The position numbers were made by a program, and so were the translations under genes. This document shows, in pieces, positions 1 through 35,473 of a stretch of 35,473 nucleotides of DNA. Numbering within the stretch: the stretch's first letter is position 1; the number at the start of each line of letters is the position of its first letter. The stretch covers positions 5,140-40,612 of the forward strand of contig CAZJKB010000001.1 of the NCBI GenBank assembly GCA_964546485.1, in the 5' to 3' direction. Origin of the DNA: an uncultured Candidatus Saccharibacteria bacterium (GTDB lineage: Bacteria > Patescibacteriota > Dojkabacteria > SC72). Under the pieces are notes generated by a model, which was not told the origin of the DNA, did no database searches, and saw only the letters and a list, made by a program, of their open reading frames with translations.

Positions 1-1946
1 GGTACTTGAGATGTATATCCTCCATTCGTCATTCTACTATCACAAAATGTAAGCCATAGTTTCTCTTTTGCTCTAGTAATTCCTACATAACAAAGTCTTC
101 TTTCCTCTTCTAATTCCTTATCATCATTAAGTGATCTTGAGTGTGGAAATATTCCTTCTTCAACACCAATAATAAATACATAAGGAAATTCTAAACCTTT
201 AGCTGAATGCATAGTCATTAGTGTAACTGCATTTTTACTATCATCTTTAGTATTATCTTGTTCTTGTTCAATTAATGTTAAATCTTGTAAAAAGAGTGCA
301 ACAGATTTCTCCTCACTTCTTTCTAAATAACTCCTAGCAACATTCTTTAATTCATTTACATTATCAATCCTTGACTGAGCTTGTTCTGTACCATCATCTA
401 ACCATCTAATATAGTTTGTTCTTGCAAGTATATTTTCAATCACTTCTAGTATATTTGATTCTTTAGCATCAAGATATATTTGACCAAAAAGATCTATGAT
501 TGGAATAAATTTAGATAATACTGATTTATTGGATTCTACCTGTTCATATATATTTTGATTAAACAGAGTATTGTACCTATCTCTTAATCCATTATTCGTA
601 ATATATGTACAGACAAGTAGTTCACCAAGTGAGATATCTATTGATCTAGCAACTTCAAATAATGTTGCAATTCCCTTTGGTCCAACCTTTCTATTGGGGA
701 TATTAATAATTCTAGAAAGTGATAAATCATCTTTAATATTATGTGTAAATCTAAGGTATGAGATGATATCTTTAATCTCTTTTCTTTCATAGAATCTAAA
801 TCCACCAACAAGTTTATACCCAATACCCCTTCTAATTAATGCTTCTTCTATTGATCTTGATTGATAGTTTGTTCTATATAATACGGCAACATCTGAATAT
901 TTTTTTCCACTTCTAACTAATGATTGAATTTCATCTACAATAAATCTTGACTCATCCTCTGGATCTTGTGCTTGATATATTGTGATATTATCTCCATCAT
1001 CTTTATCTGTCCATAATTTCTTTTCTGCTCTTGTTCCATTCCTTGAGATAACTGATACTGCAGCATTAATAATATTAGCTTTAGATCTGTAGTTTTGTTC
1101 TAATTTAACAATCTTAACTTCAGGAAAGTCTTTTTCAAATGATAGTATATTATTTATATCTGCACCCCTCCATCCATAAATACCTTGATCATCATCTCCA
1201 ACAACACATATATTTCTATGTCCATCAGCAAGGGCTTTAATAATCATATATTGTGCTTTATTTGTATCTTGATATTCATCGATAAGAATATAGTCATACA
1301 TAGCTTTATATTTTTCCAATACCTCTTTATTCTCATTAAATAGTTTAGCAACAAGGAATAATAAATCACCAAAATCAACGGCATTCTGTGCTTTCAATTG
1401 TTTCTGATATTGCGCATATATATCCGCCGCTATATCTTCTACATAACCTGAATACTTATATGGAAAATCCTCTGGATCAACAACATCATTTTTAGCAGCA
1501 CTAATTAGCCATGAAATATTCTGTGGTTTAATTTGCTTTATATCTATGTTCATAGAAAGCATTATCTCTTTAATTAGATTATCAGCATCATCAGAATCAA
1601 AGATAGAAAAATTATTGCTTAATCCAAGATGCTTTGCTTCTCTTCTCAAAATCATGGCTCCTATGGAGTGAAAAGTCCCTATTAAGGGTTTTTCCTCACC
1701 CCTATATCCTGAATTTGATATTGCTACTTGTACCCTCTCTAACATTTCTTCTGATGCTTTTTTTGTAAAGGTTACTGCAAGTATCCTTGATGGACTAACA
1801 TTATATCTACTTATTAAATATGCAATTCTTGTAGTTATAACCTTAGTTTTACCACTCCCTGCTCCTGCAAATATTAACAATGGTCCTAAATTATGCTCAA
1901 CAGCACTTCTTTGAGGAATATTTAAATTTTCAAGAATACTATCCAT
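1..1946 (-). CDS. pcrA: UvrD/PcrA-family superfamily-1 DNA helicase, C-terminus cut by the window edge
   Basis: Absent from the ORF track because it runs off the left edge. The reverse-strand ATG at 1944-1946 translates to MDSILENLNIPQRSAVEHNLGPLLIFAGAGSGKTKVITTRIAYLI...TFTKKASEEM...GTFHSIGAMILR (Walker A GAGSGKT). The same frame at about 60-116 gives ELEEERRLCYVGITRAKEKLWLTF (helicase motif VI). 1946-116 is a multiple of 3, and the track lists no ORF ending at 1946, so the frame stays open to position 1. Confidence 0.9.
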   Translation of the reverse strand, partial: MDSILENLNIPQRSAVEHNLGPLLIFAGAGSGKTKVITTRIAYLISRYNVSPSRILAVTFTKKASEEMLERVQVAISNSGYRGEEKPLIGTFHSIGAMILRREAKHLGLSNNFSIFDSDDADNLIKEIMLSMNIDIKQIKPQNISWLISAAKNDVVDPEDFPYKYSGYVEDIAADIYAQYQKQLKAQNAVDFGDLLFLVAKLFNENKEVLEKYKAMYDYILIDEYQDTNKAQYMIIKALADGHRNICVVGDDDQGIYGWRGADINNILSFEKDFPEVKIVKLEQNYRSKANIINAAVSVISRNGTRAEKKLWTDKDDGDNITIYQAQDPEDESRFIVDEIQSLVRSGKKYSDVAVLYRTNYQSRSIEEALIRRGIGYKLVGGFRFYERKEIKDIISYLRFTHNIKDDLSLSRIINIPNRKVGPKGIATLFEVARSIDISLGELLVCTYITNNGLRDRYNTLFNQNIYEQVESNKSVLSKFIPIIDLFGQIYLDAKESNILEVIENILARTNYIRWLDDGTEQAQSRIDNVNELKNVARSYLERSEEKSVALFLQDLTLIEQEQDNTKDDSKNAVTLMTMHSAKGLEFPYVFIIGVEEGIFPHSRSLNDDKELEEERRLCYVGITRAKEKLWLTFCDSRMTNGGYTSQV

Positions 1947-1972
1947 AAAACACAAAATAATATTAGGAGTAC

Positions 1973-3151
1973 TTATAATTCGATAACATACGGGCCATAT
2001 ATCCACCCATCTTTATTATCTGAATATTGTATCTTATACCAACCATTAGATTTTTCTTTCATTATTAATATTTGATTATGGTTAACCCTACCAATAGGGT
2101 TACAACCAGGTCCAGGGCATTCTCTTACATTCAAAAACCCTCCAGGGATATTAACTTTAATTAACTTTGTATTACCCTTATCTATTGTGAAGTCTATTTG
2201 AAATTCTGTATTATCTAACACATTATTAGGCAATCTTTTAACAACAAATTTTTCAGAATACTTTCCAGGTAATTGCATTGCAGATAATTGAAATACTAAT
2301 GTTACCTGTTCCCCAGGTAATACTGTCTTATTTGATATTGCTGTCGGCTTACTAAAACTTTCCCATTCACCATTTACTGCAAATTTAGAATCCCTATCTT
2401 TTAATGTTGAGACATAGATATAATCCCTATTTGTAAACCATGGGAATTTATCTACATTTTTAATAATTAATTCTACCTGTATCTTTTCACCTATCTTTGC
2501 AGACTTAGGATAGTTTATAGATATTATTTCTCCTTTTAGTTTTTGATTTGGCTTTTCATATAATTTAAGACCATTAACTAGATTATTTATGGAATCACTA
2601 AATGGATTATTAAGTTTTGTTAATCTACTTTTTGTTGTATTTCCTTCTTTTTTAACAGCCTTCAGTGACATTACAGATATTGATTTTTTTGAAACTCCAT
2701 AATCATATGAGATTGAAGATATCAAAGATTTTAATGCATCTGAGCCTAAATTAGATAATTCAGTATTCTTTGAGATGTATGCTATTAATACTCCACCCTT
2801 ATCCTCCTCAATTTCAGCGATAGCTCCAAGACCACCATATTTACCTTCTATTACATTTCCTGATTCATCTACTATATAGTTAAAAGGTATATCTGCATAT
2901 CCTAATCTAGTTATACTGTAATAGTAGATTTCATTATATAGAGATTTAATATCATCATTGAATACTGTAGCTGGTAGTTTTATAGGGACTATGTATATAT
3001 TTGTTGGTTGAGAGTATTTAATATTAGTCTTATCAGCTAATGCCTCATCAATTACCAATTCCTCCCTAGTCTTCATTGCAAACACAGGGGTTAGAAAAAG
3101 AGATAATAATATGATTGTGATTAATATTGATTTAATATTGGGCAATTTCAT
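1973..3151 (-). CDS. Secreted wall-binding protein: degenerate amidase_2/PGRP-like region, Ig-like middle domain, C-terminal SH3b
   Basis: 392-aa ORF starting at ATG. The N-terminal signal/anchor is MKLPNIKSILITIILLSLFLTPVFA. ITRLGYADIPFNYIVDESGNVIEGKYGG resembles the GW.DIGY.F.ID..G.I.EGR core of N-acetylmuramoyl-L-alanine amidase (amidase_2), but the expected flanking His residues are not evident. The C-terminal FLNVRECPGPGCNPIGRV...NGWYKIQYSDNKDGWIYGPYV fits the bacterial SH3 (SH3_3) pattern. Confidence 0.7.
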   Translation of the reverse strand: MKLPNIKSILITIILLSLFLTPVFAMKTREELVIDEALADKTNIKYSQPTNIYIVPIKLPATVFNDDIKSLYNEIYYYSITRLGYADIPFNYIVDESGNVIEGKYGGLGAIAEIEEDKGGVLIAYISKNTELSNLGSDALKSLISSISYDYGVSKKSISVMSLKAVKKEGNTTKSRLTKLNNPFSDSINNLVNGLKLYEKPNQKLKGEIISINYPKSAKIGEKIQVELIIKNVDKFPWFTNRDYIYVSTLKDRDSKFAVNGEWESFSKPTAISNKTVLPGEQVTLVFQLSAMQLPGKYSEKFVVKRLPNNVLDNTEFQIDFTIDKGNTKLIKVNIPGGFLNVRECPGPGCNPIGRVNHNQILIMKEKSNGWYKIQYSDNKDGWIYGPYVIEL

Positions 3152-3189
3152 AACTATATATTATATTTTTAAAGGAATATTATCAAGAA

Positions 3190-4221
3190 CTATTTTGATG
3201 GATAGTATACTCTTGATGGATCTATTGCATTTGTAAGGATAATCAATGGTAATTTTAGATCTTCTTTATTGAGTGTAGCTGTTCCTTCTGCTTCTATTCT
3301 ATATGTAGGTACTAATTGATTATAACTATTATCCTGATATATATATCCTAATTTTATCTTATTTCCTATTGAATTCTTATCAATATCTATACTATCAGCC
3401 AATTCGACCAATCCAATTCCTTCCTTAAGCTGTTTCGTGCTTGTTGATGTCGATTTTGGAGGATAGAAACCATAGTAAAGGGTTTTTGGATATTGTGTAT
3501 ATTTTATTGCTGCTTGAAGATAATCAAGAGTAACAATTTCAACATCTTGTGATCGTTTTGTATCTATCTGTGCAAGTAGGAGTGTACCTTCATAAAGCTT
3601 ACCAGATGAATCAACAGATACAGTATCGGAATACGATTGAAAACTATTGAAGAATAATGGATATCCATCTATACTTCTATTTGATTCAATTCTATTTAAA
3701 TACCCTGATTTAGTTATATTCTCATTTATATACTCATACTTATAACCTAAGTAATCATTAAATAATACACTTAGATATCCTTTCCCTGTGATACCATCAG
3801 TTGAAACCATTCTAGTGTTAGCTGGTTTTGTAAACTTAAAGAAAAGTGATTGATTATTTTTAATATACTCGACATAATCACCCTCTCCACTCCAAATATA
3901 GAGATTACCATCTATAGATGTTTTAGATAGATTTCCCTTACCTATTGTTATTAAGAATGAATCTATATTAGAACTCAGATTTATATCCTCAAGAGAGTAT
4001 ATTTTCATCTGCTTTGGGATATCTATAGACTTCTTTAACTCATCACTCATACTTACAACATGTGTTGTTTCTATTGAATATGGAGTATCTATTAAATATT
4101 CTCTAGGAGTTTCTTTTTTTGTTGCTTTAATAACTATATATATAATTATTGAGAAAATGAGAATAATTATACCTATTACTATTAACTGTATTCTTCTATT
4201 GTTTAAATCTATTTTTAACAT
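3190..4221 (-). CDS. N-terminally membrane-anchored extracytoplasmic protein, unknown function
   Basis: The track ORF 3190-4236 begins at a GTG. The first ATG (4219-4221, MLKIDLNNRRIQLIVIGIIILIFSIIIYIVI...) is the more likely start. It overlaps the upstream stop by 7 nt (CCATGTTAA), which suggests translational coupling. It has one TM helix followed by a beta-rich domain of about 300 aa with no cysteines. I recognise no family by eye. Confidence 0.7.
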   Translation of the reverse strand: MLKIDLNNRRIQLIVIGIIILIFSIIIYIVIKATKKETPREYLIDTPYSIETTHVVSMSDELKKSIDIPKQMKIYSLEDINLSSNIDSFLITIGKGNLSKTSIDGNLYIWSGEGDYVEYIKNNQSLFFKFTKPANTRMVSTDGITGKGYLSVLFNDYLGYKYEYINENITKSGYLNRIESNRSIDGYPLFFNSFQSYSDTVSVDSSGKLYEGTLLLAQIDTKRSQDVEIVTLDYLQAAIKYTQYPKTLYYGFYPPKSTSTSTKQLKEGIGLVELADSIDIDKNSIGNKIKLGYIYQDNSYNQLVPTYRIEAEGTATLNKEDLKLPLIILTNAIDPSRVYYPSK

Positions 4222-7187
4222 GGCGACATAGCACACTTTAATTTATCTCTATACCAAGATACAGAGTCTTGATATGTACCTTTAGATTTAACATGTAAAT
4301 GGAAGTGAGGACCAGTCCAACAAGTCACTGAATAATCACCACTTGGATCTAATCCATCTTGAGCAAGAGCAACTGCTCTTCCTTTTTGGACAGGACCTAC
4401 TGGTGCAAGAGCTTTGACATGTAAAAGAACATAAACATTTCCATCGGAGTCTTGAAATTCAAGATGACCACCATAATCTAAACCAGTTCCAGGACAATTA
4501 TTAACAGCTACATATTTTGTAATTTTTCCATTTGTAGGAGCATACCACACAGCCTTCCCTGCTGGCACAACTCTAGTTCCAATATCTATAGCTTTTGTTG
4601 ATTGGTGATATGATGAAGTACCTGCTCCATTTCCCTGTGTACATATAATTGGAGAGAATCCTAAAGGACAATCAGAATCAATAGGAGGGTAATCTCCACC
4701 CCCTGGGTTATCTGGTGGAGTAGGGAATAATCCTGCATCAGGATTATAATCTACACATTGTTTGGCACTACCAGGTGTTACATGTGCAAATGTATTATTA
4801 ACTTTTGTTGTGGGATTAAACAGCCCAACAAATCCAAATAAAAATACCAACAAAATAGCAACAAATCCCATCGCAGCAAGAAAGAAGATTTCTATCATAA
4901 ATTTACCTACTTTCATACCTAATTCTACTAGTACTGCAGATGCTATTGCTGTTAATGCACCACCTATAGGGCCACCAACACTCATACCTATTGCAGTTAA
5001 TAATTTACTAACACCAGCTTGTACTAATTGTCTAAAACCAATGCTCTTTGCTAAAAATTGTTCTACTGCTACACTATCACCGATTATCCTATTTAATAAT
5101 GTTGTCGCCCATTTTTTAATAATGGCATTATTCATAGGATTTATTTTATCTGAGATGACCCCAAAGAATCTCTCTGGAGTACTAAAAAGCTTAGTAGCAC
5201 CTGCCAATACCTTTTCAAATCTACCCAACATTGCTGCTTGGCTTGCAAATGCTCCCTTGGATTTAGCTATTTTAGATAATAGTTCTTCTAATTTCTCTGG
5301 GTTTGACAGTACCATTTTACTAAGGTCACCTGCTTTTAATTCGCCTTTATCATCAAAGAACTCCTTGATTAAAGCATATGTACCATCTTTCTTCATCTTA
5401 TCTATCATCCCACCATCTTTGAATCGACTTAAAAATTCAAGCCTATTTCTATATTGTAAGAAAGCAAATAATTCACCATTTGTTAAGCTTCCAAAAATTG
5501 TTCCTGGGTTTAAGTAATACAGATATGCAAAATTCCCATACCATGATTTAATCTCAGGATTTGGAGCTATGAATCCTTTTTTATTAAATTCTTTATATTT
5601 ATTTCCTTTTTCATCAGTCTTCCAAGTAAACATACTTTTGTTAAATGCAAGTTCACCATTGACTGATGGGTCAAACATATCACCTGTACCATAAAATCCT
5701 CTACCTCCTAAAAGAAGATTAGAAGCAAGCCCCCCTTTAATAATATTTGCATTTATTGAATCCCAAGAACCTTTCAGTGCTTCAAATCTATGTGCCCATC
5801 CTATCCTACCCATACCATTGATCTGTTGTTTCTGTAATTTGAGCAACCTTAATTTATCATCTATTTCAGATACCTTTGATGATTCACCACCAGTTCTTTG
5901 TAGGATAGAAAGTTCTGCATTGTATCTTTTTTCCAGCAGTTCTATCTCATCAAGCATAGATCTAATATATAATTTATTAGATCTTGTATCTCGACCATAA
6001 CTATTAAAAACCCTATTACCAAATCTCTTAGCATTTTTCTCAGAGTCAATAGCATTTTTTTCTAATTTCTTTAGCTGGGTTTGCATGTCATTAATTAAAG
6101 ATTTCTCTACAGGAGTTAAACTGCCTGTACCACCAATATCATTGATAATTTTTTGTACAGTTCCTATTTCTTTTTTTGCATTTTCAAATATACCTTTATT
6201 TTGAGCAGCTAACTCAATTTTTGTCATACCTGCATCCTGTGTTTTCTGAAGAACTGACATTAAACTTGCTGCCTTTAATAGTTCCTCTCTTCTCTTTCTT
6301 AATTCTGATACCTCTTGGGGAGTTGCACCAGTATTGGGATCAATTAATCTAGCTCTCTTTAATAAATTTTCAAGAGATATCTCCCTATATTTATTTGCTT
6401 GTAAATTAGCATCCTTATAGACAGCCCCATCTCCTCCTGCAGAACTTTTTATTTTAGTAACTTCATTCGTATGATCTTTAGCCACTTCAGCTGCCAAACT
6501 TCTTGCATCAGCATCTGAGAACCCTTTAGAGAAAATTTTATACAGATTTCCTTCACTAAAATCACCTGTTTTTGCATTATCTAAAAGTTCTAATGCTTTT
6601 GAGGCAATTTGTGGTTTTGCAATCAACTTATTAATAGCTATATTTTGAGCAATCTTTTTAAATGCCTCATTTTGCATATCCAGTGTTACCTGTCCTCCAG
6701 CTGCATATGCTAAATTCATAGCATTTTTCCCAGTTACACCATTCTTACTTGCCCATGCTAATGCCATTGCACCATCAATACCTTTTCCTAATGCAACAAA
6801 ATAGTTCCATTTTCTTGTCGCTTTCTCTGCATCAAACACACCATCAATGTATTTCTTAGGATTACTAAATAGTTTACCTAAGTCACTTGTTCTAACTCTA
6901 AGCCTTCCCGATGTATCAGGGTCTTTTTTATTTGGTTTACCAACATAACTTTCAAAAATTTTCTGATCTAATGCATTGTTTATTGCTCCTAATGCATTCT
7001 CACTTAAGTAAATACCTGGTTTACTCATTAATTCTGCCATTTGCTTGGCAATGATATTACTATTAGAGATATTATTATATTTTGGTGGTTTAATCTTTGG
7101 CTTTTTCTTCTTTGCTTCTTTATATAGGAAATCAAAGACCGAAGCCAATGGATCACCACTATTTTTTGATTTACCTTTTTTAGCCAT
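4215..7187 (-). CDS. Large coiled-coil membrane protein with C-terminal M23 (LytM-type) metallopeptidase domain
   Basis: 990-aa ORF starting at ATG. About 728 aa are Cys-free, Lys/Glu/Ala-rich and predicted helical, with no signal peptide. A hydrophobic block at aa 729-790 (nt 4818-5003) reads GGPIGGALTAIASAVLVELG / FMIEIFFLAAMGFVAILLVFLFGFVGLF. The C-terminal 200 aa (nt 4218-4817) carry 7 Cys and the M23 signature YHQSTKAIDIG ... GGHLEFQD ... GPHFHLHV (H..xD and HxH motifs). Confidence 0.8.
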   Translation of the reverse strand: MAKKGKSKNSGDPLASVFDFLYKEAKKKKPKIKPPKYNNISNSNIIAKQMAELMSKPGIYLSENALGAINNALDQKIFESYVGKPNKKDPDTSGRLRVRTSDLGKLFSNPKKYIDGVFDAEKATRKWNYFVALGKGIDGAMALAWASKNGVTGKNAMNLAYAAGGQVTLDMQNEAFKKIAQNIAINKLIAKPQIASKALELLDNAKTGDFSEGNLYKIFSKGFSDADARSLAAEVAKDHTNEVTKIKSSAGGDGAVYKDANLQANKYREISLENLLKRARLIDPNTGATPQEVSELRKRREELLKAASLMSVLQKTQDAGMTKIELAAQNKGIFENAKKEIGTVQKIINDIGGTGSLTPVEKSLINDMQTQLKKLEKNAIDSEKNAKRFGNRVFNSYGRDTRSNKLYIRSMLDEIELLEKRYNAELSILQRTGGESSKVSEIDDKLRLLKLQKQQINGMGRIGWAHRFEALKGSWDSINANIIKGGLASNLLLGGRGFYGTGDMFDPSVNGELAFNKSMFTWKTDEKGNKYKEFNKKGFIAPNPEIKSWYGNFAYLYYLNPGTIFGSLTNGELFAFLQYRNRLEFLSRFKDGGMIDKMKKDGTYALIKEFFDDKGELKAGDLSKMVLSNPEKLEELLSKIAKSKGAFASQAAMLGRFEKVLAGATKLFSTPERFFGVISDKINPMNNAIIKKWATTLLNRIIGDSVAVEQFLAKSIGFRQLVQAGVSKLLTAIGMSVGGPIGGALTAIASAVLVELGMKVGKFMIEIFFLAAMGFVAILLVFLFGFVGLFNPTTKVNNTFAHVTPGSAKQCVDYNPDAGLFPTPPDNPGGGDYPPIDSDCPLGFSPIICTQGNGAGTSSYHQSTKAIDIGTRVVPAGKAVWYAPTNGKITKYVAVNNCPGTGLDYGGHLEFQDSDGNVYVLLHVKALAPVGPVQKGRAVALAQDGLDPSGDYSVTCWTGPHFHLHVKSKGTYQDSVSWYRDKLKCAMSPC

Positions 7188-7198
7188 TATTAGTTATA

Positions 7199-8680
7199 TT
7201 ATCCAGCTATAAATGAACCGATAATAGGGATCTTTGCAGCAGCTTTTCTAGCCCCATCAATCGCTGTAGCGGCTCCTTTTCCACCTTCAACTTGTATGAA
7301 ATCAGCAAGGAAATTAGGAACTTCAGCAGCTAAAAAGAACATACCAATTGCAAGGAAAGCCTTTAATAAACCTCCAATTGCACCATTATCTGTTCCTCCT
7401 GCGGACCAATCACCTTGAGCTAATCCATGAGGAAAAGATATATTTATCTGATCCTGAAGTATAAATGAAGCAAGGTTTAAGAAGAGGAATACACCTGGAA
7501 ATACTAATGCATTTTTCAATACTCTCTTAAACAAATTTGATGTTAAGTTTTCTTGTCCAGGAATACTTCCAAATGCAATAACTAATGGAGCTAATATCAC
7601 ATCAATGATTATTGATAGATATGCTGTTAGCAATGTTATGTATACCCTAAATGAAGCATATGCAATTATTGCAACAAATATTAATACCAAAATTAAAAGT
7701 CCTATAATGAGACCAACACCAGCTGCTCCTGCTGTCGCAAGTGTAAAGAAACCTGCAGCAGAACCAACAATACCCATTCCTAAACCTGCAGCTGCACTTC
7801 CTCCTGCTAACCAACTACCTGTACCTGAGTCAAATAAACCTTCCATAACTGAACCTCCAAACCATAACTCTTTAACTAAGCTAATTGGATTATCAACAAA
7901 TACAGGATCAGTAACACCTAAAACCCCACCTATCACATTTGTTCCTATCATAGAAATATTCAAGATAAGACCTATAATTGCAAAACTGAATGGTACCAAT
8001 ATTAAACCGATAATAACATTAGGTAATGCATTAAATACTGTTACTGCAACTTGTCCACCAATCTTTTGTCTAAGCATGATCATAAACCCTGCAGCTATGA
8101 GTACAACAACAAATAATACATATGCAATTAAAGATGTTCTCTCCCATAAAGCATCAATACCGATTTCGGATAAAAAACTATAACCATCGGTAGCAGCATA
8201 AACTCCTGAATTTGCTTCCTCGTAGCCTGGTACCCAGTCGTTTGCCAATGCAACTGGTACATTTATTGTTGGAGTACTTTTTAACAATGCAACATTCTGC
8301 CCTTCAAAGAAATCCATAATTCCTTGTTTATTATAAGACTCAATTGTTGGATCATTTGCAACATCATCTATATTTGAGAAAACTGCTGGTGCAATAGTTG
8401 TAAGAAATGAATTAATCAAGCCAACAAAAGTATTCAAAACACCTAAATCAGAATTCGGACCTGTATCACCTGTTAAATGACCAGATACAGTACTCTGAAC
8501 CTGATAAGTTTTTTGCATATCAATAAATCCAGAAGCATTTACAGTATAAACATTCAAGATATTGAAAAGAAAAAATACTGTAGCAATAAAAGCTAGAAAG
8601 TTTTTAGCTGAGTTACTTTTAATAAAAGTAATCCCTTTTTGAATATATTTAAATATACCTATAATCAGTTCTGAGTTCAT
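7199..8680 (-). CDS. Polytopic Gly/Ala-rich integral membrane protein; its topology resembles VirB6/TrbL, but this is unverified
   Basis: 493-aa ORF starting at ATG. An N-terminal TM (FLAFIATVFFLFNILNVYTV) is followed by a soluble loop of about 130 aa, then at least 6 hydrophobic helices (LIAYVLFVVVLIAAGFMIM, VIIGLILVPFSFAIIGLILNI, GLIIGLLILVLIFVAIIAYA, IIIDVILAPLVIAFG, ALVFPGVFLFLNLASFIL, LLKAFLAIGMFFLAA). There is a glycine-rich stretch, GSWLAGGSAAAGLGMGIVGSAAGF. It lies 11 nt from the downstream gene. Confidence 0.7.
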   Translation of the reverse strand: MNSELIIGIFKYIQKGITFIKSNSAKNFLAFIATVFFLFNILNVYTVNASGFIDMQKTYQVQSTVSGHLTGDTGPNSDLGVLNTFVGLINSFLTTIAPAVFSNIDDVANDPTIESYNKQGIMDFFEGQNVALLKSTPTINVPVALANDWVPGYEEANSGVYAATDGYSFLSEIGIDALWERTSLIAYVLFVVVLIAAGFMIMLRQKIGGQVAVTVFNALPNVIIGLILVPFSFAIIGLILNISMIGTNVIGGVLGVTDPVFVDNPISLVKELWFGGSVMEGLFDSGTGSWLAGGSAAAGLGMGIVGSAAGFFTLATAGAAGVGLIIGLLILVLIFVAIIAYASFRVYITLLTAYLSIIIDVILAPLVIAFGSIPGQENLTSNLFKRVLKNALVFPGVFLFLNLASFILQDQINISFPHGLAQGDWSAGGTDNGAIGGLLKAFLAIGMFFLAAEVPNFLADFIQVEGGKGAATAIDGARKAAAKIPIIGSFIAG

Positions 8681-8718
8681 AATATCTATAATTAAATTAA
8701 CTTAAATAGTATACCAAA

Positions 8719-10104
8719 TTAATAACAACTTTGAGACCATAATTCTGCCTGTTTATTTACATAACTCCAATATTCCTCAAATGTAGCAGGAATATTAGTT
8801 TCTCCAGGTCTTGCATCTCTCTTTTGTCTATACCAATCATTTTTATATACTGTCATATCCCAAATACATGGAATTTTATATATACCTTTTCCATCAACTC
8901 TAACTTTACAAGGTGTTGATACATAGAAAGGATCTACAGCAGGAGCATTTGATACTAATGTATCTTGTACACCAGCCGGAGCCATAGCTTTTGCATATCC
9001 AGGAGCTGTTCTTCCTTGTACTACATAATCCATATAGAAACCAGCATTTTGATTTTTGACTTCTCTGTATGGTGTACCCATTAAAGCATCAACTTCTAGT
9101 GCATACATAACATTGGCTTTACAATTCTCTGGGTCTGGTTCCTCATAAACAAGATTACCATTTGCATCTTTTACATATTTACCCACAGTACAATCTAACC
9201 AATTTTGTACAGTAACAGAAGCAAAAATTGTAAAGTTAAAAGGAAATTTCTTTGATACACAGCTTTTAAATTCATCTGCACCAGCTACAGGTACCATTCC
9301 CCCATCTCCCGTTTTACAATTTAAACCAGCATATGTTCTATTTCCAACCTTAGCTCCTGGAGATTGAAACATGAAATTTAATACATTACCTGCAACTTTA
9401 TTTGAAAAATCAGGATTAGGAGAAGCACTCTGTACCTTAGGACAAACAGATTGTAATTCTCTCTCTATAACAGCTGCATTTAATGTATAATCTGCATTTT
9501 CTTGATCTGTTTTTAATCTAAGATTAAATTCATAGTTTTCTGTTTTATTATCCTGATTTAATTGATCAACTTCCTGTATACAAGCAGATCCAGGAGGACA
9601 ATATGATCGAGCTTCTGCATATGAAATCATTTGATTTGCATTTTTATATGTTCCATTCATACCTTTATCTGTACTCCATATTGCCATTCTACTATCTTCA
9701 ACATATCGACTTCCAGATAGTATTGCTGTAGGTACAGTAATTTCTGCGATCTCAATAACAGAGTTATCAGTTATTTGAACTCCTTTGCCACCTCTACCTA
9801 TCTCTGTTCCATCTCCAACAGTTATACTTGCACCATCTTGAGTACATATTGGTTGATATTTAAGTCTATTTGCTGCTTCACATGGACTACCACTAGTACA
9901 ACCAGTTCCTAAAACTGCACTTGTTCTATTCGTATTTTGATTTGTTTGAATACTACTATTATTAATCTTTACTGGTTGAAGATTAATTGTAGATTGACCA
10001 AATACTTTACTAACTACATTTTCACCACTAAAAGCACTATATATCCCAAAAAGAGATATAACTAAAAAGAGTAATAATAAAAGGTTGTTTCTTTTCATAT
10101 TCAT
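8719..10104 (-). CDS. Secreted cysteine-containing protein, unknown function
   Basis: 461-aa ORF starting at ATG. It has a clear signal peptide, MNMKRNNLLLLLFLVISLFGIYSAFS. About 13 Cys are spread through the mature protein, which ends ...WSQSCY. There is no further TM helix and I recognise no family by eye. Confidence 0.75.
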   Translation of the reverse strand: MNMKRNNLLLLLFLVISLFGIYSAFSGENVVSKVFGQSTINLQPVKINNSSIQTNQNTNRTSAVLGTGCTSGSPCEAANRLKYQPICTQDGASITVGDGTEIGRGGKGVQITDNSVIEIAEITVPTAILSGSRYVEDSRMAIWSTDKGMNGTYKNANQMISYAEARSYCPPGSACIQEVDQLNQDNKTENYEFNLRLKTDQENADYTLNAAVIERELQSVCPKVQSASPNPDFSNKVAGNVLNFMFQSPGAKVGNRTYAGLNCKTGDGGMVPVAGADEFKSCVSKKFPFNFTIFASVTVQNWLDCTVGKYVKDANGNLVYEEPDPENCKANVMYALEVDALMGTPYREVKNQNAGFYMDYVVQGRTAPGYAKAMAPAGVQDTLVSNAPAVDPFYVSTPCKVRVDGKGIYKIPCIWDMTVYKNDWYRQKRDARPGETNIPATFEEYWSYVNKQAELWSQSCY

Positions 10105-10127
10105 ATCTAGGATTTTACAATATTTCC

Positions 10128-11981
10128 TTAGAAAACTCTATCTATCATATCAATATTTTTCTTTTTTCTTTTAATAAAGAAAGACACTATTAATATGAGA
10201 GATATTAAGGAGAGAATAAATGATGGAATCCATATAGATGTTTTAGGTGTTTCATCCAGATCATCAAGTGAACCACCACCTATACCACCAGCATCATCTG
10301 TGTTAGGTACTGATGCATTATATACTCCATAACTCTTAAGTTTTGCAACTTTTACAGGCTCATTTATAGTCACTGATGATAATACTTTGAGTTGGATATC
10401 GGAATCGGATATTGAAGAGTATTTAATTGTTTCTGTATCTTTATCAAAATATCCAAGGGAAGTGATGATAATACTATCATCATTTGATGCATTGTAATAG
10501 TTTAATCCATCACTAGTCCTTATATCACCAATAGATACTATCCAATTACCTTGATCATCAGGAGTAGCAGATGATTTGGTGGATTTACCTGAACTACCAG
10601 AACCATCTTTATCTTCTATCTCTACAACTATTAAAGCATCTTTCATATTTGATACACCTGTTAGTTTTCCTGATATTGTCTTAAATTCAGGTGGTGAAGA
10701 TAGTGTTTTAAATGTTTTAACACTAAATGGTGCACTATTATTTAATATTGTTGTAGTTCCTGAGATTATTTCAAAAAAATATTCTGTTTCTGGTTGTAAT
10801 CTTGAGAGGGAAACAGAGTGCTGGTAATACTTACCTTTAGATAACATACTGTCTTTTTCATCATAACCTGTATTATCTAGTGCTTGAGCTGTGGTACCAT
10901 ACTTAATATAACCATCTTGTGCTGTATTTGTTGTCCAAGATATTGTAAATCCGGTATCTGTAAGATTTGAAATTAAGACAGATTTATCACCAATTAATAC
11001 ATTGGTTGGTACAGAGGTCTGAGCTGTTGTACCAGCAACAGGATTTATTGATACCTGCTTAACATATCTAAACACTCTAGTTCCTGTATATTCATCATCA
11101 GGATCTTCCACTATTGGTTCTTCTGGCTCTTCAACTACTGGTTCTTCAGGGGTCTCAGGTTCTTCTACAACAGGTGTTTCTGGTACTTCAGGGGTAGTTG
11201 TCTTAACTGATGCAATAATTGCATTTGCAGGGAGTATAGTTGAAACTGAAATAGTACTACTAGTATCTAGTATATATGTACTATTTAACTTACCTTCATT
11301 TGAGAATAGTTCAGAATATCTTCCTGTAATATACTTACCTGCTTCTGATTTTCCTCTAACAAATATTTTTAATTGTGTATCACTTTCAATATCAACCAAT
11401 GTACTACTTCCATCTCTAAGAGCAGAGAGGTCTATTACCCAGTTACCTGCACTACTAGAGGTAGTACTTGCAGGATACATTTTGCTTGAATCAGTAGTTA
11501 TATATACTAAATAATCATCGGATGATACACCTGTTATTGTTCCATAAACAGGTTTAGGAACTGGAGATCCAGATACTAACTTAGAAGTAGTGAATTTAAA
11601 ATCTTTACCATTTTCTGTAGTATATTTTTTTCCATTAGAAGTAATATAGAAAGAATATTCTGTTTCAGGATCTAAATCATTAATTTCAACATGATGAGTA
11701 TATCTTTTACTATTTCCTCTAATATCTAAATATGGTTTAGATTCTTTTCCATTTTTCGTAGTAACTAGAGTACCAAGGGTTTGTGCATCAGTTATCCATG
11801 TTACAGTTATAGAATTAGATGTTAGATTTGATATAACTACACCCTTTGGATCCTCTTGTGGTGCTGCTCCTGTAAAAAATTGAACTGCAAAATATGATGC
11901 TAATACTGTAAAAGGAATAGCTAAAGCAATAATTGCAGTTATTAAGAGATATCTTTTCTTTTGTTTTGACGATACATACAT
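10128..11981 (-). CDS. Surface protein with two FN3 (purple-acid-phosphatase-N-like) plus beta-sandwich modules, a Pro/Glu linker and a C-terminal hydrophobic anchor
   Basis: 617-aa ORF starting at ATG, with an N-terminal anchor YLLITAIIALAIPFTVLASYF. The FN3-like signatures are ITVTWITDAQTLGTLV...RYTHHVEINDLDPETEYSFYITSNG and FTISWTTNTAQDGYIKYG...YYQHSVSLSRLQPETEYFFEIISG. The linker is PEVPETPVVEEPETPEEPVVEEPEEPIVEDPDDE. The C-terminus is ETPKTS-IWIPSFILSLISLILIVSFFI-KRKKKN. Confidence 0.8.
   Translation of the reverse strand: MYVSSKQKKRYLLITAIIALAIPFTVLASYFAVQFFTGAAPQEDPKGVVISNLTSNSITVTWITDAQTLGTLVTTKNGKESKPYLDIRGNSKRYTHHVEINDLDPETEYSFYITSNGKKYTTENGKDFKFTTSKLVSGSPVPKPVYGTITGVSSDDYLVYITTDSSKMYPASTTSSSAGNWVIDLSALRDGSSTLVDIESDTQLKIFVRGKSEAGKYITGRYSELFSNEGKLNSTYILDTSSTISVSTILPANAIIASVKTTTPEVPETPVVEEPETPEEPVVEEPEEPIVEDPDDEYTGTRVFRYVKQVSINPVAGTTAQTSVPTNVLIGDKSVLISNLTDTGFTISWTTNTAQDGYIKYGTTAQALDNTGYDEKDSMLSKGKYYQHSVSLSRLQPETEYFFEIISGTTTILNNSAPFSVKTFKTLSSPPEFKTISGKLTGVSNMKDALIVVEIEDKDGSGSSGKSTKSSATPDDQGNWIVSIGDIRTSDGLNYYNASNDDSIIITSLGYFDKDTETIKYSSISDSDIQLKVLSSVTINEPVKVAKLKSYGVYNASVPNTDDAGGIGGGSLDDLDETPKTSIWIPSFILSLISLILIVSFFIKRKKKNIDMIDRVF
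11094..11195 (-). repeat. Imperfect short tandem repeat encoding the Pro/Glu-rich interdomain linker
   Basis: On the + strand, the octamer ggttcttc occurs at 11116-11123, 11140-11147 and 11158-11165, with spacings of 24 and 18 nt. On the coding strand this gives repeated (E)EP(E/V) units, aa 263-296 of the 617-aa protein. Confidence 0.6.
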
Positions 11982-12048
11982 ACTAAATATGAATATACTT
12001 TATACTAAAAGATATCATGAAAACATCTTAATGTGTATATATTAATTG

Positions 12049-12366
12049 TTATTTTATAAAGCCTTTAATAAAAGATGATATTGATCTAATAGGAACAATT
12101 AATACTTCGTTGAATTCATCTATTGTATTTTTTATATTTCCTAAACTACCTTTAAGTCCTGAAACAACTTCAGATGTATCATCAACTATTTTTCTTGCAC
12201 CTCTGATTATTTCTCTACTATCTTGAATAGTTCCTTGTACTTCTTTTAGAGTATTTGTACTTTCTTTAACAAGCATTGCTACATAGTATAGTATTAATGC
12301 AAGCATTCCTGATAGTACTCCAATAACTATCATCCAATATAGTGCAGGTATTGTGTTTGTATCCAT
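12049..12366 (-). CDS. Small single-pass membrane protein with a coiled-coil tail (DUF948-like by eye)
   Basis: 105-aa ORF starting at ATG. The N-terminal TM is ALYWMIVIGVLSGMLALILYYVAML. It is followed by a heptad-like helical region, KESTNTLKEVQGTIQDSREIIRGARKIVDDTSEVVSGLKGSLGNIKNTIDEF. It lies 18 nt downstream of the 1320-aa gene. Confidence 0.6.
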   Translation of the reverse strand: MDTNTIPALYWMIVIGVLSGMLALILYYVAMLVKESTNTLKEVQGTIQDSREIIRGARKIVDDTSEVVSGLKGSLGNIKNTIDEFNEVLIVPIRSISSFIKGFIK

Positions 12367-12384
12367 AATTATAAATATATAAAA

Positions 12385-15300
12385 TTAATTAGAACCTGGT
12401 TTACCATGAGAAGAACCTCCTGGATTCCAAATTATCGATTTGGTATTATTATCTGTTCCCTCAAATTTAACTATTCTTACAAAATATCCTAGATCTCTTG
12501 ATATTGGGAAATCAAATCCATAGGTAGTTCCATCAGATACTTGTAATCCCTCATATTTACCTTTTGATGTTGGCCACCATGTTACATTATCTGCTGTTAA
12601 TCCACCAACAGAATTAATAGAATCAATAAATGATTTAGCTGTATATGTTGTTGTATAACCATTAACACCTACTAAGTTCCAACCTGATGAAAGAGCTACA
12701 GGTATAGAAGATTTAATATTTAATGCTGGAATATCCATTGAAAAATCAAAGTTTGATTGTAATAAATAACCTCGTCCTAATACTAATGTGAAATCATTAC
12801 CAATAAACTTAGAAAAATCACTCTCATTTACTCCAATACCTGATACCCATTTTCCTCCCTCAAAATATGAAATACTTTTTATGAAATTACCATTAAAATT
12901 TAAAAGCTTTAGTAATTCACCTGCAGTCATAGGTTTACTCCCATCCGAAGATAGTATTGCTGGGAATGAGACAATATTAATACCTCTTTTCAAGTTTAAT
13001 TTAAAATTCGAAGATATCTTCTCAACAATTATATCTTCACTTGTTAAATCTATTAATTCATCTCCAGCTGTTAAACCTTTATAACCATCTTTTTCAACAT
13101 ACAGAGAAATATCTGAATCTGTATTTGGAATAGAATATTTGAAATCCTTGCCATCAACCTTAATTGAGTATATTCCTGCCTCAGGGAATAGCTTTAATGT
13201 TCGAACATTAGCATCAACACCTAGTACAGAGGTAATACCTTTAACATTTGAATTAGCTACACATTCACTTTTTGTTTTTCTTAATGCATCATTTACTAGA
13301 TTACCACTACATTTCTTTTCTCCCCAGCTACTTAATTTTGTTTCAGTATTATAACAGCAATAACCACAACTCTGAATATCTCTATCAGTCGAGGTCCAAC
13401 CAGTTCCGACTCCATTAGCATCGGACCATCGTAACTCACCATTCATATTCCCACTCCAACACACTTTCTGATACAAATCCATATTCACAGAATTACTTGA
13501 ATCACTATTAATACAACTATACTGTGTAGTTAAGTTAGGGAAGCTTTTCAATTTATCTTTCTTGATTCTTGGATCATTATGTAGCAGCCACGATGAAATA
13601 TAATATGTACCAAAATCTTTTCCATAACAACCATAACCTTTTGATCCCAAGTCAATATTGGAACAATCTGCATAGCCAACAACCTTTTCATTAGATTCAC
13701 ATTTTGAGTCTGTATGCATAGAGTTATCAGTTCTTTGACAACATACCTTTTGATTAGAAAATGCACAGAAGGCATTATCCCTAATCTTGCCTCCAGATAC
13801 TTCACAAGCATTTCGAGTTTTTGGGGTTGAACTATTTGAACAACAAATTTTAGACATTTCTACTGGTTTAATATCTTCACATTTTCCTTTTCCTAAAATC
13901 TCCTGATCAACCCTACAATATGAAGCATTAACTAAACTCCCATCACTAGTTTTACAACATACTGCTTGATTAGGGATAGAACAGTATCCAGAATCTATTT
14001 CTTTGGTACATTCTGATTTTTTCTTTAATATTCCAGTAATATTGTTTCCTCCAGTCCTTTGACAACATACTTTTTCATTTAAGTACTCATTTAAATCACC
14101 ACAATATTTTTGTCCCGTTTGTAAATCAAGTAATAAATAATATGAAGACCCAACCTCAAGATTGGCTGAACAACTTAATGATATATTACCAACAACATCA
14201 GGTGCACAACCTGTAGGTTTATCAAATCTATCTAATTCTATATGATAAAACTTCTTACAACTCTTACCATCCCATTTACCTGTTGAAGGATCACAATTAG
14301 TCTTACCACTTGATGCAGTACATTCACCTGTACTTTGATCCTCTGGAATTACAGGAGGAATAACAACAACTTTTTTACTACACTTATTGGTATAATCTGC
14401 ACAGTTCTCGGTTTTTGATATATTGAAAGTATCCGAACCACCATCTGTAGTATAACCAGGTTTTATATTACTACATTTACATTGTATTTGATCATTCTCA
14501 GGTTCCGGAGCTAAATCAGGAATTGAAGTAGGATTGTATATACCAATACATTTTTTCAAGTCTTTATCAAAAGCAGAACCCTCAGAACATGTATAACAAA
14601 CTCCATTACATACAGTTCCTTTTTCTTCTTTACATCCCTTAACATCGGGTACAAATGTTTGATTGGTCCCATTACAACTATCTGGTCTTGTATTAATATT
14701 AGATGCACTAACATCTTCACAACCCACAGGAATTGCTAAATTATTATCTTTATAATACTTTACACTTTTACATAATTGACCGTTAGATTGAACTTTTGGT
14801 GTACAATCACCGCCAACACATTCTATTTCTCCTCTTGAATAATTTGCACATGATGCAGGTCTACAATCATCACCTATTTTATAATACTTACTTGCAGATT
14901 TACTATAACAGTAACAGCCAGCATTCTCTGTACAATCTTTCGCCAGCTCACCACTACAATCATTTGGTATTGCCTTATTATCTACATTTGTTGTTCCCCC
15001 AGACTGTGGATATATCCTACATTTAGTAGTAGACCCATCTAGACAACCATAAGGACAATCCTGTGCACAATTAAACTCCTTTTCTCTTGAAACACAATTC
15101 CCTTTTGCATTACATTTATGAGTTGCTTGATTACAAGTTGCTGCAGAACATGTTGCACTAGTAGATCCGCCCCCATTGTTAGGTGTTGTAGTTTTCTTTG
15201 TGCAAGACCATCTGCCTGTTGCTCCTCCTGGAACACATTGACATTCATAATCTCCTTCTGTTCTTTTTTCACCAAAATACTTCGAATTACATACATCACC

Positions 15301-16347
15301 AGATTTAGTTGCATATACATCACTACTAATAATATCTATTAGTTGAGATTGCATAATCTTTTCATCAATAAATATCTCAAATTTCTTAAAAATATCTCCC
15401 CTATATTTATCAGGAACTCCACCAAGAATATTATCTGCAGGACTATCATTTTTACCCCATATATACTGGGTCTGATATACCTCTTTTATATTTTCAACCT
15501 GTGCTGATATCTTTAGATAGTCAATATTATCTTTATAGTAGTTAGTTGCAAGTGATCCATCATTTTTTCGAAAATTTGATTTATCAATTGTCCAACCAGC
15601 ATCCTTATTAGTTACAGAAGAAAGTACATTAGAGATTTCTTTATCATCTCCATAGGCATACATAAATACTATGGAATCGGTATTTAGGTTCTCTTCAATA
15701 AACCCATCTTTATTATATACACCTGATAATACTTTTCCGTATGCAGGATTAGGTGTTGGTATATTTTCTGGTTCTGAGAATGTATTAAAAGAAAAAGTAT
15801 CAATTGTTTTGAATTCATACTCTCCAATATTTTGTTTTACACTATTAATATTCCAACTTCTTAACCCATTTGAAACTCTAAAATAGTATTTAGTATTAGG
15901 ATTTAAGTTAAATATTGTTGCATGATGTACATAATATTTTCCAAGTTTAGTTACTTTAATATTTTCGAAATCTTGAGAGTCTATCTCTGAATTATATTCA
16001 CTATCTACATTTTTAAGTGCATCTTTAGTTATTTTTTCAAGTCTTTCTGATAGTGCTTGATTATAATCTCTATCATCATAACCTTTTGTATACCCACTCC
16101 AAGGAAAGAATTCATCTTTATCATTTGCCAAAACTACTCCACTATCTGCCCTATCAGTTACCCATGATATTGTCGCAGAACTTCCTGTAATATTTGATAC
16201 CCTAACCTTAAGAGGTGTATTTGTTAATGAATATACTAATGATACTAAAAGATACCCCAATCCAAGTATAATTCCAATCAATAAAACATATTTAAGAACA
16301 CCCCAGACAACTTGTTTAACTCTTGTGATATTTAGTGCAAATTTCAT
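12385..16347 (-). CDS. Giant (1320 aa) membrane-anchored surface protein: FN3 plus beta-sandwich module, a cysteine-rich core of about 680 aa, and a duplicated C-terminal beta module
   Basis: Starts at ATG. The N-terminal anchor is VWGVLKYVLLIGIILGLGYLLVSLVY. The FN3-like signature is ATISWVTDRADSGVVL...YYVHHATIFNLNPNTKYYFRVSNG. All of the roughly 62 Cys lie between aa 353 and 1029 (nt 13261-15294), with none before or after. A CC-containing module is repeated five times (VCCQRT, VCCKTS, ICCSNS, VCCQRT, YCCYNT). Confidence 0.85.
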   Translation of the reverse strand: MKFALNITRVKQVVWGVLKYVLLIGIILGLGYLLVSLVYSLTNTPLKVRVSNITGSSATISWVTDRADSGVVLANDKDEFFPWSGYTKGYDDRDYNQALSERLEKITKDALKNVDSEYNSEIDSQDFENIKVTKLGKYYVHHATIFNLNPNTKYYFRVSNGLRSWNINSVKQNIGEYEFKTIDTFSFNTFSEPENIPTPNPAYGKVLSGVYNKDGFIEENLNTDSIVFMYAYGDDKEISNVLSSVTNKDAGWTIDKSNFRKNDGSLATNYYKDNIDYLKISAQVENIKEVYQTQYIWGKNDSPADNILGGVPDKYRGDIFKKFEIFIDEKIMQSQLIDIISSDVYATKSGDVCNSKYFGEKRTEGDYECQCVPGGATGRWSCTKKTTTPNNGGGSTSATCSAATCNQATHKCNAKGNCVSREKEFNCAQDCPYGCLDGSTTKCRIYPQSGGTTNVDNKAIPNDCSGELAKDCTENAGCYCYSKSASKYYKIGDDCRPASCANYSRGEIECVGGDCTPKVQSNGQLCKSVKYYKDNNLAIPVGCEDVSASNINTRPDSCNGTNQTFVPDVKGCKEEKGTVCNGVCYTCSEGSAFDKDLKKCIGIYNPTSIPDLAPEPENDQIQCKCSNIKPGYTTDGGSDTFNISKTENCADYTNKCSKKVVVIPPVIPEDQSTGECTASSGKTNCDPSTGKWDGKSCKKFYHIELDRFDKPTGCAPDVVGNISLSCSANLEVGSSYYLLLDLQTGQKYCGDLNEYLNEKVCCQRTGGNNITGILKKKSECTKEIDSGYCSIPNQAVCCKTSDGSLVNASYCRVDQEILGKGKCEDIKPVEMSKICCSNSSTPKTRNACEVSGGKIRDNAFCAFSNQKVCCQRTDNSMHTDSKCESNEKVVGYADCSNIDLGSKGYGCYGKDFGTYYISSWLLHNDPRIKKDKLKSFPNLTTQYSCINSDSSNSVNMDLYQKVCWSGNMNGELRWSDANGVGTGWTSTDRDIQSCGYCCYNTETKLSSWGEKKCSGNLVNDALRKTKSECVANSNVKGITSVLGVDANVRTLKLFPEAGIYSIKVDGKDFKYSIPNTDSDISLYVEKDGYKGLTAGDELIDLTSEDIIVEKISSNFKLNLKRGINIVSFPAILSSDGSKPMTAGELLKLLNFNGNFIKSISYFEGGKWVSGIGVNESDFSKFIGNDFTLVLGRGYLLQSNFDFSMDIPALNIKSSIPVALSSGWNLVGVNGYTTTYTAKSFIDSINSVGGLTADNVTWWPTSKGKYEGLQVSDGTTYGFDFPISRDLGYFVRIVKFEGTDNNTKSIIWNPGGSSHGKPGSN

Positions 16348-16378
16348 TAAAAAAGAAAATAATATATTACATATTATA

Positions 16379-16408
16379 TATATAACTATGTATTTAACTT
16401 AATGTCAA
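16379..16408 (-). promoter_or_regulatory. Candidate sigma70-type promoter for the eight-gene surface cluster
   Basis: The minus strand reads TTGACA (complement of 16403-16408), an 18-nt spacer, then TATATA (complement of 16379-16384). This sits about 30 nt upstream of the ATG at 16347. The background is very AT-rich, so the -10 assignment is soft. Confidence 0.4.
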
Positions 16409-16433
16409 TAAACTATATTAATTAGAATAAATC

Positions 16434-16442
16434 TGAGATAAT
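16434..16442 (+). promoter_or_regulatory. Extended -10 element (TGaGATAAT) 5 nt upstream of the rsmE ATG
   Basis: tgagataat at 16434-16442, then acact, then ATG at 16448. There is no purine-rich SD in between. Confidence 0.45.
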
Positions 16443-16447
16443 ACACT

Positions 16448-17176
16448 ATGCTAAATTTCTACATTCCTCATAAAATTAAAATTGGAGAAATTACTAAACT
16501 ATCAGATCAAGATAGTAAGTTTGCTATTGCTAATAATATAGAACTCAAACAGCAGATCTATATTGAAAGTAATGGAAATAAATATATAGCAAAGATATTA
16601 AAGATAAATACAAACAGCATAGATGTAATTATAGAAGATATTATAATTGAGAAAAATGATATTGATTATGAAATAGTACTATTACAAAGTTTAATTCATA
16701 CTCATAAATATAAATATGTTATTGAAAAAGCAGTTGAGATTGGTGTACATAGCATACAACCGATATATTCAGAATATAGTACTGAGAGTATAAAAAAAAT
16801 TGCTAAGATGAATAATATATGGCGAAATACTATCAAAGATGCTAAAGAACAATCTAGAAATTCATATGATATTAAATACAATAACCCAATCGAGATATCT
16901 AATCTTGGTGACGTTCTTGATAAAGATAGTATAAAGATATGTATGAGTACAGAGAATATTCAAAAAACAGATTTAGGTAATATAACAAATGAAATAATAA
17001 AGAATAAAAAAATATATATTGCAATTGGACCAGAAAGAGGTTGGGGTGTAGAGGATATCAATATATTTTCTAACCTTAGTTTTCAGTTTATTCAATTAAA
17101 TGGAAACATATTAAGAACAGAAACTGCATCATTAGTAATTTTAAGTATGATAAAGTATATTAAAGAGTATAAATAA
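16448..17176 (+). CDS. rsmE: 16S rRNA (uracil1498-N3)-methyltransferase RsmE
   Basis: 242 aa. The motifs LLQSLIHTHKYKYVIEKAVEIGVHSIQP, KDAKEQSRN, IAIGPERGWGVEDI and GNILRTETASLVILS match the RsmE/SPOUT family pattern (..K.dk.e.i.qKa.ELGv, iGPEGGfs..E, LG.rILRtETA). Confidence 0.85.
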   Translation: MLNFYIPHKIKIGEITKLSDQDSKFAIANNIELKQQIYIESNGNKYIAKILKINTNSIDVIIEDIIIEKNDIDYEIVLLQSLIHTHKYKYVIEKAVEIGVHSIQPIYSEYSTESIKKIAKMNNIWRNTIKDAKEQSRNSYDIKYNNPIEISNLGDVLDKDSIKICMSTENIQKTDLGNITNEIIKNKKIYIAIGPERGWGVEDINIFSNLSFQFIQLNGNILRTETASLVILSMIKYIKEYK

Positions 17177-17178
17177 AG

Positions 17179-17184
17179 TATAAT
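17179..17184 (+). promoter_or_regulatory. Consensus -10 hexamer TATAAT 6 nt upstream of the RsmB-family gene ATG
   Basis: tataat at 17179-17184, then gtaaaa, then ATG at 17191. It lies just after the rsmE stop (17174-17176). No SD is present. Confidence 0.4.
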
Positions 17185-17190
17185 GTAAAA

Positions 17191-18195
17191 ATGAAAAAAA
17201 GAAGTAATATAAAACAAAAAATTAAAGATAGAAAAAAATATTATAATAAAATTGATATATTTCTATCAAGAATGGCAGGTATTCTAAAAATTCCAACTGG
17301 TTTAGTACATAGATATTTTTCTCAAAGAACTGTAACAACAATCAGACTAAACACATTAGTACAAGATGCTAAGACTACTTACGAGCAATTAATTAATAAT
17401 GGATTAGAACTTGAAGCAATATCTTGGTCTAAAGATACATATATTGTGAAAAATAAGGATAAATCTGAAATTGCAAAACTTGATAGTTATCGAGATGGTC
17501 ATTTCTATATTCAAAATTTATCAAGTATGATACCTGCTATTGCCCTATCCCCTACTCCTCAAGATATTGTTCTTGACATGTGTGCAGCACCAGGAAGTAA
17601 AACCACACAACTTGCTGTTATGCTAAACAACAAAGGTGAAATAATTGCAAATGACGATGATAAACATAGAGTTGAAAAACTTCAAGGTGTTTTAGATATG
17701 TTTGGAGTCACAAATACAACAGTTAGATTTGGAAGAGGAGAATTTATTGGTAAGAGAGAAGAGAATCACTATGATAAGATTCTACTAGATGCACCATGTA
17801 GTGGAGAAGGTATGATATATCTCAAAGGTGATAAACCCTTAAGATTTTGGAATATTAAAAAAGTAAAAGCATTTTCAAAAATACAAAAAGATTTAATAGA
17901 TTCTGCATTTAATGCTCTAAAGAAAGGTGGTGAATTAGTATATTCAACTTGTACATTAGAACCTGAAGAGAACGAAGGAGTAATTACTTATCTATTGAAT
18001 AAATATCATAATGCAGAAATTATGGAAATTCCAGTCTTTAAAACTATTATTAATGAGGATTCTAAAAGATATATTAAAAAAGGTTTAAGGATTTTCAATG
18101 ATACAAAATATATAGACGAAGTATCTAAAACATATAGAATATGTCCTCACGATAGAATGATGGGATTTTATGTAGCAAAGATTACTAAAAAATAA
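17191..18195 (+). CDS. rRNA cytosine-C5 methyltransferase, RsmB/RsmF (NOL1/NOP2/Sun) family, lacking an N-terminal NusB-like domain
   Basis: 334 aa. SAM-binding motif VLDMCAAPGSKTTQLA, catalytic motif ILLDAPCSGEG, and YSTCTLEPEENEGVI (the second catalytic Cys motif, TC). Confidence 0.85.
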   Translation: MKKRSNIKQKIKDRKKYYNKIDIFLSRMAGILKIPTGLVHRYFSQRTVTTIRLNTLVQDAKTTYEQLINNGLELEAISWSKDTYIVKNKDKSEIAKLDSYRDGHFYIQNLSSMIPAIALSPTPQDIVLDMCAAPGSKTTQLAVMLNNKGEIIANDDDKHRVEKLQGVLDMFGVTNTTVRFGRGEFIGKREENHYDKILLDAPCSGEGMIYLKGDKPLRFWNIKKVKAFSKIQKDLIDSAFNALKKGGELVYSTCTLEPEENEGVITYLLNKYHNAEIMEIPVFKTIINEDSKRYIKKGLRIFNDTKYIDEVSKTYRICPHDRMMGFYVAKITKK

Positions 18196-18229
18196 CCCAT
18201 ACCATACTAATTTCTTAATATGATATGGG
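18196..18229. terminator. Bidirectional intrinsic terminator hairpin between the convergent RsmB-family gene and pnp
   Basis: cccataccatactaa-tttc-ttaatatgatatggg. I hand-paired 13 bp with two mismatches and a 4-nt loop. On the minus strand (pnp 3' end) it is followed by TTATTTTTTA, and on the plus strand by tattatatt. Confidence 0.6.
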
Positions 18230-18246
18230 TATTATATTCAATCTAA

Positions 18247-20409
18247 TTACTTACTCTCTTTATTTTCCTTTTGTTTCTTCATACTCAACTTTATCTTTCC
18301 ATTCTCCATACCTACTACTGTTACCTCAACCTCTTGTCCCTCTGAAACAAAATCTCTAACATCCTTAACAAATTCATCACTCATTTCAGAAACATGTACC
18401 AAACCTGAAACACCTTTAGCAATATCTACAAATGCTCCATATGGCATGATAGATGCTACAATACCTTTATATTTCTCACCAACCTTTGGCTCAAATGAAA
18501 CCTCAAGTATTCTTGCCTTTGCTCCATCTATCTGATCTTGAGTCTCACCATATACACTAACTGTACCATCATCTTCAATATTTATCTCTGCACCAGTATC
18601 TTCAATTATTTGTTTAATATTCTTTCCCCCTGGACCAATTAACTCACCAATTTTAGACACTTGAACTTTCAATACTTCAAACTTTGGAGCATATATTGAA
18701 ACTGATTTTCTAGGTTCAGAAATAGTATCATACATCAAATCAAGGATTTGCATTCTTGTTTCTCTTGATTGGAATATAGCTTTTCTAAATATCTCCATAG
18801 GAAGACCTTTAGCTTTTGTATCAAACTGTATTGCTGTTACACCATCTCTAGTACCAGCAACTTTGAAATCCATAAATCCATAAAAATCTTCTAGATCTCT
18901 AATATCTGTAAGAATTGCATAATCATCTGGAGTATCCTCATCAAATACTATTCCAAGTGCAATACCTGCAACATGTTTTTTTATAGGTACACCTGCATCC
19001 ATCAATGCAAGAGAAGCTGTTGCTGAACTTGCTTGAGAACTAGATCCATTTTCGGACATAATATCTCCATTAACTATAATTGTATATGGAAATTCTTCTA
19101 CAGATGGTAATACTGGAATCATTGCTTTTTCAGCTAATGCTCCATGACCTATCTCTCTTCTTCCTGGATTATACTTATATCTTTCTGATGAACCCATTGT
19201 AAATGGATACTGAGAATAGAAGAGCATAAATGATCGATTATCCTCACCTGTCATATTTTCAATCATCTGTTGTTTTCTAATTGTACCAAGTGTAACTGTT
19301 GATAATACTTGAGTTAGACCTCTTGTATACATTGCACTACCATGAACTCTAGGTAGAACACCTACCTCTGCACCCATTTCTCTAATTTCCTCAAACTTTC
19401 TACCATCTAATCTTCTCTGCTCTTCTTTTATTAACTTTCTCATTAAATATTTAGCAACTTTTTCGTATGCTTCTTTTAGCTGAACTTTTGAATATTGTCC
19501 TTCAAATCTCTTTTGCATATCCTCCATAATAGATTTTGCTTCTTTAGAAGATGCTAATTGTGTTTTAACAAATTGTGGATCTTCAGATGCACTAATATCT
19601 AACACTTGTAATATTCTTGTACCAAACTCAGCTTTAGTTATATTTACTAATTCTTCAGGTAGAGCAAATGATACATAATCTCCTTTCTCAGGATTTACTA
19701 ATTCTACAAACTTCTTTTGAACATCCATCCATTCAGACATTTTACCTAATCCAAAATCCATTGCTTCAAGTATTTCTTGTTCAGGTAACTCATAAGCATC
19801 TGCATCAAGATTTGTAATTCTGCTTCCATCTCCAGCCATTACAAGATTTAATTTGGTTTCAGTATTCTCACCATCTCTATCTGCTCTTGCTATGAATTTA
19901 AGATATTGCTTAAATTTATTACTACTATTTTCAATATCATAACCAACTCTTACACCTGCAACAGGTGTTGTAAATGGTGCTTTTGAAATTAATAACGCTG
20001 CAGATACTGCATTAATAGATAGAATTGTTGGGTCAACTTCAGGATCAAATGAAAGTACTTCTACAATGATTTGTAATTCATTTCTATAATCTGGAGCAAA
20101 CATAGGTCTCATAGATCTATCAATTATTCTTGCTCGTAGTATTGCATCATCACTTGGGAATCTTTCTCTTTTAACAAATCTAGAGGATGAAACCATTCCT
20201 GCTGCTGCCATTCTTTCAACATATTCAACAGACATTGGGAAATAGTCAGTATCAGGCATAGCCTCTCCTGTTTGTACTGTAGCCAAAATCCTTGTATCAC
20301 CAAGACCAGCAAAAACAGCAACATGAGCTTTTCTAGCAATTTTTCCTACTGAAAAAAATCCTTTTTTACCTTCTATCTCGAAATCAATACGCTTTTCGTT
20401 GTATAACAT
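18247..20409 (-). CDS. pnp: Polynucleotide phosphorylase (PNPase)
   Basis: 720 aa with two RNase PH-like halves, a KH domain (GPGGKNIKQIIEDTGAEINIEDDG) and an S1 domain (GEKYKGIVASIMPYGAFVDIAKGVSGLVHVSEMSDEFV). It sits directly downstream of rpsO, as in most bacteria. Confidence 0.95.
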   Translation of the reverse strand: MLYNEKRIDFEIEGKKGFFSVGKIARKAHVAVFAGLGDTRILATVQTGEAMPDTDYFPMSVEYVERMAAAGMVSSSRFVKRERFPSDDAILRARIIDRSMRPMFAPDYRNELQIIVEVLSFDPEVDPTILSINAVSAALLISKAPFTTPVAGVRVGYDIENSSNKFKQYLKFIARADRDGENTETKLNLVMAGDGSRITNLDADAYELPEQEILEAMDFGLGKMSEWMDVQKKFVELVNPEKGDYVSFALPEELVNITKAEFGTRILQVLDISASEDPQFVKTQLASSKEAKSIMEDMQKRFEGQYSKVQLKEAYEKVAKYLMRKLIKEEQRRLDGRKFEEIREMGAEVGVLPRVHGSAMYTRGLTQVLSTVTLGTIRKQQMIENMTGEDNRSFMLFYSQYPFTMGSSERYKYNPGRREIGHGALAEKAMIPVLPSVEEFPYTIIVNGDIMSENGSSSQASSATASLALMDAGVPIKKHVAGIALGIVFDEDTPDDYAILTDIRDLEDFYGFMDFKVAGTRDGVTAIQFDTKAKGLPMEIFRKAIFQSRETRMQILDLMYDTISEPRKSVSIYAPKFEVLKVQVSKIGELIGPGGKNIKQIIEDTGAEINIEDDGTVSVYGETQDQIDGAKARILEVSFEPKVGEKYKGIVASIMPYGAFVDIAKGVSGLVHVSEMSDEFVKDVRDFVSEGQEVEVTVVGMENGKIKLSMKKQKENKESK

Positions 20410-20460
20410 AAAATATTACTTAAAATTTATACTGGAAAGTGTATTGTATTAAGTGTGTAC

Positions 20461-20724
20461 TTAAAGACCCAACTTCTTAGCGAGAGTATTGTATCTCTCA
20501 ATATCGGTTTTCTTTAAATATTCAATAAGTCTTCTTCTTTTTCCTACCATTTGGAGTAATCCTCTTCTTGAGTGATTATCTTTCTTATGATCCTTTAAGT
20601 GCTCAGATAATTGAGTTATCTGTACAGTCAAAAGAGCAATTTGAACCTCAGGTGAACCGGAGTCTTTTGGATTTGAACCAAACTTATCAATAATTTCAAT
20701 TTTTTGTTCTCTTGTTAGTGCCAT
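20461..20724 (-). CDS. rpsO: 30S ribosomal protein S15
   Basis: 87 aa: [72 protein letters not shown]. This is the canonical S15 sequence pattern. Confidence 0.95.
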
Positions 20725-20810
20725 ATATATAAACTACCATAAGAAAAATATATTAGCAAGGGTAGTCTGCTAATCGTAAGTATTCTACAATATAGGGTAT
20801 AGTCTGTCAA
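20725..20810 (-). promoter_or_regulatory. rpsO promoter (TTGACA-17-TAGAAT) plus structured 5' leader (hairpin with pseudoknot potential)
   Basis: Minus strand: -35 TTGACA (complement of 20805-20810), a 17-nt spacer, then -10 TAGAAT (complement of 20782-20787). The leader hairpin is UUAGCA (20773-20768) / UGCUAA (20758-20753) with a 9-nt loop GACUACCCU. The loop sequence ACUACC is complementary to GGUAGU (20738-20733), which ends 8 nt before the AUG. Confidence 0.55.
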
Positions 20811-20823
20811 TACTTATAGGCTA

Positions 20824-21945
20824 CTATCTATTATTTAATAGATCTAGTTCAGATATTGTCTCGTCGAGTTTCTTTTCAATATCATCAAGCTTTTGATTTT
20901 TTATTATGCATGTAGCTTTGTAATCATTACCTTCTCCTCCAAATACAGTTGCTAATGCATGTGCAGTAAATCTATCAGTATTATTTGATTCTATGACTAA
21001 CATTAATTGATTTTGACCAATTTCATACACACCAATTGCTAAATCAAACCCCTGTGCAATATTATATGGCAATCTTCCACTAATATCTAAATTGTTTTTA
21101 TTAACTCTGTAATACTTCATATCATCATAGTTCACATAGGACCATATATATCTCAAATCTTTATTCATTTTTACATTCTGCATCATCTTTATTGTCAAAT
21201 TAAGATTTTCCTCGGATTTAGAAAAATACTTCTTTCTAATTACAGAATTAATATCTACACCTCTTTTTGATAATGAAGAGATAACAGACCATGTCTTAGA
21301 ATCAAGATTATCATTTAAAATATCAAAATTATTAATTGTATTTCCAAGAAGCATATTACTTATTTCAGAAGAGATAGTTAACCTACTCTTTTCCAGAAGT
21401 TTATATATAGTATATGAATAATTATTGTCTATAATATCAAGAGCATTTTCATATATAGGATTATGTTTTAAACCAATAGATATAACCTTATTCTCTCTAA
21501 ATATATAATCATTCTTTTCATAAATATCGCCCAAATCTTGAGGGTTTTCGACATCAAATAGTATTGTTAGATCATAACCACTACCACCATCTTTAAATTC
21601 AACAGAACTAAAATCAAATCCATCTTCACCAGGGGTTATTATAAATTTGAGTTTCTTATTTTTCTCATCCATATCATACGAAATAGATTTGATACTTGTT
21701 TTACCATAATCAACCCATACTTCGTATAAAAGAGGTTTAACAGATGAAAGATATTTAATATTATGATCTTTTAGTAATTTTATAATCTCTTTATCTAGTT
21801 CATTAATAATAACCAAATCTACTTTCTTTTTTAGATCTGAAAGTACACGATATAAAGAAATTATTGATAATGCTTTATCACTACTATCTATATTCTGAGT
21901 AATTATAATGGGGCACTTATAATTCTCTAGATCTTTAAGGTACAT
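20824..21945 (-). CDS. NrnA-like DHH/DHHA1-family protein with degenerate catalytic motifs (assignment tentative)
   Basis: 373 aa. It occupies the position after infB where actinobacterial and firmicute operons carry rbfA and a DHH/DHHA1 phosphoesterase. CPIIITQNIDSSDKALSIISL aligns with the H..PD.DA.GS motif I region. The C-terminal FGGEGNDYKATC resembles the DHHA1 GGGGH..AAG motif. No DHH tripeptide is present. Confidence 0.4.
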   Translation of the reverse strand: MYLKDLENYKCPIIITQNIDSSDKALSIISLYRVLSDLKKKVDLVIINELDKEIIKLLKDHNIKYLSSVKPLLYEVWVDYGKTSIKSISYDMDEKNKKLKFIITPGEDGFDFSSVEFKDGGSGYDLTILFDVENPQDLGDIYEKNDYIFRENKVISIGLKHNPIYENALDIIDNNYSYTIYKLLEKSRLTISSEISNMLLGNTINNFDILNDNLDSKTWSVISSLSKRGVDINSVIRKKYFSKSEENLNLTIKMMQNVKMNKDLRYIWSYVNYDDMKYYRVNKNNLDISGRLPYNIAQGFDLAIGVYEIGQNQLMLVIESNNTDRFTAHALATVFGGEGNDYKATCIIKNQKLDDIEKKLDETISELDLLNNR

Positions 21946-21979
21946 ACTTAAAGTCCTATAAAATTATCTTAACTGTATA

Positions 21980-23512
21980 TTACTTGATTACCTTATAACA
22001 GTAAAGGGCATCACCTTCTTTAGCTTCAACATTTTTATCAAGAATAGCACCAAAATCCTGTCCATTCTTAGCTTCTGTTATCGTATCTTTATTATGTCTA
22101 AGTGAATCTATTCTTGCTTCAACTAATATTTCATCGTCTCTAACTATATATACCTTACAGCCTTTTTTAACTACTCCTTTTTCCATTCTACAACCAATTA
22201 CCTGCGAACCATTAGTTAATGTAAATATCTGTTTAATTATTGCATTTCCAATCTCCTCCTCTACTTCATCACCTGCAGCAAGAGAAGTTAACACATCAGA
22301 AACTTCATCTACTAATTTATATATAATATTATATGTTCTTACTAATACTCTCTTTTGCAATGCTAATGGTTCAACACCATTATCTGTTGATACTTCAAAA
22401 CCTAAGATTATAGATTTTGTTACTATTGCATGTTCTACATCATTTAATGATATATCACCTATCCCAGATCGTATAATTTCAACCTTTGCTTCCTCTGTAT
22501 TTAGTTTTTCAATACTTTTTTTAATTGCTTCCAATGCACCTTCTGAAGATGACTTTATTATTACCTTTAGTTTCTTTACATCTGTTGTATCAGTCTGTTT
22601 TAATCCAAAGAATGAAGCAAAATTATCAGTACTCATCTGTTCTATCTCTTCTTGTTGTTCTTTTATAGTTATGTATTTCTGTAATACCTTTTCTTCTTTC
22701 TTATCCATAACATATATAACAGAACCAGGCTCAATAACCTGTGATAGCCCAAGTATTCTACCTCCGTATCCTTGTGTCATAGATTCTATAACTTCATTCT
22801 CTTCTGTTATTAAACCTTTAATTTTTTCTATAACTATTTCCTTTCCACTTCTATAACCAATAAAGTTCGATGCTTTCATTGATCCTTGGAGTAAAATCAT
22901 AGAAGATACTAAACCCTTACTCTTATCCTTAACTGTTTCTAAAACAACTCCAGATCCTATTACAGAATCAGGTAGAATATCTCTATCAATATAACCCTCA
23001 ACATCAACAACAAGTGATATTGTCTCTAAGAGCAAATCTATTCCTAATCCTGTCTTACCTGATACCTGAACAACTGGAATATTTCCACCCAAACCTTCAA
23101 GTAGCAAACCTCTATTTGAAATATCTCTTTTAATCTTTTCAATATTTATATCTGGCAAATCAACCTTATTAATTACTACAATTGGTTTTGCTTTAGATGA
23201 TTTAATAATCTCAATAGATTCCTCTGTTTGTGGTTGGACACCATCATCTGCGGCTACAATTAACAAAACTACGTCTGCTATGCTTCCACCTCTAACTCTC
23301 ATTAAATCGAATGCTTCATGTCCTGGTGTATCTATAAATGTAATTTTTCTACTATCTTTAGATAATATTGTAAAAGCAGAAATCTTTTGAGTTATTCCAC
23401 CTACTTCCTTATTTTGAACATTAGTATTTCTTATTTTATCCAATATTGTAGTTTTACCATGATCTACATGTCCTAAAATTGCTACAACTGGAATTCTATT
23501 ATTATTCTCCAT
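21980..23512 (-). CDS. infB: Translation initiation factor IF-2, short form lacking the N-terminal extension
   Basis: The track ORF starts at a TTG (23527). The ATG at 23510-23512 is preceded by AAGGAG and is the likelier start (MENNNRIPVVAILGHVDHGKTTILDKIR). G motifs GHVDHGKT, DTPGHEAF and NKVD are present, followed by the C-terminal beta-barrel domains. Confidence 0.93.
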   Translation of the reverse strand: MENNNRIPVVAILGHVDHGKTTILDKIRNTNVQNKEVGGITQKISAFTILSKDSRKITFIDTPGHEAFDLMRVRGGSIADVVLLIVAADDGVQPQTEESIEIIKSSKAKPIVVINKVDLPDINIEKIKRDISNRGLLLEGLGGNIPVVQVSGKTGLGIDLLLETISLVVDVEGYIDRDILPDSVIGSGVVLETVKDKSKGLVSSMILLQGSMKASNFIGYRSGKEIVIEKIKGLITEENEVIESMTQGYGGRILGLSQVIEPGSVIYVMDKKEEKVLQKYITIKEQQEEIEQMSTDNFASFFGLKQTDTTDVKKLKVIIKSSSEGALEAIKKSIEKLNTEEAKVEIIRSGIGDISLNDVEHAIVTKSIILGFEVSTDNGVEPLALQKRVLVRTYNIIYKLVDEVSDVLTSLAAGDEVEEEIGNAIIKQIFTLTNGSQVIGCRMEKGVVKKGCKVYIVRDDEILVEARIDSLRHNKDTITEAKNGQDFGAILDKNVEAKEGDALYCYKVIK

Positions 23513-23513
23513 A

Positions 23514-23846
23514 TTACTCCTTTTCAATATTATCTAATTCACTTTTAGAAATTCTAACAACATTCTTTTCACCTAATTTAGTTTCAATATATGCTGCAAA
23601 ATCTTTTTCTAAAATAGAATAATCTTCTTTAGTGAATGTCATATTATACACTCTTTTGAATATATTTTGTTGAATTGCTTTTCTCAATATCTCAAGATTT
23701 GGTTTAATATTCACACCTCGTGATCTTACTTTGCCTTTAGTATCAACAACTAATTTACCTTCACTAATACTGATTCTAATTAGCATATGCTTAGGCAATC
23801 TCTCTTTAGTTACTGCACACATTCTGGTTGCAATATGCTTATCCAT
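23514..23846 (-). CDS. ylxR: YlxR/RnpM-family (DUF448) RNA-binding protein
   Basis: 110 aa. RMCAVTKERLPKHMLIRISI...GKVRSRGVNI matches the YlxR pattern R.C..c....K.eLiRiv....d..gk.pGRGaY. It sits between nusA and infB, as is typical. Confidence 0.8.
   Translation of the reverse strand: MDKHIATRMCAVTKERLPKHMLIRISISEGKLVVDTKGKVRSRGVNIKPNLEILRKAIQQNIFKRVYNMTFTKEDYSILEKDFAAYIETKLGEKNVVRISKSELDNIEKE
23517..23522 (-). promoter_or_regulatory. Shine-Dalgarno sequence (AAGGAG) for infB
   Basis: The minus strand reads AAGGAG-taat-ATG. This is the only strong SD I found by eye in this window, and it lies at the very end of ylxR. Confidence 0.6.
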
Positions 23847-23864
23847 TAAATAGAGTAGATAAAG

Positions 23865-24980
23865 TTATTTCTCTGTTTCCTCTTCTTTCGTATCTTCAAC
23901 TACTTCTTCTTTAACTTCTTCTTTTGCTTTTTTATTATCACCAACGATATCAATTTTAACACCTACCAACTTCCAAGCTAGTCTTACATTCTGACCATCT
24001 TTTCCAATTGCTAATGATAACTGATCATCCGCAACTTTAACTGTTGCAGTATCTCCTTTAACAGTAACTTTTTCAACCTTTGCTGGTGATAGTGCATTTG
24101 CAATATATTTATTAAGATCTTCTTCCCATTCAATAATATCTATCTTCTCTTCACCTATCTCACCCATTACATTAGCGATTCTTATTCCTCTTTGTCCAAC
24201 ACATGAACCAATTGGATCTACTCCATCTTGGTGAGATACAACAGCAATTTTACTTCTTGAACCTGCTTCTCTAGCTACTGATTTAATTTCTACAACACCT
24301 GATTCAATTTCTGGTACTTCAACTTTAAACAACTCAACTAAGAGATTACTATCTGCTCTTGAAACTATTAATTCTTTTCCTCTTGGTGTATCTGCAATAT
24401 CTTTAAGAAGAACTTTATATCTTTCTCCTACTTTGTAGAATTCATTAGAAATCTGCTCTTCAAGTGGCATAACAGCTGTTGCTTTTCCTATTTCAAATAT
24501 TGCACTTCCTCTTTGCATTCTCTGCATTAATGCATTAAATACCTGACCAACTTTTCCACTATACTCAGCTAATATTGCATCTTTTTCAAAATCTCTTATT
24601 TTTTGTAATACTACTTGCTTTGCTGTTTGAGCTGCAATTCTACCAAAATCATCTGCAGGTAGTTCTACTTCAACAATATCTCCAATTTTTAATTTCTTTG
24701 ATATTGCTTGTGCCTGTTTTAGTGATAATTCATAGTTTGAATCTATTACTCTTTCAACAACTAATTTCTTAGCTACTAATCTAAATTGTCCATTTTCAGG
24801 ATTCATTTCTACAAAAAGATTCTCTTCTCTTCCTTCTGCTGATTCTCCACCTACATAAAATTCTTTTTTATATGCGACAATTATTGCTTCTTTTAAAGCA
24901 TCATATATTTTATCTGCATTAATTCCTCTTTCAGATGCAATCTGATTTATTGCAGCCATAAAGTCTGTTGATATTGCCAT
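23865..24980 (-). CDS. nusA: Transcription termination/antitermination factor NusA (no C-terminal AR repeats, acidic tail)
   Basis: 371 aa with an N-terminal domain, an S1 domain (GQVFNALMQRMQRGSAIFEIGKATAVMP) and two KH domains (GSRSKIAVVSHQDGVDPIGSCVGQRGIRI; LSLAIGKDGQNVRLAWKLVG). Confidence 0.93.
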   Translation of the reverse strand: MAISTDFMAAINQIASERGINADKIYDALKEAIIVAYKKEFYVGGESAEGREENLFVEMNPENGQFRLVAKKLVVERVIDSNYELSLKQAQAISKKLKIGDIVEVELPADDFGRIAAQTAKQVVLQKIRDFEKDAILAEYSGKVGQVFNALMQRMQRGSAIFEIGKATAVMPLEEQISNEFYKVGERYKVLLKDIADTPRGKELIVSRADSNLLVELFKVEVPEIESGVVEIKSVAREAGSRSKIAVVSHQDGVDPIGSCVGQRGIRIANVMGEIGEEKIDIIEWEEDLNKYIANALSPAKVEKVTVKGDTATVKVADDQLSLAIGKDGQNVRLAWKLVGVKIDIVGDNKKAKEEVKEEVVEDTKEEETEK

Positions 24981-25018
24981 ACTATTTACTCTAAAAATTT
25001 ATTGATAATAACATTCTG

Positions 25019-25027
25019 ATTATATCA
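25019..25027 (-). promoter_or_regulatory. Extended -10 promoter element TGATATAAT upstream of nusA
   Basis: The minus strand reads tgatataat (complement of 25019-25027), 38 nt upstream of the nusA ATG (24980) and just downstream of the dnaJ terminator. The -35 region is weak (TTTTTC). Confidence 0.45.
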
Positions 25028-25040
25028 GAGGTTATATTAA

Positions 25041-25068
25041 AGAAAAAGGTGAGTTTTAACACTCACCT
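25041..25068 (-). terminator. Rho-independent terminator after dnaJ
   Basis: The minus strand reads AGGTGAGT-gttaaa-ACTCACCT, a perfect 8-bp stem with a 6-nt loop (25047-25068), followed immediately by TTTTTCTTT (25046-25038). It lies 57 nt after the dnaJ stop. Confidence 0.7.
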
Positions 25069-25125
25069 AATACAATATAACTTTCCGATTTAGATATTAA
25101 CAGAATATGGATAGAATGTACAGAG

Positions 25126-26202
25126 TTATGAATTTAATTGTTCATATAGTTTCTTCTGTTCTTTAGATAGTTTCTTTGGTATTTCTACAATAATTTTTAC
25201 ATAATGATCACCTCTTTGACCTTCTTTTCCTAGTATTGGGGAACCACTATCTCTAAGTCTAAATACAGTACCTGATTGAGTTCCTGCAGGTATCTTCATT
25301 TTAATATTTCCATCTATTGTTATAACATCAATATCGCCTCCTAATACTGCATGTGGAACTGATATATTTTGAGTTGAATATATATCAAATTCTCTTCTTT
25401 CAAACCTATCGTCTGGTTCAACTTCAACCTCTATGTATAGAGATCCTGACTCTAAGCCATCTTTTGATTCATTCCCTTTACCTCTAAATCTAAGTATCAT
25501 TCCATCATATGCACCTGCAGGTACTTTAATAGTTATTTTTTCATCCTTTCTTTCCAACCCTGACCCACTACATGTATCACAAGGTGTATCTACTACATTA
25601 CCTGTACCATTACAGTTACTACACTCTGTAACAAATGCAACTTGTCCCATAAAACTTTGTTGAACTCTCTGTACTCTACCTTGCCCTCCACATACAGAAC
25701 ATTTTTTGGTTTTACCATCTTTACTACCAGTACCATTACATTTATGACACTTGATATCTCTATGAATATTAATGGAATATTCACCACCTTTCATAGATTC
25801 CATAAAATCCATCTTTATTCTATATCTTATATCACTACCAGCAGATGCCCTTTGTCTCTGTCTAGTCCCAAAACCAAAACCCTCAAATATATCATCAAAA
25901 CCAAAACCACCCATGTTCATACCAGAAAAATCAAACCCACTAAAATCATTAAAACCCCCAAATCCTCCTGCACCAAAACCATCTGTTGCTGCATGACCAT
26001 ACTGATCGTAAGCAGCTCTCTTTGAAGAATCAGATAATACATCATATGCATCTCTAATCTCTTTAAATTTTTCTTCTGCACCAGGATCTTTATTTACATC
26101 TGGGTGATACTCTTTGGCTAACTTTCTATATGCCTTCTTTATCTCTTTATCACTTGCACCCTTAGATATTCCTAGTACTTCATAATAGTCTCGTTTTTCC
26201 AT
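25126..26202 (-). CDS. dnaJ: Molecular chaperone DnaJ (type I: J domain, G/F region, four CxxCxGxG zinc-finger repeats)
   Basis: 358 aa. [33 protein letters not shown] (HPD motif), the G/F-rich [18 protein letters not shown], and the four repeats [24 protein letters not shown] and CDTCSGSG. Confidence 0.95.
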
Positions 26203-26209
26203 AGTCTAG

Positions 26210-26218
26210 ATTTTAGCA
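26210..26218 (-). promoter_or_regulatory. Extended -10 element (TGcTAAAAT) 7 nt upstream of the dnaJ ATG
   Basis: The minus strand reads tgctaaaat (complement of 26210-26218), then ctagact, then ATG (26202). No SD is present. It overlaps the CIRCE-like inverted repeat at 26213-26239. Confidence 0.45.
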
Positions 26219-26239
26219 GACACTTCGATTAATTGCTAG
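26213..26239. promoter_or_regulatory. Weak CIRCE-like inverted repeat (possible HrcA operator) in front of dnaJ
   Basis: TTAGCAgac-acttcgatt-aatTGCTAg. The outer arms TTAGCA/TGCTAg are separated by exactly 15 nt, as in the CIRCE consensus TTAGCACTC-N9-GAGTGCTAA. By my count about 13 of 18 arm positions match the consensus. The inner 3 nt of each arm are not complementary. Confidence 0.3.
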
Positions 26240-26293
26240 ATATATTTTTATTAATTTGGAATATAACCCTGTTTATGATATATCTAATATATT

Positions 26294-27085
26294 ATGGAGA
26301 GTTCAAATTGGAATATTGAAAAACAAAAATTAAACAAAAAGAAAGCTGAAAAAATTAGAAATGTTTTTGCTGGAATATTTGCAATCATTGGTGTATTAAT
26401 ACTACTTTCTCAGGTATCCCCTGTTCTTTCTAGCTACATATCTGGAGTTATTTATGAATATAGAGCTGGAATACTTGCAAAACCTATACCAGATGCACAC
26501 AAAGAATATATATCAGGTGATTTTGCATATTACAATCCCGGGGAAAGCTACTTTCAAAACCTAGTTGGTACATTAACAGATATTACAAATACTGATCTTG
26601 AGACATCAAGTAGTGTTAGTTTAAAAATAGATCAGTCATATTCTAGAGAAATGAAGATATCAATAAAGGATATAGGAATTAACAATATAATAATAACACC
26701 AAATGTTGAGAGCTATGATGAAAATATATATAATAAAGAGTTGAAGAAGGGTGTTGCTCATTTTAAAGGAACTCCTATACCTGGAGATGGAGGAAATTCA
26801 TTTATATATGGACATAGTGCAGTACCATCATTTATGAATAGAAACAATAATATTCCTGAAGTTATATTCTCAAAATTAGAAAATATAGATATAGGCAATG
26901 AAGTTGTGATAAATAAAGAGGGTGAAAATCTTAAATATATAGTAAGAAATAAGAAGATAATTGATCCTACAGATTTTACAGTATTTAAACAGTCCGGAGG
27001 AAAAGAGACAGTAACACTTATGACATGCTGGCCACTTGGCATTCCAGCAAAAAGATTAATTGTAATAGCAGAAAAATATGAATAA
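26294..27085 (+). CDS. Sortase-family transpeptidase with N-terminal membrane anchor
   Basis: 263 aa. The TM is IRNVFAGIFAIIGVLILLSQV. The catalytic His context is GNSFIYGHSAV, the catalytic Cys motif is TLMTCWP, and a downstream Arg is present (PAKRLIVIAE). Confidence 0.85.
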   Translation: MESSNWNIEKQKLNKKKAEKIRNVFAGIFAIIGVLILLSQVSPVLSSYISGVIYEYRAGILAKPIPDAHKEYISGDFAYYNPGESYFQNLVGTLTDITNTDLETSSSVSLKIDQSYSREMKISIKDIGINNIIITPNVESYDENIYNKELKKGVAHFKGTPIPGDGGNSFIYGHSAVPSFMNRNNNIPEVIFSKLENIDIGNEVVINKEGENLKYIVRNKKIIDPTDFTVFKQSGGKETVTLMTCWPLGIPAKRLIVIAEKYE

Positions 27086-28388
27086 AAACTTAATATTTAT
27101 AATAGGTGGTGTATTAGTAGTGATAATAATTGGAATAGTTATATTTGCATTAACAGGAGGAAATAATAACAATGGGAATAATAATCAAAATCAAGTTGTA
27201 TTAACATACTGGGGATTATGGGAACCAGAATCCGTAATGCAATCACTAATACAGAAATACGAAGCACAAAACCCAGGAGTTAAAATTCAATATGTTCAGA
27301 AACCATTTACACAATATGATGCAAATCTATATACAAGAATTCAACTTAATGCAGTCGATAATACCCCTGCTCCAGATATAGTAAGATTAAATAATACATG
27401 GTTGTCAAAATATCAAACACTTTTATCTCCACTACCTAATGATAAGATGAGTCCTAATACTTATGCATCAACCTTTTATCCTACAGCCATAAAAGACTAT
27501 ACAGGAACAGATGGAAGAATATATGCAGTTCCATTAGAAATAGATGGCCTTACAATGTTTTATAATAAGAAGTTACTTACTGCAGCAGGCATAACAACTC
27601 CCCCAACAGACTGGGATACATTTATTGAAGTATCTAAGAAACTTACTAAAAAAGACTCAAAAGGAAAAATCACACAAGCAGGAGCTGCACTTGGTTCTTC
27701 AAAAAATATAATGCATAGTGCAGATATTTTAAATCTTCTTTTTTTACAAAATTCATTTGAAATAATTGATTCTAGTAATAAAGTAGTCAATCTTGAGAGT
27801 ACAAGAGCAGTATCTGCATTAGATTTCTATACTTCATTTACATCAACTCATAATACTTGGTCTACAGAATTAGGAAATGATTTAGAAGTATTCTATTCTG
27901 GGAAATTAGCAATTATGTTTGCACCTAGCTGGAGAGCATTCGATATTATTAATTCTGCACCAAATATAGAATTTGGTGTTGCTCCAGTACCACAGCTTCC
28001 TGGAAACACCCCTGTAAACTATGCAATGTATTGGGGAGAAGCTGTTCCTGCAACAAGTAAATATAAAGAACAAGCATGGGATTTCATATTATATTTATCA
28101 AGAGCTGAAAATATGAAGGAGATGTATTCAAACTCATCACAGATTAGAGCATTTGGAGAGCCATATAGTAGAGTAGATCTAAATTCTGAATTATTAAATC
28201 AACCATATGTTGGTGCAATAATGGAGATGGCCCCAACAATGACTGCATGGAAAATGGGAGAGCAAGGTTATGTAGAAGAAAATCTAAGAACAGCAATTAA
28301 TCAAGTCAACAACGGAGCAAAAGCTGACGAGGCATTAAGAGAGGCTCAAACCCGTATAAATACAAAGTTAAGCGAGGTTGTAAAATAA
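27078..28388 (+). CDS. Extracellular solute-binding protein (ABC family-1, sugar-type), membrane-anchored, with no cognate permease or ATPase in the window
   Basis: 436 aa. An N-terminal TM helix is followed by a poly-Asn linker (GGNNNNGNNNQNQ). LTYWGLWEPESVMQSLIQKYEAQNPGVKIQYV and later YAVPLEIDGLTMFYNKKLL are typical of SBP_bac_1 proteins. The start overlaps the sortase stop by 8 nt. Confidence 0.8.
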   Translation: MNKNLIFIIGGVLVVIIIGIVIFALTGGNNNNGNNNQNQVVLTYWGLWEPESVMQSLIQKYEAQNPGVKIQYVQKPFTQYDANLYTRIQLNAVDNTPAPDIVRLNNTWLSKYQTLLSPLPNDKMSPNTYASTFYPTAIKDYTGTDGRIYAVPLEIDGLTMFYNKKLLTAAGITTPPTDWDTFIEVSKKLTKKDSKGKITQAGAALGSSKNIMHSADILNLLFLQNSFEIIDSSNKVVNLESTRAVSALDFYTSFTSTHNTWSTELGNDLEVFYSGKLAIMFAPSWRAFDIINSAPNIEFGVAPVPQLPGNTPVNYAMYWGEAVPATSKYKEQAWDFILYLSRAENMKEMYSNSSQIRAFGEPYSRVDLNSELLNQPYVGAIMEMAPTMTAWKMGEQGYVEENLRTAINQVNNGAKADEALREAQTRINTKLSEVVK

Positions 28389-28428
28389 TCATTGCATTAT
28401 CATTCAATACTATTGTATATTAGTATTA

Positions 28429-30657
28429 ATGCATAAGAATATTTTTAAAAGAAAATCAAATAATTTTCCACTATTAGTACTATTATTTTTATTTATGTCC
28501 ATTCCAATAGGTGTTTTTGGACTATTAAATCTTGAGAATTTTGATACTAGAAATAGAGCAGCACAACTTAAAGAAGATTATAAATGTGTTATATCATTCC
28601 CTTATGTTAATCCTTCAACAATACCTGTTGATTCAACGGTGCAGGTACAGGTATTAGCAAATATTCCAAATGAGAGTGCAAAAAATTTATCTATTATTGA
28701 TAAAGATGGTAGTAGTGTATTTAAGAAGACATATACCGAGAGTGTATCTTCAATACAAGAGGTATTTACATTTACAAAGAATAGTACAGGCAGTTATTCA
28801 CTATTAGGTACACTTGAATCAGATGTTAAATCATATCCATGTATCATGGATAATAATAAAACAATTGCAGTTGTTGAAGGTAATTCAGCACCAATATTTA
28901 CTACTCTTCCAGCACAAAGTAAGCCATCGAATGCAATTAAAGTTAATGATTCATACGAATATACATTAAAGGTAGAAGATATTGATAACGATACAATAAA
29001 CTATTCATTCTCATTTACTCCTAATAGTACATGGTTAAAAAGAGCAATTGTTGACAATGGATCAAATGGAAAACTAACTCTTAAACTCACTGGGAAACCA
29101 GATAAGCCAGGAAGCTATCTCGCAAACATATTTGTACATGATGGATATCAAAACCATCTAAAAGCTCAATCATGGGTAATAAGTGTAAATCAAGATAAGA
29201 ATGATATACCAAAGATCACTATCACAAATCCGAAGAACCAAGTAGATATTAAGAGTGGAGAGAAGGTAACTATTAGTTGGAAAGTCGAAGATTTGAATGT
29301 TATAACAAAACAAGAGGTGTTTTTGACAAATGATATAAAGAATGAAGATAAATGGATAAAACTCGAGACACTAACAAATAAATATGGAAACTATATATTA
29401 GATACTTCTGCTCTAGAATCTGGAAAATACTATGTCATAATAACAGCTACTGACAACTACTCCCCTGCTGCAACAGGTAAAGGTATATCCCCAGTTATAA
29501 GTATTGAAAATAATGATAATAATGGACCAGATGATGGAGTAATAATTAGTGATCCACAAGTAATAAATATATCACCATCTAATGAGGCATCCATCAAAAA
29601 TTTAAGACCAAATATAACTGCAACACTAATTGCAGGTACAAAAGCAAGTATTAAAAGTGATAGCATAAAACTATATCTAGATGAAAAAGATATAACTGAA
29701 ACAATAAAGATTAATAAGATATCTGATTTTGAAACAACAATTATATATACACCAACTCAAGATTTAACACTTGGTTCACATAAAGTAAAAGTAGAGTTTA
29801 CAGATTCGAATGATGATAAAGCAGAAAAGGAATGGACCTTTACCGTTGTTCAAGAAGATACTAACTCAGACAAAATTAACATATTAGGATTTGAAATAGA
29901 TAGAAAGATTTTCTATATAATAATTGGTGGTATTGCCCTACTACTTCTAGCACTCATAATCCCATGGCTATTATACTTAGCTTGGAGAGGATCAAACAAA
30001 GATGATGATTATGATATTAACACTGTATATACACAAACTCCTCCTCCATATATTCCTATGTATGATGAGCCAAACAATACATACACAGAAGAAAAACCAT
30101 ATGTTGAGGAAAATAATACATATATACTACCAGAAACAAAAGAAGTAACTACAAATCAAGTAGATAATACTCAGAAGGACAAGACAGAAGAGTATTTTGA
30201 AAACAAAATACAACAATATCCATTCACAACAGATAGTACTAAAACAGAAGAAACTGTAGAATACAATCCGATATCAATACAAGAACAACCACAAGAAAGT
30301 ACAGTTGCAACAATAGAACCAATAGTAGAACAACAAGAATCTCCAAAGAATATAGATCAATATAATACTCAAAGTATAGCCCAACCAATAATTCAAGAGC
30401 AGCCTAAGGAGGTAATAATTCCAGAACCTGTACAAGTACCTACACCTACAAATACAACAATTGAAATTAATAACATAGTTAACAAGCAGGATGATAATGA
30501 ACTACCTGCAATAATAGATGCCTCAGAACCAGAAGATAAGCAATATCAAGAATTACTAGAAATTGCTCAAGATTTTGAAAAGAATCAGATTGAAAATAGT
30601 GATGAGAATACAAATAGTGATAATAATGCTCAGTTTAACACCCCAAAACCTGAGTAG
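28429..30657 (+). CDS. Type-I membrane surface protein with cadherin-like/Ig-like ectodomains and a long low-complexity cytoplasmic tail
   Basis: 742 aa with an N-terminal signal/anchor (PLLVLLFLFMSIPIGVFGLL). APIFTTLPAQSKPSNAIKVNDSYEYTLKVEDIDNDTINYSFSF...GKLTLKLTGKPDKPGSYLANIFVHDG resembles putative-Ig/dystroglycan-type cadherin-like domains. Further Ig-like repeats follow (…HKVKVEFTDSNDDKAEKEWTFTV). The TM is at aa 494-519 (nt 29908-29985). The Q/E/P/T/N-rich tail spans aa 520-742. Confidence 0.75.
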   Translation: MHKNIFKRKSNNFPLLVLLFLFMSIPIGVFGLLNLENFDTRNRAAQLKEDYKCVISFPYVNPSTIPVDSTVQVQVLANIPNESAKNLSIIDKDGSSVFKKTYTESVSSIQEVFTFTKNSTGSYSLLGTLESDVKSYPCIMDNNKTIAVVEGNSAPIFTTLPAQSKPSNAIKVNDSYEYTLKVEDIDNDTINYSFSFTPNSTWLKRAIVDNGSNGKLTLKLTGKPDKPGSYLANIFVHDGYQNHLKAQSWVISVNQDKNDIPKITITNPKNQVDIKSGEKVTISWKVEDLNVITKQEVFLTNDIKNEDKWIKLETLTNKYGNYILDTSALESGKYYVIITATDNYSPAATGKGISPVISIENNDNNGPDDGVIISDPQVINISPSNEASIKNLRPNITATLIAGTKASIKSDSIKLYLDEKDITETIKINKISDFETTIIYTPTQDLTLGSHKVKVEFTDSNDDKAEKEWTFTVVQEDTNSDKINILGFEIDRKIFYIIIGGIALLLLALIIPWLLYLAWRGSNKDDDYDINTVYTQTPPPYIPMYDEPNNTYTEEKPYVEENNTYILPETKEVTTNQVDNTQKDKTEEYFENKIQQYPFTTDSTKTEETVEYNPISIQEQPQESTVATIEPIVEQQESPKNIDQYNTQSIAQPIIQEQPKEVIIPEPVQVPTPTNTTIEINNIVNKQDDNELPAIIDASEPEDKQYQELLEIAQDFEKNQIENSDENTNSDNNAQFNTPKPE

Positions 30658-30673
30658 AAATATATAAATATTT

Positions 30674-30682
30674 TGATATAAT
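30674..30682 (+). promoter_or_regulatory. Consensus extended -10 promoter TGATATAAT 6 nt upstream of the alaS ATG
   Basis: tgatataat at 30674-30682, then atcttc, then ATG at 30689. No SD is present. The same 9-mer precedes nusA. Confidence 0.55.
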
Positions 30683-30688
30683 ATCTTC

Positions 30689-32479
30689 ATGAATAACACT
30701 AAGTATTTAGAGATAAGAGAAAAATATCTCAAGTTTTTTGAAAAGAATGGGCATAAAATAATCCCATCAGCATCATTAGTACCTGAAAATGATCCTAGTG
30801 TACTATTTGTAAACAGTGGAATGTTTCCCCTAGTACCATATCTATTAGGAGAAAAACACCCAGATGGAACAAGATTAACAAATTCTCAAAGATGTATAAG
30901 AACAGGTGATATAGATGATGTTGGAGATGCAACACACTGTACAGCATTTGAAATGCTTGGTCATTGGTCGCTAAATGACTATTTCAAGAAAGAAACTATT
31001 AATATGACTTTTGATTTCTTTGTAGATGAACTAGGTATAGATCCAAATAGATTATATTCCTCAGTATTTATAGGAGATGATGATGCTCCAAAGGATCAAG
31101 AATCTATAGAAATATGGAAGGAAGCATATGCAAAAAGAGGAATAGAGGCCAAAGTTGGAAAAGGAGAAAGAATTCAAGAATATGGAAAGGATAAAAACTG
31201 GTGGGGCTTACCTGGTGGTGGTCCTTGCGGTCCTGATACAGAAATATTCTATGATACTGGAAAAGAAAAATGTTCTAATGATTGTCATATTAACTGTGAT
31301 TGTGGAAAGTATGTTGAGATAGGTAATAATGTTTTAATGCAATATCTCAATAATGGTACAAATCTTGAACCACTAGGAAGACACAATGTTGATTTTGGTG
31401 GTGGACTTATCAGACTAGCAGCAGCTCTCCAAAATGTATCATCTATATATGAAACAGATATCTATACTCCAATATATTCAAAAGTAACTGAGCTATCAAA
31501 TATAGATAATGTCAAATCAAAGAGAATAATTGTTGATCATATAAATGCTGCAACATGGATGATAGCTGACGGAGTAGAACCTGGTAGAACTGAAAGAGAA
31601 TATATACTAAGAAGAGTCATTCGAAGAGCTATTAGACATGGAAAAAAGATAGGTCTTAAAAACTTCACAAGAATAATTGGTGAAATATGTATTAATCAAT
31701 TTAAAACTGTTCATCCACTACTTGAAACTAAACAAGAAGACATCCTTAAAACCCTAGAAACAGAAGAGAATAAATTTAATCAAACACTTGAAAACGGACT
31801 AAAGGAATTTGAAAAAAGGTATAGTGAGAGTAATAACGACTACTCTTTTGCATTCCAGATGTATGAGACATATGGATTCCCATTAGAATTATATCTTGAA
31901 GAACTTGATACAAGAGGAATTAAATATGAAAAAAAAGATGTAGAAGAACAATTTAATAAAGACTTCCAAGAACATCAAGAGAAATCTAGATCAGCATCTA
32001 AAGGATTATTTAAAGGAGGACTCGCAGACACATCAGAAGTATCAACAAAATATCATACCCTTACCCACCTACTATTAGCAGCACTCTATGAAGTTGTTGG
32101 ATCACATATCTATCAAAAAGGAAGTAATATAACTACAGAAAGATTAAGACTTGATTTTCCAAATGATAGTAAATTAACCGAAGAGCAGGTAAAAAGAATA
32201 GAAGATATTGTGAACAAACAAATAGAAGAAGGTCATCCAGTTATATTTGAAGAATTACCAAAAGAAGAGGCTATGAAGTTAGTAAAATATGCTGTATTTG
32301 ATGAAAAATATGGAGATGTAGTTAAGGTATACACAATAGGAGATAAATCCAACCCAATCTCTGTTGAATTATGTGGAGGACCGCATGTTAAGAATACATC
32401 TGAAATTGGAAGGTTCAAAATAGTGAAACAAGAAAATGTTTCAGCTGGGGTAAAAAGAATTAAGGCAGTTATACTATGA
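30689..32479 (+). CDS. alaS: Alanine--tRNA ligase, short form (catalytic and editing domains, no C-Ala domain)
   Basis: 596 aa. FEMLGHWSLNDYFK, GPCGPDTEIFYD, EIGNNVLMQY, VDFGGGLIRL and ILRRVIRRAIRHG are class-II AlaRS core motifs. The editing-domain zinc motifs HTLTHLL and CGGPHV are present. The protein ends about 25 aa after CGGPHV (…VKRIKAVIL). Confidence 0.9.
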   Translation: MNNTKYLEIREKYLKFFEKNGHKIIPSASLVPENDPSVLFVNSGMFPLVPYLLGEKHPDGTRLTNSQRCIRTGDIDDVGDATHCTAFEMLGHWSLNDYFKKETINMTFDFFVDELGIDPNRLYSSVFIGDDDAPKDQESIEIWKEAYAKRGIEAKVGKGERIQEYGKDKNWWGLPGGGPCGPDTEIFYDTGKEKCSNDCHINCDCGKYVEIGNNVLMQYLNNGTNLEPLGRHNVDFGGGLIRLAAALQNVSSIYETDIYTPIYSKVTELSNIDNVKSKRIIVDHINAATWMIADGVEPGRTEREYILRRVIRRAIRHGKKIGLKNFTRIIGEICINQFKTVHPLLETKQEDILKTLETEENKFNQTLENGLKEFEKRYSESNNDYSFAFQMYETYGFPLELYLEELDTRGIKYEKKDVEEQFNKDFQEHQEKSRSASKGLFKGGLADTSEVSTKYHTLTHLLLAALYEVVGSHIYQKGSNITTERLRLDFPNDSKLTEEQVKRIEDIVNKQIEEGHPVIFEELPKEEAMKLVKYAVFDEKYGDVVKVYTIGDKSNPISVELCGGPHVKNTSEIGRFKIVKQENVSAGVKRIKAVIL

Positions 32480-32907
32480 TTCCAAATCCCATAATGGCCA
32501 TTGATTATGGTAAAAAACATATTGGTATTGCAGTTTCTGATAAACTAGGTATTGTCTCCACCCCTATTACTGTTATACATATAACTCCCAAAATCACATG
32601 GGAAAATATAATGGATCAACTAAGAGAGATAATCAATAGCTATAATATACAATCTATCCTTTATGGTATACCTCAAAGATTTGAATCTAATAATAACGAA
32701 AATATAGATAGAATTAAAAGATTTATAGATACCATAAATAGTAATCTAGACCTTCCTTATTTAGTATACGATGAAAGCTACTCCACAAAGGATGCAGAGA
32801 ATGTTATAGTATCTAACGGCAGTACACTAAAAAGGAGAAAGAAAAAAATAGACAGTATTGCTGCTTCAATATTCTTACAAGAATATTTAGATAATATTAA
32901 GAAATAA
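32476..32907 (+). CDS. ruvX: Putative pre-16S rRNA nuclease / Holliday-junction-resolvase-like protein YqgF (RuvX)
   Basis: 143 aa. MAIDYGKKHIGIAVSD matches the YqgF N-terminal motif (DyG.kriGvAvsD). The ATG at 32476 overlaps the alaS stop (ATGA). An alternative start at 32494 is possible. The alaS-ruvX-mltG order is conserved in Firmicutes-like genomes. Confidence 0.85.
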   Translation: MIPNPIMAIDYGKKHIGIAVSDKLGIVSTPITVIHITPKITWENIMDQLREIINSYNIQSILYGIPQRFESNNNENIDRIKRFIDTINSNLDLPYLVYDESYSTKDAENVIVSNGSTLKRRKKKIDSIAASIFLQEYLDNIKK

Positions 32908-32913
32908 CAACAA

Positions 32914-33912
32914 ATGAAATACATTATTAGAATCATTCTTTTTATCCTCTTTATTACATTGCTATTCTTGGCTTATGTATATATGCAATATAACAATATT
33001 ACATCTAAACCATTCTCAACAGATTCAGAGAAAATTAGGTTTGAAATTAAAAAAGGAGTAACAGGAAATGAGATATTAAGCGAATTGAGTAATAAAGGAT
33101 TATATCCAGATAACTATATTGACTATCTTAAAGTGTATATAAAACTGAATAATGTACCCAATTTTAAAGAAGGAACATATTACATACCTAAGAATTTAAC
33201 CCCACCTGAGCTATTTGAATTACTTCAAAACCCACAGAATACTGATATTTGGATAACTATACCAGAGGGATTAAGACTAGATGAAATAGCTAATATATTA
33301 GAGAAAGAATATAGTACACAAAGTGAGAGTGTTTTTAAAAAGGAAAAGTTTATACAACTAACAACAGATAAAACATATATTGATTCACTAGAGTTACCAT
33401 ATAAAAATATTAAGACACTCGAGGGATTACTTTTTCCTGATAAATATCTTATGCCTGTACAAGCTACTGAAGATTATATAGTAAGAACTCTACTTAATAA
33501 TCATTTAAATAAAATAGGTGGTGACTTTAGTTATGAAGATCTTATTATAGCTAGTATGATAGAAAGAGAAGGATTTACAGATAGTGATAGACCAATGATA
33601 TCAGATATAATTAGAAGAAGACTAAAAGAAGGTTGGTTATTACAAATAGATGCCACCCTCCTTTACTATCACAAAGATTGGAAACATGTAATATATGCAA
33701 CTGATAAAGAGATTGATCATGCATATAATACATATAAAAAAGCTGGACTACCTCCTACACCTATTTGTAACCCAGGATTAAGTGCTATAAAAGCTTCTTC
33801 AAACCCAACTTCTAACAACTATTACTATTACATACATGACAATTCACGACAAATACATTATGCTAGAACATACCAAGAACATTTAAATAATATATCAACA
33901 TATTTAAGATAA
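32914..33912 (+). CDS. mltG: Endolytic murein transglycosylase MltG (YceG family)
   Basis: 332 aa with an N-terminal TM helix. Motifs LEGLLFPDKY, IIASMIEREG (catalytic Glu context), YNTYKKAGLPPTPICNPG and YYYYIHD. Confidence 0.9.
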   Translation: MKYIIRIILFILFITLLFLAYVYMQYNNITSKPFSTDSEKIRFEIKKGVTGNEILSELSNKGLYPDNYIDYLKVYIKLNNVPNFKEGTYYIPKNLTPPELFELLQNPQNTDIWITIPEGLRLDEIANILEKEYSTQSESVFKKEKFIQLTTDKTYIDSLELPYKNIKTLEGLLFPDKYLMPVQATEDYIVRTLLNNHLNKIGGDFSYEDLIIASMIEREGFTDSDRPMISDIIRRRLKEGWLLQIDATLLYYHKDWKHVIYATDKEIDHAYNTYKKAGLPPTPICNPGLSAIKASSNPTSNNYYYYIHDNSRQIHYARTYQEHLNNISTYLR

Positions 33913-35303
33913 TGAATAAAATAATACTTAATAAAGACAACACAATAATTAAACCTAAGAAGAAATTCAATATTTTCTATATAATTCTAGGAATACTATT
34001 AATTGGTTTAATAGCATACTCCATTAAAATATTTGCATTTTCAAATAATATTGGGATTAAAATAACTCCTGATGATATTATAAATCCAATAAAAAAAGAC
34101 CCAGAACTTAAAAGAGATTCTTCAGGGAAATTAACTAATGCATTAATAGTAGGAATAGATACAAGAAATGCATCAAGTGATTTGAGAAATACAGATACAA
34201 TGATCCTCGCATCATATAATCATGAAACAAATAATGTTTTAATGTTATCAATTCCAAGAGATTTCTATGTAAAGGTTCCAAATGAAGATTGGTATACCAA
34301 GATAAATGGGATATACCAACATGGGGAGAATAATAAAGTTGGAGGAATGAATCTTCTTAAGACAGTAGTGCAGGAAATTACAGGTTACGAGATTCAATAT
34401 TATGGAATGGTAGATCTACAAGGATTTGTAAAAATTGTTGATACCGTTGGAGGAGTAACAGTAAATGTAGAAAACTCATTCATTGATTATAGATATCCAA
34501 GAGAAGGTAGTGCTGGTTCAGTATATGAAACAATATCATTTACAAAAGGAGTTCAAAATATGAATGGTACAACAGCATTAAAATATGCAAGATCAAGGCA
34601 ATCCATTAATCCATTAGAAGGTTCTGACTTTGCTAGGGCAAGAAGACAACAAAAAGTGATTGTTGCACTCAAGGATAAGATCCTTTCATCAGAGACATTA
34701 TTAAACCCATCTAAAGTACTTGAGATATTAAATACAGTAGAAAAAAATGTAAAACTATCTGAATTTACATCTGAAGATATACAAGCATTAGTAAATCTGG
34801 CTCAAAAACAAAAGGAAAACAAATCAGAAATAAGTAGCTTTGTACTCGACCCATCAATTGCTAATTCTACACTTGTAACAGCAAATGGTTTTAACGTTGG
34901 AAATCTATATGTAATAGGTCCAAAGGCAGGTTTGAATAATTATACAGAGATTAAAAAATATTTTAGTGCTGTTGCTAACAACCCTATACTATATTCTGAA
35001 GATCCAACCGTAATGGTATACAATACTGGCCTTGGAGATAGTGCAAGTAAAGAATATACAAACACATTAAAAAAGAAGTATCCATACATAAATATACAGT
35101 ACTTAGGTACATTATTTAATGATAAAACTGGAAATGTAATATATAGTCATTCTCAAAAAGAATACTTAAAATCACTTGAGATATTAAGTAGCTCTCTTGA
35201 TACTAAAGAAATTGGAAGACCAACATATATCAAAAATGACTTAAATGGCGAAAATATAACAATACTACTAGGAAAACAAATAACTAATACAACAACAGAA
35301 TAA
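33912..35303 (+). CDS. LytR-CpsA-Psr (LCP) family cell-wall glycopolymer ligase with a C-terminal LytR_C-like domain
   Basis: 463 aa with an N-terminal TM. NALIVGIDTRNASSDLRNTDTMILASYN, MLSIPRDFYV, DLQGFVKIVDTVGGVTVNV and GTTALKYARSRQ are LCP core motifs. The start overlaps the mltG stop by 1 nt (TAATG). Confidence 0.88.
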   Translation: MNKIILNKDNTIIKPKKKFNIFYIILGILLIGLIAYSIKIFAFSNNIGIKITPDDIINPIKKDPELKRDSSGKLTNALIVGIDTRNASSDLRNTDTMILASYNHETNNVLMLSIPRDFYVKVPNEDWYTKINGIYQHGENNKVGGMNLLKTVVQEITGYEIQYYGMVDLQGFVKIVDTVGGVTVNVENSFIDYRYPREGSAGSVYETISFTKGVQNMNGTTALKYARSRQSINPLEGSDFARARRQQKVIVALKDKILSSETLLNPSKVLEILNTVEKNVKLSEFTSEDIQALVNLAQKQKENKSEISSFVLDPSIANSTLVTANGFNVGNLYVIGPKAGLNNYTEIKKYFSAVANNPILYSEDPTVMVYNTGLGDSASKEYTNTLKKKYPYINIQYLGTLFNDKTGNVIYSHSQKEYLKSLEILSSSLDTKEIGRPTYIKNDLNGENITILLGKQITNTTTE

Positions 35304-35473
35304 TGGTTAAATTAATACATGGAAATGACTATTTCAGATCCATGAATTATGTAAAAAAGAATATAATTAATACAGATATTAATTATGAAATTATTGACTG
35401 TTTAGACATAGATGCTTCTATTCTCATTGAAAAAATAGCTACTAAAAATATATTCAACCCAATTGATTTATAT
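35304..35473 (+). CDS. 5' end of an ORF, possibly DNA polymerase III delta subunit (holA), truncated by the window edge
   Basis: The ATG sits immediately after the LCP stop (TAATGG). It translates to MVKLIHGNDYFRSMNYVKKNIINTDINYEIIDCLDIDASILIEKIATKNIFNPIDLY and stays open to the window end. The ..l.hGnD.f........i.......e....d.......l.e......F pattern resembles HolA N-termini. It is too short to be sure. Confidence 0.3.

What the first reader, a model, noticed from the sequence alone, without database searches (positions are those of the whole stretch)
1973..16347. Eight co-directional envelope genes (14.4 kb) with no housekeeping identity: candidate uncharacterised cell-surface or host-interaction apparatus
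All eight ORFs lie on the minus strand. Going downstream from the 1320-aa gene, the gaps are 18, 67, 23, 38 and 11 nt, then a 7-nt overlap, then 38 nt. The last gene ends only 26 nt before the uvrD/pcrA start. A TTGACA-containing promoter candidate sits at the head of the cluster (16379-16408). Every product has a signal peptide or TM segment. In transcription order they are:
- a 1320-aa FN3 plus Cys-rich giant
- a 105-aa single-pass coiled-coil protein
- a 617-aa double-FN3 surface protein
- a 461-aa secreted Cys-containing protein
- a 493-aa Gly-rich polytopic membrane protein
- a 990-aa coiled-coil protein with a C-terminal M23 peptidase
- a 348-aa anchored protein
- a 392-aa amidase-like/SH3b wall binder

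Cysteines occur almost only in the predicted extracytoplasmic parts (about 62, 13, 7 and 2 Cys respectively), which suggests disulfide-stabilised exoproteins. The cluster therefore pairs a membrane channel-like component and two peptidoglycan-directed domains with very large adhesin-like proteins. It contains no ATPase, transposase, integrase or phage structural gene, and it is flanked by core genes (helicase, rsmE).

My inference is a dedicated envelope machine for attachment to, or breaching of, another cell's wall, or for remodelling the organism's own wall. That would suit a reduced-genome episymbiont. I could not match the ensemble to any described secretion, pilus or conjugation system.
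Basis: partly seen in the sequence, partly recalled or inferred. Interest (0 to 1): 0.85.

Follow-up and report, generated by a model that had tools for sequence, protein, structure and literature searches.

The report
Split-off type IV secretion envelope module

Summary
Eight co-directional minus-strand genes (1973-16347) have the stated gaps, TM/signal segments and Cys counts. They sit between rsmE and uvrD.

The cluster is not orphan. The same gene order recurs in dozens of Dojkabacteria species genomes at the same chromosomal site. A shorter paralogous copy (461-493-990-348) lies between queA and tgt in two other Dojkabacteria genomes.

- **493-aa protein:** the confident AlphaFold model has TrwI/VirB6 of the R388 T4SS as its best PDB match. 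It belongs to a family of about 8,000 clusters. Distant members in other CPR lineages sit beside VirB2-like pilin arrays, and in two loci also beside PrgI/VirB3, TraC-like and VirB4 genes.
- **990-aa protein:** it carries a membrane-anchored M23 peptidase with catalytic residues conserved. This is a VirB1-like role.
- **392-aa protein:** a PGRP/amidase-fold domain that has lost its zinc ligands, plus SH3b.
- **Unassigned:** the 348-, 461- and 105-aa proteins and the large non-FN3 parts of the 1320- and 617-aa proteins.
- **Absent:** no VirB4, VirB3 or pilin gene lies within 10 kb in any of 80 related loci.

Best reading: a split-off VirB6 / wall-hydrolase / adhesin module of the known Patescibacteria T4SS, which makes it a new variant of a known kind. 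An autonomous, ATPase-independent machine is not excluded.

The parts
16379..16408 (-). Candidate sigma-70-type promoter (TTGACA, 18 nt, TATATA). It lies in the 100-nt divergent intergenic region shared with rsmE.
   Evidence: Read directly from the sequence. The consensus scanner did not pass it because the last base of the -10 hexamer is A. Function is inferred only.
12385..16347 (-). 1320-aa surface protein. It has an N-terminal TM anchor (aa 10-43), an FN3 domain (aa ~45-165; nt 15853-16215), a variable Cys-rich middle (62 Cys, aa 353-1029; nt 13261-15291) and a conserved C-terminal domain of ~230 aa with no known relative (aa ~1090-1310; nt 12418-13080).
   Evidence: Family alignment A9: FN3/Pur_ac_phosph_N in 22 of 22 members and nothing else; no PDB hit beyond FN3. 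The gene is absent in some related loci (no match to it in L024) and tandemly duplicated in L049.
12049..12366 (-). Function unknown.
   Evidence: Only sub-threshold DUF948 and StbC hits. Conserved in 57 related loci. Not related to T4SS pilins by hhalign.
10128..11981 (-). 617-aa surface protein. It has an N-terminal signal/TM, two FN3 domains (aa 45-118, nt 11628-11849; aa 338-423, nt 10713-10970), a Pro/Glu-rich linker, and a C-terminal TM anchor with a basic tail (aa 580-606, nt 10164-10244). No Cys and no LPXTG motif.
   Evidence: Conserved in 61 related loci.
8719..10104 (-). 461-aa secreted protein with 13 Cys, at least eight of them invariant across the family. Fold unknown. It always lies directly upstream of the VirB6-like gene, including in the 4-gene paralogous module.
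   Evidence: No Pfam, NCBIfam or PDB hit. Positions.
7199..8680 (-). 493-aa Gly-rich polytopic membrane protein. VirB6/TrbL-like and the core of the cluster.
   Evidence: AF2 model pLDDT 82.6. Foldseek against PDB: ranks 1-3 and 8 are R388 stalk-complex entries (ranks 1-3 named TrwJ/VirB5-TrwI/VirB6); 8rt9_F has prob 1.00, E = 0.034, TM(target) 0.47. BFVD matches include TrbL entries. Sporadic sub-threshold TrbL and TrbL_5 Pfam hits occur in relatives. hhalign against an MPF-T VirB6 alignment is weak (Prob 18 %, E = 0.0014). Distant relatives lie in T4SS loci. The family has 7,997 representative clusters.
4215..7187 (-). 990-aa protein with three parts: a ~727-aa Cys-free N-terminal region without a signal peptide, a hydrophobic block (aa 728-796; nt 4800-5006), and an extracytoplasmic Cys-containing M23-like metallopeptidase (aa ~845-975; nt 4263-4655).
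   Evidence: Family profile against PDB M23 enzymes: 8s3m 7e-5, 9gy1 8e-4, ShyA 0.012. BLASTP to the M23 domain of L003:18009-21164 (E = 3e-6), which passes Pfam M23 (37.5 bits). H861, D868, H923, H961 and H963 are conserved in 29-36 of 42 orthologues. The N-terminal region has no recognised relative.
3190..4236 (-). 348-aa (343 from the ATG at 4221) bitopic protein: an N-terminal TM, then an extracytoplasmic domain of ~300 aa with unknown fold. It always follows the 990-type gene.
   Evidence: No Pfam or PDB hit. The AF2 model is unusable (pLDDT 41). Relatives follow the 990-like gene in L007 (E = 3e-10) and in L003 (E = 0.0016).
1973..3151 (-). 392-aa secreted wall binder. It has a PGRP/amidase_2-fold domain without zinc ligands (aa ~41-159; nt 2675-3031), a middle domain, and a C-terminal SH3b (aa 339-389; nt 1985-2137).
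   Evidence: Pfam SH3_3 at 2e-11. Family profile against PDB: PGRPs at 5e-5 to 5e-4, T7 lysozyme at 0.46, SH3b of 4krt at 2e-8. No His appears among the invariant or at-least-90 %-conserved columns.
1..1946 (-). uvrD/pcrA-type helicase gene (runs off the window). It starts 26 nt downstream on the same strand with no terminator between, so it is probably co-transcribed.
   Evidence: uvrD lies directly downstream in all 49 related loci that reach it (38 of them with a 4-254-nt gap).

Best explanation
**What it is.** The cluster is the Dojkabacteria version of the membrane, cell-wall and surface half of the Patescibacteria type IV secretion system. It is encoded as its own operon at a fixed chromosomal site, away from the virB4-type ATPase genes.

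**Shown**
- The 493-aa protein has a VirB6/TrbL-like fold.
- The 990-aa protein exposes an apparently active M23 endopeptidase outside the membrane.
- The 392-aa protein has a non-catalytic PGRP-like domain plus SH3b.
- The 617- and 1320-aa proteins are membrane-anchored FN3 surface proteins.
- The order 461-493-990-348 is the conserved core.

**Inferred**
- The VirB6-like protein oligomerises into the membrane platform or channel, as TrwI does in R388.
- The M23 protein cuts peptide cross-links locally, so that the apparatus can span the cell's own wall and perhaps attack the host's. This is the VirB1 role. In pCF10 the T4SS wall hydrolase is PrgK.
- The 348-aa bitopic protein acts as a scaffold. 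It sits where Tn916 Orf13 sits, after the hydrolase.
- The secreted disulfide-rich 461-aa protein sits on the VirB6 platform. It occupies the gene position that VirB5 holds upstream of VirB6 in R388.
- The 392-aa protein fixes the assembly to peptidoglycan.
- The FN3/Cys-rich proteins act as adhesins, as PrgA/B/C do at the head of the pCF10 operon.
- Energy and substrate recruitment would come from VirB4, and possibly a coupling protein, encoded elsewhere in the genome.
For: **VirB6-like fold**
- The confident model (pLDDT 82.6) has R388 stalk-complex entries (TrwJ/VirB5-TrwI/VirB6) at ranks 1-3 of 350,542 PDB chains (ranks 1-3 prob 0.69-1.00), with another R388 entry at rank 8; no non-T4SS chain exceeds prob 0.15.
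- BFVD matches include entries named TrbL and TrbL/VirB6.
- Three different family members give sub-threshold Pfam hits to TrbL or TrbL_5 (E = 5e-4 to 6.5e-3).
- hhalign places the family's aPl...W...N motif on the GPlF...W...N motif of MPF-T VirB6.

**Genomic context of relatives outside Dojkabacteria**
- PF18895 T4SS_pilin genes lie within 10 kb in 6 of 8 loci.
- PrgI, TraC-like and VirB4 genes are present in 2 of 8 loci.

**Core conserved across CPR classes**
- A 990-like gene followed by a 348-like gene occurs next to VirB6-like and pilin-like genes in L007, and next to an M23 protein in Pacebacteria locus L003.

**M23 domain**
- Supported.

**Gene-order parallels**
- On pCF10, the Tn916-type region runs membrane protein, lysozyme/C40, conjugal transfer protein.
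- pCF10 itself places adhesin genes before channel genes.
- R388 places VirB5 and then VirB6.

**Synteny**
- The cluster is syntenic across dozens of Dojkabacteria species genomes.

**Literature (PMC12102498; PMC11665869)**
- VirB4 is present in 2,417 of 3,035 Patescibacteria genomes, including Dojkabacteria genomes (Table S1).
- VirB6 is reported as scarce or absent in Microgenomatia, attributed to 'extreme sequence divergence'.
- VirB1 homologues often carry M23 and are usually not near virB4.
- The T4SS is essential in a Saccharibacterium.
Against: - **No other T4SS genes nearby.** No VirB4, VirB3/PrgI, TraC/TrsD, coupling protein or VirB2-like pilin is in the window or within +/-10 kb in any of the 80 related loci. 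A functional link to VirB4 is therefore inferred, not shown.
- **Weak sequence and structure scores.** The VirB6 similarity is weak: Foldseek E = 0.034 and TM 0.30 (query) / 0.47 (target). hhalign gives only Prob 18 %. No Pfam hit exists for the window protein. The family HMMs do not hit R388 or pCF10 proteins.
- **No match to Gram-positive T4SS families.** None was found for the 348-, 461- and 105-aa proteins, the 990-aa N-terminal region, or the 1320-aa protein. The 348-aa model failed.
- **Possible independent modules.** Some genomes hold two or three paralogous modules (L019/L065, L021, L090). This would also fit machines that work independently of the single T4SS ATPase set.
Confidence: 0.58

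Rival explanations
1. An autonomous envelope apparatus that evolved from T4SS parts. A VirB6-like platform plus a peptidase and adhesins would work without VirB4, for example as a host-attachment and wall-breaching or nutrient-uptake structure of an episymbiont.
For: - The module is never next to an ATPase gene in 80 loci.
- It is a self-contained operon at a fixed housekeeping site.
- It occurs in two or three paralogous copies per genome.
- The enzymatic C-terminus of the 990 family is swappable: two orthologues carry an HExxH-motif domain instead of M23.
- The large adhesin gene is variable, being absent or duplicated in some loci.
Against: - In other CPR classes the same VirB6-like family lies inside loci with pilin arrays, VirB3 and VirB4.
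- All known VirB6 proteins work within VirB4-powered systems (PMC12857230).
- T4SS genes scattered over a genome are known elsewhere, such as Rickettsia (cited in PMC12102498).
Confidence: 0.22
2. A machine for remodelling the organism's own wall, for example in cell separation or elongation. A membrane-anchored M23 peptidase would be regulated from the cytoplasm, in the manner of FtsEX-EnvC/PcsB, with a PG-binding partner. The other genes would be wall-associated accessories.
For: - The cluster contains an M23 peptidase with a long N-terminal region and a membrane anchor, and a PGRP-like/SH3b wall binder.
- It sits among core housekeeping genes and is vertically inherited.
- The window also holds yceG, lytR and sortase genes.
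Against: - The VirB6-like fold and the T4SS neighbourhoods of relatives are not expected for a divisome hydrolase.
- No FtsE/FtsX, FtsZ or other division genes are in the cluster.
- Large FN3/Cys-rich surface proteins and a variable adhesin-like gene fit interaction with another cell better.
Confidence: 0.12
3. A remnant of a prophage tail or a mobile element. The 990-aa protein would be a tape-measure-like protein with an M23 tip, and the FN3 proteins would be fibre-like.
For: - Weak PHROG hits: phrog_7767 metallo-endopeptidase at E = 0.003 for the 990-aa protein, and phrog_788 tail protein at E = 0.002 for the 105-aa protein.
- The best BFVD match of the 493-aa model is Bacillus phage G gp153.
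Against: - No capsid, terminase, portal, integrase or other phage genes.
- No relative of the 493-aa family in 2.9 million IMG/VR contigs.
- The chromosomal position is identical across a whole class.
- GC content is uniform with the flanks.
Confidence: 0.02

Closest known systems
Patescibacteria (CPR) type IV secretion system, MPF-FATA-related (Quinonero-Coronel et al. 2025, PMC12102498; Saccharibacteria T4SS reported essential in Ca. Southlakia epibionticum, as summarised in PMC11665869 and PMC12857230)
   Same: - It occurs in monoderm CPR hosts and includes a VirB6-type polytopic protein.
- Its wall hydrolases are often of M23 type and usually encoded away from virB4.
- It has no relaxase.
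- Relatives of the 493-aa protein lie in such loci, next to VirB2-like pilin arrays, PrgI and VirB4.
   Different: - Here there is no VirB4, VirB3, TrsD/TraC or pilin gene in the operon or within 10 kb.
- The VirB6-like protein falls below Pfam thresholds.
- It is joined to seven other conserved genes (FN3/Cys-rich surface proteins, a PGRP/SH3b binder, the 461-aa and 348-aa proteins). None of the papers I read describes these.
- The core is duplicated in some genomes.
R388 Trw T4SS stalk (TrwI/VirB6 pentamer with TrwJ/VirB5; PDB 7o3v, 8rt9)
   Same: - It is the best structural match of the 493-aa model.
- In both, a secreted protein gene lies directly upstream of the VirB6-type gene.
   Different: - Similarity is weak (TM 0.47 on the target) and there is no sequence-level hit.
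- The 493-aa protein is larger, with an extra N-terminal extracytoplasmic helical region.
- The 461-aa protein shows no detectable relation to VirB5.
- The host is a monoderm without an outer-membrane core complex.
Gram-positive conjugation modules: pCF10 (PrgA/B/C adhesins, PrgH-VirB6, PrgK hydrolase, PrgL-VirB8) and Tn916 (Orf15-Orf14-Orf13)
   Same: - The gene-order logic matches. Adhesins come first and channel genes follow, and the order is polytopic VirB6-like, then wall hydrolase, then bitopic protein.
- The hydrolase is large and multidomain.
   Different: - The hydrolase here is M23 only. The pCF10 hydrolase gene is annotated 'phage tail tip lysozyme' and the Tn916-type one 'lysozyme/C40 family peptidase'.
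- There is no LPXTG anchoring.
- No homology was detected between the 348-aa family and Tn916 Orf13.
- The cluster is not on a mobile element, and it lacks VirB4, VirD4 and a relaxase.
M23 (LytM/lysostaphin-type) peptidases and PGRP/amidase_2 domains
   Same: - The M23 motif residues are conserved.
- PGRP-fold similarity is seen across many PDB entries.
   Different: - The first His-Asp pair has H-x6-D spacing instead of HxxxD.
- The M23 domain is tethered by a TM block to a ~727-aa region of unknown function.
- The PGRP-like domain has no conserved His or Cys zinc ligands.

Membership tests
Type IV secretion system (any MPF class) | VirB4-family ATPase, the only universal hallmark | tested here: not met
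   No ATPase domain occurs in any of the eight proteins or elsewhere in the window. phmmer with two CPR VirB4 proteins finds none in the 80 Dojkabacteria loci of +/-10 kb. VirB4 is reported for Dojkabacteria genomes elsewhere (Table S1 of PMC12102498), but I could not inspect those loci.
Type IV secretion system (any MPF class) | VirB6-type polytopic membrane subunit | tested here: met
   Met at fold and context level. TrwI/VirB6 is the top PDB match of a model with pLDDT 82.6. TrbL entries appear among the BFVD matches. Relatives lie in T4SS loci.
Type IV secretion system (any MPF class) | Dedicated peptidoglycan hydrolase (VirB1 role) | tested here: met
   The 990-aa protein has an M23-like domain with conserved catalytic residues. 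The enzyme class differs from the classical lytic transglycosylase. M23-bearing VirB1 homologues are reported in Patescibacteria (PMC12102498).
Type IV secretion system (monoderm type) | VirB3-like, VirB8-like and coupling-protein subunits | tested here: inconclusive
   No PrgI/VirB3 or T4CP homologue was found. The 348-aa bitopic protein is a positional candidate for VirB8/TcpC. It gives no profile hit to PDB and none to Tn916 Orf13, and its model failed (pLDDT 41).
Patescibacteria T4SS | VirB2-like pilin (PF18895/PF04956) genes, often in arrays | tested here: not met
   No Pfam pilin hit occurs in the eight proteins. phmmer with 8 CPR pilin queries finds none in the Dojkabacteria loci. hhalign of the 105-, 348- and 461-aa families against a 19-pilin alignment gives Prob < 1 %.
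Pfam TrbL/VirB6 (PF04610 and relatives) | Score above the curated Pfam threshold | tested here: not met
   The window protein gives no hit at E <= 0.1. Among 77 relatives scanned, only three sub-threshold hits appear (TrbL at 0.0065 and 0.0024; TrbL_5 at 5e-4). hhalign against a 9-sequence MPF-T VirB6 alignment gives Prob 17.8 %, E = 0.0014.
Peptidase M23 | Zn-binding and catalytic residues (H...D, H, HxH) in an M23 fold | tested here: met
   The family profile hits PDB M23 enzymes (7e-5, 8e-4, 0.012). H861, D868, H923, H961 and H963 are conserved in 29-36 of 42 orthologues. The window protein itself is below Pfam detection, and the first motif has atypical H-x6-D spacing.
N-acetylmuramoyl-L-alanine amidase (amidase_2 / PGRP) | PGRP fold plus the His/His/Cys zinc site needed for catalysis | tested here: not met
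   The fold is supported by more than 20 PGRP entries in PDB at E = 5e-5 to 2e-2. No His is conserved in the domain, and the conserved Cys residues lie only in the SH3b region. My estimate of where the T7-lysozyme ligands fall rests on my own knowledge of that enzyme.
Phage tail / tape-measure module | Co-located phage structural genes; presence in viral genomes | tested here: not met
   PHROG hits are only weak. No phage genes are in the window. No relative of the 493-aa family is in IMG/VR.
Sortase-dependent surface proteins / pili | C-terminal LPXTG-type sorting signal | tested here: not met
   Read from the translations. The 617-aa protein ends in a TM segment plus a basic tail with no LPXTG before it. 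The 1320-aa protein has no C-terminal hydrophobic segment. A sortase gene lies 10 kb away, but no link is shown.

The most novel reading that the evidence does not exclude
The operon, together with its 4-gene paralogue 461-493-990-348, is a self-sufficient envelope organelle derived from T4SS parts. It would work without a VirB4 motor: a VirB6-type platform carrying a disulfide-rich cap, a tethered and swappable peptidase 'warhead', and variable adhesins. Dojkabacteria would use it to dock on a host cell and open its wall. Co-transcription with a UvrD/PcrA helicase might hint at DNA handling.
Probability: 0.2. Interest if true: 0.75.

Novelty: new variant of a known kind. Interest (0 to 1): 0.52.

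Why it matters
The T4SS is essential in the one genetically tractable Patescibacterium, yet its function is called 'completely unknown' (PMC11665869).

The 2025 survey could not find VirB6 in large parts of the phylum and found almost no VirB8 or adhesins (PMC12102498). The family defined here has about 8,000 clusters at 50 % identity. It would supply the missing VirB6 for Dojkabacteria and at least some Microgenomatia.

It would also name a conserved set of partner proteins:
- a tethered M23 peptidase;
- the 348-aa bitopic protein;
- the 461-aa disulfide-rich secreted protein;
- a PG binder;
- FN3 adhesins.

These are concrete candidates for the parts of the machine that touch the wall and the host. 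The finding also shows that the envelope half can be encoded, and duplicated, apart from the ATPase half. That bears on how these systems are detected in genomes.

Tried and rejected
- **Family libraries.** Pfam, NCBIfam, PHROGs and PADLOC on the eight proteins gave only FN3, SH3b and weak noise.
- **Single-sequence PDB searches.** The whole 990-aa protein and its C-terminus alone found nothing useful. Only the family profile worked.
- **Word-indexed homologue searches.** The 990- and 348-aa queries returned only 3 proteins each, so no deep alignment could be handed to the structure predictor.
- **348-aa model.** With 3 sequences it failed (pLDDT 41). I did not fold-search it because the result would be meaningless. 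The idea that it is VirB8/TcpC-like therefore stays untested.
- **Profile searches against PDB.** The 348-, 461- and 1320-aa families gave nothing beyond FN3.
- **hhalign of the 493-aa family.** Against single TrwI or PrgH sequences the result was insignificant. Against a 9-sequence VirB6 alignment it was weak.
- **hhalign against pilins.** The 105-, 348- and 461-aa families were negative.
- **hhalign against Tn916 Orf13.** The 348-aa family was negative.
- **Family HMMs against R388 and pCF10 ORFs.** No hits.
- **Phage or mobile-element origin.** Rejected.
- **Defence system.** Rejected.
- **RNA features.** No tRNA or Rfam match in the window.
- **Dojkabacteria virB4 loci.** I could not inspect them.

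Full report
**1. Observation**

The eight minus-strand ORFs, their lengths, gaps and overlap are as described. The uvrD/pcrA start lies 26 nt after the last stop. The 348-aa ORF is 343 aa if the ATG at 4221 is used, and that start gives the 7-nt overlap.

A TTGACA-18-TATATA site sits at 16408-16379 in the 100-nt divergent region shared with rsmE. It fails the scanner's rule for the -10 hexamer. Promoter-like sites are fewer here than in shuffled sequence, so this is a positional candidate only. No terminator-like site falls in an intergenic gap on the coding strand.

Hydrophobic segments and Cys counts (62, 13, 7, 2) are confirmed. GC content is uniform with the flanks. The rest of the window is housekeeping: rsmE, rsmB/F, pnp, rpsO, infB, ylxR, nusA, dnaJ, a sortase, a solute-binding protein, a Big-domain protein, alaS, ruvX, yceG and lytR.

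**2. Source and conservation**

The identical 493-aa protein is on a JGI metagenome contig. Its homologues are annotated, where named, as Candidatus Dojkabacteria / candidate division WS6.

A scan of one genome per GTDB species found 511 loci encoding a relative. The best 80, nearly all Dojkabacteria, were kept with 10-kb flanks.

| Family | Loci hit by phmmer (of 86) | Loci hit by family HMM (of 86) |
|---|---|---|
| 493 | 86 | 86 |
| 990 | 72 | 82 |
| 461 | 47 | 69 |
| 617 | 61 | 61 |
| 1320 | 43 | 61 |
| 105 | 57 | 57 |
| 348 | 35 | 55 |
| 392 | 49 | 50 |

Both searches of six-frame ORFs show the order 1320-105-617-461-493-990-348-392 on one strand in locus after locus. Most gaps in these counts are contig ends.

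The wider neighbourhood is also fixed: nusA-infB-rpsO-pnp, then rsmB-rsmE on the other strand, then the cluster, then uvrD directly downstream. The cluster is therefore a vertically inherited core locus of the class, not an island. The 1320-aa gene is the variable member. It is missing in some loci (for example L024) and tandemly duplicated in L049.

**3. The 493-aa protein**

No library recognises it.

*Family size.* A profile of 105 homologues finds 7,997 representative clusters at E <= 1e-3, of which 2,770 are at <= 1e-30, among 1.84 billion representatives.

*Structure.*
- AlphaFold2 with that alignment gives a confident all-helical model (pLDDT 82.6).
- Foldseek against 350,542 PDB chains puts R388 T4SS stalk-complex entries (TrwJ/VirB5-TrwI/VirB6) at ranks 1-3, and another R388 T4SS entry (Stalk-Arches-IMC) at rank 8. 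The best, 8rt9_F, has prob 1.00, E = 0.034, 314 aligned columns and a target-normalised TM of 0.47. Apart from rank 8, every later chain scores prob 0.15 or below.
- Against viral predicted structures, the named high-probability matches include 'TrbL Type IV secretory pathway' (prob 0.98) and 'TrbL/VirB6'.

*Sequence.*
- Sequence-level support is weak. Three of 77 relatives give sub-threshold Pfam hits to TrbL or TrbL_5.
- hhalign against an alignment of R388 TrwI and eight plasmid homologues gives Prob 18 %, E = 0.0014. It places the family's conserved aPl...W...N stretch on the GPlF...W...N stretch of VirB6.
- The family HMM does not hit TrwI or PrgH.

*Context.* Context supplies the independent argument.
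- In Daviesbacteria (L004) and a related contig (L005), the distant homologue follows an array of six PF18895 T4SS_pilin genes. It lies 4-5 kb from PrgI, TraC-like and VirB4 genes.
- In Pacebacteria (L003) it follows pilin genes and lies near a 1051-aa Pfam-positive M23 protein.
- L007, L088 and L089 also carry pilin-family genes within 10 kb.
- L006 and L090 do not.

I conclude that the protein is VirB6-like, with confidence of about 0.7-0.75.

**4. The other proteins**

*990 aa.*
- The C-terminal ~150 aa align to the M23 domain of the Pacebacteria protein (E = 3e-6).
- The family profile hits PDB M23 enzymes (7e-5, 8e-4, 0.012).
- The motif residues H861, D868, H923, H961 and H963 are kept in 29-36 of 42 orthologues.
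- Across the family, the 580-800 residues before the hydrophobic block hold 0-1 Cys, and the ~200 residues after it hold 3-13.
- There is no N-terminal signal peptide. The likeliest topology is N-terminus inside and peptidase outside, but the number of TM helices in the 35-80-residue block is unresolved.
- Two orthologues (in L033 and L055) have a different C-terminal domain with an HExxH motif and no Pfam hit.

*392 aa.*
- The family profile matches more than 20 PGRP structures over aa ~41-159 (best 5e-5) and SH3b domains at the C-terminus (2e-8).
- No His is conserved in the PGRP-like part, so it is most likely a binder and not an amidase.

*617 and 1320 aa.*
- FN3 domains are confirmed.
- The 1320-aa family has a conserved FN3 head next to the membrane anchor, a variable Cys-rich middle and a conserved ~230-aa C-terminal domain without relatives.

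*461, 348 and 105 aa.*
- There are no hits of any kind.
- The 461-aa family has at least eight invariant Cys.
- The only structure prediction I could make for the 348-aa protein failed (3-sequence alignment, pLDDT 41).

**5. The conserved core**

Two other Dojkabacteria genomes (L019, L021) carry a second, shorter module: 461-like, 493-like, 990-like and 348-like. It lies between queA and tgt, downstream of a run of seven short ORFs whose sizes resemble the rpsM-rpsK-rpsD-rpoA-rplQ-rplM-rpsI block annotated in L007 (my reading of ORF sizes; those ORFs were not scanned). This module also has no ATPase gene.

Another CPR lineage (L007) has rpsI, a 905-aa gene, the VirB6-like gene, two pilin-like genes, a 1511-aa protein whose C-terminus matches the 990 family (7e-21), a 348-like gene (3e-10) and yidD. 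In L003 the M23 protein is followed by a 348-like ORF (E = 0.0016). L090 has a VirB6-like gene followed by an 842-aa protein that matches only the N-terminal part of the 990 family.

So VirB6-like, then the large tethered-enzyme protein, then the 348-type bitopic protein forms an ancient unit. The FN3 proteins, the 105-aa protein and the PG binder are Dojkabacteria additions.

**6. Comparison with known systems**

The Patescibacteria T4SS is described as an MPF-FATA-related system (PMC12102498). That survey reports the following:
- VirB4 is present in about 80 % of genomes.
- VirB2-like pilin arrays are common.
- VirB1 homologues often carry M23 and are mostly not near virB4.
- VirB8 is rarely detectable.
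- VirB6 is 'scarce or absent' in Microgenomatia and Gracilibacteria, 'suggesting extreme sequence divergence'.

Its Table S1 lists Dojkabacteria genomes as VirB4-positive. The system is essential in a Saccharibacterium, and its role is unknown (PMC11665869; PMC12857230).

Gene order here parallels three known systems:
- the Tn916-type segment on pCF10 (membrane protein, lysozyme/C40, conjugal transfer protein);
- pCF10 itself (adhesins PrgA/B/C ahead of the channel genes);
- R388 (VirB5, then VirB6).

These are analogies of arrangement. No homology was detected for the 348-, 461-, 617- or 1320-aa proteins.

**7. Verdict**

The cluster is best read as the envelope half of the Dojkabacteria T4SS: a VirB6-like platform, a tethered M23 wall-cutting enzyme, a probable scaffold, a secreted disulfide-rich partner, a PG anchor and FN3 adhesins. 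It is encoded apart from the ATPase half (confidence about 0.58).

Membership in 'T4SS' cannot be claimed outright. The hallmark VirB4 is not in the cluster, and I could not examine where it lies in these genomes. An autonomous T4SS-derived apparatus (about 0.2) and an own-wall remodelling machine (about 0.12) remain open. A phage or mobile origin is effectively excluded.

The claim that nothing known matches does not. I rate the finding a new variant of a known kind, of moderate interest. It plausibly identifies the 'missing' VirB6 family of part of the CPR, together with a conserved set of uncharacterised partner proteins.

Noticed in passing
L019:8495-15624 and L021:8535-15169 (other Dojkabacteria genomes): A second, paralogous 4-gene module (461-like, 493-like, 990-like, 348-like) lies between queA and tgt, downstream of a run of short ORFs that looks like a ribosomal-protein/rpoA block (by ORF sizes only). 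L007, from another CPR lineage, has a related module right after rpsI.
   Followed up: partly
L033:11202-13865 and L055:11220-13766 (orthologues of window 4215-7187): In two orthologues of the 990-aa protein, the C-terminal M23 domain is replaced by a different Cys-containing domain with an HExxH motif (HELIH / HEVTH). It has no Pfam hit. This suggests a swappable extracellular enzyme module.
   Followed up: partly
window 12385-16347; L024, L049: The 1320-aa FN3/Cys-rich gene is the variable member of the operon. It was not detected in several related loci (for example L024). It is tandemly duplicated in L049 (76-3078 and 3111-6203).
   Followed up: partly
L038:7874-11371: Two VirB6-like genes stand in tandem in one Dojkabacteria locus.
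   Followed up: no
window 1-1946 (and 49 related loci): A uvrD/pcrA-type helicase gene always follows the cluster on the same strand, with a gap of a few to a few dozen nt and no terminator. It is probably co-transcribed. Whether this has a functional meaning (PcrA-type helicases serve some Gram-positive conjugative elements) or is only conserved synteny is unknown.
   Followed up: partly
window 20824-21945 (-): A 373-aa ORF with no Pfam hit lies between infB and rpsO. Judging from ORF start positions, there is no room for such a gene at this spot in some related loci (for example L024).
   Followed up: no
window 26294-30657 (+): A sortase gene overlaps the start of a solute-binding-protein gene. 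Next comes a 742-aa protein with Big_7 and Big_13 domains, a TM segment near aa 495-520, and a long, low-complexity C-terminal tail rich in Glu, Gln, Pro and Thr.
   Followed up: no
L001:918-1227 versus window 12049-12366: The source's own gene calls split the 105-aa ORF into 44- and 46-aa genes. The 105-aa family is conserved in 57 related loci, so the single ORF is the better call.
   Followed up: partly
relatives of window 7199-8680 (alignments A1, A3): Besides TrbL, a few family members give weak Pfam hits to DUF6861 (best 2.3e-5) and to the TrbC/VirB2 pilin family (0.005-0.015). These remain unexplained.
   Followed up: no

Follow-up and report, generated by a model that had tools for sequence, protein, structure and literature searches.

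SEML1_0007 of 'Ca. Southlakia epibionticum' (Saccharibacteria) is an essential protein of 1113 aa encoded in a type IV secretion system (T4SS) cluster, directly downstream of VirB4 (Wang et al., Cell 2023, PMC10633639, Tables S1/S2). Its C terminus has a DD-peptidase fold, with structural neighbors that include M15B- and M23-domain proteins, and the CPR T4SS is essential for the epibiotic growth of Southlakia (PMC10633639). The type IV secretion-like machinery of these CPR bacteria is thought to act on host cells. The VirB1-class hydrolases of Gram-positive conjugative T4SSs (i.e., PrgK [pCF10], TraG [pIP501], CwlT [ICEBs1], and Tn916 ORF14) are membrane-anchored extracellular peptidoglycan hydrolases, and their genes adjoin genes for VirB6-like polytopic and bitopic VirB8/TcpC-like proteins. 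They usually contain a glycosidase together with either CHAP or NlpC, and PrgK contains a LytM domain too. A helical domain is likewise joined to a wall hydrolase in the FtsEX-controlled proteins EnvC, PcsB, CwlO, and RipC, which are secreted proteins that carry their coiled coil outside the cell and require the FtsE ATPase. Their hydrolase domains differ (LytM in EnvC, CHAP in PcsB, and NlpC/P60 in CwlO). Among phage proteins, A4 gp28 (PDB 9k2v) consists of helical bundles, a lytic transglycosylase, and an M23 domain (PMC12002296).

Here, we report gene F, which encodes an unannotated protein of a tiny uncultured Dojkabacteria (CPR/Patescibacteria) bacterium, together with its protein family, the conservation of its operon, and the T4SS neighborhoods of distant relatives of E, F, and G. 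The analyzed stretch of DNA (35,473 nucleotides) is referred to as the window.

Gene F and its operon

The genes of the operon and the segments of the F protein are as follows.

Gene A, 12385..16347, minus strand: 1320-aa Cys-rich surface protein
Gene B, 12049..12366, minus strand: 105 aa, N-terminal transmembrane (TM) helix and helical tail
Gene C, 10128..11981, minus strand: 617-aa C-terminally anchored surface protein with two FN3/purple-acid-phosphatase-N-like domains
Gene D, 8719..10104, minus strand: secreted 461-aa Cys-rich protein without a known family
Gene E, 7199..8680, minus strand: 493-aa polytopic membrane protein, tentatively VirB6-like
Gene F, 4215..7187, minus strand: 990 aa, stop codon (4215-4217) included (ORF list and translation)
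F residues 1-728, 5004..7187, minus strand: all-helical bundle domain, basic and devoid of Cys, interrupted by a beta insertion at 508-542 (AF2 model)
F residues 729-790, 4818..5003, minus strand: hydrophobic block (hydropathy, AF2, and loop charge)
F residues 791-839, 4671..4817, minus strand: Pro/Gly-rich linker of low confidence (pLDDT <50 at 794-831)
F residues 840-990, 4218..4670, minus strand: divergent metallopeptidase domain of the M23 (LytM) type in which six Cys are near-invariant (PDB profile match and Foldseek)
Gene G, 3190..4236, minus strand: 348-aa bitopic protein, N-terminal TM helix and about 300 aa predicted outside (sequence)
Gene H, 1973..3151, minus strand: secreted, PGRP/Amidase_2-like domain plus wall-binding SH3b domain at the C terminus

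An earlier reading of this DNA from the sequence only (the sequence-only reading) had described a 990-aa protein at 4215-7187; the ORF, which runs from ATG to stop, is confirmed, and the minus strand, which had gone unstated, is added here. Gene F is far above a chance ORF, because 228 homologous clusters (at 50% identity) share its architecture. This family is unannotated.

The gene order (A)-B-C-D-E-F-G-H was strictly conserved in 35 of 35 Dojkabacteria loci, with gene A being a variable first gene present in about half of them, and the operon lay between RsmE and UvrD wherever the contig extended that far. Gene E adjoined F in every locus reaching that position. In the window, F starts 11 nt past the end of E, and its stop codon is overlapped by an internal ATG of G (ATGTTAA). 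Gene G followed F in the Dojkabacteria loci; in other CPR lineages, its homologues came after F-like genes. Genes for VirB4, VirB3, or pilins were not detected within 10 kb of the operon in the 35 loci or in the 35-kb window. The assignment of H was based on Pfam SH3_3, a PHROG amidase, and profile matches to PGRPs and SH3b domains. The wall-binding and FN3 proteins of the operon would fit a non-secretion wall function equally well.

The C-terminal peptidase domain

The C-terminal domain of F has a divergent M23 fold with catalytic residues. Pfam Peptidase_M23 matched F below its 28.7-bit cut-off (E=0.021; 15.4 bits), and the M23 nature of this region was visible only with profiles and structure. 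A family profile built from 60 sequences matched the M23 enzymes 9gy1 (E=1.1e-7), 5kqb (8e-6), and LytM (9e-4) in the PDB. Foldseek of the AF2 model retrieved StM23, Csd1/2, EnpA, and the EnvC LytM domain (probability 1.0; TM up to 0.67).

Two M23 zinc motifs had been proposed from the sequence, and these were found at residues 861-868 (HQSTKAID) and 959-966 (GPHFHLHV). They do align with catalytic residues, the family profile placing D868, H923, and H961/H963 on those of M23 enzymes; D868, H923, and H961 were conserved in 116 of 116 relatives, and H963 was conserved in 115. The first motif was correct only in part: D868 falls on the M23 Asp, but position D-4 is Thr, so this is no canonical HxxxD motif. 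F has the same fold as the LytM/M23 peptidases (StM23 [9gy1], LytM, lysostaphin, and the LasA/beta-lytic protease group) and shares their catalytic Asp and His and their HxH motif. In these enzymes, however, the first zinc His is 4 residues before the Asp, whereas it is 7 residues before D868 in F and 7 to 10 residues before the Asp in most of its relatives. The six conserved Cys and the subthreshold Pfam score also distinguish F from them. M23A enzymes such as LasA have a longer His-Asp spacing too. The domain probably acts as a zinc-dependent endopeptidase, an activity that is not guaranteed because its first zinc-ligand His is off the canonical position.

Across the family, the C-terminal enzyme is swappable. 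Among the 151 best-scoring representatives, 116 had an M23-like domain, 25 had an HExxH-type domain, one had a canonical M23 (Pfam, 5e-19), and one had a CHAP domain. In some relatives, the membrane segment and the terminal peptidase were separated by additional domains, and one homologue (L047) had no C-terminal enzyme at all. The CHAP domain and the extra domains recall the VirB1-class hydrolases.

Helical domain and membrane topology

As the sequence-only reading had stated, F has no signal peptide (no 19-residue Kyte-Doolittle window >1.4 before residue 730), and its Cys-free N-terminal part contrasts with a Cys-containing C terminus, with all seven Cys (811, 840, 849, 898, 956, 985, and 990) lying within 811-990. 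Its two hydrophobic stretches at aa 729-790 were recovered as a block by hydropathy, and the domain order (helical N-terminal region, hydrophobic segment, and muralytic M23 domain) was also borne out. A Lys/Glu/Ala/Asn-rich composition was not: the most abundant residues of the N-terminal part are K, L, A, G, and N, and Glu amounts to only 5.9%. Residues 1-728 contain 118 K+R versus 81 D+E. The predicted long coiled coil was likewise absent from the AF2 model (pLDDT, 83.4; pTM, 0.69), in which the N-terminal part forms packed helical bundles and its longest helix has 39 residues. Taken as a whole, the earlier observation was thus partly confirmed.

The best-conserved N-terminal stretches are residues 1-60 (with an SVFDF motif), 91-150, and 541-600. 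The sequence-only reading had proposed a check for hits of this region to a known family; profile and sequence searches yielded no specific match in PDB, Pfam, or PHROG. F-like proteins of other CPR lineages have N-terminal domains that are not detectably homologous to that of F.

The earlier reading had regarded the topology as ambiguous. On the basis of AF2, charge, and Cys partition, this ambiguity was largely resolved in favor of a hairpin and one membrane pass. AF2 modeled helices at 718-732 and 740-790, with the first hydrophobic stretch as a short helix-GGPIGG-helix hairpin. We read the block as a probable re-entrant hairpin at the conserved GGPIGG turn, an MKxGK loop, and a single TM helix (763-790). 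Across 116 relatives, the net charge was +0.9 in the intersegment loop versus -0.3 past the TM helix, and family-wide Cys content was 0.07% N-terminal versus 3.9% C-terminal of the membrane segment. F is probably bitopic and N-in/C-out, because the charge distribution and the Cys partition both fit this orientation; residues 1-728 would be cytoplasmic.

Relationship to type IV secretion and alternative explanations

The remark in the sequence-only reading that F loosely resembles conjugation-associated wall hydrolases proved to be the best lead, given the VirB6-like neighbor E and the distant relatives located in T4SS clusters. The best Foldseek match of the E model was R388 TrwI/VirB6 (8rt9_F, probability 0.99; also 7o3v and 8rtd), with E=0.03 and TM 0.40, and one E orthologue had a weak Pfam TrbL match; these matches weakly suggest that E is VirB6-like. 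E had no Pfam hit above threshold and no sequence match in PDB, and hhalign of E against PrgH was negative. No similarity of G to PrgL or ORF13, which are VirB8/TcpC-like, was detectable. Of seven loci outside Dojkabacteria that encode E homologues, five contained T4SS_pilin genes, and one also contained PrgI/VirB3, TraC-like, and VirB4 genes. These loci hold F-like proteins (long Cys-poor N terminus, TM helix, and M23) followed by G homologues. Both Dojkabacteria genomes examined in Table S1 of PMC12102498 are marked VirB4-positive.

SEML1_0007, for which knowledge is limited to Tn-seq and structure-based annotation and which is compared on that description, resembles F as a CPR protein of ~1000-1100 aa with no Pfam domain, with a long N-terminal region before a C-terminal peptidoglycan-peptidase fold and with AFDB structural neighbors that include a 'Peptidase M23 domain-containing protein.' It is also encoded with VirB6-like, NTF2/VirB8-like, and pilin genes. 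Its C-terminal fold, however, is of the DD-peptidase (M15-like) rather than the M23 type, and its gene adjoins VirB4, whereas the F operon is apart from any ATPase. With the VirB1-class hydrolases, F shares the proposed membrane-anchored extracellular enzyme and the gene context, the order ORF15 (membrane protein)-ORF14 (lysozyme/C40 peptidase)-ORF13 of Tn916 being that of E-F-G. Unlike F, these hydrolases have a short N-terminal anchor in place of a 730-residue cytoplasmic helical domain and usually a glycosidase; there is no sequence similarity beyond the generic M23 fold, and VirB4, VirB3, and VirD4 are missing from the F operon. To our knowledge, no T4SS hydrolase has a 730-residue cytoplasmic domain.

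We lean, if only slightly, toward placing F in a T4SS-related CPR module as a wall-hydrolase subunit, oriented N-in/C-out and comparable with SEML1_0007. The ~730-residue Cys-free helical domain would stay in the cytoplasm and tie the enzyme to an inner-membrane complex, and F would be anchored by the hairpin and one TM helix, with the flexible Pro/Gly linker presenting a disulfide-stabilized zinc-dependent M23-type endopeptidase outside the membrane. Together with the VirB6-like E immediately upstream and the bitopic, translationally coupled G downstream, F would form the membrane/wall module of a CPR type IV secretion-like apparatus. Its peptidase would cut peptidoglycan cross-links locally so that the apparatus could span its own wall and possibly the host wall. 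F may associate physically with E and G, and the module could be coupled to a VirB4 ATPase encoded elsewhere.

It is unlikely that F instead serves an autonomous, lineage-specific peptidoglycan-remodeling or division complex unrelated to secretion, in which a helical regulatory domain would control an extracellular hydrolase via a polytopic partner, as in the FtsEX-EnvC/PcsB/CwlO logic. Such a role would suit a core locus that is universal and single-copy, stands in a housekeeping context, includes a PGRP-like and SH3b wall-binding protein (H), and has no secretion ATPase in cis, and it would suit a hydrolase module as interchangeable as among EnvC, PcsB, and CwlO; the polytopic membrane partner is a further likeness. 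However, neither FtsE nor an ABC ATPase is encoded at the locus, dcw and mre genes do not lie close by, and E does not resemble FtsX, its best structural match being VirB6 and its homologues in other lineages sitting among T4SS pilins and VirB4. The helical domain and hydrolase of F would moreover be on opposite sides of the membrane, and F has no signal peptide, unlike the secreted EnvC and PcsB with their extracellular coiled coils.

The sequence-only reading had likened F to phage tape-measure proteins (T5 Pb2-type). A4 gp28 and its relatives and M23-carrying tape-measure proteins do resemble F in size (~1000 aa) and in layout, with helical bundles at the N terminus, hydrophobic segments, and an M23 wall peptidase at the C terminus, and Foldseek aligned the whole F model with ~1000-aa M23-carrying cyanopodovirus ejection proteins (A4 gp28 type) and tape-measure proteins over 800-1100 columns (E about 1e-5; TM about 0.1). 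Because this TM is so low and the E-values are hardly better than those of M23-only matches, N-terminal homology is not shown, and the likeness appears to be one of shared architecture. Membership among tape-measure proteins was not upheld, as F had no Pfam or PHROG tape-measure match, no phage relatives, no long continuous coiled coil, and no tail genes nearby; A4 gp28 also differs in its lytic transglycosylase domain. We judge it quite improbable that F is a host-directed piercing protein, exported or extended to the host, with hydrophobic segments entering the host membrane and M23 digesting host peptidoglycan to form a conduit for the epibiont. The whole-model alignments, the A4 gp28 build, and the essential Southlakia T4SS count for such a protein, and an otherwise fixed operon in which closely related lineages differ in the C-terminal enzyme would fit adaptation to differing host walls. 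Against it, F has no sequence similarity to any phage protein (PHROG, INPHARED, and IMG/VR), its model is compact rather than an extended rod, its charge and Cys patterns are consistent with an N-in/C-out protein residing in the membrane, it has no known export signal or route, and L047 lacks the enzyme. That F is a prophage remnant (i.e., a decaying tape-measure or ejection gene of an integrated phage) is extremely improbable, domain order and weak Foldseek alignments being all that speaks for it. This candidate was effectively refuted: homologues do not lie in prophages but in the same operon and chromosomal position in 35 of 35 loci, with intact frames, conserved catalytic residues, and no flanking phage genes; relatives were absent from INPHARED phages, IMG/VR, and PLSDB plasmids, and the window held no integrase or tRNA. 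The earlier interpretation, in which F had been placed in a cellular rather than a phage setting, was partly supported overall, and on this point it was right.

The F gene and its operon

The 990-aa protein F is encoded on the minus strand at 4215-7187 as an open reading frame of 990 codons running from ATG to TAA. The coordinates and length given by the sequence-only reading were borne out; the plus-strand translation of 4215-7187 is stop-filled and was discarded. F belongs to a tightly packed minus-strand operon, (A)-B-C-D-E-F-G-H, with the following members.

12385-16347 (-): A, Cys-rich surface protein of 1320 aa
next in order: B, 105 aa
10128-11981 (-): C, 617 aa, with FN3 domains
next in order: D, Cys-rich protein of 461 aa
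directly upstream of F: E, polytopic membrane protein of 493 aa
4215-7187 (-): F, 990 aa
directly downstream of F: G, bitopic protein of 348 aa
1973-3151 (-): H, 392 aa, PGRP-like and SH3b domains

E ends 11 nt ahead of the F start, and the stop codon of F is overlapped by an ATG of G. A promoter/terminator scan was uninformative; shuffled sequence contained more promoter-like sites than the real one. With a GC content of about 31%, the window is AT-rich; it contains no tRNA or integrase gene and carries housekeeping genes (i.e., those for PNPase, S15, IF-2, NusA, DnaJ, AlaRS, YqgF, and MltG-like and LytR-like proteins). The encoded IF-2 (515 aa; 21980-23527 [-]) and AlaRS (596 aa; 30689-32479 [+]) are markedly shorter than typical bacterial forms, which is consistent with a reduced CPR genome.

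Scanning one genome per species with a 13-sequence alignment of the F family yielded 35 loci, mostly from metagenome-assembled genomes (MAGs) of Candidatus Dojkabacteria/WS6, while some carried other automatic labels. Gene order was identical in all 35 loci, and the operon was located between RsmE and UvrD wherever the contig extended far enough. Gene A was present in about half of the syntenic loci and is thus a variable first gene, and C was kept in every locus covering its position. The Dojkabacteria-type operon and its synteny were also observed under the labels Clostridia bacterium (locus L032) and Gammaproteobacteria (L034) and in many "uncultured Candidatus Saccharibacteria" MAGs. These odd taxon labels probably reflect misbinning or automatic mislabeling.

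Several products of the operon and the window have features of envelope proteins. A has an N-terminal anchor, one FN3/purple-acid-phosphatase-N (PAP-N)-like domain, and a very Cys-rich center. C has a C-terminal membrane anchor and a pair of FN3/PAP-N-like domains, between which runs an acidic linker rich in Pro and Glu (PEVPETPVVEEPETPEEPVVEEPEEP...). The secreted protein H combines a PGRP/Amidase_2-like domain at its N terminus with an SH3b domain at its C terminus. When the family profile was aligned with PGRP-I-beta, the region of the first zinc-ligand His (IIHTAG) corresponded to ITQV in the H family consensus; because of this replacement, H may bind peptidoglycan without acting on it as an amidase. 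Further envelope proteins are encoded outside the operon by a sortase-like gene (26294-27085 [+]) and a nearby gene for a membrane-anchored 742-aa surface protein whose C-terminal tail is long and of low complexity (28429-30657 [+]).

Domain architecture and topology of F

An exhaustive HMM search detected 228 clusters (50% identity) of F relatives at E <= 1e-3, mostly 800 to 1100 aa long and matched end to end. Several features of F described from the sequence alone held up. No 19-residue window before residue 730 exceeded 1.4 on the Kyte-Doolittle scale, in agreement with the lack of an N-terminal signal peptide; the sole hydrophobic block was at residues 729-790; all seven cysteines were within 811-990, leaving the N terminus Cys free; and the motifs HQSTKAID and GPHFHLHV were located at 861-868 and 959-966, respectively. 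The first 728 residues were rich in K, A, and N as described, but not in Glu (5.9%), the top residues being K, L, A, G, and N.

The N-terminal region of F had no specific match in PDB, Pfam, NCBIfam, or PHROGs; PDB matches to coiled-coil and designed-repeat proteins (vimentin, E = 0.006) were rejected as compositional. In the AlphaFold2 (AF2) model of F (mean pLDDT, 83.4; pTM, 0.69), this region forms packed helical bundles, in which helices of 20-39 residues are joined by short loops, with a beta insertion at residues 508-542. The model is compact, and its longest helix apart from the membrane helix has 39 residues. The long coiled coil proposed earlier does not appear as a continuous structure in the model. 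Across the family, residues 150-480 are variable, and conservation peaks at residues 91-150 and 541-600, in the membrane region, and at residues 1-60, which include an SVFDF motif as well as a basic stretch.

The hydrophobic block was modeled as a helix (718-732), a conserved GGPIGG turn, and a long helix (740-790). Family-wide, the net charge is +0.9 in the loop before residues 763-790 and -0.3 in the stretch after them, and Cys accounts for 0.07% of residues before the membrane segment and 3.9% after it. The N-domain of F contains 118 K+R and 81 D+E residues. On the simplest reading of the sequences and the model, the N-domain would lie in the cytoplasm and be followed by a re-entrant hairpin, a single transmembrane pass, and an enzyme that the Cys and charge partition places outside the membrane. 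A hairpin followed by a single pass would also answer the topology puzzle raised by the sequence-only reading. The same N-in/C-out orientation occurs in PknB-type serine/threonine kinases. A peptidoglycan-hydrolase domain following a membrane anchor, here presumably on the outside, is a feature of the VirB1 class.

Full-length F had no match in Pfam and nothing useful in NCBIfam or PDB (phmmer). The isolated C-terminal 200 residues matched Pfam Peptidase_M23 (PF01551) at E = 0.021 and 15.4 bits, under the gathering threshold of 28.7, and the sole PHROGs match was to a metallo-endopeptidase family (residues 875-978; E = 0.003). A family member, P0112, reached 68.6 bits for Pfam M23 at the corresponding position. 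When a 60-sequence profile of the family (alignment A2) was searched against PDB, it matched solved M23 enzymes (9gy1, E = 1.1e-7; 5kqb, 8e-6; LytM, 9e-4). In line with the M23 assignment originally made from the motifs, D868 was aligned with the Asp of HxxxD, H923 with the catalytic His, and H961/H963 with HxH. The modeled domain has the M23 beta-sheet fold (Foldseek probability, 1.0; target-normalized TM, 0.56-0.67 to StM23, Csd1/2, EnpA, and the EnvC LytM domain).

Among 116 relatives, D868, H923, and H961 were present in all and H963 in 115, and Cys 840, 849, 898, 956, 985, and 990 were nearly invariant. The position of the first zinc His of HxxxD (D-4) is Thr in F, which has a His 7 residues upstream of D868 instead; a His at most 12 residues upstream of the Asp was found in 109/116 relatives, mostly at offsets of 7, 9, and 10. 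From these alignments and the model, we conclude that the C-terminal domain is a divergent M23 domain that is stabilized by disulfides and probably active.

The C terminus varies within the family. The M23-like domain of F is shared by 116 of the 151 representatives with the best family scores; one other has a canonical M23 domain (Pfam, 5e-19), and one a CHAP domain (E = 1.4e-5). In another 25 (e.g., P0060, P0107, and P0125 in alignment A8), the M23-like domain is replaced by a Cys-rich domain of ~170 aa that has no match in Pfam and in which HExxH and EWGAD motifs are invariant; 4 of these 25 have extra upstream domains. This domain type occurs as well in Dojkabacteria loci such as L018, L025, L027, and L033. 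Its only PDB signal was a weak, non-significant match to the active-site helix of clostridial collagenase (M9; E = 0.08); judging from this match, it looks like an undescribed gluzincin-like peptidase domain. In several Dojkabacteria loci, F matched the query only to about residue 815-840 in an otherwise intact operon, which shows that domains are swapped while the operon stays fixed.

Neighboring proteins and secretion system context

E had no sequence match in Pfam, NCBIfam, or PDB, and 1 of 33 E orthologues gave a weak Pfam TrbL/VirB6 match (E = 0.0017). The best PDB matches of its AF2 model (pLDDT, 78.7) were R388 TrwI/VirB6 chains (Foldseek; 8rt9_F with E = 0.03, probability 0.99, and TM 0.40, then 7o3v_G/F and 8rtd_H), and hhalign against PrgH of pCF10 was negative. 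The evidence from these comparisons for an E-VirB6 relationship is modest. G has an N-terminal transmembrane segment, which in VirB8/TcpC-like proteins precedes one or more NTF2-like domains; profile searches and hhalign against PrgL and Tn916 ORF13 were negative. Profiles of E, G, and D gave nothing significant against PDB and Pfam. The order E-F-G is like that of Tn916 ORF15-14-13 (i.e., VirB6-like protein, hydrolase, and bitopic protein).

No VirB4, VirB3, or pilin gene was found within 10 kb of the operon in the 35 Dojkabacteria loci. Seven loci with distant E homologues were found in CPR lineages other than Dojkabacteria, and five of them contained T4SS_pilin genes; one of these loci, L042, also contained PrgI/VirB3, TraC-like, and VirB4 genes. 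This context is more telling than the VirB6 signal of E itself. F-like and G-like genes were found in these and related loci. In L041, a 1511-aa protein whose C terminus matches the F domain (E = 4e-26) is followed by a G homologue (E = 2e-11). In L040, a G homologue follows a 1056-aa protein that is free of Cys before residue 899 and has one transmembrane segment (751-785) and a canonical Pfam M23 domain. An 842-aa F homologue directly after an E homologue (L047:7473-10001 [+]) ends just past the transmembrane segment and has no enzyme; for this reason, the family core that is conserved consists of the N-domain and membrane anchor, and the enzyme is an accessory module.

A Dojkabacteria operon variant, L045 (GCA_015657875.1), encodes a full-length F homologue (E = 7e-137). 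In this locus (about 4700-19400), B and C are separated by a DsbA-like gene in divergent orientation, the position of D is taken by an Amidase_2 protein of 765 aa, and an additional polytopic protein of 611 aa is encoded between E and F. Among large proteins of other CPR T4SS loci, no homology to the N-domain of F was detected except in L045 (full length) and L047 (N-domain and transmembrane segment). Beside E homologues of other CPR lineages, Cys-poor proteins of ~1200 aa (L043:4951-8685 [+] and L046:12525-16109 [-]) have their sole hydrophobic segment at the extreme C terminus and look tail anchored; their layout is comparable to that of F, with no detectable homology to it.

According to a survey of CPR genomes, chromosomally encoded T4SS that are related to MPF-FATA systems of Gram-positive bacteria are widespread (10.1101/2025.01.22.634366, PMC12102498). 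These systems usually lack a relaxase, VirB1-type hydrolases are rarely detected in them, and Dojkabacteria are among the lineages listed; in Table S1, at least two Dojkabacteria genomes are marked VirB4 positive (PMC12102498). In Ca. Southlakia epibionticum, a T4SS cluster is essential for epibiotic growth (PMC10633639). Directly after VirB4, this cluster encodes SEML1_0007 (1113 aa, no Pfam domain, scored essential), which has a C-terminal DD-peptidase fold with structural neighbors annotated as M15B- and M23-domain proteins, and beside it are lysozyme/cysteine-peptidase, NTF2-like, and VirB6-like proteins and pilins (PMC10633639). F appears to be the equivalent, in Dojkabacteria, of SEML1_0007 and its little-described class.

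Competing explanations and significance

We favor, with moderate confidence, a reading in which F is an N-in/C-out wall-peptidase subunit of a T4SS-related envelope module of CPR bacteria. Its partners in this module would be G and the VirB6-like E, and a VirB4 ATPase would be encoded elsewhere in the genome. The VirB6-like E and the T4SS neighborhoods of distant relatives support the likeness to conjugation-associated wall hydrolases that had been pointed out from the sequence. The weak points of this reading are the absence of T4SS core genes near the operon in the Dojkabacteria loci and the modest VirB6 signal of E. An autonomous wall-remodeling or division complex is an explanation that we consider unlikely; the operon encodes no ABC ATPase or FtsX-like protein, and since F also has no signal peptide, control of the FtsEX-EnvC/PcsB type does not fit.

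Phage-related explanations start from the tape-measure-like architecture ascribed to F, for which no match was obtained in the Pfam, NCBIfam, or PHROG tape-measure families. Foldseek aligned F with gp28 of cyanophage A4 (9k2v_A; E = 3e-5; 806 columns; TM, 0.1; rmsd, 32 A), with ~1000-aa cyanopodovirus "internal protein/endopeptidase" models, and with some tape-measure proteins. The A4 gp28 is a pre-ejectosome protein composed of helical bundles, a lytic transglycosylase, and an M23 domain (PMC12002296). The whole-length phage alignments had TM values of about 0.1 and E-values barely better than those of M23-only matches, and F had no sequence similarity to the matched phage proteins. We regard this likeness of the model as a similarity of architecture that is either convergent or very remote. 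Because of it, a T4SS-linked reading stays in play that we judge rather improbable: F would be a host-directed, ejectosome-like piercing protein, a cellular counterpart of phage ejection or tape-measure proteins, which an epibiotic Dojkabacteria cell drives into the envelope of its host. If that reading were correct, the hydrophobic segments of F would enter the host membrane, and the swappable enzyme at its C terminus, whether M23-like, HExxH, CHAP, or glycosidase, would match the chemistry of the host wall. F would then give direct and testable access to the molecular basis on which CPR bacteria breach their hosts, and to the question of which hosts serve each lineage. That F is a prophage remnant was rejected and has hardly any probability left. 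The operon is conserved in the 35 loci and the flanking genes are housekeeping genes, which is not the setting of a tape-measure or phage module, and no F relatives were found in INPHARED phages or PLSDB plasmids (tblastn) or in IMG/VR (pattern scan), consistent with the non-phage surroundings noted earlier.

Under the favored wall-peptidase reading, F would be a T4SS-associated wall hydrolase, a known kind of protein, from a family that current annotation does not recognize. Over about 75% of the protein length, no relatives of the family exist in Pfam, NCBIfam, or PDB. The family appears to combine a large helical domain in the cytoplasm with an exchangeable wall peptidase outside the cell, and its gene has a fixed place next to that of a VirB6-like protein in a Dojkabacteria operon that is universally conserved. 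CPR/Patescibacteria, which represent a large share of bacterial diversity, presumably live on other cells. In the one member amenable to genetics, this lifestyle requires a divergent T4SS, whose wall-crossing components are barely described. F offers a construct for enzymology (residues 840-990) and testable partners (E and G), and its variable enzymatic module might report wall or host specificity.

The family also serves as a warning that annotation by Pfam thresholds and word-indexed homology searches misses it entirely. A word-indexed search returned only two F relatives, even with the 60-sequence profile, and the exhaustive HMM search was needed. It appears that helical sequence of low complexity fills up the candidate list of the word-indexed search.

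Follow-up and report, generated by a model that had tools for sequence, protein, structure and literature searches.

A variable cysteine-rich core in a predicted membrane-anchored surface protein encoded by a conserved eight-gene envelope operon of Dojkabacteria

The 1320-aa protein encoded by an uncultured member of the Dojkabacteria carries all of its cysteines in a central core, and we conclude that this core is probably an exposed, rapidly diversifying, disulfide-held scaffold of a membrane-anchored surface protein within a conserved eight-gene envelope operon. We infer the disulfides, structure, and function of the core from the sequence of the window, by which we mean the whole stretch of DNA that was analysed (35,473 nucleotides; contig CAZJKB010000001.1, positions 5,140 to 40,612 of the forward strand), and from the relatives of the protein. 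To our knowledge, host recognition and attachment in the CPR/Patescibacteria are largely unknown, and we know of no cultured Dojkabacteria system. The locus is a concrete candidate for these processes: the gene is the first of its operon, and its product joins invariant ends to a Cys-scaffolded centre that turns over between species and in which amino-acid change between near-identical strains is concentrated.

The gene and its domains

The gene and the domains of its product were placed as follows.

12385..16347, minus strand: complete gene of the 1320-aa surface protein (ORF list; stop codon 12385-12387)
16228..16347, minus strand: N-terminal cytoplasmic tail and hydrophobic membrane anchor, aa 1-40 (predicted N-in, C-out)
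15856..16206, minus strand: FN3-like domain (Pfam Pur_ac_phosph_N, PF16656), aa 48-164
15313..15780, minus strand: second conserved Cys-free N-terminal domain, aa ~190-345 (BLASTP conservation, all relatives)
13261..15291, minus strand: Cys-rich central region, aa 353-1029 (62 Cys, direct count)
12388..13260, minus strand: conserved Cys-free C-terminal domain, aa 1030-1320 (alignment A1, AlphaFold2)
12751..12993, minus strand: C-terminal subdomain B, aa 1119-1199, repeat copy 1 (G-I-N-I-V-S-F-P ... G-R-G-Y-L)
12469..12693, minus strand: C-terminal subdomain C, aa 1219-1293, repeat copy 2 (G-W-N-L-V-G ... G-Y-F-V-R)

The ORF at 12385..16347 is a true gene, carried on the chromosome of a CPR (Patescibacteria) bacterium. 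Its source in a metagenome assembly made it necessary to check for a chimera, a frameshift, or a misassembled repeat, and this check gave no positive sign of an artefact, the chance of which we put at practically nil: the independent assembly ERZ795034 carries an intact, same-length copy of the ORF at 99% identity, with 23,963 bases aligned to the window without gaps, and the orthologue P0002, 42% identical, aligns collinearly with it throughout, from the first residue to the last. The frameshift or assembly chimera that the original prediction had named as a danger can accordingly be set aside. Repeat collapse is also unlikely, since the repeated modules of the core have diverged and no array is reported by Tandem Repeats Finder, and the GC content of the gene is the same as that of its flanks.

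The anchor consists of a hydrophobic stretch at aa ~10-40 that is preceded by four K/R and no D/E, and an N-terminal TM anchor is found in all full-length relatives. From this N-in, C-out charge pattern and from the FN3 domain that follows right after the anchor, everything C-terminal of the anchor, including the Cys-rich core, is predicted to be extracellular, in agreement with the location first proposed for the core. A role as a sortase (LPXTG) substrate was considered and rejected, as the protein lacks both an LPXTG-like motif and a TM segment at the C-terminus and terminates in ...WNPGGSSHGKPGSN.

PF16656 matches aa 48-164 with 37.2 bits (Pfam, E=4.6e-9), above its gathering threshold of 30, and PF00041 (fn3) reaches 18.1 bits on the same domain, under its cut-off of 25. 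The PF16656-type FN3-like match recurs in relatives and is confined, in the 1320-aa protein, to the N-terminal domain rather than the core. Together with the second N-terminal domain, the FN3 domain makes up a unit that is paralogous to both halves of the 617-aa protein encoded by a neighbouring gene (E=4e-8 and 3e-7). The C-terminal domain has 25 invariant columns in alignment A1, and its AlphaFold2 model (mean pLDDT 80.6, pTM 0.76) is all-beta with two short helices; subdomains B and C represent an internal repeat of ~85 aa (hhalign probability 94.6%, E=6.5e-8). This model found no significant Foldseek match in PDB and BFVD (best E 0.02-0.03, TM <= 0.2), and the C-terminal profile (A1) matched no Pfam family or PDB sequence. 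With its confident model and no PDB match, the domain is a target for structure determination.

Cysteines and modules of the core

Direct counting places exactly 62 Cys in aa 353-1029 and none in aa 1-352 or aa 1030-1320, which bears out the early estimate of about 62 Cys confined to that span; the probability that 62 of 62 would fall inside it by chance is ~1e-18. The span opens with Cys 353 (nt 15289-15291) and closes with Cys 1029 (nt 13261-13263). The feature had been drawn at 13261-15294, which captures the Cys span and misses at one end, 15294 lying one codon upstream of the first Cys. Cys accounts for 9.2% of the 677-aa core and 4.7% of the whole protein, compared with 0.75% for nine housekeeping proteins encoded in the window, a comparison that upholds for this genome the broader claim that such a density is unusual for a bacterial protein. 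The total of Cys in the core is even, the short spacings of the proximal half comprise CQC, CYC, and CKC together with four instances of CxxxC and two of CxxC, and there are four His. Four regions of the core stand out as modules or arrays of modules.

14803..14958, minus strand: most widely conserved core module, aa 464-515 (C..C....GC.C ... DCRPASCAN ... C.GG.C)
14206..14322, minus strand: conserved module, aa 676-714 (C..G.K.C...GKW.GK.C), aligned in the query protein (Q) and P0002-P0004
13660..14091, minus strand: tandem array of four CC modules, aa 753-896 (module HMM, 19-30 bits per copy)
13261..13380, minus strand: fifth CC module, aa 990-1029 (C-G-Y-C-C ... W ... C ... C), adjoining the C-terminal domain

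CC dipeptides were counted directly at aa 761, 797, 835, 869, and 997. Their number is at the level of chance (shuffle mean 5.6 for 62 Cys in 677 aa); the longer pattern h-CC-x(10-18)-C-x(7-13)-C exceeds it, at least four copies having occurred in only 25 of 50,000 shuffles. As defined here, the CC module is a unit of ~36 aa with the pattern h-C-C-x(11-17)-C-x(8-15)-C. The array holds four such units of four Cys each (aa 753-790, 789-824, 828-861, and 861-896) with periods of 36, 38, and 34 aa, and the module is found again at equivalent positions in relatives. The fifth module is the copy best kept among relatives, CG[YFI]CC being conserved in Q, P0002, P0003, and P0004. Where the original prediction had listed five modules, the sequences given at the five CC sites are exact, and only the spacing fails in part, the last loop of the fifth copy (15 residues) falling outside x(8-12).

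Neither self-BLAST nor Tandem Repeats Finder detected repeats in the core. A 28-nt repeat at 13728, 13944, and 14052 (spacings of 216 and 108 nt), which encodes NQKVCCQRT-type segments, is the sole trace left at the DNA level, and the CC modules are therefore old duplicates. In the most widely conserved module, the D-C-R-P..C columns are invariant in the core alignment (A3), and the DCRPASCAN motif is also visible in P0002-P0007, P0010, L006, and L008. The module at aa 676-714 sits just upstream of the CC array.

Conservation between species

The protein belongs to a small, unnamed family found in Patescibacteria only, which we define by a conserved N-terminal part of ~310 aa and C-terminal part of ~285 aa around a variable centre; its more distant members are labelled Candidatus Dojkabacteria/WS6. 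All relatives have BLASTP HSPs to both conserved ends, both of which are present in the 1320-aa protein, and the shared architecture runs from an N-terminal TM anchor through an FN3-like domain, a second beta domain, and the variable centre to the conserved C-terminal domain of ~290 aa.

Identity to P0002 is 66% in the N-terminal part, 31% in the core, and 57% in the C-terminal part. Within the core, 49 of the 62 Cys (79%) are kept, compared with 26% of the other residues, and this far better conservation of Cys than of its neighbours is the signature expected of structural disulfides. Core conservation is a mosaic in which modules are gained and lost between species: P0002 is missing CC modules 1-2, and its module 4 is degenerate. 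Other family members have centres that are unrelated in sequence, and some of these are Cys-poor, which shows that Cys-rich chemistry is not required for the basic role of the family. Judged by these alignments, the family is defined by its conserved Cys-free ends, and what varies and can be interchanged in it is the core.

Searches for known relatives of the core

Searches of Pfam, NCBIfam, and PDB sequences, run with the full-length sequence, the core alone, and profiles of the core (A3), the module (A2), and the C-terminal domain (A1), found nothing except the N-terminal FN3-like domain. The sole NCBIfam match of the 1320-aa protein was spurious (SigW, 13.9 bits), and no NCBIfam or Pfam HMM for the Myxococcus cysteine-rich repeat or other named bacterial Cys-rich repeats matched. 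Run against 1.84 billion representative proteins, the CC module profile gave four matches and no convincing relative; P0002-P0005 were not returned, and the library may lack them. One of the four was the query's own cluster, two were near-perfect tandem repeats that resemble translated satellite-type sequence and were rejected as relatives, and the last was a different 57-aa CC repeat, likewise rejected. The core profile gave no new match at E<=0.01 among 5.8 billion protein clusters. The view that the CC module is no named family, voiced before any search had been run, is sustained by these results.

AlphaFold2 modelling of the whole core from a six-sequence input gave a mean pLDDT of 37, and the model is unusable as a structure, so that it speaks neither for nor against the rigid stalk of the original prediction or a beads-on-a-string arrangement; a Foldseek search with it reached a best E of 2.8, with insignificant matches that included pacifastin (E ~3), VWF, mucin, and FnI mini-domains. 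These matches are one reason to ask whether the core is an already described Cys-rich family hidden from sequence methods, be it EGF-like, pacifastin-like, or of the Myxococcus type; at E >= 2.8 and from a model of pLDDT 37, they count against that explanation as well. The EGF-like variant draws on sub-threshold EGF-like Pfam fragments in P0016 and is opposed by the absence of both EGF PROSITE signatures (PS00022 and PS01186) and of any Pfam or NCBIfam match at E<=1 in the core of Q and of P0001-P0005. By the same token, the description of the proximal half as EGF- or knottin-like is not supported, even though the dense spacings on which it was based (CQC, CYC, CxxxC, CxxC) are real. As for pacifastin, a 2026 paper reports domains of this type, recognized by structure only, in CPR including WS6. 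The pattern C-x(9-12)-C-x2-C-x-C-x(6-8)-C-x4-C is absent from all family members, whether applied strictly or loosened, and the WS6 entry is a protein of just ~103 aa outside the family of the 1320-aa protein, for which reason the pacifastin lead was rejected. We give a hidden known family a slim chance overall.

The eight-gene operon

Adjacent to rsmE/rsmB/pnp is a conserved row of eight envelope genes, of which the 1320-aa gene is the first, and the seven further genes lie downstream of it at 1973..12366 on the minus strand, annotated by Pfam and topology.

12049-12366, minus strand: 105-aa TM/coiled-coil protein
10128-11981, minus strand: 617-aa 2xFN3 protein with TM segments at both ends
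8719-10104, minus strand: 461-aa exported protein with 13 Cys
7199-8680, minus strand: 493-aa protein with ~9 TM segments
4215-7187, minus strand: 990-aa protein with a TM segment and an M23-like C-terminus
3190-4236, minus strand: 348-aa TM protein
1973-3151, minus strand: 392-aa SH3_3 protein

This order is kept in the genomes or loci of P0002 (L001/L002), P0011 (L003/L004), P0001, L005, and L007. Neighbouring genes overlap or are separated by short gaps, and a promoter/terminator scan found no intergenic terminator-like sites and fewer promoter-like sites than in shuffles. The 1320-aa gene is the single strongly Cys-rich member of the operon. Interpretations of the row as a prophage or a T4SS were rejected, as it contains no ATPase or phage domains and is chromosomal and syntenic across species. 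A PDB-sequence search with the 990-aa protein returned no match. Oxidative-folding genes (Dsb/MdbA/VKOR) are not encoded in the window or in the flanks covered; MdbA-like oxidoreductase/VKOR families are enriched in CPR (bioRxiv 10.1101/335083).

Strain variation

Comparison of the window with a 99.8%-identical strain placed 29 of 47 SNPs in the 1320-aa gene (p=4e-12, from two sequences only). Sixteen of these are nonsynonymous and 13 synonymous, as against 1 and 16 elsewhere (Fisher p=0.0011); none alters a Cys. The SNPs form three tight clusters.

15157..15279, minus strand: SNP cluster 1, codons 357-397, 8 SNPs (window vs 99.8%-identical strain)
14536..14560, minus strand: SNP cluster 2, codons 596-604, 5 SNPs (window vs 99.8%-identical strain)
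13174..13259, minus strand: SNP cluster 3, junction of core and C-terminal domain, codons 1030-1058, 13 SNPs (window vs 99.8%-identical strain)

Two of the three clusters lie at the edges of the core, outside the CC array, in which the two strains do not differ. The clustering could reflect consensus calling in mixed-strain metagenome assemblies. Diversity-generating retroelements (DGRs) are common in CPR genomes, and one acting on the 1320-aa gene would account for variation limited to short tracts. We judge this extremely unlikely: the ORFs of the window include no reverse transcriptase, no variable tract has a second copy within the window that could serve as a template repeat, the substitution spectrum is mixed and lacks adenine specificity, and 13 of the 29 SNPs are synonymous, so that a DGR is largely refuted for the window. 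On the comparisons between strains and species, the core changes faster than any other part of the eight-gene envelope operon, which is otherwise conserved, and the variation of the core appears clustered and recombination-like.

Discussion

In the arrangement that we propose, the N-terminal anchor would hold the protein in the membrane with the remainder outside the cell, the FN3-like and second beta domains would be membrane-proximal, and the C-terminal domain, of unrecognised fold, would stand at the far end. Between these conserved ends would extend a 677-aa mosaic of small Cys-defined modules, in which oxidation of the 62 Cys after export would yield ~31 disulfides, two per CC module. The product would be a compact, protease-resistant scaffold with constrained Cys and loops free to change. 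It would either offer a partner or host cell a variable surface for contact or be under pressure to evade recognition, for example by phage; the invariant contacts, with the membrane and with the operon partners, would fall to the conserved ends. Taken together, the retention of Cys among variable loops, the turnover of modules, the replaced centres, and the SNP hot spot make it most likely that the core is the exposed, fast-evolving face of the apparatus, and we regard it as a candidate cell-contact or evasion surface. If that is its role, its alleles could be used in metagenomes to trace host range or phage pressure.

Two other accounts of the Cys-rich centre have to be weighed against this one. 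The centre may be a passive spacer, a stalk of adjustable length that keeps a functional, binding C-terminal domain clear of the membrane and passes it through the wall and whose sequence is largely unconstrained except for the disulfides. A role in length or stiffness only would fit centres that vary widely in length and composition and are in some cases Cys-poor, and the C-terminal domain, with its invariant columns and confidently predicted fold, is both strongly conserved and farthest from the anchor. A neutral spacer leaves unexplained, on the other hand, the excess of amino-acid-changing, tightly clustered SNPs between near-identical strains, as well as the retention of sub-modules such as DCRPASCAN across distant members. 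We consider a spacer unlikely as the full account, at perhaps the level of a serious minority opinion, and it and the variable contact surface do not exclude each other. The Cys might otherwise act as metal or redox ligands, in metallothionein-like sequestration, Fe-S binding, or heme attachment, rather than as disulfide partners. Their very high density would suit such a role, and the habitats of relatives are likely anoxic (one fragment comes from a fermentation metagenome), in which extracellular disulfides would be harder to keep oxidised. The details of the sequence point the other way: there is no CxxCH motif and no paired CxxC (Zn-ribbon) motif, the 677 aa contain just two CxxC and four His, no Pfam metal-binding family was matched, and repeated four-Cys units with spacings of 7-20 residues and an even total are typical of disulfide modules. 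Ligand chemistry is in our estimation very improbable, and we retain the disulfide-held scaffold as the preferred reading.

The pairing that we propose within the CC module, probably C1-C3 and C2-C4, is based on analogy with other CC-C-C frameworks, namely framework I of the alpha-conotoxins and the CC chemokines, which have this Cys order and this pairing. The module shares with them four Cys in the same order, the adjacent pair first; it differs in that its loops are much longer than those of conotoxins and in having no sequence similarity to conotoxins or CC chemokines, and those are single units, whereas here the modules form a tandem array inside a 1320-aa bacterial surface protein. As a scaffold of ~36 aa, presumably with two disulfides, the module is compact and appears tolerant of almost any loop sequence.

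Large Cys-rich extracellular proteins have been described in Ca. Peribacter riflensis (CPR Peregrinibacteria; Anantharaman et al. 2016, PMC4736985), and the statement in the original prediction that such surface proteins have been noted in ultra-small episymbionts was sound for CPR. Those proteins are longer than 1000 aa, with predicted export or membrane association and ~7% Cys, and strain variation is concentrated in them, and their authors proposed roles in rigidity or attachment (PMC4736985). They are encoded in a 14-gene cluster of Cys-rich proteins and are weakly similar to Myxococcus Cys-rich repeats and pappalysin (PMC4736985), whereas the 1320-aa protein lacks these similarities and is the product of one strongly Cys-rich gene in an eight-gene operon. 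With its length, N-terminal anchor, 4.7% Cys overall, and SNP hot spot, the 1320-aa protein resembles the Peribacter class, which is a descriptive class and not one drawn by homology. No sequence relationship between the two was detected: the searches of 5.8 billion clusters gave only the Dojkabacteria-type family, and the Peribacter proteins were compared by description. As large, Cys-rich, strain-variable CPR surface proteins were already published, the advance here lies in a defined family, module, and operon and not in a new principle.

A eukaryotic parallel is offered by the variant-specific surface proteins (VSPs) of Giardia, an organism of host-dependent, low-oxygen life. VSPs contain ~12% Cys, with frequent CXXC motifs, and combine a hypervariable ectodomain with a conserved C-terminal anchor; they vary by expression switching within a large gene family. 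The core resembles them in its conserved Cys scaffold, its variable loops, and the joining of the ectodomain to a conserved anchoring part, and differs in having only two CxxC and in changing at a single locus, by allelic change and module turnover. With EGF-like, pacifastin-like, and Myxococcus repeats the core shares an organization as small extracellular modules in arrays, the disulfides being predicted here; HMM and pattern tests for these families were negative for the core. Gram-positive stalk adhesins with FN3/Ig domains (SasG, Rib-domain proteins) are essentially Cys-free and are held by an LPXTG/sortase C-terminal wall anchor. The 1320-aa protein is like them in its FN3-type domains near the anchor and its repetitive section of variable copy number, and is set apart by an N-terminal membrane anchor, the absence of LPXTG, and a Cys-based module array.

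A bolder reading, which we offer as speculative and think rather doubtful, is that the 1320-aa protein is the variable, partner-recognising component of a new eight-gene surface apparatus conserved across the Dojkabacteria, in which the C-terminal domain would be a new fold and the core a new disulfide-held array, diversified by module turnover and recombination as it tracks hosts or escapes phage. Were this true, ultra-small episymbiotic bacteria would possess, in this operon, an attachment or recognition system of a new class. The components beside the 1320-aa protein include two FN3 proteins, a ~9-TM protein, an M23-like hydrolase, an SH3 protein, and others.

Gene integrity and cysteine distribution

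The gene under study encodes a real, exported-type protein whose cysteine density is exceptional and strictly confined to the middle of the chain.

12385-16347, reverse strand, gene of the cysteine-rich protein (ORF of 1320 aa)
12388-13260, reverse strand, conserved C-terminal domain (aa 1030-1320), modelled by AlphaFold2

A direct count puts the cysteines of the protein at exactly 62, running from aa 353 (nt 15289-15291) to aa 1029 (nt 13261-13263), with none in the 352 residues preceding this core or the 291 following it, as the original prediction of about 62 cysteines restricted to aa 353-1029 had anticipated; the probability of all 62 being so confined is approximately 1e-18. Cysteine content is 9.2% in the core versus a mean of 0.75% in nine housekeeping proteins of the window. 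The proximal spacings include CQC, CYC, CKC, CxxxC (four times), and CxxC (twice), and their description as EGF-like is not supported, given that neither of the two PROSITE EGF signatures matches. A chimeric or frameshifted ORF is contradicted by an independently assembled contig (ERZ795034), which aligns gap-free to the window at 99.80% identity over 23,963 bases and encodes the same 1320-aa ORF, and by a 42%-identical orthologue of 1245 aa (P0002), which is collinear from the first to the last residue. The GC content of the gene is like that of its flanks.

A lineage-restricted CC module

Five CC dipeptides, with the sequences originally quoted, lie at aa 761, 797, 835, 869, and 997. This number is at chance level for the composition (shuffle mean 5.6); the pattern h-CC-x(10-18)-C-x(7-13)-C, where h is hydrophobic, is above chance, reaching at least four copies in only 25 of 50,000 shuffles. 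The resulting four-cysteine module of approximately 36 aa occurs as four tandem copies (periods of 36, 38, and 34 aa) and one distal copy, the last loop of which has 15 residues and thus departs from the x(8-12) first proposed. Tandem Repeats Finder saw no tandem array in the gene, and a diverged 28-nt repeat at 13728, 13944, and 14052 (216 and 108 nt apart, both multiples of 36 codons) maps to NQKVCCQRT-type segments in modules 4, 2, and 1; since only this diverged trace is left, the modules are ancient duplicates rather than a product of assembly.

A 39-position profile built from 16 CC modules gave each copy 19-31 bits, both in the window protein and in its relatives P0002-P0005, and did not match the other cysteine-rich family members, and so detects more than cysteine content. 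Searched against 1.84 billion representative proteins, it returned four matches at E ≤ 0.001: the query's own cluster, two near-perfect tandem repeats that resemble translated satellite-type sequence, and a different, 57-aa repeat, the last three of which were rejected. A profile of the core added no protein from a database of 5.8 billion clusters, and together these searches limit the module to a small subclade within the libraries covered. The core likewise had no match in Pfam, NCBIfam, or PDB sequences, whether queried as a single sequence, as five relatives individually, or as a profile, in keeping with the original view that the module belongs to no named family. An AlphaFold2 run on the core with six sequences reached a pLDDT of 37, too low to bear on a putative stalk or bead architecture, for which reason the Foldseek search of that model was disregarded. 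The 57-aa repeat met in the representative-protein search belongs to a secreted-type protein of 407 aa (P0019), with a tandem repeat of approximately 57 aa, EGEVCC...C...C (CC-x13-C-x22-C), which contains CC and is different from the 36-aa module.

Variable centres and conserved ends

Conservation of the cysteines is well over background, modules turn over, and centres are interchangeable across the family. Identity to P0002 is 66% in the N-terminal part and 57% in the C-terminal part versus 31% in the core, where 49 of the 62 cysteines are matched by cysteine and other residues are 26% identical; the unmatched cysteines come mostly from modules 1, 2, and 4, which are missing or degenerate in P0002. 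Entire modules are inserted or deleted in an alignment of six members, and a few sub-modules are widely conserved, notably C-x-C...D-C-R-P-A-S-C-A-N (aa 464-515) and C..G.K.C...G-K-W (aa 676-714). Other members have wholly different centres with 16 to 71 cysteines and no Pfam domain in any of them, and the existence of cysteine-poor centres (P0007, P0010, L005) makes cysteine-richness common to many family centres, not all; it is the ends that define the family. Some centres may carry enzyme-like inserts. The centre of a metagenomic family member (L016, 2262-5516) contains 'APHLHYEV', which resembles an M23 peptidase motif, and has no Pfam domain.

At the N-terminus, four K/R and no acidic residues precede a hydrophobic helix (approximately aa 10-40), which is predicted to be a membrane anchor with an N-in, C-out orientation. 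Residues 48-164 match Pfam Pur_ac_phosph_N (FN3-like) above threshold and are followed by a conserved beta-rich segment up to approximately aa 345; together these make a unit with paralogues in both halves of a 617-aa protein encoded nearby (E = 4e-8 and 3e-7). Every relative keeps the C-terminal 291 residues, with 25 invariant alignment columns, and AlphaFold2 modelled this domain (mean pLDDT 80.6, pTM 0.76) as all-beta plus two short helices, with an internal duplication of approximately 85 aa (aa 1119-1199 and 1219-1293; hhalign probability 94.6%, E = 6.5e-8). Foldseek gave no meaningful match to this model in the PDB (best E 0.02, TM ≤ 0.2) and no significant one in BFVD, and the domain matches neither Pfam nor PDB sequences; on these grounds the modelled fold may be undescribed. 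The protein has neither an LPXTG motif nor a C-terminal anchor. Its last 15 or so residues (12388-12432) and those of its relatives show a conserved tail, W-N-P-G-G-x-x-H-G-x-P-G-S-N, which may act as a signal for recognition or processing. In P0007, P0010, P0011, L005, L006, and L010 the tail region has a cysteine pair instead (…C…WNPGG…G.CG.N).

Strain-level variation

The core is a hot spot of clustered, non-synonymous change between strains. The comparison is of two metagenome-derived consensus sequences only, the window and the 99.8%-identical ERZ795034 contig, which differ at 47 positions; 29 of these fall in the cysteine-rich protein gene, which accounts for 16.5% of the alignment length (binomial p = 4e-12), and all 29 lie within codons 357-1058. 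Amino-acid-changing and silent SNPs number 16 and 13 in this gene versus 1 and 16 in all others (Fisher p = 0.0011). The SNPs crowd into codons 357-397, 596-604, and 1030-1058, three tight clusters in which a density far exceeding background suggests short recombination tracts. Every cysteine is spared, and the CC array is identical between the two strains. A diversity-generating retroelement is not supported, as the window holds no reverse transcriptase and no template repeat and the substitution spectrum is mixed.

A conserved envelope operon

The gene of the cysteine-rich protein leads a row of eight on the same strand, which overlap or are separated by short gaps; no terminator-like sites were found between them.

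1973-16347, reverse strand, row of eight genes for envelope proteins
Downstream of the cysteine-rich protein gene, reverse strand, 105-aa TM/coiled-coil protein
10128-11981, reverse strand, 617-aa protein, two FN3-plus-beta units with TM/hydrophobic segments at both ends
8719-10104, reverse strand, 461-aa exported protein, 13 cysteines, all past a signal-like N-terminus
Operon gene, reverse strand, 493-aa protein with about nine TM segments
4215-7187, reverse strand, 990-aa protein, TM segment at approximately aa 760 and an M23-type GPHFHLH motif in the C-terminus
Operon gene, reverse strand, 348-aa TM protein
Operon gene, reverse strand, 392-aa SH3_3 protein

The units of the 617-aa protein, paralogous to the N-terminus of the cysteine-rich protein, are separated by an acidic Pro/Glu-rich linker (PEVPETPVVEEPETPEEPVVEEPEEPIVEDPDDE), and this protein ends in a KRKKK tail and lacks an LPXTG motif. 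The 461-aa protein matched no family, apart from a ComP_DUS fragment at an E-value of 0.1. The first 810 residues of the 990-aa protein are free of cysteine, all seven being past the TM segment in the C-terminus; nothing was found for it among PDB sequences, and its orthologue in L003, a locus of the P0011 genome, has a weak Peptidase_M23 match in Pfam. The same gene order, adjoining rsmE/rsmB/pnp, is present in the genomes with P0002, P0011, P0001, and L005 and persists in relatives down to about 35-43% identity. Neither ATPase nor phage domains were detected in the eight genes. The row makes up a conserved envelope gene cluster specific to the lineage and may constitute a lineage-specific surface apparatus.

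Interpretation and published systems

We infer that the core cysteines form disulfides from their even number, their disulfide-module-type spacings, the published finding that MdbA-like oxidoreductases and VKOR are enriched in CPR (bioRxiv 10.1101/335083), and the absence of metal-binding and heme motifs from the core. The variable centre would be an exposed surface that either mediates recognition or evades it, and the conserved ends would make invariant contacts. By analogy with the CC-C-C frameworks found elsewhere, each CC module would hold two disulfides, probably C1-C3 and C2-C4. The main rival reading, in which the C-terminal tip is the functional part and the centre a passive spacer for it, is compatible with the centre also serving as a recognition face.

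Large, cysteine-rich, strain-variable extracellular proteins, proposed to confer rigidity or attachment, have been described in CPR Peregrinibacteria (PMC4736985), so the phenomenon is already known, as the original prediction rightly noted; of that prediction the cysteine-rich array and unnamed module stand, the EGF-like label is not supported, and the interpretation as a whole has partial support. Pacifastin-like domains were reported from CPR, WS6 included (2026 report); this candidate was set aside because the family lacks their cysteine pattern and the protein entered for WS6 has approximately 103 aa. Tests of the cysteine-rich protein as an EGF-like, Myxococcus-repeat, DGR-target, or LPXTG protein were all negative, and a literature search found no description of the family, the CC module, or the operon. 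What is new is a defined, lineage-restricted cysteine-module array that makes up the hypervariable middle of a conserved surface-protein family of Dojkabacteria, a finding that would matter more if the operon were a host-contact apparatus or the C-terminal domain a new fold.

Host assignment and genomic surroundings

A set of 5.8 billion protein clusters yielded 16 homologues of the cysteine-rich protein, GTDB species-representative genomes 2, and JGI metagenome contigs 9; a C-terminal profile adds 14, mostly fragments. Their source labels, where given, are Candidatus Dojkabacteria, 'Patescibacteria group', and once 'uncultured Candidatus Saccharibacteria', which makes the assignment to Patescibacteria firm and that to Dojkabacteria probable. 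The window is chromosomal (approximately 31% GC) and carries dnaJ, nusA, ylxR, infB, rpsO, pnp, rsmB, rsmE, alaS, ruvX, and yceG, a LytR-family gene, and a sortase gene. Two products are shorter than the bacterial norm, which is compatible with a reduced CPR genome.

21980-23527, short infB (IF-2), 515 aa
30689-32479, short alaS (AlaRS), 596 aa

An LPXTG-type sortase substrate was not seen among those envelope proteins of the window that were checked. The sortase gene (26294-27085, forward strand) overlaps the start of a solute-binding-protein gene (27078-28388, forward strand) by 8 nt. In the P0011 genome (L003), a RuBisCO large-subunit gene (1346-2767) lies between infB and rpsO, and a PIN/AbiEii-type toxin-antitoxin block (7719-9936) between rsmE and the family gene.
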